Shown: piece by piece, positions 1 through 64,000 of the stretch
How positions within the stretch are numbered: position 1 is the first letter of the stretch
Layout: each line of letters opens with the position of its first letter
Assembly: GCA_002633005.1 (NCBI GenBank)
Contig: NMRA01000266.1
Span: forward strand, 12,544 to 76,543
Source: Phoronis australis
Taxonomy: Eukaryota > Animalia > Phoronida
Direction: 5' to 3'
Length of the DNA stretch: 64,000 bases
The notes under the pieces: generated by a model
Seen by the model: the letters and a program-made list of their open reading frames with translations, nothing else
What the model was told of the DNA's origin: nothing
Databases searched by the model: none
Translations under genes and position numbers: made by a program

Positions 1-76
1 ACCGAACTGCCTTATGGAATCTGGGAGAATTTTAGGGGGGCATGGCCCCCTTGACCCCCTTCTAAATCAGCCACTG
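1..76 (-). mobile_element. End of a short non-autonomous DNA element (CAGTGGCTGATTTAG...GGGGG terminus)
   Basis: Related termini at 3937, 4681-4696, 38941 and 48537. Confidence 0.45.
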
Positions 77-94
77 GTGTCTGCTTGTACTTAC

Positions 95-322
95 TTGGGA
101 CACTCAACTCTTTTACAACGTGGTAATTCGTCATAACGTAGGTGGGGCCTACTCGGAACCCAGACCCCAGTCCAATTCCATTCGACCTTGCAATTAACAC
201 AACTGACGGGAGGATATTCGCAAAAGACTGGAGTAAGTGCGCGGACATCAACTTCTTATTGAGATCATGGAACAGTGTTGAGTTCGCAGACTGTGCAGGA
301 GGCAGTATGAGTGGAAAGAAAT
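95..322 (-). CDS. Exon: N-terminal part of a trypsin-like (Trypsin_2/FAM111-like) serine protease domain including the catalytic His
   Basis: tttttcAG acceptor (323-324) and GTAAGT donor (89-94). Encodes ...LLQSFANILPSVVLIARSNGIGLGSGFRVGPTYVMTNYHVVKELSVP. SV..I...G(S/T)GF.VG...(M/L)TN.HVV is the chymotrypsin-fold His motif. Confidence 0.8.
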
Positions 323-3300
323 CTGAAAAACATACAATTTTGAATTAATTTTTAACAGTGTTATTAGTTATAAATCCTCATACAAATATTTTGGCTCTAT
401 TCTGGATCAACACCTTGACTTCAAAGAAAATTTGAATGAAAACGTTATCTGAAGCTTCTGGTAGAACGTTAGGGAAGATATGCTCAACATTCTGCGACAA
501 CAAGAATCTAGGATTCGAAACGTTTAATTCGTGAGTGGCACCGATTTTAGATTACGGGTCATCTGTTTGGGGTTACAAAAATTATGGTTATGATGAAAAT
601 ATTCAAAACTGAGTTATGCGTTTTCATCTAGGGGTCAACCGATTTACAGCCACTCATGCTGTTAGTGGCGATGGGGGCTGGGACTCCACCGGAAATAGTC
701 TTGAATTGAATATGTTGCGTCTTTGGAACAAACTAGTGGCCACAGGTGATGACAGGTTACTAAAGAAGGTATTTCTATTGGACTATTCTGTTGGTACAAA
801 TGGTTGGATAGACGGCATAACTGGCATGCAAGCCCGTTTTCAAAATGTTACTACTTGTAACATAGTAGATGCTAAAAACAAACTATTTGAATACTCGAAA
901 CATGTTTGGGCTGAGTCCGTTGTACCAGAACCCCAGTTGAGAACCTACATTTTTATTTAAGCACGAGTTTTTAACTGAACAGTATGTGAACCTTAATTCA
1001 TCTCGTTCCGAGCGATCTCTTTTGGCTCAGTTTAGAGCAGGAAATCTCCCACTGCGCTAGGAAACTGGTCGTTATGTAAACACACCTGTAAGACTTTGCC
1101 TGTGTTGTGATTCTAGTTCTATCAAGGATGAGCTACATTTTGTGTTTGCTTGTTCTCTTTATAACTCGCGGAGGACTGATCTTTTTCATAATGTTTCACT
1201 CCAAGTCCCGAACTTTACAGATTTCAGGTTAGATACGTTAAAACTGCTGTTTCAGTTTTTCCCTAGGTAGTTTTCCAAATATATCAAGTCTGCTTTTGAA
1301 ATTATAAACCGTCGCATTTACGATAAATCTGAGTAGTGTGGTTAAAGTGACTAATAAGCCCAACTGGACAGGGTACTAATGTTTCTTACGAATGTTCTAC
1401 CTATAGCTGTTAGAATTAATTGTACTTGTCACTATAATGAATAAATACAATACAGCTAATGCCTGTGAAGTTGAATAGGGACAAGTTTATTCAAAATTTG
1501 ATACTTCCAAGATTTCCACTGAAAGTGGGAGTTAGCTATCAATTTTAAATTCTCCTTGGAACTAGTCAATTACCAGACAGCCTTGTATCCACGTCCAATA
1601 TGTACAATTCGCCGTCGTTTCCCTTTCTTACTTTCAATATGACGTCCGCCTCACCCTTGGGGATAAGTTTACCTTTTGACTTAGCAAAACCTTCCACTAC
1701 TTTACCACATTGTTTTTCAGTTGGAAAAGCACATGCTCCTAAACTATCGTCGGATGAATCCGCAGTCGTTTGTTCGGCCGCAGGCGGTGGAACTTCAATG
1801 GCAGACCCGTACTTTTGTTCCAGTTTTTTTAAATCACGTTTCAGATCCATTTGTTTCTGGAAATACAATTCGAATATCTTTTAATTCGGCTGTCTATTCT
1901 GTATTATAATAACTGTCTAAAACGCTAAAAACTGAACATCATGCTTCATAAAAATTTCCTTCTTCAATTTTTATAGGAGCCCAAAGCTTCCAAAGAAATG
2001 ACACTTGATTACTAAATAAGATCAGGCTCTACAAGCTGGCTTGTCACTGCGCGCAACTTTAGACACCGAACATGGTCTCATCGAATAACAAACAACCAGT
2101 GCCTTGCAAAATCAGAAATTGACCCTCATCTGAATAAGGAACAATTATTACATAATGTTTCCCAAATCAAAAGTTCGCCTCTTGGACTAATCAAACCCAA
2201 GTGAATCATTTGACACCATGTGGCGTGAGATCATGTTACAGTAATGCGGACAGACGATCATAGTCACGATTGTGGTATAAGTACCTGAACCATTGTTATT
2301 TGTTGTGTACCTTAAGCATAGTTTTAATTTTCTTGACCTCATCTTTGCCTGCAGAGGTAAGTTTTCCGCACACGTCGTGCGCAGTTTTTTTGTCCTGTAA
2401 ACATAGAAATACAAGAACTTACGCTGGGCCACTGCAAACACCAAGAACCAAAATAAAAATATAAGCTAGTTTGTCAAAATGTATTTAACGAGACACAGTA
2501 AAGTAAGAACAATAACGATGGCAGAATTGTTTGAATCCGTCAAATGTTGACGTGTTGGACTAAAGGGATCATTCTAAATTGAAGGTGTGCTTCACAATGG
2601 CATAAGGCAGTTATAGAGAACAGAGACTTTGCACTGCCTAGTTCATTACTTATGTACGAAGAGTAGAACAACTTCCTTTACAACTCAAGTTGAGATAAAT
2701 TGTCATCTAGGCAAATGTCAACTTTCGTGAATAGTAATCTTGCTTCATAAAATCACTTTCTGATTGTCAGTTATCAAACCATGCAGTCATACCGTTTTCG
2801 GATTCCTCTAGGAATTAAAAAGAACCGAGCTTTAACATCCCGACTGAAAATTTGTGAAAAGTGTATTTGCAATTTTTCAAAACAATAAAGAACGGACGAG
2901 TGTACCATTTGTTTTTTGACCCATGTGCAGACCGCAAAGAACCTTTTATCTTCGTTACTACGTGTACTTCACACAAGGTAATACGAAAACAATCCGGTTT
3001 TCAAAAAAATGTCCTAACCCATCCTTTTAGACTACCAGCTGAGAGTTCTGTTGTATTCATCTGAGACCAGTATCTTTTTGCTCATGAACATTGAAATGAA
3101 GGTTCACAAATCTACATGGCTAAGAATCCGCCAAAACAACCAAGAAAGTTTCTCAATTTTAAGACGTCGACAGTAAAAAGGCTTAAATTAAGGAATAGAA
3201 TTTCTATTTCAGGAGTTTCCTAACAGTATTTATGAATCATATCGAGAATAGGACTTTTCAGATGGACTGAATATTTGCCATATAGCTTGTTAAGGTGACA

Positions 3301-6300
3301 CAGAAACTGTCCTCGATCAGCATTGGAGCAGAGTACATACATCATCACAAGTCGAACGTGTTATCACGTGACCTGACTTCCAGCCACAATAACATTGTAA
3401 TGATTGTCCTATTCTAAAAATTAGAGGCACTTTAAGTACCTTATATATCATTTCACCTGTACAAGTAAGTAAAGCCGCACAATAATAATGATTCCAATAA
3501 CGTATTTATTCCATACACGTTGAAACATTCGAGTGCATTACGGCCATGTGATATTGATTTCTATATTTACCTACCGCACTACTACAACAGTGACCTCTTC
3601 CAGGGAAAGTTCAAAAGGTAGGTCAAGTCGATTCGACGCCGTTAGCCTGTTCGATCATCAAACCAAGGAGTGTAGTAGTATAGGAGAGTTCACTTGTGAG
3701 TTCGCTGTTACCGCTACTACTAGCGCCGCCAAGTGGTAAACAAGCAACTGTCAACCAGGAAGCGACAAAATGGTGAAGGACGTATTTTGCAAAGCGATAA
3801 ATTGCATGAATTCATCCACGAAAACCCCAGACGTGTCGTTTTTTAGGTTTCCCAAGGATCCAGAAAGGTAAGTATTATCTGTTATTCAATAATATGATAT
3901 ATTTTCTTTCATTTTGTGTGTTCTGGTCACGGTTGTCATTGGCGGATTTAGGGGTGCGGGGGCCCAGAGTGCCCGCCCCCCCCTTGGCTGCCACAAAAAA
4001 TGTGTGCAGTTTTAGTGTTGGGAAGGACTCCAATCCAATTTCAAGTCTCAAATTTGGAACACGGTGCAATCGTAACAGAACGATGGCTAAGTATAGGCTC
4101 TCCCGCGATATCAAAAGGCGACCGGCAGTGGCTCTGGGCACTACGACTCCGTTTCCATCGTCTGCTCTACTGAGCAATGAAGAAAATTACTTCATTTATT
4201 TAAGATAATGTAATATGAGTGATGATGAAAAAACAGAATCTGCTGGTGGTAAGATGTCAATTTTAATCGAAGCTTGAGTGAATCACTCAGAAACTCATAA
4301 TTCTCTTTTTGTCAAACCTTAACTTAATTTCCAAAGCAATCACGTCATTATTGCCGACACAAAAACGGATTTGGTCTTTTGGGCTATTGAAGACTATTTT
4401 AAATACAACAAATTTGTTACGAACTGATTGCACAAAATATAAAACATGTAACAAGCCTTAGAAAAAGAAGGAGGTTTCGCGCACAAACGCTGTGGACCAT
4501 AAACAAGTAGGTCTCTTAGTATCTTTATTAGGAGTAAAAGCGTGGTGGTGCAGTGGTAAAGCACGCGCGTTCTATCCGAGAGGTCGTGAGTTCGACCTCC
4601 CCCATTCTGTGCAATGCGCATCTACAAACGTGCTATGAGCAAATGTTTACAGACAAAATGTTGGGCCCCCCTTGTGATATCCTAGATCCACCACTGGTAA
4701 TAAGTCGATAGCAATCCCGGTGCCACTGTTGTCTGCACTGTGGGCTAGGCCTACCGGGCAGCAGGCGGAATGGCTATGATTAACGTACGATGTGTAGGTC
4801 AGCTTTTTGGATACTTGCAGTCCCAGTCCATGTATTCCAAATCAAAATGCCATCCGAACGATCACAGGGATAATTTTAGGAAAACATACCCATGCCATGG
4901 GTAATATGACTGGTGACACGGACATGGCACAATCACAGCCACAGCGCCTCAAGTCTGTCATGAGTCAAGTTAGAGAATCTGTGGGTCTCGGTGAAAAGGT
5001 AAAAAAATCGACATAATTTCCTTGTGCCTGTTGGACCAAGTTAAGCAGTCGTCATTGAACTAAATTCTATGTGCCAATGATGCGGGGGCGCGGCCCTTAA
5101 AATATCCGTGGATCGACATATGAGTCCTATTTTTTAGTTGACACCAAGACGCTTTTGTCTCTATCACAATCACAGTACGACAGGGCTTCTGTAGTGTAGT
5201 GTAGTTAAGTGTAGGCTACCAGTGAGTGTGAGGTTTGTTCCTGGGTCTCTCATTGATTTCTGTTCAAGTGCAAGCGCTATGAGCCTGAATAGAGATGCAG
5301 CTTAGGCCTACTTGTCCGTGATTTGCAAGTTATGCTCTCATCACTTCGAGGAGTCCATGTTCACGAATGAAGAGCAAGCTGATATTGAATGCAGTGCCTG
5401 AGCAAATTTTGATGTCCCTAATCCACCAAATATGAAGATGTCAAAAAGTTCTCCGGAAATTATGTTACAGCTCCGGAATAAGCTTTTTGCTTTTCTGATT
5501 ATCGTCTCACAAAGCAAGTACTGGAAAATCACGTGTGGAAAGGGCAATTAGTCAAAATCCGCCTCCCGTTCAGTAACGTTAGGACCTCGCTAAAAAGCAA
5601 GACTTCGCGAGTTTACATGAGATATTGCCGTGTATTTTAAATGAGAACACGTGACTTGTTCTGATTTTAGCTAGGTCCTAGCGTAGGTCCTAGCGTTACT
5701 AAACGCACGCCCGGTTTTTGTAGTTTACTAAGGTTGACCAGATTGAAACATTTTATGAATGGTTAGCCTGTGATTTGAAGAGAGCCAAAGTGAAACTGGT
5801 GGATCTTTCAGAGTCTGAATGGTGGGCTGAAATTTTGTTAAACCCAAGCTATCCGTATCATTTTGCTGCTCGATGACAAACACCTCTGCGAGTAAATTAG
5901 TTTTCAGATTTATTTATAACGCATTCCTTGGCTCATAGAGCTGTTGTTTACTAGTGAATTAATAGAGAGTGGGAAGGTTGGTTAGATTTTCTTGTTGTAT
6001 TGATGTATGTGTTGCCTATTTTATACGTTTTTGGAGATTGTGATTAATTTAAGCCCCAGTTGTGGTTAGGTACCAAATATGATCTTGTGGTCTGGCTTTA
6101 ACTTACTTGAAATATTTACTGTTATTGATAATAGGAACAGTGGGTATATAAAATAAAATTTTGGTTTTATTATCCAAGTTTTTTTAATTCAGTTTTGTAT
6201 GAAGTTTAGTGAGTAGTGAACATTTTGATTGCTGTTCAGTACCTCTAAGTTTTTTGTCATGACATTATTATGAGTGATGATATACTCAATGTTACTACAT

Positions 6301-9300
6301 TTTGTGAGCTCTTCTACAGCTTAGCAACTGACATGTAATTGTTGGTGATTATAGTGGGAGAGTGGGATCGAGTTTACCCTGAACTGGTTTGTCTAAGAAA
6401 TAATGGAAAATTCTACAATTATACAACGATTTTGTGGTAGTGATGAATTTCTTTGTTTTCTTGTTCTTATCTGTGTAACACCCACTGCATCAAACAATTG
6501 TTCGCATTGCTAGTTATCCTGGTGCATTGAATGGGGAACACATGCGAAATTGTTGGGTGGAGATGAAACCAGCAGTGAGGTGGAAGCAACATGTTTGTCA
6601 ATGGTCAGGGGAGCAGCCAAAATTTGTGACGATGGGAGGGGCTCAACATCCATGTGGCATACACCATTGGTTTTTTACCTTTTTAGCACGCATCTCATGT
6701 AACCCCCTGGGATGGGGTCAACACCCATTTGACGCCCACCTGGTTTTTGCCAGGTACCCCCTTAGCTGTCACCTGGGGGGAATTCCCCTGTGAACCCCCA
6801 GGAGCAATATTTCCAAATTATGTAGTCCATGGAGGTATGAACTGTTATAAGTAACGATAATTTGCTTTGTGAAGAACTTCAACATGAAACAAAACCATGA
6901 TGGATTTTGAAAGGAGCTTCAAGACAATAAAAACAAATACACCTAAATATTGATTAAAATACACATTTTAGTTCCCATTCGATTATAAGTCGATGTTAGT
7001 TTACATATATTCTAACCAATTTAAAACACACAGTAATTTTATTGCGCGTTGAACGTCATTAAATTATGAACTTATCAATGTTTACAATATTCGGACTGCG
7101 CTCCTAAGTAAGTGTTGATTATTCACCACTTGGGGAGCTAGTGTCTCGACCGATAACCATTGCGGCGAATGACAAAAGGGCAGAGTAAACTCTCCTATAC
7201 TACTACACTCCTTGATCAAACTTTCCAAAAATTGTTTAATGTATTACAAATTCAGCAGTATAAATATCATTCAACATGTTGAACAAAACTGTTCATTGAA
7301 CGACACTTCTGTCGCAGTTTTCAACTGCTAAATATTATACCGGAGGTAATATTCAAATCGAGGACTCTTAGCAAGCTTTTCCAACGAAGGACGACCTATC
7401 ACATGCATGACGCCTGCCATTGCTTACTTGGTGTGCGTGAACTTGAATTCGGAGTGAGCTTGGAATTAAATACACTTCAAAGAAATCAGGTGAATAATTT
7501 CTTCAATGTAGAGATTTTTTTTTAATTATTGATCCCAGGAGCACTCATTTGTCCCGTTAACGAATTCTAGTAACGTGAACGCAATTATTTGAGTGAAGAA
7601 CCCACGTTCTCTCGGCGTAAGTCCATCAACAATCTTGAGATTAAGCGAAATTCCAAGTTCATATTCGACAGTTGCATCTTCAATTGACACTTCGTCCGGC
7701 ATCCTATATGTATTTTCTTAGAGCACCCCACCAAAACTAAAGTCAAGCTAAAAATCTGTATTTAATCCAGTTCATTTATAAAAAATTCAATATCATGTAA
7801 AAAGACAATCATATGGGCTTAGGTTTCGAAGAAAAGTACTTGCGTGAAGATCCGTCTCATGAATTTTTCAACAAAACGAAGCGAAAATAGTACCTTTAAA
7901 TATAATATCAGATACTGTTTGTATTAAGTTATTTTAAGGAAATGTTACAAATTATATCTACTGAGGCAGTCTTTGACACTTAGTTTCAGTTCTATAAGCA
8001 TTGGTTATGATGAGAATAATTCATTTTGAACCGATAAATTGATGTCGGCCACAAACACGTAGATATTATGCGGCCTTGCACGTGGTAATAACGGCATACA
8101 TGTAATTTTTTATTCTTTTCTGACACAAGCCACTTCCAATGCACTTCGTTTTCTGAAGGAAATCGAAAAAACGATTACCCGGCTTTACTTGCAGCTTCCT
8201 GGTTCGCTAAAATGGGAATGATACGCCACACCACAGCGACACACACTCGGCTGAAAAAAAAAACACTGACGTCGCTGCGTCGTGTTTTCATCTTCCTGAC
8301 CGGCTAACGTGACACCTCTCCGTCGGCGAGGTGAGATCGACCGTATACGAGGTGATGTGGATGTAGACTGGTTAAGACGACGGCTCTTCACTTCGTGTTC
8401 TAATCTTATAAAAGCCTAAAATTAGGAATCCTGCGAGCACAGTGGTTAATCAAAAAACTCTGCGAGTGGTAAGAATTCCTTGAATTCTGTTTTGACAAAA
8501 TTTGATTGTGTAACTATCAAAAATCCACGTAATACGATGGGTGCACTCCGCGTCTACGTCTAACTCCGGACCGTCAGACAACAAATTCGTGGTGTAAATC
8601 ATCAGACACGTACCCTTATACCCCTGCACACTTGTTGATTACGGTATGTTTCATGGGAGCTGACAAAAAGCGAGTATGCTGGTCTGGTAAATGCCAGTTT
8701 GCTGGTATAGAGGAACGTAACTATAATTTAGTGGAGCAGCAACTGAATCGTTTCCCTCACCAAGTCATATAGGAATTGTTCTCTAAACCTACACCTATTT
8801 TAATAGGTTAAAACAGGTTAATTGAAATTTATGAAGCAAAGTCTTGGTAGCTTCGAGCTAACTGTTAAAATCAGGGCACGGCGTTGAATCATAATTTATA
8901 GTAAGTTAAATTCAAGTGAAGAGCAATGAACAAATATTCTTTGATCATTGAATGAAAACCGTGTTGGAGCAGTTATTGTTGTACAGTGTTTTAATAGATT
9001 CCTTTCCATTTTGCGTCTGGTAAAACGTTACCTAGCGTCACGTCATTGTTATCTAATTTCTGTAGAAGACGATCCTCTCAAATCTAGAAAAATTGACTTG
9101 AATATATGACAAAAAGAATGTTGACTTTTTCAAATTATTTCACTGAATGTCCACAAGCGCAACAGATATTGCAATATATTTTTACGTTTGTTACATTTGA
9201 AAAGAAACTGGTTTGAGAAAAATAACATTGCACCGATATTCGAAACAAAGACGCCACGTCATTGTTGAATAGTTGTAAACATTTGCCTATAATGCAAAAA

Positions 9301-12300
9301 CGTGACAATCAGATTGAAAAGGGAAGCACTCGAATAATGGTCGTAGACATATGTATATGCCAAAACAGGGTGAAGAAATCGTTGCAACAAGCAAAAGTTA
9401 TCCGACAGTGGTTTTTTTAGAACACAAGACTAGGGGTGCCGCATTATACAAATCCCTCGATTGCATTTATGCTTTTTAGCTAATGGGAAGTAGCAGGTGC
9501 CAGAAGGAAATATGCAACGTCTCGTTTCTTCTCGAGAATAAGAGAAAATAGGACTCTAGTGTATGGTGGTACGTCAATTTTGCAATACGTCGAAGACCGG
9601 GACATTTTGATGGCATACGGGATGGCGGCAAAACTTTAAAAAATTGTGACACTGCATTGTCCTTATCAGTCTAATTAGCTTGGGCGGTTCTCAAATGGAA
9701 AGCAGACAACATTAATTTGATATCCGTTAAGCGATATTAGAGTGCGAAAAATACCAATGAAATTTCTCCGTCAAAAAATTTATTAAGTCGTTGGGTGAAC
9801 ACGTGGATCCACAACCAAACAACAGTGTCATTAGTTACCTTATCGCGTACATCCACGGTGGCGTGGTTAGCCAGTAGCAACTCCACCATCTTTGTGTGAC
9901 CACGCTCAGCCGCCTGGTGCAGTGGTGTTCTGCGCACCTATATACAAGTAGTATACACTGTAAAATGGAGATGTGTGAATGAACGATCAACGTTTAGATC
10001 ACCTTAACATCGACGGGAGAAAGTGAAGATAAAGAAAGCATTACAGGCTAAGACGCTACAATACTTGTAATGATTTCAAAATATAAGTTTTACAGGTGAT
10101 CAAAAAACGTTAAAATAACCACACCACATGTTGTAGAAGACGACTGTACCATTTGTTTTTGCAAACCGCAAAGTACCTTTTATATTCGTTCCTACGATAC
10201 TCAAGGTAATAGGACAGCAACCCGTTTTTCAAAAAAACTGTCCTAAGTCATCCCTTTACATGACAAGCTGTTGTTCTACGGTTATATAATGTATTAATCT
10301 GAGACCAAGTTGTTTTTGCTAATTGACATTGGAATGAAGGTACGCAAATTTGCATGGCTAGGAATCCGACAAAGCAACCAATAATGTTTCTCAATTCCAA
10401 AAATTGATAGTAGAAAAACTTGAATTAAGTTATTGCACAGAATCATCTCCCAAAACACTCATTGTATTTGTTTATGTTTCAGGAATTTCCTAATAGTATT
10501 CATAAAACATATCGAGAATAGGACTTTTCAGACGGACTGAATATTTGCCACCTAGCTTGTTAAGGTGACACACAAACTACCCTCGATCAGCACAGGAACA
10601 GAGTATAGACATCATAACTAGCCAAACGTTCTATCATGTGACCTGATTTCAAGCCAATATCACATTGTAATTGGCTTGTTCAACTATTAGAGGCACAATA
10701 AGTACCCTATAAATCATTTCACCTGTACAGGTAAGTACAGCTGTACAAATATAATGATCCGATTTATGTATTTATTCCATACACGTTGAATCATTCGAGT
10801 GGATTACGACAATGTGATAGTGTTTTCTATGTTTACCTACCGCACAACTTCAAACGGGGACCTCTGACAGGGAAAGTTCAAAAGGTAAGACAAGTCGATT
10901 CGACGTCGTTAGCCGGTTCGATCATCAAAATTTCCAAAAATTGTTGTAACGCATACAAAGCCCAGCAGTATAAATAACACTCAACATGCAATCACGTCCC
11001 AAACGCAACATGTTGAACACAACTGTTAATTGATTGACACTTCTATCGCAGTTTTCAATTGCTAAATATTATGGCGGTGGTAATATTGAAATCGAGAACT
11101 CTTAGCAAGCTTTTTCAACGAAGGAGGACCTATGTTATGCCTGACGCCAGCAATTGCTTTCTTGGTGTGCGTGAACTTGAATTTTGCTCAGTATGAACAC
11201 CGTGCATGCGTGAGCTTGGATTTAAATACACTTCAAAGAAATCAGGTGAATAATTTCTTCAATGTAGAGATTTTTTTAATTATTGATCCCAGGAGCACTT
11301 ATTTGTCCTGTTAACGAATTCTAGTAACGTGAACGCAATTACATGTATTTGAGTGAAGAACCCACGCTCTCTCGGCGTAGGCCCATCAACAATCTTGAGG
11401 TTAAGCGAAATCCCAAGTTCATATTCGACAGTTGCATCTTCAATTGACACTTCGTCCGGCATCCTATATATATTTTCTTAATGCACCCCACCAAAACTAA
11501 AGTCAAGCTAAGAATTTGTATTTAATTCAGTTCATTTATAAAAAATCGATGTCATGTAGAAAGACAAACATTTAGGCTTAGGTTTCGAATAAAAGCATTT
11601 GGGTGAAGATCCGTTTCATGAATTTTTTAACAAAAAGGAAACCGAAATAGTATCTTTAACTTCAATATCAAATACTGTTTGTATTAAGTTATTTCAAGGA
11701 AATGTTACAAATTATGTCTACTGAGGCAGTCTTTGACACTTAGTTTCAGTTCTATAAGCATTGGTTATGATGAGAATAATTCATTTTGAACCGATAAATT
11801 GATGTCGGCCACAAACACGTAGATATTATGCGGCCTTGCACGTGGTAATAACGGCATACATGTAATTTTTTATTCTTTTCTGACACAAGCCACTTCCAAT
11901 GCACTTCGTTTTCTGAAGGAAATCGAAAAAACGATTACCCGGCTTTACTTGCAGCTTCCTGGTTCGCTAAAATGGGAATGATACGCCACACCACAGCGAC
12001 ACACACTCGGCTGAAAAAAAAAACACTGACGTCGCTGCGTCGTGTTTTCATCTTCCTGACCGGCTAACGTGACACCTCTCCGTCGGCGAGGTGAGATCGA
12101 CCGTATACGAGGTGATGTGGATGTAGACTGGTTAAGACGACGGCTCTTCACTTCGTGTTCTAATCTTATAAAAGCCTAAAATTAGGAATCCTGCGAGCAC
12201 AGTGGTTAATCAAAAAACTCTGCGAGTGGTAAGAATTCCTTGAATTCTGTTTTGACAAAATTTGATTGTGTAACTATCAAAAATCCACGTAATACGATGG

Positions 12301-15300
12301 GTGCACTCCGCGTCTACGTCTAGCTCCGGACCGTCAGACAACAAATTCGTGGTGTAAATCATCAGACACGTACCCTTATACCCCTGCACACTTGTTGATT
12401 ACGGTATGTTTCATGGGAGCTGACAAAAAGCGAGTATGCTGGTCTGGTAAATGCGAGTTTGCTGGTATAGAGGAACGTAACTATAATTTAGTGGAGCAGC
12501 AACTGAATCGTTTCCCTCACCAAGTCATATAGGAATTGTTCTCTAAACCTACACCTATTTTAATAGGTTAAAACAGGTTAATTGAAATTTATGAAGCACA
12601 GTCTTGGTAGCTTCGAGCTAACTGTTAAAGTCAGGGCACGGCGTTGAATCATATTTCATAGTAAGTTAAATTCAATTGAAGAGCAATCAATGAATATCGT
12701 TTGATCATTGAATGAAAACCGTGTAGGAGCGGTTATTGTTGTACAGTGTTTTAATAGATTCTTTTTTATTTTGCGTTTGGTAAAACGTTAGCTAGCGTCA
12801 CGTTATTGTTAGCCAATTTCTGTCGAAGACGATCCTCTCAAATCTAGAAAAATTGGCAAATTATTTCACTGAATGTCCTCGAGCGCAGCAGATATTGCAA
12901 TATATTTTACGTTTGTAACATTTGAAAAGAAACTTGTTTGAGAAAAATAACATTGCACCAATATTCGAAACAAAGATGCCACGTCATTGTTGAATAGATG
13001 TAAACATTTGCCGATAATGCAAAAACGGGACAATCAGATTGAAAAGGGAAGCACTCGAATAATGGTCGTAGACATGTGTATATGCCAAAACAGGGTGAAG
13101 TAATCGTTGCAACAACCAAAAGTTATCCGACAGTGTTTTTTTGTAGAACACAAGACTAGGGGTGCCGCAATATACCAATCCCTCGATGGCATTTTTGCTT
13201 TTTAGCTATTGGGATGTAGCAGGTGCCAGAAGGAAGTATGCAACGTCTCGTTTCTTCTCGAGAATAAGAGAAAATAGGACTCTAGTGTGTGGTGGTACAT
13301 GTACGTCAATTTTGCAATACGTCGAAGACCGGGACATTTTGATGGCATACGGGATGGCGGCAAAAGTTTAAAAACAGTGACACTGCATTGTCCTTATCAG
13401 TCTAGTTAGCTTTGGCGGTTCTCAAATGGAAAGCAGACAACATTAAAGGCGAAGGCACCCCTTTTCCACGTCATTTTGACCTAAAATAAGGTTGGTTGGT
13501 TATCCTTGAAATATTTTCCACTTAATTACAGCTTTTCGTAATTTTATTAATTACTCGTCCGCTACTCCAGAAGTGACGTTTTAGGAGGCAAGCGTTTCCC
13601 GCCACTTGGTTTTGCGTTGACTTTACCGTGCGAATCTATTCTATTCTACTTTTGTTTTGTGCTGTTTTTCAACAATTGTCGCCACCACTTTCCATCGGCG
13701 AGTATTCTGCGGCAAGATAGGTTAGTAGAGAACTCAACTACGTTGGATTTAGNNNNNNNNNNNNNNNNNNNNNNNNNNNNNNNNNNNNNNNNNNNNNNNN
13801 NNNNNNNNNNNNNNNNNNNNNNNNNNNNNNNNNNNNNNNNNNNNNNNNNNNNNNNNNNNNNNNNNNNNNNNNNNNNNNNNNNNNNNNNNNNNNNNNNNNN
13901 NNNNNNNNNNNNNNNNNNNNNNNNNNNNNNNNNNNNNNNNNNNNNNNNNNNNNNNNNNNNNNNNNNNNNNNNNNNNNNNNNNNNNNNNNNNNNNNNNNNN
14001 NNNNNNNNNNNNNNNNNNNNNNNNNNNNNNNNNNNNNNNNNNNNNNNNNNNNNNNNNNNNNNNNNNNNNNNNNNNNNNNNNNNNNNNNNNNNNNNNNNNN
14101 NNNNNNNNNNNNNNNNNNNNNNNNNNNNNNNNNNNNNNNNNNNNNNNNNNNNNNNNNNNNNNNNNNNNNNNNNNNNNNNNNNNNNNNNNNNNNNNNNNNN
14201 NNNNNNNNNNNNNNNNNNNNNNNNNNNNNNNNNNNNNNNNNNNNNNNNNNNNNNNNNNNNNNNNNNNNNNNNNNNNNNNNNNNNNNNNNNNNNNNNNNNN
14301 NNNNNNNNNNNNNNNNNNNNNNNNNNNNNNNNNNNNNNNNNNNNNNNNNNNNNNNNNNNNNNNNNNNNNNNNNNNNNNNNNNNNNNNNNNNNNNNNNNNN
14401 NNNNNNNNNNNNNNNNNNNNNNNNNNNNNNNNNNNNNNNNNNNNNNNNNNNNNNNNNNNNNNNNNNNNNNNNNNNNNNNNNNNNNNNNNNNNNNNNNNNN
14501 NNNNTCCGGTACGCAGCAACAGTGTGGCATGTTGACTGACTAGTAAATGAAAGCAAACGACGACGGAACTTAACACAACCGAGGTAGAACAATGACTGAC
14601 TCGGCAGCTCTCACAGTCAGACTATATGAAAAGAAATTGGCGCGAAATGCTTGCCTCCTAAAACGTCACTTCCGCAGTAGCGGACGAGTAATTAATAAAA
14701 TTACGAAAAGCTGTAATTAAGTGGAAAATATGTCTAGGATAACCAACCAACCTTATTTTAGCTCAAAATGACATGGAAAAAGGTTGCCTTCGCCTTTAAT
14801 TTGATATCGTTAAGCGATATTAGAGTGTGAAAATACCAATGGAATTTCTCCCTCAACAAAGTTATTAAATCGTTGGGTGAACACCTTACTCCACAACCAA
14901 ACAGCAGAGTCATTAGTTACCTCATCGAGGACATCCACGGTGGCCTTTTTAGCCAGTAGCAACTCCACCATCTTTGTGTGACCATGCTCAGCCGCCTGGT
15001 GCAGTGGTGTTCTGCCCACCTATATACAAGTAGTATACACTGTATAATGGAGATGTGTGAATGAACGATCAACGTTTAGATCAACTTAACAACGACGGGA
15101 GAAAGTGAACATAAAGGAAGCATTACAGCTAAGACGATACAATACTTGTAATGATTTCAAAACACAAGTTTTACAGAAGATCAAAAAACGTTAAAATAAC
15201 CACACCACATGTTGTAGAAGTCGACTGTACCATTTGTTTTTGCAAACCGCAAAGTACCATTTATATTCGTTCATACGTTACTCAAGGTAATAGGACAGCA

Positions 15301-18300
15301 ACCCGTTTTTCAAAAAACTGTCCTAACTCATTCCTTTACATGGCAAGCTGGGACTAATTTATTTTTTCATGGACATTGGAATAAACGTACGTAAATTTGC
15401 ACGGCTAGGAATCCGACAAAGCAACCAATAATGTTTCTCAATTCCAAAAATTAATAGTAGAAAAACTTGAATTAAGTTATTGCACAGAATCATCTCGCAA
15501 AACAGTCATTGTGTTTGTTTATGTTTCAGGAATTTCCTAATAGTATTCATAAAACATATCGATATCAGGACGTTTCAGATGGACAGAAAATTTGACACCT
15601 AGCTTGTTAAGGTGACACACAAACTGCCCTCGATCAGCACCGGAACAGGGTAATAGACATCATAACTAGTCAAACGTGTTATCACGTGACCTGATTTCAA
15701 GCCACTATCACATTGTGATTGGCTTGTTCTACGATTTGAGGCACTTTAAGTACCCTATAAATCATTTCACCTGTACAGGTAAGTACAGCTGTACAAAAAT
15801 AATGATCCGATTTATGTTTTTATTCCATACACGTTGAATCATTCGAGTGGCTTACGGCAATGTGATAGTGTTTTCTATGTTTACCTACCGCACTACTTCA
15901 ACAGTGACCTCAGACAGGGAAAGTTCAAAAGGTAAGTCAAGTCGATTCGACGCCGTTAGTCGGTTCGATCATCAAAATTTCCAAAAATTGTTGTAATGCA
16001 TACCAAGCTCAGCAGTATTAATAAAGCTCAACATGCAATCACGTCCCAAACGCAACATGTCGAACACAACTGTTAATTGATTGACACTTCTATCCCGGTT
16101 TTCAATTGCTAAATATTATGGCGGTGGTAATATTGAAATCGAGAACTCTTAGCAAGCTTTTTCAACGAAGGAGGACCTATCTTATGCCTGACGCCTGCAA
16201 TTGCTTGCTTGGTGTGCGTGAACTTGAATTTTGCTCAGTATGAACACCGTGGATGCGTGAGCTTGGAATTAAATACACTTCAAAGAAATCAGGTGAATAA
16301 TTTCTTCATTGTAGAGATTTTTTAAAATTATTGATCCCAGGAGCTCTTATTTTTCCCGTTAACGAATTCTAGCAACGTGAACACAATTATTTGAGTGCAG
16401 AACCCACGTTCTCTCGGCGTAGGCCTATCAACAATCTTGAGCTTAAGCGAAATTCCAAGTTCATATTCGACAGTTGCATCTTCAATTGACACTTCGTCCG
16501 GCATCCTATATATATTTTCTTAATGCACCCCACCAAAACTAAAGTCAAGCTAAGAATCTGTATTGAATTCAGTTCATTTATAAAAAATTCGATGTCATGT
16601 GAAAGGACTATCTTTTGGGCTTAGGTTTCAAACAAAAGTGCTTGCGTTAAGATCAGTTTCATGAATTTTTTAACAAAAACGAAGCGGAAATAGTATCTTT
16701 AACTAAAATATATAAATATTGTTTGTATTAAGTTATTTTAAGGAAAATTTACAAATTATATCTACTGAGGCAGTCTTTGACACTTAGTTTTAGATCTACA
16801 TGTATAAACATTGGACTGATGAGAATAATTCATTTTGAACCGATAAATTGATGTCGGCCACAAACACGTAGATATTATGCGGCCTTGCACGTGGTAATAA
16901 CGGCATACATGTAATTTTTTATTCTTTTCTGACACAAGCCACTTCCAATGCACTTCGCGTTCTGAAGGAAATCGAAAAAACGACCACCCTGCTTTACTTG
17001 CAGCTTCCTGATTCGCTAAAATGGGAATGATACGCCACACCACAGCGACACACACTCGGCTGAAAACAAAACTCTGTCGTCGCTGCGTCGTGTTTTCATC
17101 TTCCTGACCGGCTAACGTGACACCTCTCCGTCGGCGAGGTGAGATCGACCGTGTACGAGGAGATGTGGATGTAGACTGGTTAAGACGACAGCTCTACACT
17201 TCGTGTTCTAATCTTATAAAAGCCTAAAATTAGGAATCCTGCGAGAACAGTGGTTAATTCAAAAACTCTGCGAGTGGTAAGAATTCCTTGAATTCTGTGT
17301 TGACAAAATTTGATTGTGTAACTATCAAAAATCCACGTAATACGATGGGTGCACTCCGCGTCTACGTCTAACTCCGGACCGTCAGACAACAAATTCGTGG
17401 TGTAACTCATCAGACACGTACCCTTATAACCCTGCACACTTGTTGATTACGGTATGTTTCATGGAAGCTGACAAAACACGAGTATGCTGGTCTGGCATAC
17501 GCGAGTTTGCTGGTCAAGAGGAACGTAACTATAATTTAGTGGAGCAGCAACGGAATCGTTTCCCTCACCAAGTCATATAGGAATTGTTCTCTAAGCCTAC
17601 ACCTATTTTAATAGGTTAAAACAGGTTAATTGAAATTGATAAAACACAGTCTTGGTAGCTTCTAGCTACCTGTTAAAATCAGGGCACGCCGTTGAATCAT
17701 ATTTTATAGTAAGTTAAATTCAAGTGAAGAGCAATGAACAAATATTCTTTGATCATTGAATGAAAACCGTGTTGGAGCAGTTATTGTTGTACAGTGTTTT
17801 AATAGATTCCTTTCCATTTTGCGTCTGGTAAAACGTTACCTAGCGTCATGTTATTGTTATCCAATTTCTGCAGAAGACACCCTCTCAAATCTAGAAAAAT
17901 TGGTTTTTAATATATGACGAATAGAATGTTAATTTGTTCAAATTATTTCACTGAATGTCCTCGAGCGCAACAGATATTGCAATATATTTTTACGTTTGTT
18001 ACATTTGAAAAGAAACTGGTTTGAGAAAAATAACATTGCACCGATATTCGAAACAAAGACGCCACGTCATTGCTGAATAGTTGTAAACATTTGCCTATAG
18101 TGCAAAAACGTGACAATCAGATTGAAAAGGGAAGCACTCGAATAATGATCGTAGACATGTGTATATGCCAAAACAGGGTGAAGTAATCGTTGCAACAAGC
18201 AAACGTTATCCGACAGTGGTTTTTGTAGAACACAAGACTAGGGGTGCCGCAATATACAAATCCCTCGATGGCATTTTTGCTTTTTAGCTAATGGGATTTA

Positions 18301-21300
18301 GCAGGTGCCAGAAGGAAATATGCAACGTCTCGTTTCTTCTCGAGAATAAGAGAAAATAGGACTCTAGTTTGTGGTGGTACGTCAATTTTGCAATACGTCG
18401 AAGACCGGGACATTTTGAAGGCATACGGGATGGCGGCAAAAGTTTAAAAAAGAGTGAAACTGCATTGTCCTTTTCAGTCTAGTCAGCTTGGGCGGATCTC
18501 AAATGGAAAGCAGACAACATTAATTTGATGTCGTTAAGCGATATTAGAGTGCGAAAAATACCAATGAAATTTCTCCGTCAACAAATTTATTAAATCGTTG
18601 GGTGAACACGTGGCTCCACAACCAAACAACAGTGTCATTAGTTACCTTATCGCGGACATACACGGTGGCCTTGTTAGCCAGTAGCAACTTCACCATTTTT
18701 GTGTGACCACGCTCAGCCGCCTGGTGCAGGGGTGTTCTGCGCACCTATATACAAGTAATATACACTGTAAAATGGAGATGTGTGAATGAACGATCAACGT
18801 TTAGATCAACTTAACATCGACGGGAGAATTGAACATAAAGAAAGCATTACAGGCTAAGACGCTACAATACTTGTAATGATTTCAAAATATAAGTTTTACA
18901 GGTGATCAAAAAACGTCAAAATGACCACACCACATGTTGTAGAAGTCGACTGTACCATTTGTTTTTGCGAACCGCAAAGTACCTTTTATATTCGTTCCTA
19001 CGTTACTCAAGGTCATAGGACAGCAACCCGTTTTTCAAAAAAACTGTCCTAAGTCATCCCTTTACATGACAAGCTGTTGTTCTACGGTTATATAATGTAT
19101 TAATCTGAGACCAAGTTGTTTTTGCTCCTTGACATTGGAATGAAGGTACGCAAATTTGCATGGCTAGGAATCCGACAAAGCAACCAATAATGTTTCTCAA
19201 TTCCAAAAATTGATAGAAGAAAAACTTGAATTAAGTTATTGCACCGAATCATCTCCCAAAACACTCATTGTATTTTTTTATGTTTCAGGAATTTCCTAAT
19301 AGTATTCATAAAACATATCGACATCAGGACGTTTCAGATGGACAGAAAATTTGACACCTAGCTTGTTAAGGTGACACACAAACTGCCCTTGATCAGCACC
19401 GGAACAGGGTAATAGACATCATAACTAGTCAAACGTGTTATCACGTGACCTGATTTCAAGCCACTATCACATTGTGATTGGCTTGTTCTACGATTTGAGG
19501 CACTTTAAGTACCCTATAAATCATTTCACCTGTACAGGTAAGTACAGCTGTACAAAAATAATGATCCGATTCATGTATTTATTCCATACACGTTGAATCA
19601 TTCGAGTGGATTACGGCAATGTGATAATGTTTTCTGTTTACCTACCGCACTACTTCAACAGTGACCTCTTCCAGGGAAAGTTCAAAAGGTAAGTCAAGTC
19701 GTTTCGACGCCGTAAGCCGTTTCGATCATCAAAATTTCCAAAAACTGATGTAAAGCATTACAAGCTCAGCAGTATAAGTAACACTCAACATGCAAACACG
19801 TCCCAAACGCAACATGTTGAACAAAACTGCTAATTGATTGACCCTTCTATCGCAGTTTTCAATTGCTAAATATTATAGCGGTGGTAATATTGAAATGGAG
19901 AACTCTTACCAAGCTTTTGCAACGAAGGAGGACCTATCTTATGCCTGACGCCTGCTATTGCTTGCTTGGTTTGCGTGAACTTGAATTTTGCTCAGTATGA
20001 ACACCGTACATGCGTGAGCTTGGAATTAAATACACTTCAAAGAAATCGGGTGAATAGTTTGTTCATGGTAGAGCATTTTTTAATTATCGATCCCGGGATC
20101 ACCCGTTTTAGCAGTTAACGAATTCTACTAACGTCAACTCTATTATTTCAGTGAAGAACCCACTGCCCATATACGATCTTGAGATTAAGCAAACTTCCAT
20201 CTTCATATTCGACACTTGCATCTTCAATTGACACTTCGTCCGGCATCCTATATCTTTTTTCTTAGTGCACCACACCAACAATAAAAATTAGGCTAAAATC
20301 TGTATTTAATTGGGTTCATTTTGAAAAATTCGATGTCATGTAGAAAGACTATTATTTGGGCTTAGGTTTCGAATAAAAGTGCTTGCGTAAGATCCGTTTC
20401 ACGAAGTTTTTAACAAAATTGAAGTGGTAATAGTATATTTAAGTATAAAATCAAATGTTGTTAGTATTTAACTATTTCATTGAATTTTAAAAATTGCATC
20501 TACTGAAACAGTCTTCGATACTTAGTTTCAGTTTAATAAACAGTGGTTATGATGAGAATAATTCAGTTTCAACCAAAAAATTGATCTCGGCCACAAACAC
20601 GGAGATATTCCACGGCCTCATATGTGGTAATAACGGCATACATGTACTTTACATTCTTTTATGATGCAAGCGACTACCAATGCATTTTGCGTTCCGAAGG
20701 AAAACGGAAAAACAATCGCCCTGCTTTTCTTGCAGCTTTGCTTCATGGTTTGCTAAAACGGGAATGATACGCCACACCACAGCGACACACTCTCAGCTGA
20801 AAAAACGCTGACGTCGCTGTGTCGTGTTCCCATCTTCCTGACAGAGTAACACGACACCTCTCCGTCGGCAAGGTGAGATCGACCGTATACGAGCTAGGTG
20901 ATGTGGCCTGTGAAACCTAACGATCGAACCCGTGAAGTCTTCGGCGGATGAGCTTTTGACTAACTAAGTCGGGATTGGCGCCTGGTGAGTTGCCATGTAG
21001 ACGTTTATTACTCTGCCTTCTGTTTCAAAATTAATTATTCTCATCCTAACCAATGCTTACATAAAACTGAAACAGAGTCTGTCTCATCAGATACAATTTG
21101 TAGTGCCTTTGAAGTATTGGTGAGTGCAAATGATGAGAAGCCAGCAAAAAATAAATATAGATTATTGCATGGCGAAGTTGTTATCCCTGGTTATCTAGAG
21201 CCCGAGTGGAATTTGGAGAATTATGGCCGAGGGGCGTTAGCCCCGAGGGTGATAATTCTCCAAAATCCACTAGGGCTCTATATAACGGGAATAACGAATG

Positions 21301-24300
21301 GGAACATGTAATAATCTAACACATACTGAACGAGAAAAATTGCATTGAATCGATCTACCTTTATCGACTCGCCTCGGTTTTGTAACTACTTTCTATGTCA
21401 GAGGCCCGGGATCGGAGGTCGTGACCTTTTAAGAAAAGCCGAGCTATTTTTGTCAAATAATGCTTATTCAAAGCCAATTGAAAATTTAAAACAAAATAGA
21501 AATAAAGTGAATTCATAAATTAAGGTTTAGCAACTATTATTGCTCACTACACATTTTATCACGCTAATCTTCGACCGGGAAGATATCGTCTGCAAAAAGT
21601 AGGTTACCACAAGTAACTGACTATAATGCTCAAGTCAAAGGATCTTGACGACACGACACCTGCATTCAAATTGGAGAGCGGTGATTTACAAGTGAGAGAA
21701 CACGAGAGAAAATTTTCACTGACTTAAAATATCGTTTTTATGGAAATTATACGTCTTATTACACGGTTGTATCTGCCATTCGAGTCTAATATTGTGGTAT
21801 AATTTATACCACAATATTAGCCTCGAATGGCAGATGCAACCGTGTAATAACCCATTTAGTACCGACATTTATACGCTATGAAAAATAAGACGCATAATTT
21901 CCATAAAAACGGTATTTTAATTCAGTGAATTTTTTCTCTCATGTTCTTTCACTGGGAAATAACCGATCTCCAATCTGAATGCGGGTATCGTGTCGTCGGG
22001 GTCCTTTAACTTGAGAATTATTCTCAGTTACCAGCAGACGTTCGTTTCTCGGTCGAAACTTACCGTAACAAAATGTGTTTTAAGCTACAATAGTAAACCT
22101 TAATTTATAAATTCACTTTATTTCCATTTTGTTTGAATTTTTAATTGGTTTTGAATAAAAACATTATCTGACAAAAATATCTGGGCTTTTCTTAAAAGGT
22201 CACGACCTGCAATGTTTCTCGTTTAGTATGTTGTATAAATAGATTATTACATGTTCTCAGCCGTTATCGCTTAATATTTGCCAACTAGCTTCTGAAGGTG
22301 ACACACAAAATGTCCTCGATCAACTGGGGAACAAAGTATAGACAGCTTCGCAGAAAACGTGTTATCAAGTGACCTGAGCTCCAACCACAATCGCGTAATA
22401 ATTGTTTCTTTTTCTAACGCATTATGGGCAAATTAATTCCCTTATACACTGTATATCATTTCATCTGTAGAGAAAAGTCACACTGCACTGTCTTTACTTC
22501 TATGGAGGTTATCAGATTCTCCAATCAAAAGTAGACCAGATTTAACTGACATTGTTTAGAGACAATAAATTGTGAAAAAATATCAACAAAACATGTTCCT
22601 TGACAATTTTAATCGTTTCAATCAACCAAGCAGCCTGCGTGCCATTAATTACCTTATCAAGGACATCCACGCTGGCCTTATTGGCTAGTAATAACTCTAC
22701 CATCTGCGTATGACCGCGCTCTGCTGCCCAGTGCAGCGGTGTCTGGCCATCCTAAGTAAAATATCATGGAGATATGTGAAAAGACTATCAACGTTTAGAA
22801 CTAATTAACATCCAAGAGGGAAAGAAAACTTGTAATGGGCATAAATGAAACATTACTGATCCCCTAAGGCGTTATAGTATTTGTAATGATTTCAACTCTC
22901 AAGTGTTGCAGGTGATTTTGAAACGCTGCTGTAACAAAGGAACATGCTGTAGACGTCGACTCACAGAAATTACAAACTAGTAAACGCCCCTCCATATTTT
23001 GTTTTTATACACCGGTTTACCTGCTTCCTGTTTAACATAAATTTGTCATGTGAGAGGAAGTTTATCTATGAGAATTGTAACAACGTTAAGTCGAAAAATA
23101 TATGACTGGCATAATTCAAACGTCACTGTTTCTTAAAAGGCATGTACTGGGTACACAGTGAAAAACACATGTAAAAATCACGAGAAATAAAACATCTATT
23201 TACACACAAAGTTCATAGTTAAAGTTTAGTCTAGCTCAATGAATTTCGAGAAACCAGATATCGCACGTGCTGTCCCCGGTCTGCAGAAACAATGGACAAG
23301 TCACGCTTCAAAACCACTAAGTCAAACGTCCATCTTAATTACTATCACGGAAACGTTGGAATAACATATCTGCACACAGAATTCAGATAGCTTGCAGTAT
23401 TTGTAACAAAAGTAACATTGTCTGAATTTTAAAATCGCCTCAAACAGTTCTATTACCCTGTCTCGCGCGTTTACATCGCCCCCTCTGTCCAGCAAAATCC
23501 GCAACTCCTCTGTCTCGCCCTGCTCTGCTGCCAAATGAAGTGCAGTACAACCCTGTAAAAACAAAGAACAAGCAATGCGAAACTTCACAATCACTAACTT
23601 CAGCGTTCACCTTAAGTACTACTCCCGGAATCATCGTTTGACAACAGGTAACAAGAGTTAATATTATTACAGTAGTGCAAACAGATGATCATCGTCATTA
23701 TTGTGGTAACAGGTATCAGAACCGTTGTTATTTGTTGTTTACCTGAAGTAAAACTTTTATTCTGAAGAACTTATCTTTGCTTTCAGAGCAGTATCTTCCG
23801 CAAACGTCGAACGCAGTCATTTTTTCCTGTAAAGATACATGTAGATATACATGTACGCAGTGCAATTGCAAACACGAAGAAGGAAAAAAATAAAATAAAA
23901 CAGCCTCCTTATTTTTTTGATTCATTGTGATATTTAAAATGAGGGTGACCTAATCAGTGATAGCACTGCTTTCCAAGAGGGCCCTCAACAAAAACAGTAG
24001 TATAACAGAATGGAGTATTTAAATAACAATTAAATATTCGTAACAAAGATACAGTGAAAACAGGTTGAGAATTAAGACAATAAATCAATGACAAAGAATG
24101 ATTTGCGACATAGTAAGAACAAGAACGATAGTAGAATTCTTTTTGGCGTTGGTGACATGTGAGACGCAAGGGATCTGACAAACAAATTTTATGTTTCAAA
24201 TTTACTTCAAGATGTGCTTCATTATGACATAAGACAGTTATGGAAAACGCTTAGTACAACGTTCCACAGTCAATTTCATCAGGTATGTATGCAGACTGAA

Positions 24301-27300
24301 ACAACAACCCTTACATGTGAAGTTGAGACAAAGTGTCGTCAGGGAAAAGGTCAACCCCCGTGATGTACACTATTGCTTCATGAAATCATTTTCTTACTGT
24401 CAACTGTCAAATCAAAAAAAGCATATTTCTCCGATTCCTTGAGGAATGAAAACACTGAACCTGTGCTTCAACATATTAAATGAAATTTTGTGAAAAGTGT
24501 CTCTGCAATTTTTCATAACCATAAAATACGGATGAGTTGAATGTACGATTCGTTTTACAACCCATATGCAAATTTTCATTACTACATACTCATGACAAGC
24601 TAATACGACCACACAACACACTTTTCAAAACAATGTCTTAATTCATCATTTTATAATACCAGCTGATAGTCCTGTTATTTTACGGTTATATGTTGCATAC
24701 TAATCTAAGACAAAGGACATTGCAATGAAATTGCGCAAATTCGCATGGCTAAAAATGCACCAACGCAGTCATGGATATAACTGATGGTGAAAGGCTGGAA
24801 TTAAGCTATAGCACAAAGTTAAGATCATTGCCGACAACAGCCATTGTATATATTCCTGTTCCAGGGATTTTCAAAAAGTACATGTGATTGTGAATTAAAT
24901 TGAGAACAGGTTTAAAACTTGCCCCCTTGCCTGTTAAGGTGGCACCAGATCCAAACTGTGCTCAACATACATGTATGAACAGCGCACAGAAGCATCACAA
25001 GACAGAGGAGTTATCATATGCAATAGTAGACGAAATAGATGTATAACCAGCATATAAAACGCCTTAGAATACAGTTCATCCGGTATGTCATTAATAAATA
25101 GTAGAAAAAGCAACGGTCCGACGACTGCCTTGCGGTACACCAGCGTTGACGTACCCAATTACCAATTCATCAGAAACAACTCTATCCACAGATGTGGTGC
25201 TTTTGCCTGGCAAAACCCCAAATTGAGCAGAATATAGTAAAGGGTGACTTATCAAGTGGTCATATACGGAAAATATATGATCGTTGTTCACTGCATTGCT
25301 GACAGTTACTAAACAATGTTTTATGTTAATCGTTTCAACGATCAATCTTGGTATGACACCGGCTAGTTCTAATAACATGGCCACTCACTGACTCCTATTC
25401 CATTTTGATAACAAAACTTTGTACACATGGTTGGTGTTAACAACGGCACTGTGAGATTGCAGGTTTTGAAATATTACCCTGGAGACGGTAGTCATACATT
25501 GGACAATTATGTGCCACTGAAAGATCAAACTCATAAAGACCGCAGGAGAACGGGAGTGCCGATACCGACAAATCCGACATGTCTTGATCTAAAATTGGAA
25601 ACGAGCCTACATAAACGAAAACGGTCATGTTGTACAGTAGTTTCTGTTAAATTCATATATCATGTATGACTTCTACTTTGGACAAATACAATTTCAATAA
25701 TCATGTAAAATGTTAACATGAACTTTCCAGCCCATGTGTAGTGTTTGCACGGAGGACAAAGTCAACTAAACAAATTGGTATAAAAAATATTTTAAAATGT
25801 CAAGCCATGCCTTGGGAACATCAAAAGTCAAAACTGGCGGATAAGATTGACATATAAAATTTCCACATACTAATAATTGTTTATGCTATCTTCTTCCAAA
25901 ACTCCCTTAGTTTTTCTTTCAAAATGTTCCAGTTTTATATGAGCAGCTATCAAAATACTTTTCACGACTTTTTTAGCAAAACATTGATAAGTAGCATAAG
26001 GAATACTTTGATATTATAGCTTTGCACTTTTGTGATGGAAGGACAATTCAATGTCATTCTATGATAGGAATTACAGTACAAGATGCCTCTGTGTACTCTT
26101 ACAGTGAATTAAATTGCCGTGATTAGTTTATTTGAGTAGGGCACGAATAAAGAACTCTCTGTGCTAGTGCGATCCATTTAAAGGTGACTGAGGTAATTCT
26201 GTTAACAGTGTGTTTCTCTTTACATAAAATGTAACTAATAAAACAATTTACTCAAAGCCACAGTCAATGTCCTCAATTGAATTAGGCGTTTTGCTCTCAT
26301 GAAAATGGTTTCATGGTATCAAAGATATTAGAGTTATCTTTGATGGTACTCCTTAAAGCAACAGGATTCTTTGCTGTTACCAATAAGAACATCAGAACAA
26401 TTGTCAACTTAATGAAATGACTGCCGGAGTTTTTGTGGTTGGCAGTCTCTAAAATTACACTTTCTAAACTGGCGCATGTACACATTGCCTGTGACGTCAG
26501 TTGGTAATTAAAATGCATTCCCGGATATTTACGAGATTGTTTTACGATAATATAGTCCCAAGCTAAACGGAGCAAAATGTAAATATCAGTAAGCTTCAAA
26601 CTCGAATCTGATTAGAACCTATTGTTTTAAATTATACTTTCTGGGCCCACGGTGGTTAATCAAAAACTTGGCGAGTGTTAAGAATTCTTTGAACTGTGCG
26701 TTGACAGAATTCCAATAAACAACTGTAACAAAACTCGGTAACCCTGTGGGTGCACCCCGAGCCAACGTCCAAGTCCGAGTTGTTACATAGTAGAAATCAA
26801 AGATGATCACTGTGTGGAAAAGATTGTCATCTACATTCCAGGTGTAATTCTTTGGACTCCATTTACGGACCAGCAGCGTGTTTCTAAAACCCACACACAC
26901 GTTGACTATGCTTCATGCAAGTTGGCAGGGGTTTAAAGGACCGCAACTATATAGGCACAGCAATGGAACCGTTTCCACCCAAAAATCACGCGCGTTGTCT
27001 TCTAAACTTACACGCATTATCAAGTTATTCGTAATGTACATGTATATAGAACGGATCTGGTAACTTCTCGCTAACTGATTGAGAGATTCAACAACGCTGA
27101 ATCATTGTATGGTAAGTGAAATTTCATGTGATGAGCAAGTAAGAAATATCCATCATCAATGAAGAAATCCATGTAGGCGTTTTACCAGATAGATATTGTT
27201 ATTGAAGACATGCAGAAGTGTTTCATCCGATGTTGTGCTAGGTAAAATGTTACCTAGCGTCACGTTATTTTCTGTTGACAATATTCTCAAATCTATACAA

Positions 27301-30300
27301 ATCGACTTAAATATGCTTTGAATGTTCACAAGCGCAAAAGACATAGCAACTTTATTTTACGATGTTGTCAGAAAAGAAACTGGAATGTGAAAAATAAAAA
27401 TGCACCAATATTGATAACAAAGACACAATGTTCTTTCGATCACCAGGTGACTAGTTGTCAAAATTAGCCGACAATAGAAAAAAAACGGGACAACCGGATT
27501 GAAAGGCGAGAGACCCGTATAAAAGCTATACAACTGTGTACATACCAAAATGTACGAAATTAAAGCGCTGCAACACACAAAATTAACCCGACAGCGTTTT
27601 TCGTGGAACGGAAGACACGGGTTCCGTAACACGCAAACACTCCTGAAGGCCTCTTTACTTTTTAGCGAATGGGATGTTGCGGTTGCCGGAAGAAAACATG
27701 AAACGTATACGGGAAAATAGAACTTTGGTGCATAGTTATATATCGATTTTGCATTGTGTCAAAACCGGGACATTTTGATGGCGGCAGGAAATAAATTAAA
27801 TCTGTGACACTCCGATAAGCGCAGCTTAACTTTCGGGTACACTGTGTCGGTAAGGCAAAATATCGGATTCTTTTACAGGGCAGAAATCTCATTGCTTGTA
27901 TTTAATTCATGGGTATAGGTACATGTAAATACTGCAGACACTTGGTATCTGCTACACAGAAATCGACGCCACAAAGCTGACGCATGGCCTGAACATGAGA
28001 CGTAAAACTACATTGTTTATTCAACAAAGTATTTGCCTTGGATGAATGATCAGGGGCACTTGACGACCCTCTCGCGTAGGTTTGGGGTCTAATTAGACTT
28101 TGGTTGAAGAAAACGACCAGTTTGAACTCCGACACAGAGCCTCTTGCCTGGTATTTTGTAGCAGTTTTCAACAAGACTCCTTATTTGTACAGTATTACCA
28201 AAAATGTTGTCTCACTAATAAAAAATGCAGCCAACGGCAAAGCTAAGAGTTTGGCAAAATGCAGTCAAGCTCGTCATTCGTATTTTTTGCGCAAACACCC
28301 CTATAAACTCGAGGTCTTTCAGGTTCAAGTTGCTGAACTTCAGCAAATGTAATATTTGACCATGAAAGAACATTCCGTATAAAACATGCGGCCAGCATGG
28401 TTCCATTCACAAGTGTGATAGTGAAGGCGTCTGGTGTCACTTTTGCTCAGTTAACATTAAAATAGCGTGTGGTGCACAAATATTTATGTCACTGAAACGG
28501 GCATCCACCAATCTATTTCAAGATTACGATTTTTAGGCCAAAAGTAAAAAGACATGACCTGCCTTGTTATTAAGTAAAATAATTATTCTCCAAAGTGGGT
28601 TTTAATACAAGAAGCAGATCATTTTTGATAAAATACTCTTGCTAAATGAATAAATCCTCATACTCAATGTATCACGTGACTGTTGTTTACAAAACTGTGG
28701 AATAAGGTTTATTGCAAGAGGTCGTTATATAAAAAATACGATATTCTTGAAACAAGTGAAGGAGACGACAGCGATACGAGATTGTGTTTCCTACAACTAA
28801 ACGCAGCACGCATCAGCAAGTCAGCCTGTGAACACATTTTAAACGGTCCACACACAGACCTTGGATTTACAGTGGACCAGGAATGAAGATCACCGCTCAT
28901 TTATGGGTTTTATAACCCTCCTCTTTTTCTACGGCTTAGTACAAGCAGAGTTCTGAAACCGTGAAATAATGACCTGTTCTTTCAAACGGCTGGAGTTAGA
29001 CCAATTCACGCCCTAATTTAACCCAATTATAAATTATATAAATCAAGTGATGATGGAGTTAAAAATAAGTCACAAAGTTATGCCTACGCAACTTTGTAAG
29101 TAATCCTTGTATTAGATTAAATACGACTAAAACCTTCGTAAATGTGGTGAGAAAATTGTGTACCTGTTGCCAACCATTTATAGCGTGGTTGGTACTACTT
29201 TAGCTAATTCTCCAATATTACGATCAGACAAGCGCCTTTGGTTTACAGAGTGTTCGAGAAGTTACATGCAGTAAAGAAGTGACACTTTCTAAAAGTCCAA
29301 GCAGGAGGCAGATCATGCTTGATGATATATTTATTATAAATGAATAATTCTTCCAAATCAAGGTTCGTTTAAAACACATTTATTGCAGTGTCAGCTTAAC
29401 ACCGAGTACAACACTCTTGCGGTACCTTGTTGACAGTACTGACGTCACATCCGCTTTCCTTGCACAGCAGTTTCACTACCTCCGTATGTCCACATGCAGA
29501 TGCCACGTGCAGCGGTGTGTCACCCCTCTACAGTAATTGAACAAAAATAGATAATGTTGATCAGCATTATACATAGTGAAGTGGGTGGGTAAATAGAGCG
29601 TCCCAATTTATAGTTTTGAAGTTCACAACTTCACCATCAATTGCTACACTTATGAAGAGGGTGGCTCAACACAGCGCGACTAAAATCTGATGCTTAAACT
29701 CGGACATAACAGGAGCGGCATTCTTTATATATTCGTCTGATGTGTGCTGGAGTAACGTGGTTGAAAAGATTGACGAGTTAGCGTTATATATTACATTACA
29801 GCGGCATTCATTTAGTAAGTGGTGCGAAAATACAAGTAAAGAACCGATTCATTGTAAAACTTTGTGTGACGTGAAAATTGTTTCTAATTACTTAAAGTCG
29901 CGTGCACGTCACGTCACGTGCGGTGGAATGCAAGGGAAAATGTCAATGTTTGAAACAAAATCATAATGGTAATTTTAAATTAAATTACAGAGTGGTTCAG
30001 CCTAGTCGTGTAAGTTGCGTTCAACTAAACAACCTGTGTGTCATTACTTACATTATCATGTACATCTACACTGGCCTTGTTGACCAACACCTCCACTGTG
30101 TCTGTATGACCCTCCCCTGCTGCCCAGTACAGCGGTGTCCAGCCCACCTATGTAATATATAATGGAGATGTGTGAATGGACGATCAACGTTTAGAGCTAA
30201 TTAACACACACGGGGGAAATTGGACTTGTATGGTGACATAAATGAAACAATACTGACCCCTCTAAGACGCTACAATACTTGTAATGATTTCAAGAATCAA

Positions 30301-33300
30301 GTGCTACAGATTTTAAAACGTTACAGAACATGTTACAACTCTACGCAGCTTTGGTTCTTCACCTAGAAAAGCAGACGACATATAACTTGTCATTGTTTTA
30401 GGACATTAAAATGTGAAAAATTATCAACAAAATTTGTTCCTAAACATTTTAACTCATCTGTTTGTTAACAACTAGTTCAACTAAACAACCTGTGTGTCAT
30501 TACTTACCCTATCACGTACATCTACACTGGCCTTGTTGGCCAACATCACCTTCACTGTGTCTGTATGACCCCACCGTGCTGCCACGTGCAGCGGTGTCCA
30601 GCCCCACTATGTAATATATAATGGAGATGTGTGAATGGACGATCAACGTTTAGAGTTAATTAACATACACGGGGGAAAGTGAACTTGTCAGGTGACATAA
30701 ATGAAACATTACTGACCCCTCTAAGACGCTACAATAATTTTAATTATATCAACCGGGAAATGATAAGTTTGCAACAAAGCAACACAAGTATCAACCAGTC
30801 AGCGCGGGTTTGGCAGTTTTCGAATGGAAAGCAGACGACATTTAATTTGACATTGTTTCGAGACATTAAAATGAGAAAAATATCAAAAAACTTTGTTATT
30901 AACAGTTTTTATCATCACTTGTGTAAACAACTAGTTCAACTAAACAACCTATGTGTCATTACTTACCCACCCACCACGTACATCTACACTGGCCTTGTTG
31001 GCCAACAACACCTCCACTGTGTCTGTATGACCACGCTCTGCTGCCTCGTGCAGCGGTGTCAGGCACAACTATGTAATATATAATGGAGATGTGTGAATGG
31101 ACAATCAACGTTTAGAGCTAATTAACATACACGGGGGAAAGTGAACTTGTAAGGTGACATAAATGAAACATAACGGACCCCTCTAAGACGCTACAATATG
31201 TGTTATGAATTCAGCCCTTAAGTGTTACAGGTAATTTTAAAACGTTGCATAAACAACAGAACATGTTGTAGACGTCGACTGCAAGAAATTACAGAGCGCC
31301 TCTATAACCTCTCCATGTTGTGTTTATGCAGCAGCTTACTGTCTTCCTGTTCAAAATAAGTTGTATTATTGCATGGACGTTTAGCTTAAAGAATAGAAAG
31401 GTATCAATTTAAGTCATCAACTTAATTATTGTTGACAGGATTCAAACCTCACTGTTTCTTAAGATGCAAGTTGTACCAGGTACAAACTGATGAATACGTT
31501 TGAAAATCACGAGGAATAAAACTTGTATCTACATAGAACATATTTACTTAGGCTTCAGACAGTATACAACTTCTATAACAACGATAACATTGTCTTAATT
31601 CTAATGTCGTCTCAAGTGGTTTCTATTACCCCGTCTTGCACGTCTACATCGGCCCCACCCTGCAACAGCACCCTCACCACCTCCGTCCTGCCCTCCAATG
31701 CTGCTATGCGAAGTGCTGTGTTGCCCTGCAGAAGCAATGAACAAGTTATAGCAAACTTCACAATCGCTAACTACATCATGAATCTTAATTACTTATCACG
31801 GAAACGTTGAAAAAAAATATTAATTTGCAAATAAAATTATCAAATTTACTCTCTGTGTACCAGGTAATATATCAGTCGTGTTAGAATAGATATCAGTTTT
31901 AAAGAACAAGATTACGTCGTTCTCGTAGTACATTTATTAGTGTCAATAAGAATTCTCACCGTGAAGACATGACATATTCTTTGCAAAATATGCAGCTTTT
32001 TATCAAACTATGCACACCTGGTTGTAGCTAACACAAGCTATCATTGTTATTGGCAAAACATGTCATTGATATTCACACTTAATAATCACCTCTAAGAGAA
32101 CAATTTCGTGAGAGTAAAATGTTCAATTCTATTTTTGTTTTTAACCAGCAAAACGGGGCGAAATCAACTTGCCGGAAAATCAGTTCTTTGCAGGAAATAA
32201 GATACAATAGACGACAATATTGAAGCCAGATGCCCAAAACATGCACTTTATCGGCTATACATGAATATTGCTATTATATGGATAAAACTGTGGGTCTACC
32301 CGAAACCAATCCAAGCTGGATGTAGCAATTGAAAACCATGGTTTAAATTATGAAGTCTACATGTAGTTTCAAGCAATAGGGAAATGCCACATTTTACTTA
32401 GGCCAGAAATCATTTCTAGATTTGCAAAAGAACATGGAATAAAGATACGAGAGGACTTCAATGCACGGTTAATATGACATCGGAACGGGATAACGGGGAA
32501 TCTGGTTGTGGTGTATATTACTACATAGGAACGCAGGCACGGGATTCAAAGACTGACAAGAGGTCAATAGCATCGAAAAAAGCTAAATTTTGCAAAATGT
32601 GCTGTTAAAGACTAAACCCTTATATACACTTTGAACACATGTTAAAGGATTTTACCAAAACTTTCTTTTTCTGGTGTGTAAAGTCAATTATGCAAACGTT
32701 ACCATTCCGACGCACATCCAAACAGTTTTAAATTATTCTGTGCAGAGACTTGAAAGTACGTCTAGACAGGCGAAGAGTTGCTTTTAAAATGCAGCACTTT
32801 GACACCCAGTTTTCACATGTACACGCGATAAATTGATACACTTGCCTCTTCATTGATACAATGTTACGCATATTTAAAGAAACATTTCCTGGTCACAAGG
32901 AACTGATTAAAGATACCATGCCCATTATCAACAAAATTGTTTGCATTTTGACTTACTGACACTCGTGTTGTTCCTTTTTTACACACAGACGTTCCGAAAC
33001 TTGTGTTTTGACAATGATACCTTGTTACTGACAGTTTGAGAAAATCGGCTTCTGTGCTGCCTATTAACATTTCGTTTTAGATAGTGCTATGGGTTTAAAT
33101 TAAGTCAAATTATGAGTGTCAAAAATTCCACTGCAACGGTACGAACACAACAGCGAAAAATTCAACGAAACATTAGCCTTAATTTGATGTTCCGTCACGA
33201 CTAGCCGACTTGACATGTACTTGAAGACAACGGTTACTTGGACACAAACACATGTAGGTAAAGGAATTTCAGTAAGTACAAAATACGATGAGTAATATCA

Positions 33301-33617
33301 AAATGAACTGAACAATACCAGATAGAATAATAACATCTCTCCCTAAATCAACAATATTATGCTGTAGACTACCTTGAAACATTCATTCGTTTGAAAACTA
33401 TTATCTAAATAAAATTTATAACACGTCATTGGTAATTAATGGGAACATCCTAGTACTAACAATGAGTTGCGCTTACGGCAGTCAATCTAATGATAGAAAA
33501 AAAATCTGGAAATCAATAAATAGACGTTTCTTTGTACGTGTCACTAAAATGTTAAAAACCTGATGGATATTTGTGAAAAACGTCCCCTGATGAAAATCAA
33601 GTACTTACTCTGTCCAT
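95..33617 (-). CDS. Multi-exon gene: two tandem ankyrin-repeat domains + linker + FAM111-like trypsin-type serine protease (3' end runs off the window)
   Basis: 15 exons joined through canonical AG/GT sites give one stop-free frame of about 558 aa within the window: 33609-33617, 31630-31725, 30967-31068, 30508-30606, 30052-30147, 29426-29527, 23743-23826, 23457-23552, 22653-22751, 18646-18744, 14921-15019, 9839-9937, 2311-2394, 1574-1856, 95-322. Phases are compatible throughout (0-0 for ankyrin exons, 0-1 linker, 1-1 protease). The model is manual and has no transcript support. Confidence 0.75.
390..1450 (+). mobile_element. Decayed 3' fragment of an L2/CR1-group LINE
   Basis: Broken frames read PILDYGSSVWG, MRFHLGVNRF, RSLLAQFRAGNLPL..ETGRY, LCLCC...DELHFVFACSLY (post-RT region and C-terminal Cys/His motif). 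AATAAA near 1440. Confidence 0.7.
1574..1856 (-). CDS. Exon: linker between the ankyrin region and the protease
   Basis: ttccAG acceptor and GTAATT donor. Open frame KQMDLKRDLKKLEQKYG...LYILDVDTRLS. Phase 0-1 fits both neighbouring exons. Confidence 0.7.
2311..2394 (-). CDS. Exon: ankyrin C-cap of module 2 (DKKTAHDVCGKLTSAGKDEVKKIKTMLK)
   Basis: 84 nt, tttacAG/GTACAC. TA.D motif of terminal ankyrin repeats. Paralogous to 23743-23826, including the flanks. Confidence 0.75.
3770..3867 (+). pseudogene. First exon of a THAP-domain (P/THAP9-type) transposase remnant
   Basis: MVKDVFCKAINCMNSSTKTPDVSFFRFPKDPER followed by a GTAAGT donor. CxxxxC...FFRFP is the THAP signature. No downstream transposase exons were seen. 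Confidence 0.7.
4539..4660 (+). mobile_element. tRNA-derived SINE head
   Basis: A-box TGGTGCAGTGG and B-box GAGTTCGACC, no complete cloverleaf, followed by a non-tRNA body. Confidence 0.55.
5561..5712 (+). mobile_element. About 150-bp MITE (possibly PIF/Harbinger-like)
   Basis: Imperfect TIR CGTTCAGTAACG(T/C)TAGGACCT. Inverted copy at 63068-63219 and a fragment near 54078. Confidence 0.65.
7958..8360 (-). mobile_element. Decayed THAP-bearing (Kolobok-like) transposon fragment within the tandem unit; copies at 11718-12120, 16762-17168, 20499-20906
   Basis: Broken frames give ..FFRFPSE.EVHWKWLV..LRVCGRH (THAP). Homologous to the element at 58730-59480. Confidence 0.55.
9839..9937 (-). CDS. 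Exon: single ankyrin repeat VRRTPLHQAAERGHTKMVELLLANHATVDVRDK
   Basis: 99 nt, phase 0-0, AG/GTAACT, TPLH..A..GH..V.LLL consensus. Confidence 0.85.
13447..14795. mobile_element. Kolobok-type MITE spanning the assembly gap
   Basis: About 160-bp TIRs starting AGGCGAAGGC, TTAA TSD (13443-13446/14796-14799). Empty site GACAACATTAATTTGAT in sister units (about 9705, 18513). Confidence 0.85.
13753..14504. other. Assembly gap (N run)
   Basis: 752 Ns. Confidence 1.
14921..15019 (-). CDS. Exon: single ankyrin repeat VGRTPLHQAAEHGHTKMVELLLAKKATVDVLDE
   Basis: 99 nt, phase 0-0, canonical splice sites, ankyrin consensus. Confidence 0.85.
18646..18744 (-). CDS. Exon: single ankyrin repeat VRRTPLHQAAERGHTKMVKLLLANKATVYVRDK
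   Basis: 99 nt, phase 0-0, canonical splice sites, ankyrin consensus. Confidence 0.85.
21152..22270. repeat. Nested palindromic (foldback) element
   Basis: Hairpin 21179-21296; long inverted arms about 21290-21760 vs 21885-22270; near-perfect central hairpin 21757-21850. Confidence 0.8.
22653..22751 (-). CDS. Exon: single ankyrin repeat DGQTPLHWAAERGHTQMVELLLANKASVDVLDK
   Basis: 99 nt, ttAG/GTAATT. Absent from the ORF track; translated by hand. Confidence 0.85.
23457..23552 (-). CDS. Exon: first (N-cap type) ankyrin repeat of module 2, GCTALHLAAEQGETEELRILLDRGGDVNARDR
   Basis: 96 nt, tttacAG/GTAATA. Paralogous to 31630-31725. Confidence 0.85.
23743..23826 (-). CDS. Exon: ankyrin C-cap of module 1 (EKMTAFDVCGRYCSESKDKFFRIKVLLQ)
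   Basis: 84 nt, tttacAG/GTAAAC. Paralogous to 2311-2394. Confidence 0.75.
24650..27830 (+). mobile_element. Heavily decayed Tx1/L1-like LINE in an intron; related sequence makes up much of the 3.7-kb tandem unit
   Basis: Remnant motifs in the expected order: KYYPGDG (K.PG.DG), NW (NWRP-like), EFLW, VTLWVHP (PLW.NP-like). In the unit copies: SLNENRVG..LLY and YFTECPQAQQI (zf-RVT-like). Clear nucleotide similarity to 8400-9700 and 10300-10650. Confidence 0.5.
25040..25400 (-). mobile_element. CR1/L2-type reverse transcriptase fragment
   Basis: AQFGVLPGKSTT, AGVPQGS and VGPLLFLLFINDIP motifs across frameshifts. Confidence 0.75.
29426..29527 (-). CDS. Exon: divergent ankyrin repeat RGDTPLHVASACGHTEVVKLLCKESGCDVSTVNK
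   Basis: 102 nt, gtAG/GTACCG, ankyrin consensus. Flanks are unrelated to those of the duplicated exons. Confidence 0.8.
30052..30147 (-). CDS. Exon: ankyrin repeat VGWTPLYWAAGEGHTDTVEVLVNKASVDVHDN
   Basis: 96 nt (one codon shorter than its paralogues, frame kept), AG/GTAAGT. Confidence 0.8.
30508..30606 (-). CDS. Exon: ankyrin repeat WGWTPLHVAARWGHTDTVKVMLANKASVDVRDR
   Basis: 99 nt, AG/GTAAGT. Confidence 0.85.
30967..31068 (-). CDS. Exon: ankyrin repeat LCLTPLHEAAERGHTDTVEVLLANKASVDVRGGW
   Basis: 102 nt, AG/GTAAGT. Confidence 0.8.
31630..31725 (-). CDS. Exon: first (N-cap type) ankyrin repeat of module 1, GNTALRIAALEGRTEVVRVLLQGGADVDVQDG
   Basis: 96 nt, ctgcAG/GTAATA, ankyrin consensus. 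Confidence 0.8.
33609..33617 (-). CDS. Putative initiation exon (Met-Asp-Arg)
   Basis: aaaATG GAC AGA|GTAAGT: A-rich start context and a consensus phase-0 donor; gives MDR-GNTAL. Only 9 coding nt, so tentative. Confidence 0.45.
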
Positions 33618-33661
33618 TTTAATAGTTTTGAGAAACAATTCTTGGGTTAGCAATACATCAG

Positions 33662-33669
33662 TGACGTCA
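33662..33669. promoter_or_regulatory. Perfect CRE/ATF palindrome TGACGTCA
   Basis: 45 nt upstream of the putative start codon. An 8-mer can occur by chance. Confidence 0.25.
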
Positions 33670-33932
33670 AGACTAGTGCATGAATTTTAAAGAACAAGAT
33701 AACGTCGTTCTCACGTACTTTTACATGTGCCATTGGTAGCAATTCCTAAACAAAGCTGTTTTTAAGAACCTACAGTTAGGTAATATTTACTCGTAGTGGT
33801 TAATTTGATAACCAACTTTCATCAACTGAACATCTAAAATATGTCTTAGATACGACCGGCCGCACGGCCATGACAAAAAATCTTTCTAATTTACGAACAA
33901 AGTTACGTCGTTCCCTTAAATTGGCGTCTAAT

Positions 33933-34584
33933 AGAGAAGTTTCGCAAAGCGACGCGAACGTGAACCATCACGCATCGATAATACCGCGTTACATGTGCCG
34001 TTCTTGGCTGTGACGAAATCCCGATACTGCTTGAGTATTTTCCGCGAACATGGAGATTGGCGTAGCTTTAAACGCAAAACCTGTGGCACCTTTTTAATTC
34101 TGGTTTGATAAGGCATCGAGATTTTTATTTTGATAAATGTTCTTAAAGTTTATTTACATGTACATGTAAGCACTTTTTGCAATATCCTTATTCTGTCGTT
34201 GGTTATCATCGAAATTGTATGGATTTTCAGCAGGTATAATTTTACGATGTTAATGTTTACATGGTAAATCTACAAATTAATATACAAATTAATTTCGCAT
34301 TCCAAGACCTGTCCATTTCTCACAGGAGTCGTAGAAACGATTTTTTCACGAAAAAGAAGTTTCATAATTGGCAGGGTTACTTTGTAAACTAGCTGACATG
34401 TAATATGCCTACAATAACTGGACACCCTGAGGTCAATTATTCAGTTCACGGTTACTTTTACGTTCACGTAAATACTGTATTTAGCTGTAGTTGCGAAACC
34501 ATTTTTGTTACGGTGACGTGAATCGGCACGTGCAATTAAGTATGCCTGGTGATTTACTTTCACGTCGCTTTGCGAAACCTCTTC
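33933..34584. mobile_element. PIF/Harbinger-like MITE
   Basis: Imperfect TIR ..GTTTCGCAAAGCGACG.GAA and 3-bp AAT TSD on both sides. Confidence 0.6.
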
Positions 34585-37379
34585 AATATTGAACTAATTC
34601 CTCACACGATAATAATTTTGCAATAGTATTATTCGATTTCGGCACCTTCGACAAGTTGACCCACAAGTACTAACCCTAACTCACAATTCCAAAGATGACA
34701 ATTGACAAACAGCGAACCTCAAAGATAATTGGGAACATTAACGTAGCACGTTACACGAAGTCTGTTTAGCTCAGGGCTAAACTGCCCAGGCTTGTGTTGT
34801 TCCAAATCTGAATGAATTTGTTGTGGCAAGGCACACTCAGATGGCAAGGCCGTAGAAAGAGGGGGGGGGGGGAAACGGGCCCCCCAAAATTTTCAGGGGT
34901 CAGCGTTGAACCGTGGCAACCGGCATCAGCGTGGGGCGGAGACAGAAATGAAAGACTGCTAAATGGGGATAAGAGAGAAAATTCAATAGAACATTTAACT
35001 ACTCTGTATCAGTGCATGGTTTAACTTTTGAGAATCCTGCCCAGGACATTGTTATTGTAGCACAGGTCGTTTAAACGCTACTGCAAAACCACATTTTTCC
35101 AGAGGGCCCTCTCTGGCAACGGATAACGGAGACAACTGTAGCTTTTTCTGGAATTGTATATCACTTGAGAAAAATCGATGACCTGACAGATAACATCAAT
35201 TGCTGTACATTTCTTGACTTTTCAAAATATAGATATTTTTATACTGAGGTGCCCCACCCTTGAAGGAGGCCATTGATGACATTCAAGTGACCACCTTTTT
35301 ATATTACTTTTGACAAATTCTTATGGGTCCACTCAGGAACAGAGGGCCCAAAGTTGGAATTGATTAGGAATACGTCTAGTTTCAGTTTTTGTGAAATTTT
35401 GAAACCAACTTTCATGTTGAGAGAGGTCACTTCCTGCACCATCTTGTGACCACACGGCGGTGGAATGAACTGTCACTCTTTTCATAATTAAGTTGTCCCA
35501 TTTCAGACGGGACCGTCTCTCGGTGGAGCAGTTCGGAGAAATGTCCCTTTGTCCCTCTATTCATGTTAATCAGACACTGCCAAGTATTCACTGGGCAAGT
35601 TGTGATTCGAAATTCATCAAAAAACACAAAACACTCGTGCAAAGCATAGCAGTATCAAGACATTCTACCCAAACAACCAAAAAATGTGAATAGATACATT
35701 TGTTTTTACCGCCATTTGAATGTGAGTCAGGAATTTTAAAGAACGTGAAGACCTTTGTTTGTTAATCACACAAAAGGACTATTTCCGATGGTCAGTTATA
35801 AATAATGCTACTGTTTCCATTATTATCACAAGAATATTATCTCTTTTGAAGATGGTTAGTATGAGTTGTTTGTAAGGAATTCCCACATGTGTAAAACACT
35901 GCTGTCGAGGCTACCATTGGGGTAACCGTGTACATGTGCATGTCGAACGAGTGTACTCAAATACTCGCCAAGTCCAACTCGTGAACCGTTATAGGTACCT
36001 CGGATTTGAGCAAAAATACATCTTTCTATGAATGCTCAATCTGCATTTTCCCCTGGTTACCCGTCAAAAATCTGCGAGCCTACATGCGGAAAATGCTGAT
36101 AACAGTCCTTTTGGATCAAACAAATTCGTTGGTTTTTGATTTACATGTTGATGTATAATACTAAAACAGACATGTTACTAGATGACAAGCTAATCTTTTA
36201 AGAAATGATTTCGACTCAGGGAATTAAGTTGAAGCCTAAATACATGTATGGAAAGAACTCTAAAATCCGAGCCCCAAGTAGTAAAGTGCACTTGGAGGCT
36301 TTTTCTTTATATAAAATAACTCTCAAAGACATTGATGAAATTTGGACATTTCCCAAAAATTTACTCACAATGCAATTGACAATACCGGTAAATGCATTGC
36401 TTTTTGACTTTGGTACAAGATTTGTTGTTTAAACTCACTAACAGGGGATCAAAAAGAAATCAAATCAAGGTAAACGCATTGCTGATGGATTTGATTGTTG
36501 GTTTCTGATTTACATGTTTATGAATCTACGAAAATGGACTGATTGAGATGTGATTTTTTTTGACAGTCAGAAGCTAATTTTGTAAGAAATGACCATGCTT
36601 CAATGAACTTAGTTCCAAGCCGGCATTGGGAAAATTCGATCCATCATCAAATTCCCAAAAATTAAAGTACACTAAACGATTTTTGCCTGTCTGAAATAAG
36701 TCTCAAGGAAACTGATGAATTTCGAACAGCTCCGCAGTGTTCCAAAATGTTCTCACAATTCAAATGACAATAAATTGTTTATTGGCTTTGGAACTAGATT
36801 ACTGGATTAAGTTTACAAACCGTAGATCTAAAAGAAATAAAATCTATTTCATTGGTCATCAGCTTCGAAAGGTTGTTTTTGCACTTCCTTGTTGTTTTTG
36901 GTTTCCAGTAGTATTGCGCAGTGAATTTTTGTTCTTCAAAACTGAATCGTTTGCTTGCATTCCCCGTGCATACTACGCACACGGCATGCAAGCTCCCAAC
37001 CTAAAATATAGGGGAGCTAGAATTTTTGAGGATGTGGACCTTTGTCTCGTTTTTCTAGGACTTTTTGTTTCTTTGAGGCGAACCTGTTTGCCCACTTTAC
37101 CAAATGGGGAGGCGGGGGGGGGGGGCAAGNAGCCCCCGTTGGGTGCACACGTGCAAGGAACACGTCAGGCCTGGCACATCCACGTCAAAAATTAGGTGTA
37201 ACCATGCAGTAGGCCTGTGTAGAATCTCAGTTACCAACGGGAACTGAATTTAAACTCTAGACGTTAAAGTGTGTACAACTTTGAGACACACACTGTATCA
37301 TTTTCCCCAGCAACCAGGTACTGGACTACCGGCTGTGTTTCATCTAGGGATCCGAAAACGACCACAAAAGCGCTCATAT

Positions 37380-37980
37380 CAGGCACCTCGGGACCTCACC
37401 TTCCAAAATTACTTCAAAGAATGACCATAATAAAATGAAGTTTGCCAAGAAACTGGATCTTAATAAAACAAACCTTGACCTTCAACCCAGAGCAGAGAGT
37501 CATACATATAAGTAAGAATCACTGTTGGAGCACAGCCATAGTTACTTCTATCAGCTCCCAGTTACCCGTCAGTGCGCTGGCCCAAGACCCATTCAGTGCT
37601 GTATGTTAAAATTTAAATGTACAGCAAGTAGGCGCCCAAAGCCCACCGCATCACATTGAGTACTGAAACGGTGCGTAGGCGCTACGTTCAAATGCCAAAA
37701 GGTCGTTGGCTGTGCCTATGTGTGCCTACGCCCCACTACAGCACTGGACCCATTCTTTTGGCTTACACTCCGTAAACTGTGGGTTCACGGTTACTCAAAT
37801 CTTAATGGCTGCATCCCAGGTATTACCCCCCTACGGCGGAAGTGTGGGGGGGTTCGGTACAAATATGATGACATTCAGAGAATGGGGGGTGGGGGGTGGT
37901 GTGGCGAAAGCAAGGGGATAGCTTTGGAAGTCAAATTGGTTTGTGCACCCCAATATTTTTTTCCTTCCTTCGGGCCCGGA
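37380..37980 (-). mobile_element. Dispersed repeat, inverted relative to copies at about 40348-40740 and 46302-46700; fragment at 50520-50600
   Basis: Shared CCCG(T/A)AGGAAGG..AAAATATTGGGG terminus, GGGATGCAGCCAT..GATTTGAGTAACCGTGAAC and CATTCTTTGAAGTAATTTT. Confidence 0.6.
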
Positions 37981-39409
37981 TGGTCAACACAGCTCTAAGG
38001 ACCCATGAGACTGAAGCTCACCAATCACAAATCGTCAAATGAATGTTTCAATCGCCAACGACATGGCTCTATTCCAAAGAGTGCGAAATTAACAGTCACC
38101 GATTCATTATCCGGTGCAATTAACATGTAACTACTGTAGTGTGGTACACTTCTTATTTAATTTCGGAAGGGATTTTTTGGAACTTTCTATAATGTAGTTC
38201 TACAATCTCTTGGATTAAAGCTTTCTTCCGTTATATAAAACACCAATGGAGAACATTCGGTTTCATTTGATGTTTTCGAAACGTCTTTCTCTTAATATCC
38301 TCCCATGACTATATTTCCAGATATTCCGGTACTTCGTGTTTGTTCCTACAAGTGCAAAAAGCATGTCCTATTTAGCCTAAAATGATGCTAAACCCGCTCT
38401 TGGCCAACCACATTACACAGCTACTAACAACGACTTCTCATCCAACACTCTAAAATGCTCAGTTGTGCAAGAACCCTAATACCCAATCTGTGACCGAGTG
38501 ATTATGTGCTTTTTAGTATAAATGTGGCTGTATCACTCAAGCAAGACGTGGGTTACATGGCAGTAGTCCGAAGGTGCGCTAACTTGAAAATAGACAAAAT
38601 TTCGGACTGACGGATGTATTTTTCATATCTATATACATGCAACTAGTCAGAAACTTCAAAAAGCATCAGCCCACCGGGTACCAAACTACTGTACTTTATG
38701 TCTGCAAAAATCGGTTTCAATGCATTACCTTTGTGGTCACAGCCCGATGTTCCGAAAACCAGTGCATTTAAAGTGTAGCGCTGCAATTGTTACAGCGTAT
38801 CACTGAGTTTCGTAGAACGCCACAAAAATGCACATAAATGTTTTATGGTGGAGTTCTAACTTATTCGTGAGAAATCTTTCTGACCAGTTTACCTTCAGAC
38901 TAGTGAGCTGCTTCCAAGAGGAGAATAGTATATATTAGCGCATGGGCGGATTTAGAGGGTGGGGGTAGTCAAAACAATATAGAAAAGCAAGAGCGTGAGG
39001 AAATGTTCAATTTGATAATGAACCCCGGTAATTTACATGCGCCTGAAACAAGATTTAACATTGCGTGCACTTTCAGTTTGTGTTTGGGGGGCTCAAACAA
39101 GATTGCAAGCGTCTGATCGACATCACTGGCGCAATAATCTTCTGTCTGTTTTTTTTAGTCTTGCGTTCGTGTTTTGTAACTTGAGCCCCTGATATCCTAG
39201 ACCCACCACGGACTTATGAAACATATTTGCATTTATCTTCCATTTCATTTCGAATCATCTTGAATGACAAAGCAGGGGGTATCACATTGCCTGGAAGATA
39301 AGGTCTAGGCGTTATAGAGTGGTTAAACAAAACGCTTCAAAATACGTGTTAGAGTTAGTATTGAGCAAATGACGGCCGAATGCACGTGACTCAGAGTGTG
39401 AAACTTAAT

Positions 39410-41970
39410 GACCTTGTATTCGAGTATACGACCATACATGTACTTGTCATTACTTTAAATTTCATCGCAAATACATCTACGTGTTGTACTTGTATCTATA
39501 CACATGCCAGTACATGCCTATGTAGCAAGCAAGGGAGATCACAAGATACAACAATGCAACACAACAAAACAGAAAAAATAACTGCATGGAGCTGACTCAA
39601 GTCTCTTAAACGCTGCAATTATGCATGCAAGTCTATTGACATGTGTTGTATGCTTATAAATTTATCTATTTCACATTATGTGATAAGCCAAATTTGTTAA
39701 GCAAAAAATCATAATGTATACTTCAAGTGCTTTCATGGAAGAATCAGAAAAAAACAGAACGGCCCCAGTTTATACAATTGTACACGGTTTCACCAATTAA
39801 ATACATTAAACAATTTTAACCAATACAAAATACGACGAGTGAGACATGTTTGGAGCTAATGAGAACAATAACAGGATAGGATAATAGCACCGGTCTCTTA
39901 AATTATGTAAAACATGTTGTATGGTAGAACAGCTAATCGTTTGGAAACTACTTAGAAAATCTTGAAAACCTCATTGTTAAATAAAAATCATTCTCGTGCG
40001 ATAAGTTGCGCTCCGAACGTAAGTCGATCTAATACTCAAAGGAAACCTGGAAATCAATAAATAATAGTAACTTTCATTATCTTGTGCAAGTTTGCTACTA
40101 CGATAACTGTAACTAGCGCAAAATTGGAGTTTCTGACATTTTTTCGGAATTGGTATTTGAACTTTCTAAAATATAGCTCTACAATCTGTTGGATCAAAGC
40201 CTAATTTTGTTGAATAAACGAACAATGGGGTAAGTCCGGTTTCATTTGAAGTTTCCGAAAGGTACTTTTTCGGAATATCCTTCTATAGTTTCTATTTTCG
40301 GATATTATGAGTACGCTGCGCTTGTTCCAACATGTACCAGTGCTAAAGCAGACCCGTAGGAAGGACAGAAATATTGGGGGGCACAAGACAATTCGACTGC
40401 GCCAACCTACCCCCTTGCTATCGTCACCCGCCCTCCGTTCTCTGGATGACACCATACTTGTACCGAACCCCAACCACCCACGTCAACCATAGGTGAGGGT
40501 AATACCGGGGATGCAGCCATCAGGATTTGAGTAACCGTGAACGAACAAAGATTTACAGGGAGTAAGAATTGGTCTAGGCCCCGAGCGCAATGACGGGTAG
40601 CTTGGAGCTGCCTTACGAAACTATAGCTGGGTCGAAGGTTAAGGTTCCTTTTAGTATGATTCAGTTTCGGCAAAACTTCATTATATTATGGCCATTCTTT
40701 GAAGTAATTTTTGGAGAGGTTAGGCCCCCAGGTGCTTGGTACCGGCTACAACGTGCACTATTTTAATCCAATAACCAACCATTATCAATTCTCAAAACTT
40801 TTATCGTAATAAATTAATTTTCCCATATTTTCCAGGCGAGATGTAAAGCTTATATCAAAAAGATAACATTTGATTCCCCACATCTTGTTTATATTTTGGC
40901 ACAATAAAATGTTCGACGTTGGCACAGAGCCGAATTAAACATAAACAGTTTGATCACTATAAGAAAATTAATCACAATATTTTTCAAAATCGATTAGAAG
41001 CAGTAGTCCATGGACATCCTGCTTAATACTGTAGTGTAAAATGAGAAAAGGAGTTACAGTACACTTTCTCCAATAAGAGCATCCAGCTAATGGATTATAT
41101 CAAGGCTAATTTAAATAGTTTTGCAGCAGAACCTGGAACATTTGATTTATCTGTTTTAAGGAATAAAAGTAATATGCCGTCACATTGTGATTCACTATAG
41201 TTCGTTGTTAAAGCTAGCTAAGACTATTTTCCAAAAAAATCTGCGAATTTCCGCTTCCAAATTATCATCTACTTCCGCCATAAATATTTCACGGCTCAAA
41301 TGTTTTTGATAACATCATGGAATTTTGGAACGACATTTGCTGTTTAAGGGGTGCCTTAGCTACTCTTTTACACCTTTTCCTAGGGCCATGGTTCTGATTC
41401 GAAGTTATCAGGAGGTACATGTATACCACAGACCAGTCCATGTTTGACGTAATGGCCTAATCACGATTATAAATTGACAACATGAAATAATAGATGGTGA
41501 GATAGGAACATTTCAAGCTATAGCAAATTTCCCCATAACTTCTTGCAATGACCCCTAACAAATTAGTTTAAAGAACAAAATGTAGATGGATAGGGAACAT
41601 CAGTACAGCCTGTAATACCTGTAATACCTGTCACGGACAGGATCATTGGGGATATGCTGGTGCATTAATCCCCTCCCCAGGCCATCCCTGCGACAGCAGA
41701 AGGCACAGTACTCCAGGGCTGACGTTGCCTGTCAGCATCTGATTGAACAACACTCGGGAACGGCACTTCTTGTGACTTTTAGCAGCATGGCCATAAATAA
41801 TACCGGCTTCGAGCAGTTGGCTGCCATTATTGAACTCAGCCAGTTGGGATGAAGTCTGCTCGAGGGTGCGTTTGTGAGCCAGCCGCTTAACATCAGCCGA
41901 AGGGCTGGTTGGTGGTGCACGAGTCAGCGGGAATAAATCAGATGATATCAAACTAGGTAATTGAGAGAAG
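39410..41970 (+). repeat. About 2.6-kb segment duplicated in direct orientation at 44520-47885
   Basis: Colinear high similarity from TGACCTTGTATTCGAGTA to AACTAGGT.ATTGAGAGAAG. Confidence 0.9.
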
Positions 41971-41977
41971 ATTTAAG

Positions 41978-44516
41978 TATCAGTCCACGGATCCACCGAC
42001 CACAGTACAGCCAACAAGCGGCAAGGTGGGGGGTCAACCATTCAGATCNTTATCTCCCCTTCATTGCATCACAAAGGCGTTATTGTGACGCCACGCCATC
42101 CATGTGGAACAAAAATGACTCAAAGGTAAGTTCAGTTTATGTTATTATTACTCGAACAATTGCTATGAAATTTTGCAAATATGAATTAACACCATTGTAG
42201 ATTGTGAATAACATATTACTCAGTAGTTTTATGTTGTGCTAATTACATATAACTTATTTTAAATCCGTCCCATTAAAGGGACAACGGGATCAAATGGGTG
42301 CTTTAGACCTTCGATCAGCATTGACATTTTTTCATATTTTTGCAGACTCTTCACGGTAAATGATGCAATTTCAATGTTGGAAGATGATCATCACTTCCAA
42401 AGGGCTGATATTTTCATTGATCCTCCTGATGAAGGCAACATAACTGATGAGGACAATGGTGATGAAGATGGTAGTGGCAATGTCGACAACTTGCCGCCTC
42501 GCCTATTGACTTCTACTGCGTCCGTGACTTTGGTACAACATGAACGAAGACATGTGAATGTTGTTGAGGAAGTTGAAGAAGAAGAAGATGCCAGTTGTGA
42601 TGATTTACCTGTTGTGCCTGCTCCAAAGAAACGAAAAGTAAGCAGTAAGCCGAAACCAACACAGAAAGTTGCCAGATCCTGGTCCGAAGAAGATATCCCA
42701 AAGTCAGATAAATTTGCGTGGCAGCCAGTTTATTTTGATGGTGAAAGTCTGCCGCAAACACCAACCGGGTTATTTGAACTTTTTTTTTGATCAAGATGTA
42801 ATTGAGTTACTAGTTGCCGTGCAAACTATCAAATATGCTGCATCCAAAGGTAATCATACATTTCAAGTGACCGCTGATGAGATGCATGGTTTCCTTGGAA
42901 TCCTTTTGGTATCTGGTTATGCTCCCGTTCCTCGCCGGCGTATGTACTGGTTACTGGATGATGATGTGAGAAATGAGGCCGTGGCCAGCACCATGTCAAG
43001 AAATCGTTTTGACGAAATAATGAAGTACCTCCACCTAGCAGACAACGACTCTCTCGATGCGACAGACAAAATGGCAAAGGTGAGGCCCCTGTTATCAGCC
43101 ATCAACGAAAGGTGTTTAAACAATTTCATCAAGCAACAAAACCTGTCTATTGACGAGAGTATGATACCGTATTATAGCCGGCATGGTGCCAAACAGTTCA
43201 TTAGAGGGAAGCCAATACGATTCGGTTTCAAGATGTGGGCTCTAACAACACCACTGGGATACGTTGTCCAGTTTGAACCGTATCAAGGGAAAAACGGGAG
43301 GCAAGCAACTGAATCTGCTGCATTTGGAATGGGGGGTGGTGTGGTCTTGGACCTCTTGGCCAAACTCCAAAAAGACAACGGCTACCATCTAACCTTCGAC
43401 AATTTATTTACGTCCTTCCCTCTCATTGACGAGCTGACAAAGATGGGCATCGCATGCACTGGCATTATACGTGCAAATCGTGTCGGCGATTGTCCTCTCT
43501 TGCCAATAAAAGAGATGCAATCGAAGCCGCGTGGGTACTACGATTTTGCCCTGGACAAATTAAACATGCTAATGGTAGTTCGCTGGAACGACAACAGCAT
43601 TGTGAATATAGCATCCAATATCCATGGAGTAGAGCCCGCCCACCAAGCCCAACGATGGTCCAGTGCCGCGAAGAAGAGAAAGGGTTGATAGAATGGACCA
43701 GAATGTGGGTAAGTAAAGAGTTAGTGTACGGTCTAAAAAGTGGTGGTAGTGCATTTTTGCATACTGTCTGGATGTTTGTGTTCAGCAAACGTGGCACTTG
43801 TACCGCGCCACACCAGCTGCCAAACAACAACCCAAGGATCTGCTTGACGTCAGGCGAGACATCGCCCCTGTGTACCTTGCCACAGGACGGCAAACAGCTA
43901 AGCTGATGGGAAGACCACGAAGTGCGACACCATTTTCTAAGAATGTCCTTGATTTGATAAAGTTCGTATGGACAAAACTGAGCACTATATCATCACTCGG
44001 CCTACTCAGCGTCGCTGTTTTGTCTGTGGAAAGAAAACCACAAAAGCCTGCAGCAAGTGTGATGCGAACCTGCATGACGGATGCATTGTTGCATACCACC
44101 AGTGACATTACTCAGCCTCAATGCGATCATAACAACGTGTTACTGTGGCCCACTACGAAATAAAACTGTGCAGTACGCAATATTTCAAAAACTGTTTGTT
44201 AGCGATATTTGTCCTAAAATAAGTCATAATTGTTATTATGATAAGTTCTTGTTCATTTTATATGCATGAAAACAATGTGTTAATCCATATTATGTAATAA
44301 AATGAACTGGAATTATGTAAAATATAAATTTGCTTTTATGTTGTATATACCACCCATTTTTTCCCACTGTCCCATTAATGGGACGATTACAAATGACCCC
44401 AATATGACCCCAAATAACAACTTTTCCATTAAAATGATCAAAACTCTTTAATAAAGTGTCAAGGCACATGCTATAAAAGAAAATTGCAACAAAATAAGAA
44501 TTTGGGAGTAAATGGG
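41978..44516 (+). mobile_element. piggyBac transposon, left end missing
   Basis: Right end ...GGGAGTAAATGGG abuts a degenerate TTAA (TAAA). Subterminal palindrome GTCCCATTAA.GGGAC at about 42267 and 44369. Transposase remnants inside. Confidence 0.85.
42115..44105 (+). pseudogene. piggyBac (PGBD2/3-like) transposase pseudogene
   Basis: Micro-exon 42115-42125 spliced to 42346. Motifs SIDESMIPY, KPIRFGFK, FDNLFTS, GVDRMDQ and C-terminal RRCFVC...CSKC...H..C. Frameshift at poly-T about 42780, deletion about 43680, and in-frame stops. Confidence 0.9.
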
Positions 44517-44519
44517 TAA

Positions 44520-47500
44520 ATGACCTTGTATTCGAGTACACATAGTTTACCTAATTATCGGACGGAACCTAAATATCGGACATTTCATAAAATCTTACTT
44601 TAAGCATAATCTGAGAATTAAATGACACCAATTTTTGTTCCGTGGTAATGCATTCAATGTCCGGCACCGTCTCGTTTTTTACAGCGTTGCCTCGTTTTGA
44701 TTTCACCGAGAGAGGGTGCAATTTAGACCCCCAATTCGGCCTAAAATGGATGATCACATAACTCGGTTGTAAAAGTTGGAAATAAAATATTTTTCCACAA
44801 TGAAACCATCTCATTGAACTGACAATATGTTACTGTTCCATTTTTTCATTTGTTTTTAAACTCAAGTCAAACCCCGACCGCGCACGTGCGGGTGTCATAT
44901 CAAGAAGCCAAAGTGATAATAAAAACTGCAGTGAGTTTGAACGTGCTTTAGTCGTCTTCACTAATTCATCGAAACGACTTGACGCTGTCATCAGATTTCA
45001 TTTTATGGATAATTTTGTTGCGAATGGACCTGTGTTCTAGCAGCATATATGTCAAAACACTCGAGCTGAAATTCGGCTACAAGGTGCCCGCGGCCATTAC
45101 GTGGTTAGTCAGTTTTCCGTTGTGTGGCGTATGAGGAAACATGGTGTCCGATATTTAGGTTCTCCGAAGGTTTGCTTGTTGTGTTTTTTAAAGTTCAGTC
45201 GGAACATAAATGTGGCTTTCGGTGACAAGATATAGTAACACAACAATTCTATAAAGGTAAGTCTTTATTTCACCAAAGAATTTACAACAATCCGTAGTAT
45301 TTTCAATTAAATATAAATGCAAAATGTGCCAAAACGTCCGATAATTAGGTCACTTGACTGTATACGACCATACATGTACTTGTCATTACTTTAAATTTCA
45401 TCGCAAATACATCTACGTGTTGTACATGTATCTATACACATGCCAGTACATGCCTACATGTATGTAGGAAGCAATAGAGATCACAAGATACAACATAGCG
45501 ACACAAGAAAACAGACAAATTAACTGCATGAAACTGACTCAAAGTCTCTCAAACGCTGCAATTATGCATGCAAGTCTATTGACATGTGTTGTATGCTTAT
45601 AAATTTGTCTAATTCACATTTTGTGATAAGTCAAATTTGTTAAAATATAGCAAGTCTTGTTAAGCAAAAAATCATAATGTATACTTCAAGTGCTTTCATG
45701 GAAGAATCAGAAAAAAACAAAACGGCTCCAGTTTATACACGGTTTCACCAATTAAATACATTAAACAATTTTAACAAATACAAAATACGACGAGTAATAC
45801 ATGTTTGGAGCTAATGAGAACAATAACATGATAGGATTATAGCACCGGTCCCTAAAATCATGTAAAACATGTTGTATAGTAGAACATCTAATCGTTTCGA
45901 AACTACTAAGAAAATCTTTAAAAAATCATTGTTAAATAAAAATCATTCTCGTGCGATAAGTTGCGCTCTGAACGTAAGTCGATCTAATACTCGAAGGAAA
46001 CCTGGAAATCAATAAATAATAGTAACTTTCAATATCTTGTGCAAGTTTGCTACTACGATAACTGTAACTAGCGCAAAATTGGAGTTTCTGGCATTTTTTC
46101 GGAATTGGTTTTTGAACTTTCTAAAGTATAGCTCTACAATCTGTTGGATCAAAGCCTAATTTTGTTGAATAAACGAACAATGGGGTAAGTCCGGTTTCAT
46201 TTGAAGTTTCCGAGGGGTACTTTTTCCGAGTATCCTTCTATAGTTCTATTTTCGGATATTCTGAGTACGCTGCGCTTGTTCCTACATGTACCAGTGCTAA
46301 AGCAGGCCCGTAGGAAGGACAAAAATATTGGGGGGGGGGGCACAAGACAATTCGACTTCGCCAAGCTACCCCCTTGCTATCGTCACCCGCCCTCCGTTCT
46401 CTGGATGTAACCATACTTGTACCGAACCCCAACCACCCACGTCAACAATAGGTGAGGGTAATACCGGGGATGCAGCCATCAGATTTGAGTAACCGTGAAC
46501 GAACAAAGATTTACAGGGAGTAAGAATGGGTCTAGGCACCGAGCGCAATGACGAGTAGCTTGGAGCTGCCTTAAGAAACTATAGCTGGGTAGAAGGTTAA
46601 GGTTCCTTTTGTTATGATTCAGTTTCGGCAAAACTTTATCATATTATGGCCATTCTTTGAAGTAATTTTTGGAGAGGTTAGGCCGCCAGGTGCTTGGTAC
46701 CGGGTACAACGTGCACTATTTTAATCCAATAACCAACCATTATCAATTCTCAAAAATTTTATCGTTATAAATTAATTTTCCCATATTTTCCAGGCGAGAT
46801 GTAAAGGTTATGTCAAAAAGATAACATTTACTTACCCACATCTTGTTTATATTTCGGCATAATAACATGTTCGACGTTGGCACAGAGCCGAATCAAACAC
46901 AAACAGTTTGATCACTATAAGAAAATAAATCACAATATTTTTCAAAATCGATTAGAAACAGTGGTCCAAGGACATCCTGTTTAATACTGTAGTGTAAAAT
47001 GTCTGAGAAAAGGAGTTACAGTAAGCTAATTTAAATAGTTTTGCAGCAGAACCTGGAACATTTGATTTATCTGTTTCAAGGAGTAAAAGTAATATGCCGT
47101 CACATTTTGATTCAATAAAGTTCTCTGTTAAAGCTAACTAAGACTATTTTCCAAAAAAATCTGCGAATTTCCGCTTTCAAATTATCATCTACTTCCGCCA
47201 TAAATAATTCACGGCTCAAATGTTTTTGATAACATCATGGAATTTCGGAACGACATTTGCTGTTTGGGGGGTGCCTTCGCTACTCTTTTACACCTTTGCC
47301 TACGGACATGGTTCTGGTTCGAAGTTATCAGGAGGTACATTGTATACCCCAGACCAGTCCAAGTTTGACGTAAAGGCCTAATCACGATTATAAATTGATA
47401 ACATGAAATAATAGATGCTGAGATAGGAACATTTCAAGCAATAGCAAATTTCCCCATAACTTCTTGCAATGACCCCTAACAAATTAGTTTAAAGAACAAA

Positions 47501-47885
47501 ATGTAGATGCATAGGGAACATCAATACAGCCTGTAATACCTGTCACGGACAGGATCATTGGGGATATGCTGGTGCATTAATCCCCCCAGGCCATACCTGC
47601 GACAGCAGAAGGCACAGTACTCCAGAGGGCTGACGTTGCCTGTCAGCATCTGATTGAACAACACTCTGGAACGGCACTTCTTGTACTTTTAGCATCATGG
47701 CCATAAATAATACCGGCTTCGAGCAGTCGGCTGCCATTATTGAACTCAGCCAGTCGGGACGAAGTCTGCTCTAGGGTGCGTTTGTGAGCCAGCCGCTTAA
47801 CATCAGCCGAAGGGCTTGTTGGTGGTGCACGAGCCAGCGGGAATACGAAATCAGATGATATCAAACTAGGTCATTGAGAGAAGTA
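44520..47885 (+). repeat. Second copy of the 2.6-kb duplicated segment (contains the TA MITE)
   Basis: Colinear with 39410-41970. Confidence 0.9.
44539..45360. mobile_element. Tc1/mariner(pogo)-type MITE
   Basis: TIR ..ACCTAATTATCGGACG with CA..TG ends and TA TSD. Empty site GAGTATACGACC at about 39422. Confidence 0.85.
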
Positions 47886-50800
47886 TAAGTTAATAGAGGT
47901 TATTATGGGTCTGAAAACATGTTGTATAGGGCACATTTAAGGACGCAATTACATAATAACTTAAACGAAGTACGGCGTCGTACAAAATGCAAGAAAACAA
48001 ACCATACTTTTGAAACAGATTTTTTACAAAAACACGTTGAAACTGATTTCATTGAATTAATGAGTCGACCCTGCATTTACATGCAGGCTTATTTCGACGC
48101 AAATCGAGACCGTAATTAAATTCTACGATTAAGCGTGCTTTAAAAAGGAAGCTCTTTGCCTCGCAGTTTCCGCGTGCACACGCACCAAATCGATACATTT
48201 ATCGGTTGAAATTATTTAAAGGCACAATTCTTGATATTGAAGAAACAAGGTTCATGGTGAAACAGATTCTCTTTTGACAAATAACGCGATATTCCGTACA
48301 CAAGCACAACCTAGAAACGCCCACGGGCATTTATTCGGATAACAACTATTGTCAAGTGCCCAGATAGTGGTGGGTTTATTCTGAAAATTTACACTTAAAA
48401 GACAACCCAGCGTAAACTTTTAGTCACAAGTTTAGTGTTGTGGAGCATTCATCATATTTAAAACCGAACATTGGTTATCATAAAATGTAAAAAAAACAAT
48501 GTTTTAAGTAAAAATTATCAAATTCAGGACACCTCTCAGGGGCGGATCGAGGAATTTGAGTTGGTGAAGCGGCCAGGGCACAGGAATAACCAAGATTTCG
48601 CCCCAGCCTAAACTGTAGGGATGCAGGGGTCTCAAACTTTTGGGTTCGAAGACCTTATTACTAAAAAGCATGTACGGAGTTTATTCAAGGCCTATGCAAC
48701 GTGCGTTTTCCCTCCGAGCCCCGTGCGTGCGCGCATTTGCTAGTCAGCTATTTGCCACCCGAACTGCCAAATGGTATCTGGGAGAATGCTACAGATAGGG
48801 GGGGGGGGGGGNGCATGCCCCATCTGCCACTCAATTAAAACTATGACATTCCCTTTACACGCACCATCCGTTGCCGAATATACGCCTGGGCTTTTATTTG
48901 GTGTTACTAAAACGCCTGAAAATTCACATTATCGGATAACACACCTAAGGGCTTATCTGGGGAAATCAAGTTAATTCTACTTGCTGCGTGTTATAATTTG
49001 CAAATTCAATGTTTTAATGAGATAGTGATTTTTGTCAAAATTACAATTAGCCAGTCTCATCGCACGGACTTAAAGTGCAACATGGCATTGAGTGGAAACT
49101 GGAGATTTCTGGATTGATGACTGCGACAACGCAGCAGGAGCAGGCATTTTTGATATCCTGACGTCACAACGTTGTCCTCCTTTCAGTAATCATGCTAATG
49201 CAAAATCAGTTACGATTTGACAAGCTTTATACACGAGAATTTGGAAACAGGAAGGGGCAGAGTTTGAATGCATGAGCAAAGACATCAATGCAAAAAACCG
49301 GAACACCAATATTGACCACAAAGACTTATCATTTACTGGGACACCTTTCGAAGTCTTACGTCAACATATCCCACGCTCAACTAGAGAACTCAAGCGAAAA
49401 AACAAACCTCGGTTCGACAGAACAGAACGAGAACTAATTAAAGCAAACAAATTATGCAGATCGCAAAATAAAATCAAACAATAAGCTGGTTTTTGGACAA
49501 TATCAAATCAGTTTGTAACTGTTAGCAATTATCAAATCAGACCACAATATTACACTCTTTCAACACCAAAATTATATTTCCAAAACGGAAAGCAATATTG
49601 GTCTTTTATGAGCAACCTGCAATGAAATAAAACCATATTCTCTAAATAAATCACCAAATGGAAATTACCAAGCGCAGTTTATATGCTATTCTATCAGATT
49701 TGGTCAAAAATAAACCAATATTGCTTTTGAATGCCCACATTTGTTTGCAAGCTGTCTATATCTGCTTTCAAATTTGCCCCTCAGACATTTACAAGAAAAC
49801 ACTCTTGCCTAAACTAAAGTGACCGCACCGACTATATAACAAATAGTATAATTATGCTTACCATTAAAAATGTCTCCAACAATTACTCATGTATTAAAAA
49901 AGTTCGATAGGAACCCTCTTTTCTACTTGAAAACTGGAATTACGGTACCAAATTAGAAAATAATTCAGAATCACTTATTTCAAACTGCAGTATAATACTT
50001 TATTTTCTTTTTCTCTAAAATTGAAATTTCATAAAATGTACAATTTCACTTCATATTATTTTAAGTTGCAAGCTTCAGATTGGTCATATGAGTGGAAAAC
50101 GTACCATATCTCACCAGGACGATTTTTCATAATAAACAATGACAATTTAAAAATTAGTGCTAGATAATTAATTTCTAAATATGGCATCCGCGACTGAGGC
50201 AGGTCCACAGGACCTCCTTCTTTTGCACAAACCTGCCCTTCATGGAATAACGAGCACAGTACACACACTTCACATCTACAAACTAGTGTACTACAACTAG
50301 ACGGGGTGTTTTCAGAGCCCCCATATCCCCAGGCTTTGTCATGGTACGGGTACTACAAGCCAGTGTATTGGTGTTTTATTGTTTCTGCTGTTCAATAATA
50401 ACTTTCCTTCGTACACCAGCTCAAAGGCAACCACGTGAATGACAAAATCACATTTATCTATACCTAAGGGATTTTTCTGAAATCCCCTCTACAGATATGG
50501 TGGCATCCCGGGCTTGAGACCGAGGGGGGAGGGCGGCTACTTTGGGAAGTCGAATTGGTTTTTGACACCCCAACAATTTTTGCCTTCCTACGGACCTGTA
50601 TTAGATCATGAACTTTCGTTTGATCTGCACTGTGGAGCCGGCGGGCAAACAAATTAAGCTCTAATCAACTTTTCCATGTATCACGTCTTTAGTGTATGTT
50701 TTAAATCGTTTGTGGGCACCTACACAAATTTTGATTATGGTGACAAAGTCTACTACGCAAAAGTAAGCAAATGGTGTAGGACCTTTTTAGCTGGACAGAC

Positions 50801-50898
50801 TACAGTATCAGGCTGGTGTTAAGAAAGAGTAAAAGACAATTATCGAAAATCTTAACTGGACCAAATTGACATTGCGATGAAAGCTGCAATAATTTTAA

Positions 50899-53800
50899 GA
50901 CCCTCAGGGGCCCAAATTAATTTCAAAATGATTAAAAAATTTTATTTTCCACCAGAACCTTTCTTATAGACCTGAAAACAAAAGTTCATGGTCAAAAAAA
51001 ATTTTCATGCTCGCTAATTAATTTTTCTTAATTGTTCCACCGGTGACCCAATGGGACTTGAGGGTCGAAAAAAGACCAAATATTGGTCATAATAAAACAA
51101 GTGCTAAGTTTAAGATAATCAGTTTTATTTCGACCAAGGACCAAAAACTGTCTTCAAAAAACATTTTAAATCAATGTGAACATGCATTATAATCTACAAC
51201 AGCTACATCTTATATATTCTGCAATAAAATATTCTCCCTGCAGTCACTGTCACAATTTTGCAAATCAGCACTACTGGACTACAGTCGAACATGAAACTCT
51301 CTGAAACAGTTCCTCTGTTCAGTGTAGCAGAGGTTGACTTTACACTTCTCACAAACATTGTTTGACTTCAAGCCACAAACCCTACCATCGACGCCTTTCG
51401 TCAGCTTTTATCATGAAGTGGCAAAACATGTCCCTTCTGACCTCGGGGGCTGGCATGATCTGAATCGAATTCTGCTTTTTCCGATCACCAGCAGCCTCGA
51501 TTGGATCTTCAACAGAAGGACGTCCACGTTTTCTCTTGCAGCCATTGTTCAGGTCGATCAATAGAGTGGAAAGTCTGGCCTGAAACTTCCGTTGATTCAA
51601 AACATCACGTGGCGGCAAATTAAGCAGCTTACATACTCGGCGATACGACAGCCAGGCATTAACTGTCATCATGCGGATAGTGTGCCAGAAAATGTACAGG
51701 TACCACCGCTTCGATTTCATTCTGTAGCTCCCCTTGGCTACGAAACAGTCGTGGAGATCCACACCACCCAAGTCCTCATTATAGGCCTTGATGACCGCAG
51801 GCCTAAGCACGTTCACGTGTGCACGTGATGATTTATCATAGCGCCTGACGCTGTTTGCAGGCTCAGTTCCACAGTATGTTGACAGCGTGGTTACAGCTCT
51901 TGTGTCGTACCATCGCACTGCCACAATTCCTGATTCCTCGACACAGGAGTCGATAGTGCCACGTCCACGCTTTTTCATGTCAGACTCCGTCTGCAGCTTT
52001 ACACCAGGCAATCTGTTAGGACGTACAGTGCCAGTATAGTGAATGCCTCTCGACTTCAGCTCCATGATTAGAGGTAGTCCCGTGAAGAAGTTGTCTGCAG
52101 TGATCTTGTAATTCAGAGCTGGAGCCCCAGGAGTGTTCTGTGGCAGGGTCTTGGCAAGGTTCAGGACAACGTCTGCCCCAACACCCAATGCACTTTTTGC
52201 CGTCCCCTCACGATTGCCCTGGTACACATCGAAATCATACAATATGCCAGCTGCACCTGTTCTCGCCCACACCTTGATGCCCCATGGATGAGGTTTTCCC
52301 TTGACGTACTGTTTCAGTTTGCTGAATTTGCCCTTGAAAGGGATCATCATCTCGTCGATCGAGTTTTGCTCCTCGGGAACTAGTTTCAGACAATTATGTC
52401 GAAATTTTTCAAGCCAAGGACGTATTTTCCACAGTTTGTCCTTCTTGTCCTCATCACTAGCAGTGTTGTTGTTGACGAAGTGCAGCGACGTTAACAGCAA
52501 CTGAAATCGGTTTCGACTCATAACACTTGCCACGGGTTCATACCTAGTGTCAGACTCCCAGTAGCAGCGATTTCCTGGCATTTTCGCTAAACCCATCCTC
52601 AAAAACATGCCAATCACTTTCTTCAACTCAGTTTTATCAGTGTCTACAGACTTTCCAGTTTTTTCTACACTGTACTGATTAGACATTTCAGAAAGCATGT
52701 CCAGCATATCATCAGTTAAAAAATCATACAAAAAATTTATAGGTGACGGTAACTCATAATGATCGGGCAATTCCAGCAGCTTCCCTCTGAAGATTGCATC
52801 AGGAGACACAAACTGAGACTTTGTCCATTTGTAAGCATTCTTCTTCTTGGACGTAGCAGGATGTGGTGCAGCAGGTTGGGGCACAGGTTCATCTTCATCA
52901 GAAGATTCACTTAGCACTGGAGTTCCGGACTGGTTCTCAGGTGTTTCGTAATCTTCATCGTCTGTGGATTCTTCCTCAATATCACTGTCATTTGGGTCAA
53001 TTTGGTCGAGTATGTTGACAACATCAGCTACTCTATAATTTCTAGTTTGACGTTGACGTTGCGTAGAAGAGTGAGAATTCATCTGTAAAAAATAACATCA
53101 TCATTATGTTAAAACAATCAAATAAATCAATTTCCACAATAGATATTACACTGACACTTCTTGAATAGAAAACATCACGACAGCGTTTGTCACGTTTTTT
53201 AGAATTGTTTCTGATCACAAATGCTACGTTTCAACACAATAAAAGAGATGAAGTGCAAATAATTGTTTTCCGAAAGGACGAAAAATCAGCATGTAGTTTG
53301 AGTGGTAATCAAATGTCTGGAATGCACCAGTGTTCATAAATAGCAACACAACATAAAAATTAGGTCAATTCCATTGCTTGATAATTCAACAAATATTCAC
53401 TTTTTGTTGAATTTTTCATTTTAATAACAAGATCATACCACAAAGAAGTTAACTGAGTCAAAAATGTAGAAAATTTTGTTATGCTGAAGAACTATTACGC
53501 GAATAAGGTAGCTACATTTTTCTGTAGACACGTGGGTTTCATTGTCACAAAGGCCCACTGGGTCACCGGTGACCCACTCGACTTTCAAGATCAAAATAGG
53601 AGTTCAAAACACAATCTTTGTAAAAAATTCAATCATAAACCTTTACACTGACATATTTTCAATAACATCTACAAATATTAAACTTGTAACTTACCGTAAA
53701 GCAATATATATCGAAGCGAAAATAGATGGTGGTTCTACAGTGCACAGCAAACACTGGAGGCAGCCTTTTCAAAAGTCAATGTATGAAGGCAAATAGGTCA

Positions 53801-53948
53801 AAAGTTCACATTCCTTTTGTTCAATATGTGGAACATAGTTTCTTAGGGAGAGCAAATGATCAATTTACTTAGACTGTGTATTTCAGGGTGAAGTGGTGAT
53901 CACATCAATTTTAGGGGGCACAGATGACCCCGTGGGCCTCTGAGGGTT
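50899..53948 (-). mobile_element. Full-length piggyBac transposon
   Basis: TIR (G/A)ACCCTCAG(G/A)GGCCCA flanked by TTAA (50895-50898, 53949-53952). Subterminal CACCGGTGACCCA repeats at about 51038 and 53564. Transposase ORF inside. Confidence 0.9.
51382..53082 (-). CDS. piggyBac transposase (566 aa; DDD triad intact; C-terminal cysteine-rich domain cut off by a 1-nt frameshift)
   Basis: Acidic N-terminus, MSRNRF, SIDEMMIPFKG, KPHPWGIK, ADNFFT, GGVDLHD. The shifted frame continues CRVCGLKSNNVCEKCKVNLC...NCFREFH to a stop at 51279. Confidence 0.9.
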   Translation of the reverse strand: MNSHSSTQRQRQTRNYRVADVVNILDQIDPNDSDIEEESTDDEDYETPENQSGTPVLSESSDEDEPVPQPAAPHPATSKKKNAYKWTKSQFVSPDAIFRGKLLELPDHYELPSPINFLYDFLTDDMLDMLSEMSNQYSVEKTGKSVDTDKTELKKVIGMFLRMGLAKMPGNRCYWESDTRYEPVASVMSRNRFQLLLTSLHFVNNNTASDEDKKDKLWKIRPWLEKFRHNCLKLVPEEQNSIDEMMIPFKGKFSKLKQYVKGKPHPWGIKVWARTGAAGILYDFDVYQGNREGTAKSALGVGADVVLNLAKTLPQNTPGAPALNYKITADNFFTGLPLIMELKSRGIHYTGTVRPNRLPGVKLQTESDMKKRGRGTIDSCVEESGIVAVRWYDTRAVTTLSTYCGTEPANSVRRYDKSSRAHVNVLRPAVIKAYNEDLGGVDLHDCFVAKGSYRMKSKRWYLYIFWHTIRMMTVNAWLSYRRVCKLLNLPPRDVLNQRKFQARLSTLLIDLNNGCKRKRGRPSVEDPIEAAGDRKKQNSIQIMPAPEVRRDMFCHFMIKADERRRW

Positions 53949-56311
53949 TTAAACTCATAAAGTTCTCAACATGTTAAATAATATACCAAATAAACAATTC
54001 GAAAATAATCAACGACTAAGCACTAGATCAGGGTGTAGCTTTATAAAACTAGCACCACGTAGAACCTTCACAAAACTATGCCGTGTATTTTAAACGAGAA
54101 CACGTGAATTCGGCTATATTTTCAAGCCGCGACATTGCAACCAAATTTTACCCAGGTCTCTCTTTCTTAGCTCCTCCGTCTTGTTCTCGAGCAATTTGAA
54201 ATCCACAAAAACATTAGGCATGGAACGTACATGTACGTTTGTATGCAACACCCATGCAACAGACATAATGAACAGCAATTGTATTTTATCCTTAAAGTTC
54301 AATTTTTACCTATAATTTTGCAAAAAGTTATAGTACAAAAGAAAGATGTCTGAACAAATTTAGGTCAAGGCTGTGGTTCAACTCTGAAAATTTCATACAT
54401 ACTTTCAGAATTTGTCCCCCAACTGTGAATCTGTCCAAATCTGTCAGTTTAAAATTATTTACATTATTATTGATCGTTTGCTTGATCTATTGTTCCGTAC
54501 ACTAAGCGCAGTCGATCATATAACATGTAAAATTAGTAGCAATCCATGACAGATTGACAAATTTATGTTTTCAAAAATTGTCCCATAACTTTCCGAATGG
54601 CATCAATTAAGTGCTCCTTAACAAAGTTGGCAATTTACTCCATAGTAACTTGTCTCTGATACGAAAGTTTGTTATGCTATTCGTATCAATGCATCATGTT
54701 TTGATTACGTTTTTCTCCATGACATACGTGTGTTAAGCTATTAACGTAAATTACGGAAAACTTAGCATATCATTATTTACAAATTTGGTAGCTAAATTTT
54801 GGTATATAATTATGACTCTTTTGCACAGTCCTTATGATAATTTATTTCTTCAACGTTTACCTGTTGCTCAAATTTAATGTTAATTTGCTTCCTGGGCCGA
54901 AACTTCATCTAATGCACTTGCGCAATCTCGTGAAATGAAAATGGCTCACCTTGTTCAGTATATTAATTTAGAGGGAAGAAAATTTGTGGTGACAAAGAAT
55001 TTCCCTAGTAACGGTTCGGTCAAGTTTACGGTATACAAAAAATCGACATTTTGAATATGAGCCTGGATACAAAGTTGCGTAAATATAAAATTTTAAAGTT
55101 AGATGTTCGGTCACGATAGGCCAAGTGCTACTTGAACCCGGCTGCTAAAAACAGAAAAATATTTGAGCCTGCTTAAGCCTACGTCAAAGTAGGACGAGTA
55201 AAATCGATGAAAAAGGAAGAATGCCCCAATAGCATCGACTGAAGAAATAAATAGGAAATACCGTTAGTGAAAAGTATTTTGTGTTAATGTCAACGACCTA
55301 AATAAATATTAAAAACCTAATACTTCTCAACTATCTTCGTGTAATTTGCAAACCACATACATAATCAAATGACCCTCATTTTCGAATCGGTAATTTAGAA
55401 AACGCAAAACGACACGCCATACAACAGACTTTCAAAATCATAAAATTACAACTTTGAAGGTCAGCTATACTAAACTCCCATAACTTGACGCTAACAGCGT
55501 TTAGGATAACCTAAATAGATAGTTTCTGGTCTGTGTTGATCACGTAGTTAAAAGTTCACTCAAGAGTCACCTAGCGTAACCTAAAAAGCTGCAAAGACGT
55601 TGGATTTTCTTGGCTATCACCAAAGGTCGAAGGGGGTGCGGCACTGTCTAAAATGGAGCATTTACTTTTCATGCGTATGGCTTAGCAATACGAAACTGGT
55701 AAAAATGTCGTTAGTCAAGTTATAGGTGATTGCGTGGCATTTTGAATGCCTGCATGCAGTTGTAATTTCACCAAGTCCAGTTTGAAGAAACAACCCCACT
55801 ATTACTTACTCCTACATCAAGTCTAATTCCCCTAAATAAACACCAAACTGTAACTGTAAAAAGGCTACGTGATACACCGAAGTAATATCACTACGGATGT
55901 TTTAGCTTAGTTCGAAAAGAGAGCACTTCCTTACAGTTGACCTGGATTGCATACATGTAAAAGTTTGATCGAGATTCTCGTGAGCCCATCTATGCCCTGC
56001 AGTGAGAAATGGTTAACAGATTGAATTGCTGATATCAAGAAGATTCCACGTAAAACCTATAAGGCAATGGTTATATAGAAAATTTCAAGGTGCACTTCAA
56101 GTCAATAATGATCAGGCGAGTGTTCATGAGTGAGTACTTACATAATACAGTCTTTGGTTGACGTCCCATCCTTTGTCTATATACATCAATAGTTTACTAC
56201 AATCGTCCTCCTCCATGGCTTTTTTAATCTGAAAATGGTAATGAATATATGTGGATTATGGAGTACAATAGAATCTGAACTCTGTTCACAAGAGACTGGG
56301 GTTTGCGGCTG

Positions 56312-56358
56312 AGGTGCGCGATTGTGGTGCGCGACTGTGGTGCGCGACTGTGGTGCAC
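56312..56358. repeat. 13-bp tandem repeat (GGTGCGCGACTGT) x about 3.5
   Basis: Directly visible in the sequence. Confidence 0.8.
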
Positions 56359-57349
56359 AACTCTGGTGCAAATAAATTAATGCAAGAAAAGCGCTATCAA
56401 CTGCGATTGTGCCAATGTTATACATGTATTCTTGTGCATTTACCCCCTTTTTTCTGAAGCCCACTCACGTGCTCCGTGTTATCATAACGCCATTCAAGGG
56501 CCTCAGGCAGGTGTCCTTTTTATCCTTTGTAGGCACTTAATTTATTTTTTATACTTGTTTTAGCTACACACCAATCAATTGGGCTAAAGTCTAATACCCC
56601 TACTTGTTTTTTCTTCATATTATTTACATAATCAACTATCGTTATTAAGTCATGAAATTTACAGGGATATTACTGGACTTCGCCTTTGCGCCATTACCGC
56701 ATAAAACATGAAAAAGCAAGTACATTGCAGCAGCGCGACAACCGGGCGTATGTTTTAAAACACATCAATCTTCCAAAAGTGCAAGATTCTAGTCAAGTTA
56801 CAGCCAGTCGGGTAAAACATGGCTGTTATTATTTCGATTGGCGTTGGAGTTTGTTTGATATGTTACCAATTCAATTACACTAAGTCTTCTGGGTGCAACT
56901 TTTTGAAAAAAGCACACCATTTATAACCAGGTGCTCCCAAAGAGCGCAGGTACACACCTGATCAGGAATACCCCTCCATTTACAAACCTTGCCCTTCACC
57001 AAACCAACTTAAGATTACTTCCGTGCCACTATAAACGTTAGAAAATGTACCTAAGCATTAAAATTGCTCGGTCAAACTAACAATCGCTGGATACACGACG
57101 ACCAAAATAGCCAGTATCCTTTTGTTCAAGTAGTGAATTACCTCTCATTCGTACATAGAATATGCCGACACAGAGAAAAGGAACTTGACATTATAAAACA
57201 AACACCTTATGGTATATCACCGTGTAGTCCAACTGGCTAAATGTGCAAAATTGGTTCTGGTCGGCCCTGTATTATTTTTATACGGAAAATCACACTTTCA
57301 AATTTAAGAAAAACCTAAAAAACATCGGTTTTGCCAAACATTTTTTCGT

Positions 57350-58400
57350 GAATGTTCATAAAACTTCACAATACATGCCGCATAGATGTAAAACACACCT
57401 GTTGTTATATGGCATGCTGGTGTGCCAAGAATGAATATATTCCAGAGTACGAAAGTCTCATAATTGACAATTTAGCACCATATTTTTCGCAGTCAAGCTT
57501 TTCTTTTCCGCGCAACAACCGTGTCCCATAACCATAGAATAATCTTTTGGATTATTGCTGTCGTCATCTGTTGCTCATTAAGTCCAGAATTTTATCCCTG
57601 GCCCTGGGATTATTCTGAACAGATGTGTATAACTGCAACAACCCAATTCACAGTGTTTTATCAAATTCCACTCCCTGACAATGCAAACTTGGAAATAAGT
57701 CGGGTCAACGTTCCTGTGAACATTTGGAGGGTTCTTACTCGGCCGATAAATTTAGTTATATTCTCAAGAATATTTTTTCTAATAAAAAGTTCGATAGCAA
57801 TATACTGTTCTGCGCAAACGCACGCCTTGGACTTAACACTTCATAGTCAACGTTGCTTGCACTGTTGTAATGTCACAATGATTGCGAATATAATGCCTAG
57901 GATCAAACAATGTTCGATAACGAAATTCAGCATAAGACAGGTAACGTCGAAAGCAGACCAAAACATGACGCAAAGATGTACAATGATTTCTGAGACATTT
58001 TGGAATCTCACCCCATTCAATTCTTCCTGGCTGAGAAGAACGCCACCAGATTTCTTGTTCTCCGCCATGTCGTAAATCTGGTCTTTTGTGGATACTTGTG
58101 GTCATTCTGCGCCTAATGTAATGACTATAACGCAGTGGTTTTACCGGATATATAGGCAGTTTTTTATCTTTGGGTATTACCACAAATTTCAATGCCTTGT
58201 TGCACAACAATAGGTCATAAACACATGTAATGTTGTTATCTACAAATCGACATATTGCGGTCATAGGAAGCGGGGCTCTCGAAAGGGTTGGGGGCGTTCC
58301 TTTACTTGCAGGTACCATGATTAAACCGCAGCAACTGTCATATTCGTTTTGAAAGAAAAGAAAGACCGGCGAATCATAGAGAAAAGAGAACATTCAAGAA
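57350..58400 (-). mobile_element. Decayed Tx1/L1-like LINE ORF2, 3' portion
   Basis: VYDLLLCNKALKFVVIPK (D...NKALK..WI motif), THLFR...KFW (zf-RVT-like) and GAKLSI (AK..IW-like), in the expected order. Confidence 0.5.
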
Positions 58401-58729
58401 AAATATTGGCAACTATCAGAGTACGATAATGTAGACATGTGTCTGTATGTATAACCACTTGGTAATAATTGATAGCCTGACAGGGTGCAACAGTTGTTGA
58501 TCCTTTCCTGGTTACTTATTACGGATTCTTTCATATTCAAGGGCACAGTCATAGGTAGTGTCCTAGAGGCACAGCCATTGGAGGGGTCCTGTTACAAAGC
58601 CAGCGGATGGGGCCCCAGGTACACAGCCATTGGATGAGGCCGGTTGAAGACATCCATATATCCACAATAACTTGTTTTTATGTTTAATTGAAAACTTCTT
58701 AGGGAGAGAGGAACTCACGATGGAATTAA

Positions 58730-59480
58730 AGGAGAATGTCACCCGATTTAATTAATCTTTTTACCGTCTTAAGTAATGGGTCTAGTATCCACATCACCTC
58801 GTATCTTACTTCCCCGAGAGGTGTCGCGCTAACCTGTGAGGATGGTGAGAAACGACGCAACGACGTCAGTGGTTCTTCTGCAGAGTGAGAGCGGCTATGG
58901 TGTGGTGCATCGTTCCCGCTTGTGGAAACTATGAAGCTGCGAGGAAGTAGTGGAGAATGAAAAGTACGCCGTTAATACCAAGTATGAGGCCTTGAAACTT
59001 CTCCGTGTCTGTCAGTGGCCTTCATTTCGAAGGATCAGTTGTTGATCAGCTTTTGATTATGGAGAATTGTAATTGGCCTTGATAACATGAAAAATTCAAT
59101 TAGAACTCATGATGGTCCATGATAAACATCAAATTCTGACACCATGACAAGTCATTCAAATGGTTTCGGGACTATCCATGTGTTTCGTTGTCTGGTACAC
59201 GTTCACTGAACCTGTCTATTATTTCTTGATCAGTGTATTCCGGTTCGAACTGATAGCCTGCGAAACCTAATGATCCACATGTGAAGTCTTCGTCGTATGA
59301 GCACTCATCTCAGTCGGAACTGCGAGTTGCCACGTTGAAGTTTATTGTCACGCCTTCTGTTTCAAAATGAATTATTCTCACCCTAACCAATGCTGATATA
59401 GAACTGAAACAAAGTCTTTCTCATTTGATACAATTTGTAATGCCTTGGAGTGTTCGTGTGAGCAAATATTTTGAGAACCC
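58730..59480 (+). mobile_element. Kolobok-like transposon 5' fragment with decayed THAP domain
   Basis: TTAA|AGGAGAATGTCACC terminus; MVWCIVPACGNY from 58897; LRVC..LHF. Homologous to fragments in the tandem units and to 20906-21140. Confidence 0.6.
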
Positions 59481-61344
59481 ACCACTGCGTTACCGGCTTT
59501 AGATGCAATGAACTAATTCACCGGACACCGAGGCTTTGTAAGCACAAGCTAAATCTGTGTTTGCTGACGAAACAATAACTCGATTTTATAGCCTATGATC
59601 AGATGTTAGGAAAATCTTTATTTAGATATTCTTAAAAATTGTTCGAATCATTCTTACTGTACAACTTTTCCACTAAAGGGTCTGTGGAAATGTAATGTTT
59701 CGCGGTTAATTCACCAAAATAACCACCTGCATATTTTTCTTTGGCTCACTAGTATAGTCTTTTGTGACTGGAAGCTTAGTTCCTAACTTTGGCTGGTTTA
59801 TGCTCGTGATGTCTTCAGTCCGGCCGTGATATGCCTGATCGGGTTCCGAGCCATTGGCCGGGATAGCAAACGTTTGGTGTATTTAGAACTGAAAATGATC
59901 GCAAGTCCAAAATTACAACAAACACCTATGTTTTCCTGTCTGTATTTCACGGAATAATTTGAATTTATCACAGATCAGAGCCCAAACCCCTGCGACAGTC
60001 CTTGGTGAATTGGCCTACCGAACTTTGTAGGCTACAGTACGTTCAAATACCTAAAAACCCGTACCAAAATAAACCATTTGTTCAAGAACTCGATATATTT
60101 GTATCGGCGCATCATATGGGGCTGGGGAGCTATTGCCCCACTTTTTTCAGTGCTGCGCCGCACATAGTCTATAGGTGGTGCACCATAGGGGGTCTGAGGG
60201 CCTTTAGCTCCCACTCTTTTAATTGCTACGACGCCCATCATTATTGGTTTAAAACGATGAATGCAAGCTATAAGCTGACACCATTAAACGTGTTGTGAAC
60301 TGTTGAACAGACTGCATTCAAACCTCTGACATCATTGGATCATTGGTTAATTTCAACAACTCCATTTGCTGTACTTGCTGTTATCAAGTGGAACTATCCA
60401 ACCTAAATTGATACAAGCTACATGTAGGTTGTTTTTTGGGTGGCTTTCTGCTTTAAGTGCCTTTATTTTGCTGTTTTTTGTGGAATCGTTCAACTTTGTG
60501 TTAAGCAATGTCATTTCATGGGGGGGTCACACGATGATGTAATCGAGCGTCGGTCTTTCCCCTCGTAATTAGCTTTTCATAGTAGGTGATCGTCTGTTGG
60601 AGGGATTATTCGTGTAACTGCATCACTGTCACTCTATAAATCTGCTCTATAGGCCGCTGTGTGTGAATTGCACAAGCGGGACATCTATTACATCAGTTTT
60701 AATAACAATAACATGTCGATACATTTCCCTATGGTGTCATAAGGATATTTCTAAGGTCGTTACAATAAGTTATTTGTAAGAAACTCGTACATATCGATGA
60801 AATGTCCGGGAATAAGATTTTTGATAACCGTGCACAGAATACAAGTCTAACGCATTAGGTACTCAATCTACTGTACATGTTTACCGATAACGTATATAGA
60901 TTTCATTGATTGGTGTACTTCAAGTTTAACCCCTAAACCGTAACAGCTACCTTTGGAATAAGCGTTATATTAGCGACTGCCAAAACAAATGTTCCATCTC
61001 ATATGTTTCCTCGGTTGTCCGTCAACAATCTGCATGAGTAAATTGCTCTCAAAAATCTAGTTTTATAAACGGAGAACATTGTATTCGTGTTTGATCTGCA
61101 TATTTATGTGTGTACAAAAATCGAGTTATTCATAGAAGTGCAAATTTGACGCTAATCTTGTAAGAACTGATGATGCTTCGGTGTACCTAAATGCAGACTG
61201 AAGTTGGGAAATGTTCTGTCATCTGATGCCAAAACAGCAATTTCACTAAACAATTTTGCATACCTGAAACAAATTTATGAAATATTGATGAAATTGGGAT
61301 ACCTCTACAGTGTGTTGTCCTAATAAGTACTCAAAAATCAGACA

Positions 61345-62390
61345 GATTTTCTTAAACCAACCTTTATGGTTTAACAGTGACCTGCAGGCAGGAGCAAAAA
61401 GTTTTTTCTACAGGAACTGGTGCAATGGAGGCATAGTCTTTATAAAGGAGTTGTAATCCCCAGACGGTAATATTTTGAACTATAGATTTATTTTGGATGT
61501 TTTACATGTAGGTATCAATACGAAATTTATGAAGTATAAGATTCTAATTTCAGTGATATTTAAGTACCAACAGAAATGTGATTTTAATAGAATTGTTAGT
61601 TTTGATGCGTATTGTCCTGTTATGTCAAGGATTTTGATGAAACTGAAAAGTGGTGGGAGAGGGTGCCAACATATCTGTACACAATTGAATTGTAGTTCAA
61701 AAGTCTCAAAAGCGGAGTCAAAATGGGCCAAAGAACTGAACGTAAATACAAATAATTTTTCATGGGAAGATGCTTATTCCCTTCTATATAATACAACAAG
61801 AGATCCAAGAATTAGATGGCTTCAATTCAGACACTTGACGAGAATTTTGACTTCTAAATCATTTTTAAAAATAATTCAAGTTACGGATGATGACTCTTGT
61901 TCCGTTTGTGGACAATCGAAAGAGACTTTGAAACACTTGTTCTGGGAATGTGAAACAGCCAATTCATTTTGGACAAAAGTTAATAACGAAATTCTTAACA
62001 AAACAAATCCCCAGTGTGTCGACATTATCTCGTGTAACAACGATATTTCTGGCTTTTGTGATGAAAAGGAAAATTTTACTATAGGGTAAACAGTTTATTT
62101 ATATCCAAATGTTCGGATCAAAAAGATTACTTACCAGTAGATTTTTAACGTCGCCAAAGAATAGTATATGAGTGAAAAGTATAATGCTCGTTCGGATCTG
62201 AATTCAGAATTTGTACAAAAAAGATGGAGTAACTTTGAAACGGTTTTTATTAGTAGTCAAGAGGATTAGATATGGGGTATGCGTGATTGTGTGCGTGTCT
62301 GTGGTGCTCTTGTCTTGTGGTATTGTAAACTTGTTTCGTTGTTAATAAATGTATATAAATTATGTACTCAGGCTTCAAATGAAAACAAAT
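61345..62390 (+). mobile_element. L1/Tx1-type LINE 3' fragment with zf-RVT zinc knuckle
   Basis: FLNQPLWFNS, WLQFRHLTRILT, CSVCGQSKETLKHLFWEC...FW. Confidence 0.85.
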
Positions 62391-62399
62391 GCATTTTAA

Positions 62400-62800
62400 T
62401 CAAACTACTTGCATGGACGTTCCTGTTTGACCAGATAACGTGTATCACCTTTGTCACATTTTTGTCATAACTTCGTTTTGGAACTCCCCCACTTAATATT
62501 GAAACTGGTATGTTTTCTAACAATCATCTCAGTAACAGACTTTGTTTGCTTTGTAATTTGCACGCTGATGATCATAAAATTCATTTTCTTTGCCATTGTC
62601 CATTTTACAAAGATTTCAAAGTTTTGTTGTTTGATAAAATCACACTTATTCCCTCGGTTCTCGACAAGTTCAGTTCTGAAGACAACATAGCTATTTTATG
62701 AAATATTTTTTGTAATTATCTGGCTAAATATATAGAATAAGCTTTTAATAGGTGACAAAATTTTCTGTTCCTTTATTTACATAAATACTTTTGAGTTCAT
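62400..62800 (+). mobile_element. L2/CR1-group LINE 3' fragment
   Basis: RFGTPPLNIETG..RLCLLC....HFLCHCPFY, the same motif set as 390-1450. Confidence 0.65.
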
Positions 62801-63067
62801 ATCCTATGGTACATGTATGAGGATTGCGGTTCTTGGATTTTGTTTCATGTGACTAATTGACTGCACGACCAGATTGGAGAAAAGGACTCATGGGAAAACA
62901 CGTTGCATAAACGTAAAACTGAAATCCAGCAAGGATATTAGAAAATTTTAAGGAAAAGACTGGATCTCACAGAAAAAAGGGTTATGGAGTAACCAATGAC
63001 GTTTCGTTGTTAGGTTGCACAGTCAGTTTCTCAGGCTGTGACGTAATGCGACGTAAATGCCCGTGCA

Positions 63068-63219
63068 GGCGTGCGTTCAGTAACGCTAGGACCTACGCCA
63101 GGACCTAGCTAAAATCTAGCCAAAGTCACGTGTTCTTATTTGAAATACACGGCAATATCTCACGTAACTTCGCGAGATCTTGCTTTTTAGCGAGGTCCTA
63201 GCCTTACTGAACGGGAAGC
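63068..63219 (-). mobile_element. About 150-bp MITE, inverted copy of 5561-5712
   Basis: Reverse-complement similarity over its full length. Confidence 0.65.
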
Positions 63220-64000
63220 AGGTGAACAGCCCAATTACATAACTGATGTGGGCACATAAGACGGTATTGGGGCATGAGTTTGACTATACATATCGGCAAG
63301 GTGTGTGATAGTTTTTTGAACTCACGTTTCAGGGTTTAACAGGACCAAAATTGTACTGACTATGGAGCTGATCCATTGCATTCTTTTAAAAGGCATCAGC
63401 TGCGCATTGTTATTTGCAGAGTCGGTTCGGACAAAAACATTGGTAACACTAAATGTACTCTAACGCAGGAAATAGTGTAGTAGATTACGTTCATTGCAGT
63501 GAATCAATTGCACATGAATTTTGATGCGGGTTTTCCAGATTGATTCAAATCACTTCCGCTGGAATTTTCTGTACGTGTTAACAAGCCAGAACTTTGCTTC
63601 AATCAATCTGTGTTTAAAAAGATAACCAGTATGATATCGCTGACAATTCCCTGTTATGAGACTTATAAAGATAGTTATGTTGATCTGTTAGGTTCAAATC
63701 TAGATCACGAGTTCACGAATTTATTTGACAATGGCCTTGCCTATAATTTGAGCAATGTTTCTGTTGACCAACCGACAAACTTAATCTAGTGTAGTGCACC
63801 ATGTGATGTTGTGCAGAATAATTTGAATAGAAACCAAAAAAAACAGGTTCAGTTTGATCAAATATGCGAAGTATTGAAAACTGAAACTTAGCGGAGTATA
63901 AGTAAATTCTTAAAATTCAGTAATGAATCTTCCTTTTTACTTTGGTTTATTAACTCGTGCCAAAAAAAACGGACATGTGCGAAAATGTCTGCGGACAAAC

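Follow-up and report, generated by a model that had tools for sequence, protein, structure and literature searches.

The window, meaning the whole 64,000-nucleotide stretch of Phoronis australis DNA analysed here, carries on its minus strand 15 exons, all bounded by AG and GT, that can be joined into a chain of 1576 nt (525 codons) without a stop, as the initial annotation had claimed. The chain comprises a candidate start exon, two stacks totalling 10 ankyrin exons, a pair of cap-like exons, a linker, and an exon that opens a trypsin-fold domain. From right to left, these exons and one inserted element are:

33609..33617, minus strand: candidate first coding exon (MDR), ATG with AGA/GTAAGT donor, phase 0
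31630..31725, minus strand: ankyrin exon A, first repeat of stack 1, 96 nt (Pfam Ank, E 8.7e-9)
30967..31068, minus strand: ankyrin exon B, 102 nt, 460-bp unit 1 (Pfam Ank; acceptor confirmed by reads)
30508..30606, minus strand: ankyrin exon C, 99 nt, 460-bp unit 2 (Pfam Ank, E 5e-11)
30052..30147, minus strand: ankyrin exon D, 96 nt, one codon shorter, 460-bp unit 3 (Pfam Ank, E 7e-9)
29426..29527, minus strand: ankyrin exon E, 102 nt (Pfam Ank, E 1.7e-10)
23743..23826, minus strand: cap-like exon C1, 84 nt, homologous to C2 (72% with flanks)
23457..23552, minus strand: ankyrin exon A2, first repeat of stack 2 (Pfam Ank)
22653..22751, minus strand: ankyrin exon B2, 99 nt (Pfam Ank, E 3.7e-12)
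18646..18744, minus strand: ankyrin exon V1, in a 3.7-kb unit (Pfam Ank; V1-V2 joint in reads)
14921..15019, minus strand: ankyrin exon V2, in a 3.7-kb unit (Pfam Ank; V1-V2 joint in reads)
13442..14800, no strand: inverted-repeat element in the V2-V3 intron, 172-bp inverted ends, holding a 752-N gap
9839..9937, minus strand: ankyrin exon V3, in a 3.7-kb unit (Pfam Ank, E 6e-10)
2311..2394, minus strand: cap-like exon C2, 84 nt, homologous to C1, without a Pfam match
1673..1856, minus strand: linker exon, 184 nt, phase 0 in and phase 1 out
95..322, minus strand: first exon of a trypsin-fold (S1) domain (Pfam Trypsin_2; HtrA-type matches)

Phases ran from 0 to 0 through the stacks and from 0 to 1 across the linker, with phase 1 entering the protease exon, and every exon retained its frame and splice sites. 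For 14 random AG-started segments of these lengths, the product of the open fractions was 2e-13, which is only a rough control since the exons were chosen partly for being open. Two long introns, of 5.6 kb and 7.4 kb, interrupt the chain. The candidate MDR exon lies in a bin of low read depth, has three rival in-phase ATG..GT candidates, and shows no joint among those listed. Neither a signal peptide nor a membrane helix was found in the 525-codon translation that begins with this candidate, in line with the earlier suggestion that no signal peptide precedes the first repeat if MDR is the true start. Elsewhere in the window, a homologue search with the ORF at 57836-58345 matched none of 73 candidates.

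Each 33-residue repeat occupies one exon; the ankyrin exons are 96-102 nt long, and both they and the cap exons are phase 0. The profile check proposed in the initial annotation placed all 10 ankyrin exons above the Pfam Ank (PF00023) gathering score of 21.1 bits, and a profile built from them found no eleventh repeat in the six frames of the window. The description of two capped domains, each with an N-cap, four internal repeats, and a C-cap, held for the two stacks and their 10 Pfam repeats but not for the caps or the symmetry. The first repeats, A and A2, are ordinary full Pfam ankyrin repeats rather than N-caps; the 28-aa C-terminal exons of both stacks gave no Pfam ankyrin match and are called cap-like solely on their TA-x-D start and position; and the stacks are not equivalent, exon E ending stack 1 with no counterpart in stack 2. 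Exon E has a weak donor, and read-through leads to a stop after 9 codons, with AATAAA at 29384, while read-through of C1 or C2 reaches a stop 4 codons later. We counted these stops, all within 4-9 codons, against a fusion to the protease, together with the existence of transcripts that extend beyond E. The ankyrin profile matched 6874 of 7996 candidate proteins, and the 120 matches listed were generic long ankyrin proteins, none with the domain order of this gene.

Local duplication had been invoked for the multiplication of the internal repeats, and unit identities resolved it into three rounds: the whole stack (~70%), the 460-bp units (~85%), and the 3.7-kb units (~91%), the last differing by 7-13%. 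An old duplication junction at 23630/23633 fuses the downstream intron of C1 to the upstream intron of A; stack 2 therefore lacks a start exon of its own, and the C2 intron is the original onward route. Two sister 3.7-kb units have empty sites where the V2-V3 intron carries the inverted-repeat element. A hidden extra repeat in the N gap was rejected because the gap falls inside this inserted element.

The linker exon has no Pfam match. Its acceptor, 454 nt past C2, is well formed and in the matching phase; codon three is an ATG, and alternative donors at 1706 and 1655 would preserve phase. The stop-free chain of 15 exons with matching phases was counted for a sensor-protease fusion, and judged by these sequence features the stacks are likely spliced via the linker to the trypsin-fold domain in one transcript.

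Exon 95-322 contains the GSGFRVG..MTNYHVV motif on which a trypsin-like start had been proposed, with SVV..GSG..MTNYH strands and a predicted catalytic His that aligns with the HtrA TNYH. It matched positions 1-23 of Pfam Trypsin_2 at E 0.0018 (19.5 bits, below the 27.6 cut-off), and its atlas neighbours carried Trypsin or Trypsin_2 on 10-39% of members. The exon likely starts an S1/clan PA trypsin-fold protease domain, the His motif being the one basis for predicting catalysis; this His is the sole triad residue inside the window, later protease exons lying to its left. A single-sequence model of low confidence (mean pLDDT 64, pTM 0.31) placed a helix at residues 11-46; it was all helix and failed to form the predicted strands. 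Against 5.8 billion proteins, considering longer targets only, 0 of 171 candidates matched at E<=10. The single match among 1.84 billion representatives, P0001, was dismissed as chance, being a low-complexity tandem repeat without a protease motif. The GSG..MTNYHVV motif matched 22 metagenome loci, and all nine that were translated were HtrA-type; the best match reached 49% over exon residues 26-70, a short motif whose E-values are relative to the candidates. A PDB profile search returned HtrA/DegP in all 60 rows listed of 113, with a profile that was three-quarters HtrA and cannot rank subfamilies. The Nal1 family was not among the two Pfam matches at E<=1 obtained with the exon fragment as query.

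The FAM111-like label given to this domain was not sustained. The exon matched generic Trypsin_2/HtrA motifs alone, and phmmer of its 75 residues against the PDB at E<=10, a search in which no invertebrate FAM111 was compared, returned three weak matches (RsgI9, SplE, and a proline-rich peptide) and no human FAM111A chain. FAM111A, FAM111B, and invertebrate FAM111A-like proteins (MEROPS S1, PF13365, PDB 8S9K) share with this gene a predicted intracellular C-terminal trypsin fold and a Trypsin_2 match. The long helix that the low-confidence model places before the first strand may correspond to the dimerisation helix of FAM111A, which is described as lying just before the first strand (PMC10920703). 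Coral and lancelet FAM111A-like proteins lack UBL domains (PMC9798293). In contrast to the PIP-UBL-UBL arrangement of FAM111, whose two UBL domains are a vertebrate trait and whose PIP box is a mammalian one, the N-terminal part here consists of 10 ankyrin repeats and a linker; Pfam search of the exons found no UBL or PIP part in the chain, and the word "ankyrin" does not occur in that FAM111 review (PMC9798293). HtrA/DegP proteases (S1C) share the short GSG..MTNYHVV motif but have no ankyrin sensor, and no PDZ domain, signal, or membrane anchor accompanies the motif in the window.

RNA reads provided evidence for the window beyond 14,600, that is, to the right of V3, C2, the linker, and the protease exon. 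A search of sequencing runs with 90-2420 listed no RNA run, a result that is neutral as to expression of that part. Stranded depth in bin 30368-31024 was 32.2 versus 0.58, indicating minus-strand expression. The initial annotation had called for RNA confirmation of exon joining, and within the covered part this was obtained for two of the 14 introns, with exact joints between A and B (10+5 reads) and between V1 and V2 (11+8 reads) among the 15 of 92 joints listed; E-C1-A2 joints were absent among those 15. Exon A2 was covered by reads with no other difference 5x in X1, 10x in X2, and 0 in X3, and sample X3 had almost no reads on A2, V1, and V2. An X4 contig sits on 23742-23828, at cap-like exon C1. 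Minus-strand depth beyond E was 26 in X1 and 18 in X2, with reads extending to about 28400; these reads bear 7-10 other differences and were therefore assigned to related copies. Related transcripts ending after the first stack exist. Among the 12 of 125 between-joint rows listed, 11 were ankyrin junctions of X4 contigs, all in frame when decoded by hand; the seven repeat-to-repeat junctions were all distinct from each other and from the window at hairpin positions, with Gly kept. The gene is expressed and belongs to a multi-copy family with variable binding-surface residues, which agrees with the proposal that the binding module diversifies by repeat-exon turnover.

Repeats B, C, and D differ by 20 non-synonymous and two synonymous changes. 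Twelve of the 20 amino-acid-changing substitutions fall at six DARPin library positions (6 of 32 codons; P=5e-5), while the overall N:S excess was not significant (P=0.068). pN was 0.59 at seven surface codons, of which position 8 was chosen post hoc, versus 0.064 in the framework. The two flanking introns diverge by 16% (58/354), so that surface codons lie far above the introns and framework codons below them; exons and whole introns were alike in identity (87% versus 84%, P=0.53). An earlier view that the introns are much better conserved than the B/C/D exons was dropped, since this is true just for the 100 nt upstream (94-97%) and whole introns reach 84%. Excess change at binding-face codons thus holds in stack 1 repeats B/C/D. 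The youngest repeats, V1-V3, showed no surface bias (three of nine changes at library positions, P=0.21).

DARPins were derived from natural ankyrin stacks, and "natural DARPin", the name given to this module by the initial annotation, is to that extent a mere label; what stands is that stack 1 varies at library positions. DARPins have 33-residue repeats with a near-constant framework and variable library positions (PMC3602593, PMC8683736), and the repeats here are likewise 33 residues long and vary at those positions, as shown for B/C/D. Unlike this gene, DARPins are artificial binders without an enzyme, and its first repeats are ordinary rather than designed N-caps. In brown algae, the LRR-ROCO (and NB-ARC-TPR) proteins regarded as candidate immune receptors have one repeat per equal-phase exon, undergo exon shuffling and alternative splicing, and carry positively selected concave-face sites (PMC11378527). 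The exon-per-repeat mode is the same here, with ankyrin in place of LRR, a protease in place of ROC-COR, and another lineage. Immune architectures that pair repeats with an effector are widespread in marine invertebrates, and in lineage-specific expansions ankyrin repeats have been suggested to sense invaders while linked to variable effectors (PMC8195603). Such ankyrin-sensor expansions feature TRADD-N or Death-fold domains, both absent from this gene, and across the 12 passages covered, of 13 in that source, trypsin effectors appear for bacterial systems alone (PMC8195603).

We counted the repeat-effector immune architectures (PMC8195603) and the algal exon mode (PMC11378527) in favour of a sensor-protease, and we tentatively propose, at slightly under even confidence, that the gene is a diversifying ankyrin sensor likely fused to an intracellular S1 protease and probably immune. 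An ancestral gene with one stack and a protease would have gained its second stack by the old internal duplication, and phase-0 exons would permit repeats to be gained, lost, or skipped with the frame intact. The concave faces may recognise a shifting target, probably a protein of a parasite or virus, which could be delivered to the protease, or the protease could be switched on by clustering or release of autoinhibition; ankyrin-only relatives might serve as adaptors or decoys. A more ambitious form of this proposal, which we consider somewhat unlikely, holds that an animal lineage maintains many intracellular ankyrin binders that diversify rapidly, vary at DARPin library positions, and are rearranged by exon, and that these are coupled directly to an active trypsin-fold protease. 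They would then form an undescribed family of cytosolic immune receptors able to cleave whatever they bind, or to send a proteolytic signal, with no NTPase or Death-fold switch involved. Provided that stacks and protease are spliced together and the triad is intact, the design would link a variable binder directly to a protease, dispensing with an intervening NLR-type NTPase; it would add a testable class of invertebrate intracellular immune proteins, be an instance of natural selection acting on DARPin library positions, and serve as a natural template for engineering target-directed proteases. Without the fusion, the gene would simply represent a lineage-specific ankyrin family, ordinary though fast in its evolution.

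A rival reading is that of separate transcripts: short ankyrin-only proteins would end at E or at one of the caps, whereas the exons for linker and protease would start another gene or be rarely joined. The weak E donor with its nearby stop and AATAAA, the depth beyond E in X1 and X2, the early stops of both cap exons, the linker ATG, and the two long introns all fit this arrangement. The reads past E come from related copies, however, transcription covers A2 although stack 2 lacks its own start exon, and the linker acceptor past C2 fits in phase, and we regard separate transcripts as quite unlikely. We consider it highly improbable that stack 2 and the 3.7-kb units arose through misassembly or represent a duplicate in decay. 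Although the array contains the 752-N gap and X3 has nearly no reads on A2, V1, and V2, the units differ by 7-13%, the gap lies inside an insertion whose sister sites are empty, V1-V2 is spliced in 19 reads, and all exons have intact frames and splice sites.

The fusion could also be real and unrelated to defence, with the stacks acting as a substrate or localisation adaptor of a housekeeping or developmental protease, or as a scaffold with a dead protease, and with repeat number shifting by unequal crossing-over under little selection. Duplication of repeat exons in phase 0 is tolerated regardless of what they do, the V1-V3 changes are evenly spread, exons and introns diverge alike, and the catalytic Asp and Ser would lie beyond the window. 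This account, which we judge unlikely, sits poorly with B/C/D surface codons far above intron divergence while the framework is below it, and with different hairpin variants at all seven listed repeat-to-repeat junctions.

The initial annotation did not recognise the architecture as a described family. We likewise found no published account of an animal protein that joins ankyrin repeats to an intracellular trypsin-fold protease, in a literature whose supplements (notably the PMC8195603 source data) could hold such architectures; the exon-shuffled mode itself is described for the algal ROCO candidate receptors. A nematode "Kallikrein-4" from Aphelenchoides bicaudatus, P0019, shows no similarity to the protease exon of the window and differs in having an N-terminal, classical PF00089 protease with 27 repeats behind it. 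It is the sole trypsin-domain protein among the 120 ankyrin matches listed and, like the gene described here, is predicted to combine a trypsin domain and an ankyrin array in one protein.

A motif scan of the 64-kb window picked out ten ankyrin-like frames, which lie between 9,839 and 31,725 and are all read from the minus strand. The layout is one exon per repeat: each of the ten exons is 96-102 nt long, in phase 0, and bounded by an AG acceptor and a GT donor. A profile made from the ten exons found no further repeat in the window. They form two stacks (A to E, and A2, B2 and V1 to V3), followed by the remaining exons of the chain:

23826-23743, minus strand: cap-like exon C1, 84 nt, closing stack 1; homologous to C2 by self-comparison
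2394-2311, minus strand: cap-like exon C2, 84 nt, closing stack 2; homologous to C1 by self-comparison
1856-1673, minus strand: linker exon, 184 nt, downstream of C2; phase 0 in, phase 1 out
322-95, minus strand: protease exon, 228 nt, after the linker exon; GSGFRVG..MTNYHVV motif

With the proposed first coding exon (MDR exon, one of four in-phase start candidates), 15 exons gave 525 codons with no stop, which upholds the single stop-free chain of the initial annotation. Its statement that no signal peptide is present if MDR is the start also held, as this chain has no hydrophobic N-terminus; peak 19-residue hydropathy (1.4) lay in the protease strands. A degenerate copy of the surroundings of the proposed first exon (33710-33609), lacking the ATG, lies at 31850-31930 (minus strand), 130 nt upstream of exon A.

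Self-comparison of the window resolved three layers of duplication. In an old one, the entire A-to-cap block was copied (~70% identity), and at the junction (23630/23633) the intron downstream of C1 continues as the intron upstream of A, leaving stack 2 without its own start exon. Units of 460 bp surround B, C, and D (85% identity) and units of 3.7 kb surround V1, V2, and V3 (87-93%); the repeats turn over by local duplication, as had been proposed. A 752-N gap is unlikely to conceal a repeat, since it lies inside an inserted element with 172-bp inverted ends whose site is empty in two sister 3.7-kb units.

We take the variable library positions of designed ankyrin repeat proteins (DARPins) to correspond to repeat positions 1, 3, 11, 12, 31, and 33. 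Residue numbers in PMC3602593 agree with five of these six. In a selection test that is limited because each set has three sequences and gene conversion may have acted, 12 of the 20 non-synonymous changes among B, C, and D fell in these six of 32 codons (P=5e-5), with two synonymous changes in total (deficit P=0.068). Across seven surface codons, made up of the six and position 8 (included after inspection), pairwise pN was 0.59, compared to 0.064 in the framework. The two introns among these units differed at 58 of 354 sites, placing the surface above and the framework below intron divergence. The pattern was absent from V1-V3 (nine non-synonymous and three synonymous changes; 3/9 at the six positions, P=0.21).

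Reads from four RNA runs sharing one species label (X1-X4), placed on 14,600-34,300, showed that the repeats are expressed. First mates over exons mapped to the plus strand (depth 32.2, against 0.58 on the other strand; X1, bin 30368-31024), a pattern that reflects minus-strand RNA in most stranded libraries. Among the 15 of 92 splice joints on which these results rest, two were exact model joints, A-B (10+5 reads) and V1-V2 (11+8 reads); others, C-like to E-like or C-like to C-like, represent exon skipping, alleles, or related copies of the gene. Exon A2 was covered 5x in X1 and 10x in X2 by reads sharing one variant and otherwise identical to the window. X3 barely covered A2, V1, and V2, unlike X1 and X2 from the same study; this shortage over 14921-23552 may reflect either regulation by tissue or a stack 2 that is present in some individuals and absent in others.

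Reads also continued past exon E to ~28,400 (depth 26 in X1, 18 in X2) with 7-10 other differences, from which we infer that related genes terminate after E as ankyrin-only proteins. At this locus, which may end the same way, exon E has a weak donor, read-through meets a stop after nine codons, and an AATAAA lies at 29384. Among 12 of the 125 between-joint rows, 11 were ankyrin junctions in X4 contigs, all keeping the reading frame when decoded by hand. The hairpin varies across the family: no two of the seven repeat-to-repeat junctions had the same residues at repeat positions 33, 1, and 3 around a constant Gly, and none matched the window's own. Paralogues, alleles, or a pool of individuals could account for these variants.

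Pfam bore out the ankyrin part of the proposed chain, with 10/10 exons above the Ank cut-off. For the protease exon, Trypsin_2 (E 0.0018) fell below cut-off and Trypsin gave E 0.14. Atlas neighbours of the protease exon were short Trypsin/Trypsin_2 fragments. Its 22 metagenome matches were at motif level; the nine translated were bacterial HtrA-type proteins, the best of these nine with 49% across protease-exon residues 26-70. No relatives were found in large protein databases. Trypsin-fold domain of Trypsin_2 type is a fair label, with His present and any catalytic Asp and Ser lying outside the window. A PDB phmmer search with this exon did not recover FAM111A, although a structure, 8S9K, is deposited (PMC10920703). 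A FAM111 review (PMC9798293) describes FAM111A-like proteins of invertebrates as devoid of UBLs and names HtrA/Deg as the closest homologues in structure, so kinship is possible. A low-confidence model predicts a long helix ahead of the protease strands, where FAM111A carries its dimerisation helix; we treat this as a lead only. The gene is not assigned to FAM111.

DNA anatomy suggests that both stacks and the protease are probably on one transcript, which would splice them together. The concave ankyrin faces would bind changing targets, and binding could carry substrate to the protease or activate it through clustering; ankyrin-only relatives might serve as adaptors or decoys, in a setting of defence. 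This whole reading, a variable ankyrin sensor joined to a protease in defence, is plausible but tentative. A non-immune adaptor role for the ankyrin part, or a dead protease, is rather unlikely. Separate ankyrin and protease transcripts are unlikely. Artefact or decay is highly improbable.

The gene resembles brown algal LRR-ROCO candidate receptors (PMC11378527) in having one repeat per exon and a variable concave face; likewise, it fits the marine-invertebrate repeat-sensor-plus-effector theme (PMC8195603). It is a member of neither. The literature searched described no animal protein with ankyrin repeats and an intracellular trypsin. Among the 120 ankyrin matches listed, one had a trypsin domain, nematode 'Kallikrein-4' (P0019), in reverse order and of another trypsin type (a classical N-terminal domain, then 27 ankyrin repeats); it may be a gene-model fusion.

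The window as a whole is intron-rich and 38% GC across its 64 kb, probably comes from an invertebrate animal, and carries transposases of piggyBac type, part of a LINE, and an exon encoding a THAP domain:

3770-3867, plus strand: first exon encoding a THAP domain (Pfam THAP E 0.00055; GTAAGT donor), lying antisense within the V3-C2 intron and probably belonging to a nested gene or to a P-element-like transposon
13442-14800: high-copy inverted-repeat element inserted at ATTAAT, ends starting AGG after TTAA, containing the assembly gap; a candidate Kolobok-like transposon
42642-43688, plus strand: piggyBac-type transposase frame (Pfam DDE_Tnp_1_7 E 1e-71)
51382-53097, minus strand: piggyBac-type transposase frame (Pfam DDE_Tnp_1_7 E 3e-71)
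56145-56228, minus strand: exon-like segment, 84 nt, phase 0, GWDVN motif, no Pfam match; looks like an initial ankyrin-type repeat from an adjacent gene
57833-58393, minus strand: open frame of 186 codons, no Pfam family; no homologue among 73 candidates
61457-62089, plus strand: LINE fragment (Pfam zf-RVT E 2.7e-8)

The transposase at 42642-43688 sits between the two copies of a 2.6-kb direct duplication (39424-41978 and 45360-47890, 91%). By eye, a tRNA-like stretch at 4533-4600 (plus strand) is probably a SINE head.

Follow-up and report, generated by a model that had tools for sequence, protein, structure and literature searches.

Tandem single-repeat ankyrin exons in Phoronis australis: probable cassette homogenisation combined with diversifying selection on the predicted binding face

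Which process changes the residues of three neighbouring ankyrin exons of Phoronis australis while the DNA around them stays nearly identical? The exons, named C, B and A, were analysed in a window of 64,000 nucleotides (GenBank contig NMRA01000266.1, positions 12,544 to 76,543), which also contains the four homologous exons F, G, H and I; these seven were compared. The window has GT-AG introns, a GC content of 38% and mobile-element remnants.

All ten ankyrin exons in the window are of phase 0 and bounded by AG and GT, and each repeat thus corresponds to one symmetrical-phase exon (Table 1). Exons C, B and A score above the Pfam cut-off of 21.1 bits for the 33-residue ankyrin repeat with its TPLH motif (PF00023), which indicates one repeat per exon. 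Around each of the three exons, about 129 nt on the upstream and 35 nt on the downstream side are 93-96% identical between the duplication units, with 6, 11 and 9 differences per 164 flanking nt in the pairwise comparisons. No start exon was found in the window upstream of cap-like ankyrin exon 1, the most upstream coding exon found. The regions of the two C-cap-like exons are 73% identical and gave no Pfam match. According to the predicted splicing, 14 exons of the window join in frame with matching phases over 555 codons without a stop. They form two ankyrin blocks, followed by a linker and by an exon whose trypsin-like character is weakly supported.

Table 1. Positions in the window of the ankyrin exons and associated predicted features.
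Feature	Position	Strand	Remarks
Cap-like ankyrin exon 1	31630..31725	-	96 nt, phase 0; Pfam Ank E=8.7e-9; splice sites
Ankyrin exon C	30967..31068	-	102 nt, 34 codons, phase 0, AG..GT-bounded; Pfam Ank 34.6 bits
Ankyrin exon B	30508..30606	-	99 nt, 33 codons, phase 0, AG..GT-bounded; Pfam Ank 42.6 bits
Ankyrin exon A	30052..30147	-	96 nt, phase 0, lacks one Leu codon, AG..GT-bounded; Pfam Ank 35.9 bits
Three duplication units	30017..31197	-	about 460 nt each; carry exons C, B and A
Ankyrin exon D	29426..29527	-	102 nt, divergent class; Pfam Ank E=1.7e-10
Predicted 3' UTR of short ankyrin-only isoform	28700..29398	-	AATAAA at 29384, 29335 and 28713; RNA depth
Predicted C-cap-like exon 1	23743..23826	-	84 nt, phase 0; open, AG/GT bounded
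Cap-like ankyrin exon 2	23457..23552	-	96 nt; paralogue of 31630-31725
Ankyrin exon F	22653..22751	-	mosaic exon
Ankyrin exon G	18646..18744	-	within 3.7-5 kb tandem duplication
Ankyrin exon H	14921..15019	-	
Ankyrin exon I	9839..9937	-	
Predicted C-cap-like exon 2	2311..2394	-	84 nt, phase 0
Predicted linker exon	1574..1856	-	283 nt, phase 0 to 1; open frame
Predicted trypsin-like peptidase exon	95..322	-	GSGF...TNYH motif; Pfam Trypsin_2 E=0.0018, sub-threshold

The alignment of exons C, B and A revealed differences at 13 of 33 codon positions. All 13 change the amino acid and none is synonymous, as a preliminary description of the locus had stated with correctly quoted codons. In total 23 nucleotide changes were counted, 17 within seven surface codons and six outside. 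In addition, there are two whole-codon indels, a Leu codon missing in A and an extra codon at the 3' end of C. The preliminary description passed over the two indels and six framework substitutions at codons 2, 7, 19, 21, 23 and 32. These include Gly2>Cys and His7>Tyr, which affect residues described as structural in the available text of PMC9611651. At the scaffold codons each pair of exons differs at 4 sites, 0 of them synonymous. The protein identity to B, intron-derived ends included, is 74% for C and 78% for A, which is below the 85% repeat identity used as criterion in the accessible part of PMC4986451.

Repeat positions were assigned by alignment to designed ankyrins and from the library description. 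The surface set comprises six codons (33, 1, 3, 8, 11 and 31), the positions randomised in the ANK-N5C library according to the part of PMC4308713 available to us. Thirteen of the 23 nucleotide changes fall in these six codons (P = 4e-5), and the reported concentration at codons randomised in designed ankyrins is thereby confirmed. When codon 12 was added, which we take to match a position randomised in the original DARPin design, 17 of 23 changes fell in seven codons (P = 9e-8). All six codons with multi-nucleotide changes belong to these seven, in which 15 changes affect codon positions 1-2 and 2 affect position 3 (P = 0.044). All four bases are involved, with transitions and transversions mixed. 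CpG hotspots were rejected as a cause, since the CpG sites at synonymous positions of codons 5 and 7 are unchanged synonymously.

For the comparison with the neutral rate the flanking intron was used, in which a three-way count among the units gave 13 changes on 160 nt. The surface codons carry 17 changes on 21 nt, an approximately tenfold excess (Fisher P = 2e-10). With the whole intron as reference, which is more diverged (61 of 355 sites, 17%), the three pairs gave P = 0.003, 2e-6 and 3e-4, and the internal codons 3, 8, 11 and 12 alone gave P = 2e-8. These counting tests treat sites as independent and assume a star tree of three sequences only. The lack of synonymous change, on which the preliminary description had relied as an argument for selection, carries little weight: 1.6 changes are expected at the flanking-intron rate (P = 0.2). 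Within the C, B and A scaffold no purifying signal was detected (6 non-synonymous changes and one codon loss), and the six framework changes compare with 4.8 expected at the intron rate. Between C/B/A and F/G/H/I the scaffold showed a pN of 0.11-0.19 and a pS of 0.46-0.57, which shows long-term purifying selection. The surface pN of 0.49-0.70 is similar in size to the pS to exon F (about 0.5).

Exons G, H and I differ from one another at 7-9 of 99 nt versus 3-7% in their introns, without any enrichment of the changes in surface codons (3 of 8, P = 0.21). For exons I and H the preliminary description had claimed the same bias as in C, B and A; its count of 7 non-synonymous to 1 synonymous differences is right, but does not differ significantly from 3:1 (P = 0.37), and the bias was rejected. 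Its 4:3 count for exons I and G was reproduced. In the 5' half of exon F, 0 of 8-9 synonymous sites differ from C, B and A, and in the 3' half 7-8 of 12-13 (Fisher P = 0.007-0.015, for 3 non-independent pairs among 9 tested). Exon B and exon D have an exact 18-nt run in common across codon 8. Codon 8 of exon A equals that of F, codons 11-12 of C equal those of G and I, and codon 1 of A equals that of G, H and I. For the codon 3 states of C, B and A no donor was found among exons D, F, G, H and I.

Transcription was assessed with three RNA runs (X5, X6 and X7) from other samples, all of one study. Minus-strand reads of all three cover exons C, B and A. Among 15 joints listed of 175, seven connect ankyrin exons, and for six of these seven the order does not occur in the window; joints in such orders were seen in X5 and X6, not in X7. 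At these junctions codon 1 encodes W, D, M or R and codon 3 N, the loops are two codons shorter or one longer, and D-like first codons stand on C-like exon bodies. Forms of exon A with and without the Leu codon were observed. Over a 14-kb stretch the reads are mostly 85-95% alike, and alleles, paralogues and isoforms are consequently not separable in them. When exon D is read through its donor, the frame meets a stop 9 codons further on. RNA depth over 28505-29438 amounted to 20-31 in X5 and X6 and 0-3 in X7, with molecule starts at 28776/28786. It was 0.1-3 at 23368-23834, and among the 15 joints listed of 175 none leads from exon D to 23826 or beyond. We infer a short ankyrin-only isoform which ends in exon D and the 3' UTR. 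The summed depth of the X1 contigs over the three units was 305-433, compared to 8-11 in the unique flanks; this is not a copy number, but hints at tens of related copies. Somatic reshuffling of exons is highly unlikely.

We consider it probable that C, B and A combine a homogenised cassette with diversifying selection on the surface of a predicted immune-type receptor. The three exons would derive from recent tandem copying of a phase-0 cassette that encodes one ankyrin repeat. Duplication and gene conversion would homogenise the cassette and leave scaffold codons and flanking intron near-identical, and diversifying selection would retain changes at the binding-face codons. Between the variable codons lie others that are identical at the third position, so that a conversion tract presumably could not homogenise the scaffold and yet leave the variable codons untouched, unless selection or fresh input were at work. 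In a templated patchwork, older paralogous exons would form a large pool from which short conversion tracts copy codons into the exon 5' halves, and multi-nucleotide changes would result with little local selection. The mosaic exon F, the codons in common between B and D (18-nt run), between A and F (codon 8), between C, G and I (codons 11-12) and between A, G, H and I (codon 1), and the RNA junctions that pair D-like first codons with C-like bodies all suit such a patchwork. However, several of the common codons may be ancestral, and the codon 3 states lack a donor among D, F, G, H and I. Moreover, tracts from classes with a pS near 0.5 should carry synonymous changes, of which none was seen, and the surface-codon diversity of the pool itself would still require selection. 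A patchwork of this kind is an unlikely origin of the differences.

Drifting copies with a tolerant surface would also accumulate changes, if the flanking intron were constrained or recently homogenised and the neutral rate thus underestimated. The six scaffold changes and the codon loss, the similarity of the surface pN to the pS to exon F, and the neutral appearance of G, H and I are in line with such a relaxation. Under relaxation the rate can at most reach the neutral one, but the excess persists against the whole intron with its 17% divergence. There are 0 changes at the roughly 19 synonymous sites of the scaffold that lie in between the variable codons, frame and splice sites are kept in all three exons, and RNA covers them. 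We regard relaxed constraint as quite improbable; the six framework changes, some of them damaging, may reflect partial decay of C, B and A. The preliminary description had also considered an enzyme that rewrites surface codons in germline or soma. Multi-nucleotide changes confined to six surface codons, variant codons rich in G and the gain or loss of whole codons within G-rich runs might suggest a deaminase-like or retroelement-like activity. Diversity-generating retroelements have a template repeat, adenine-specific changes and a dedicated reverse transcriptase. All copies that the self-comparison of the window revealed bear exons, a separate template did not appear, and with changes at all bases such an element was rejected; the only Pfam match related to reverse transcriptase, a zf-RVT fragment, lies at a distance of 30 kb. 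The spared third positions (2 of 17) and the mixture of transitions and transversions at all four bases further argue against targeted rewriting, which we consider very unlikely. It is extremely improbable that the differences stem from collapsed repeats with errors of assembly or sequencing. The window does contain one N gap and single Ns, and all X1 contig depth contradicts the window letter at several listed sites, among them the first base of codon 2 in exon C. Errors have no reason to favour surface codons or codon positions 1-2, though, the short form of exon A is also present in X1 contigs and RNA, and other samples vary at the same positions. Of the original interpretation, diversifying selection on the presumed binding face of C, B and A is thus supported by these sequence counts, whereas targeted diversification found no support.

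The predicted non-self receptor, for which new binding specificities would be selected, may carry a further domain. With matching phases and an open frame, the ankyrin repeats would be fused to a predicted trypsin-like peptidase. The linker acceptor is the one among 87 acceptor-like sites in the window that opens 94 codons; the linker matched no known family in Pfam or the Atlas. The peptidase-like exon reached 19.5 bits with Trypsin_2, below the Pfam cut-off of 27.6, and of the catalytic triad only the motif with the His is contained in the window, past whose left end the gene runs. PDB and Atlas leads for this exon were weak, and the database search for relatives gave no FAM111 match and a single repetitive one, which was rejected as spurious. 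FAM111 proteins, which occur in animals such as lancelet and soft coral, have a Trypsin_2-type domain and an antiviral role, as far as described in the available part of PMC9798293. That text contains no mention of 'ankyrin', and the exon here has only the sub-threshold match.

The proposed regime was compared with known systems. In fungal NLR proteins such as Podospora Pa_3_8560 the ankyrin repeats are near-identical and vary in number, and positively selected sites lie on the inner helix and the beta-hairpin, which the accessible part of PMC4986451 reads as concerted evolution plus diversifying selection. The Phoronis locus likewise has near-identical repeats in one gene and a non-synonymous excess at binding-face positions, here by counting tests on three exons. 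In contrast to these NACHT/NB-ARC proteins, as there described, a separate phase-0 exon encodes each repeat here and has been duplicated together with flanking intron. No NACHT/NB-ARC, STAND NTPase or Roc-COR domain was found by Pfam in 25 plus 143 scanned frames, the 143 being most of 175 listed, outside 10.9-21 kb, of a gene that extends past the window. Three weak Pfam matches on two intronic frames of the 143-frame scan were treated as chance. Brown-algal ROCO-LRR and NB-ARC-TPR genes, according to the available portions of PMC3341825 and PMC11378527, encode each repeat in an exon of its own; there the repeat exons are shuffled and alternatively spliced, and the concave face is under diversifying selection. 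One repeat per symmetrical-phase exon is common to them and our locus. As far as these portions go, they differ in their LRR or TPR repeats, Roc-COR or NB-ARC core and phase-2 LRR exons, compared to ankyrin and phase 0 here, and in inverted or inactivated intronic exons; no reverse-strand ankyrin exon copy was found in the window.

In Branchiostoma belcheri LOC109479344, compared as protein, near-identical repeats differ by 0.68 per surface versus 0.09 per scaffold position, most strongly at positions 11, 1, 12, 3, 8 and 33. It is presumably an ankyrin-Roc-COR-glycosyltransferase-CARD (ROCO) protein, judged by precomputed Pfam accessions. Other domains follow its repeats, and its 45% identity is to exon B only. 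Designed ankyrin libraries (DARPin, ANK-N5C) have a cap, variable internal repeats and a cap with the same positions varied, in the parts of PMC4308713 and PMC9611651 available to us; being synthetic, they offer a structural analogy only. A homologue search with the exon alignment yielded generic ankyrin proteins only among the best 120 of 4169 matches (best identity 67%), and a further one 3 short fragments only. Among metagenome contigs, 0 loci matched a 31-nt pattern of the intron exactly.

Fungal NLR ankyrins and the brown-algal receptors with one repeat per exon already exemplify this evolutionary regime. The locus of P. australis combines both, with ankyrin repeats as single phase-0 exons in an animal; in the open-access literature, with subscription journals largely outside, no paper was found on such an animal array or on an ankyrin-trypsin-like fusion. 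An immune role of the receptor is predicted. If the peptidase link is true, the protein would have a receptor-effector architecture without an NTPase switch. The family would then test how invertebrates diversify intracellular recognition, with many exons in one alignment and known binding positions.

In the window, which is eukaryotic, intron-rich DNA with 38% GC, six-frame scans revealed ten ankyrin exons, every one on the minus strand.

Ankyrin exons and other features of the window (positions along the window)
Feature	Positions	Strand	Remarks
Exon C	31068-30967	minus	102 nt, phase 0
Exon B	30606-30508	minus	99 nt, phase 0
Exon A	30147-30052	minus	96 nt, phase 0
Exon D	29426-29527	minus	
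Read-through 3' of D	28505-29438		
Degenerate intron copy	23281-23369	minus	no intact exon after it
Exon F	22653-22751	minus	
MITE-like element	21411-22213		palindromic, nested inverted arms
Tandem duplications	7215-20906		3.7-5 kb, 87-91% identical
Exon G	18646-18744	minus	
Exon H	14921-15019	minus	
Exon I	9839-9937	minus	
N gap	13753-14504		
Open frame	613-957	plus	115 codons, no Pfam match
Direct duplication	39424-41978 and 45360-47890		2.5 kb, 91%, either side of split transposase
DDE_Tnp_1_7 transposase	42263-43685	plus	split across two frames
DDE_Tnp_1_7 transposase	51385-53097	minus	571 codons open
zf-RVT fragment	61457-62086	plus	

A duplication unit of about 460 nt surrounds each of the sister exons C, B and A. 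The codons quoted for them in the preliminary description are correct. Differences occur at 13 of the 33 aligned codons and each alters the amino acid; codon number is also unequal (A one fewer, C one extra). The lack of synonymous change had been taken as a signal. Given 13 changes on 160 nt in the conserved flanks of the introns, 1.6 synonymous changes are predicted in the exons, and finding none is not beyond chance (P = 0.2). The claimed clustering at ankyrin binding positions held. According to a section of PMC4308713, repeat positions 2, 3, 5, 10, 13 and 33 are randomised in the ANK-N5C library, corresponding to exon codons 33, 1, 3, 8, 11 and 31. With sites taken as independent, a star tree and n = 3 sequences, these six codons contain 13 of the 23 changes (P = 4e-5), the seven surface codons including codon 12 contain 17 (P = 9e-8), and these 17 changes on 21 nt exceed the 13 on 160 nt of intron (P = 2e-10). 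Under the same assumptions the excess was stable whichever of three ways C's extra codon was aligned, persisted against the whole intron (61 differences on 355 sites; P = 0.003, 2e-6 and 3e-4) and was found for internal surface codons alone (P = 2e-8).

The remaining scaffold codons showed 6 non-synonymous changes against a neutral expectation of 4.8, which is about equal. Among them are Gly2>Cys and His7>Tyr, at repeat residues termed structural in a passage of PMC9611651, besides one codon loss. Perhaps the three copies are young, or in partial decay. Long-term scaffold conservation is seen against exons F, G, H and I (pN 0.11-0.19 versus pS 0.46-0.57). For G, H and I the earlier counts were right but amount to no excess (P = 0.37; surface enrichment P = 0.21). 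Each of these three exons lies singly in one of the multi-kilobase tandem duplications; together with the small units around C, B and A this indicates that ankyrin exons multiply on both scales.

Diversifying selection and targeted diversification had both been proposed. The seven surface codons carry 15 changes at codon positions 1-2 versus 2 at position 3 (P = 0.044), the changes touch all four bases, and no synonymous change was found at synonymous CpG positions of C, B and A. Thus, selection-filtered point mutation fits better than a codon-blind mutator. In the 5' half of exon F 0 of 8-9 synonymous sites differ from C, B and A versus 7-8 of 12-13 in the 3' half (P = 0.007-0.015 in three non-independent pairs out of nine tested), and B and D have an 18-nt run in common which spans codon 8. 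Exchange among the ankyrin exons is visible in these sequences, so conversion probably belongs to the mechanism, in which it would act as homogeniser and perhaps also as donor. The surface diversification signature of this family of ankyrin cassette exons is real and statistically strong, and its probable cause is diversifying selection superimposed on exon duplication and conversion.

Reads of three RNA runs from one study (X5, X6, X7) and one DNA contig set (X1), under a common species label and at 85% likeness, cover positions 21500-35500. Most are 85-95% alike and therefore come largely from alleles or paralogues. Over 29906-31306 the first-mate-plus depth was 25-64 versus 0.2-13 in the other direction; such depth corresponds to minus-strand RNA in most stranded libraries. 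Among the 15 listed of 175 exon joints, 7 link ankyrin exons; X5 and X6 supply all of these, X7 none. A C-like to B-like joint follows window order, and the other six connect B with D, D with D, B with B, A with B, D with C and B with C, each in that order. In five joints (12 of 140 rows listed) codon 1 reads W, D, M, R and R, codon 3 is N in two, and loop length differs by -2 or +1 codons. For the codon that A lacks, 28/38, 24/31 and 2/8 reads contain it and the X1 contigs do not; hence the two forms both occur. Codon 2 of C has a Gly-type letter in 24/39, 10/24 and 3/3 reads.

In X5 and X6, depth stays at 20-31 beyond exon D as far as roughly 28.5 kb, versus 0-3 in X7. The covered stretch runs past a stop that lies 9 codons inside the intron and reaches AATAAA at 28713, which suggests a short ankyrin-only isoform. 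Read-through and listed joints are strong in X5 and X6 and nearly absent in X7, where depth over C, B and A is higher; the samples differ in the family members expressed or carried.

The predicted exon order is cap-like, C, B, A, D, 84-nt C-cap-like, cap-like 2, F, G, H, I, a second 84-nt exon, a 283-nt linker and a 228-nt exon. Joined, the model comprises 555 codons with zero stops; every exon is AG/GT bounded with compatible phases, and no start exon was found. The 228-nt exon exhibits a GSGF...TNYH motif, a Trypsin_2 match below threshold and weak PDB/Atlas leads, and database searches gave no relative. We infer a coupling of the ankyrin block to this predicted trypsin-like peptidase. Since no joint from D to downstream exons is among the 15 listed of 175, from reads over 21500-35500, the model may represent two separate genes. 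Scanning 168 frames, all outside 10.9-21 kb, detected neither an NTPase nor a death-fold nor any other domain. The intron and acceptor region preceding the cap-like exons has a third, degenerate copy, and the 115-codon frame lies on the opposite strand in the intron between linker and peptidase-like exon.

Mobile elements also lie in the window. The DDE_Tnp_1_7 transposases are of the piggyBac type, and the zf-RVT fragment is likely a LINE remnant. The MITE-like element has a summed X1 contig depth of 11,000-20,000 and RNA from both strands.

Fungal NLR ankyrin repeats are described, in part of PMC4986451, as having high internal identity and positively selected inner helix and hairpin sites. 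Among 124 proteins, 5 contained a testable number of near-identical repeats, and 5/5 vary more at the seven positions than elsewhere, most strongly the lancelet protein P0033 (0.68 versus 0.09). In this ROCO-type protein (Branchiostoma belcheri LOC109479344) near-identical ankyrin repeats of two classes alternate, and their surface positions are hypervariable. Searches largely limited to open-access papers turned up no account of a diversifying animal array with one ankyrin repeat per exon. By analogy, the locus would work like the receptors compared here, yet it is not placed as NLR, ROCO or FAM111, and the predicted receptor would have an immune role.
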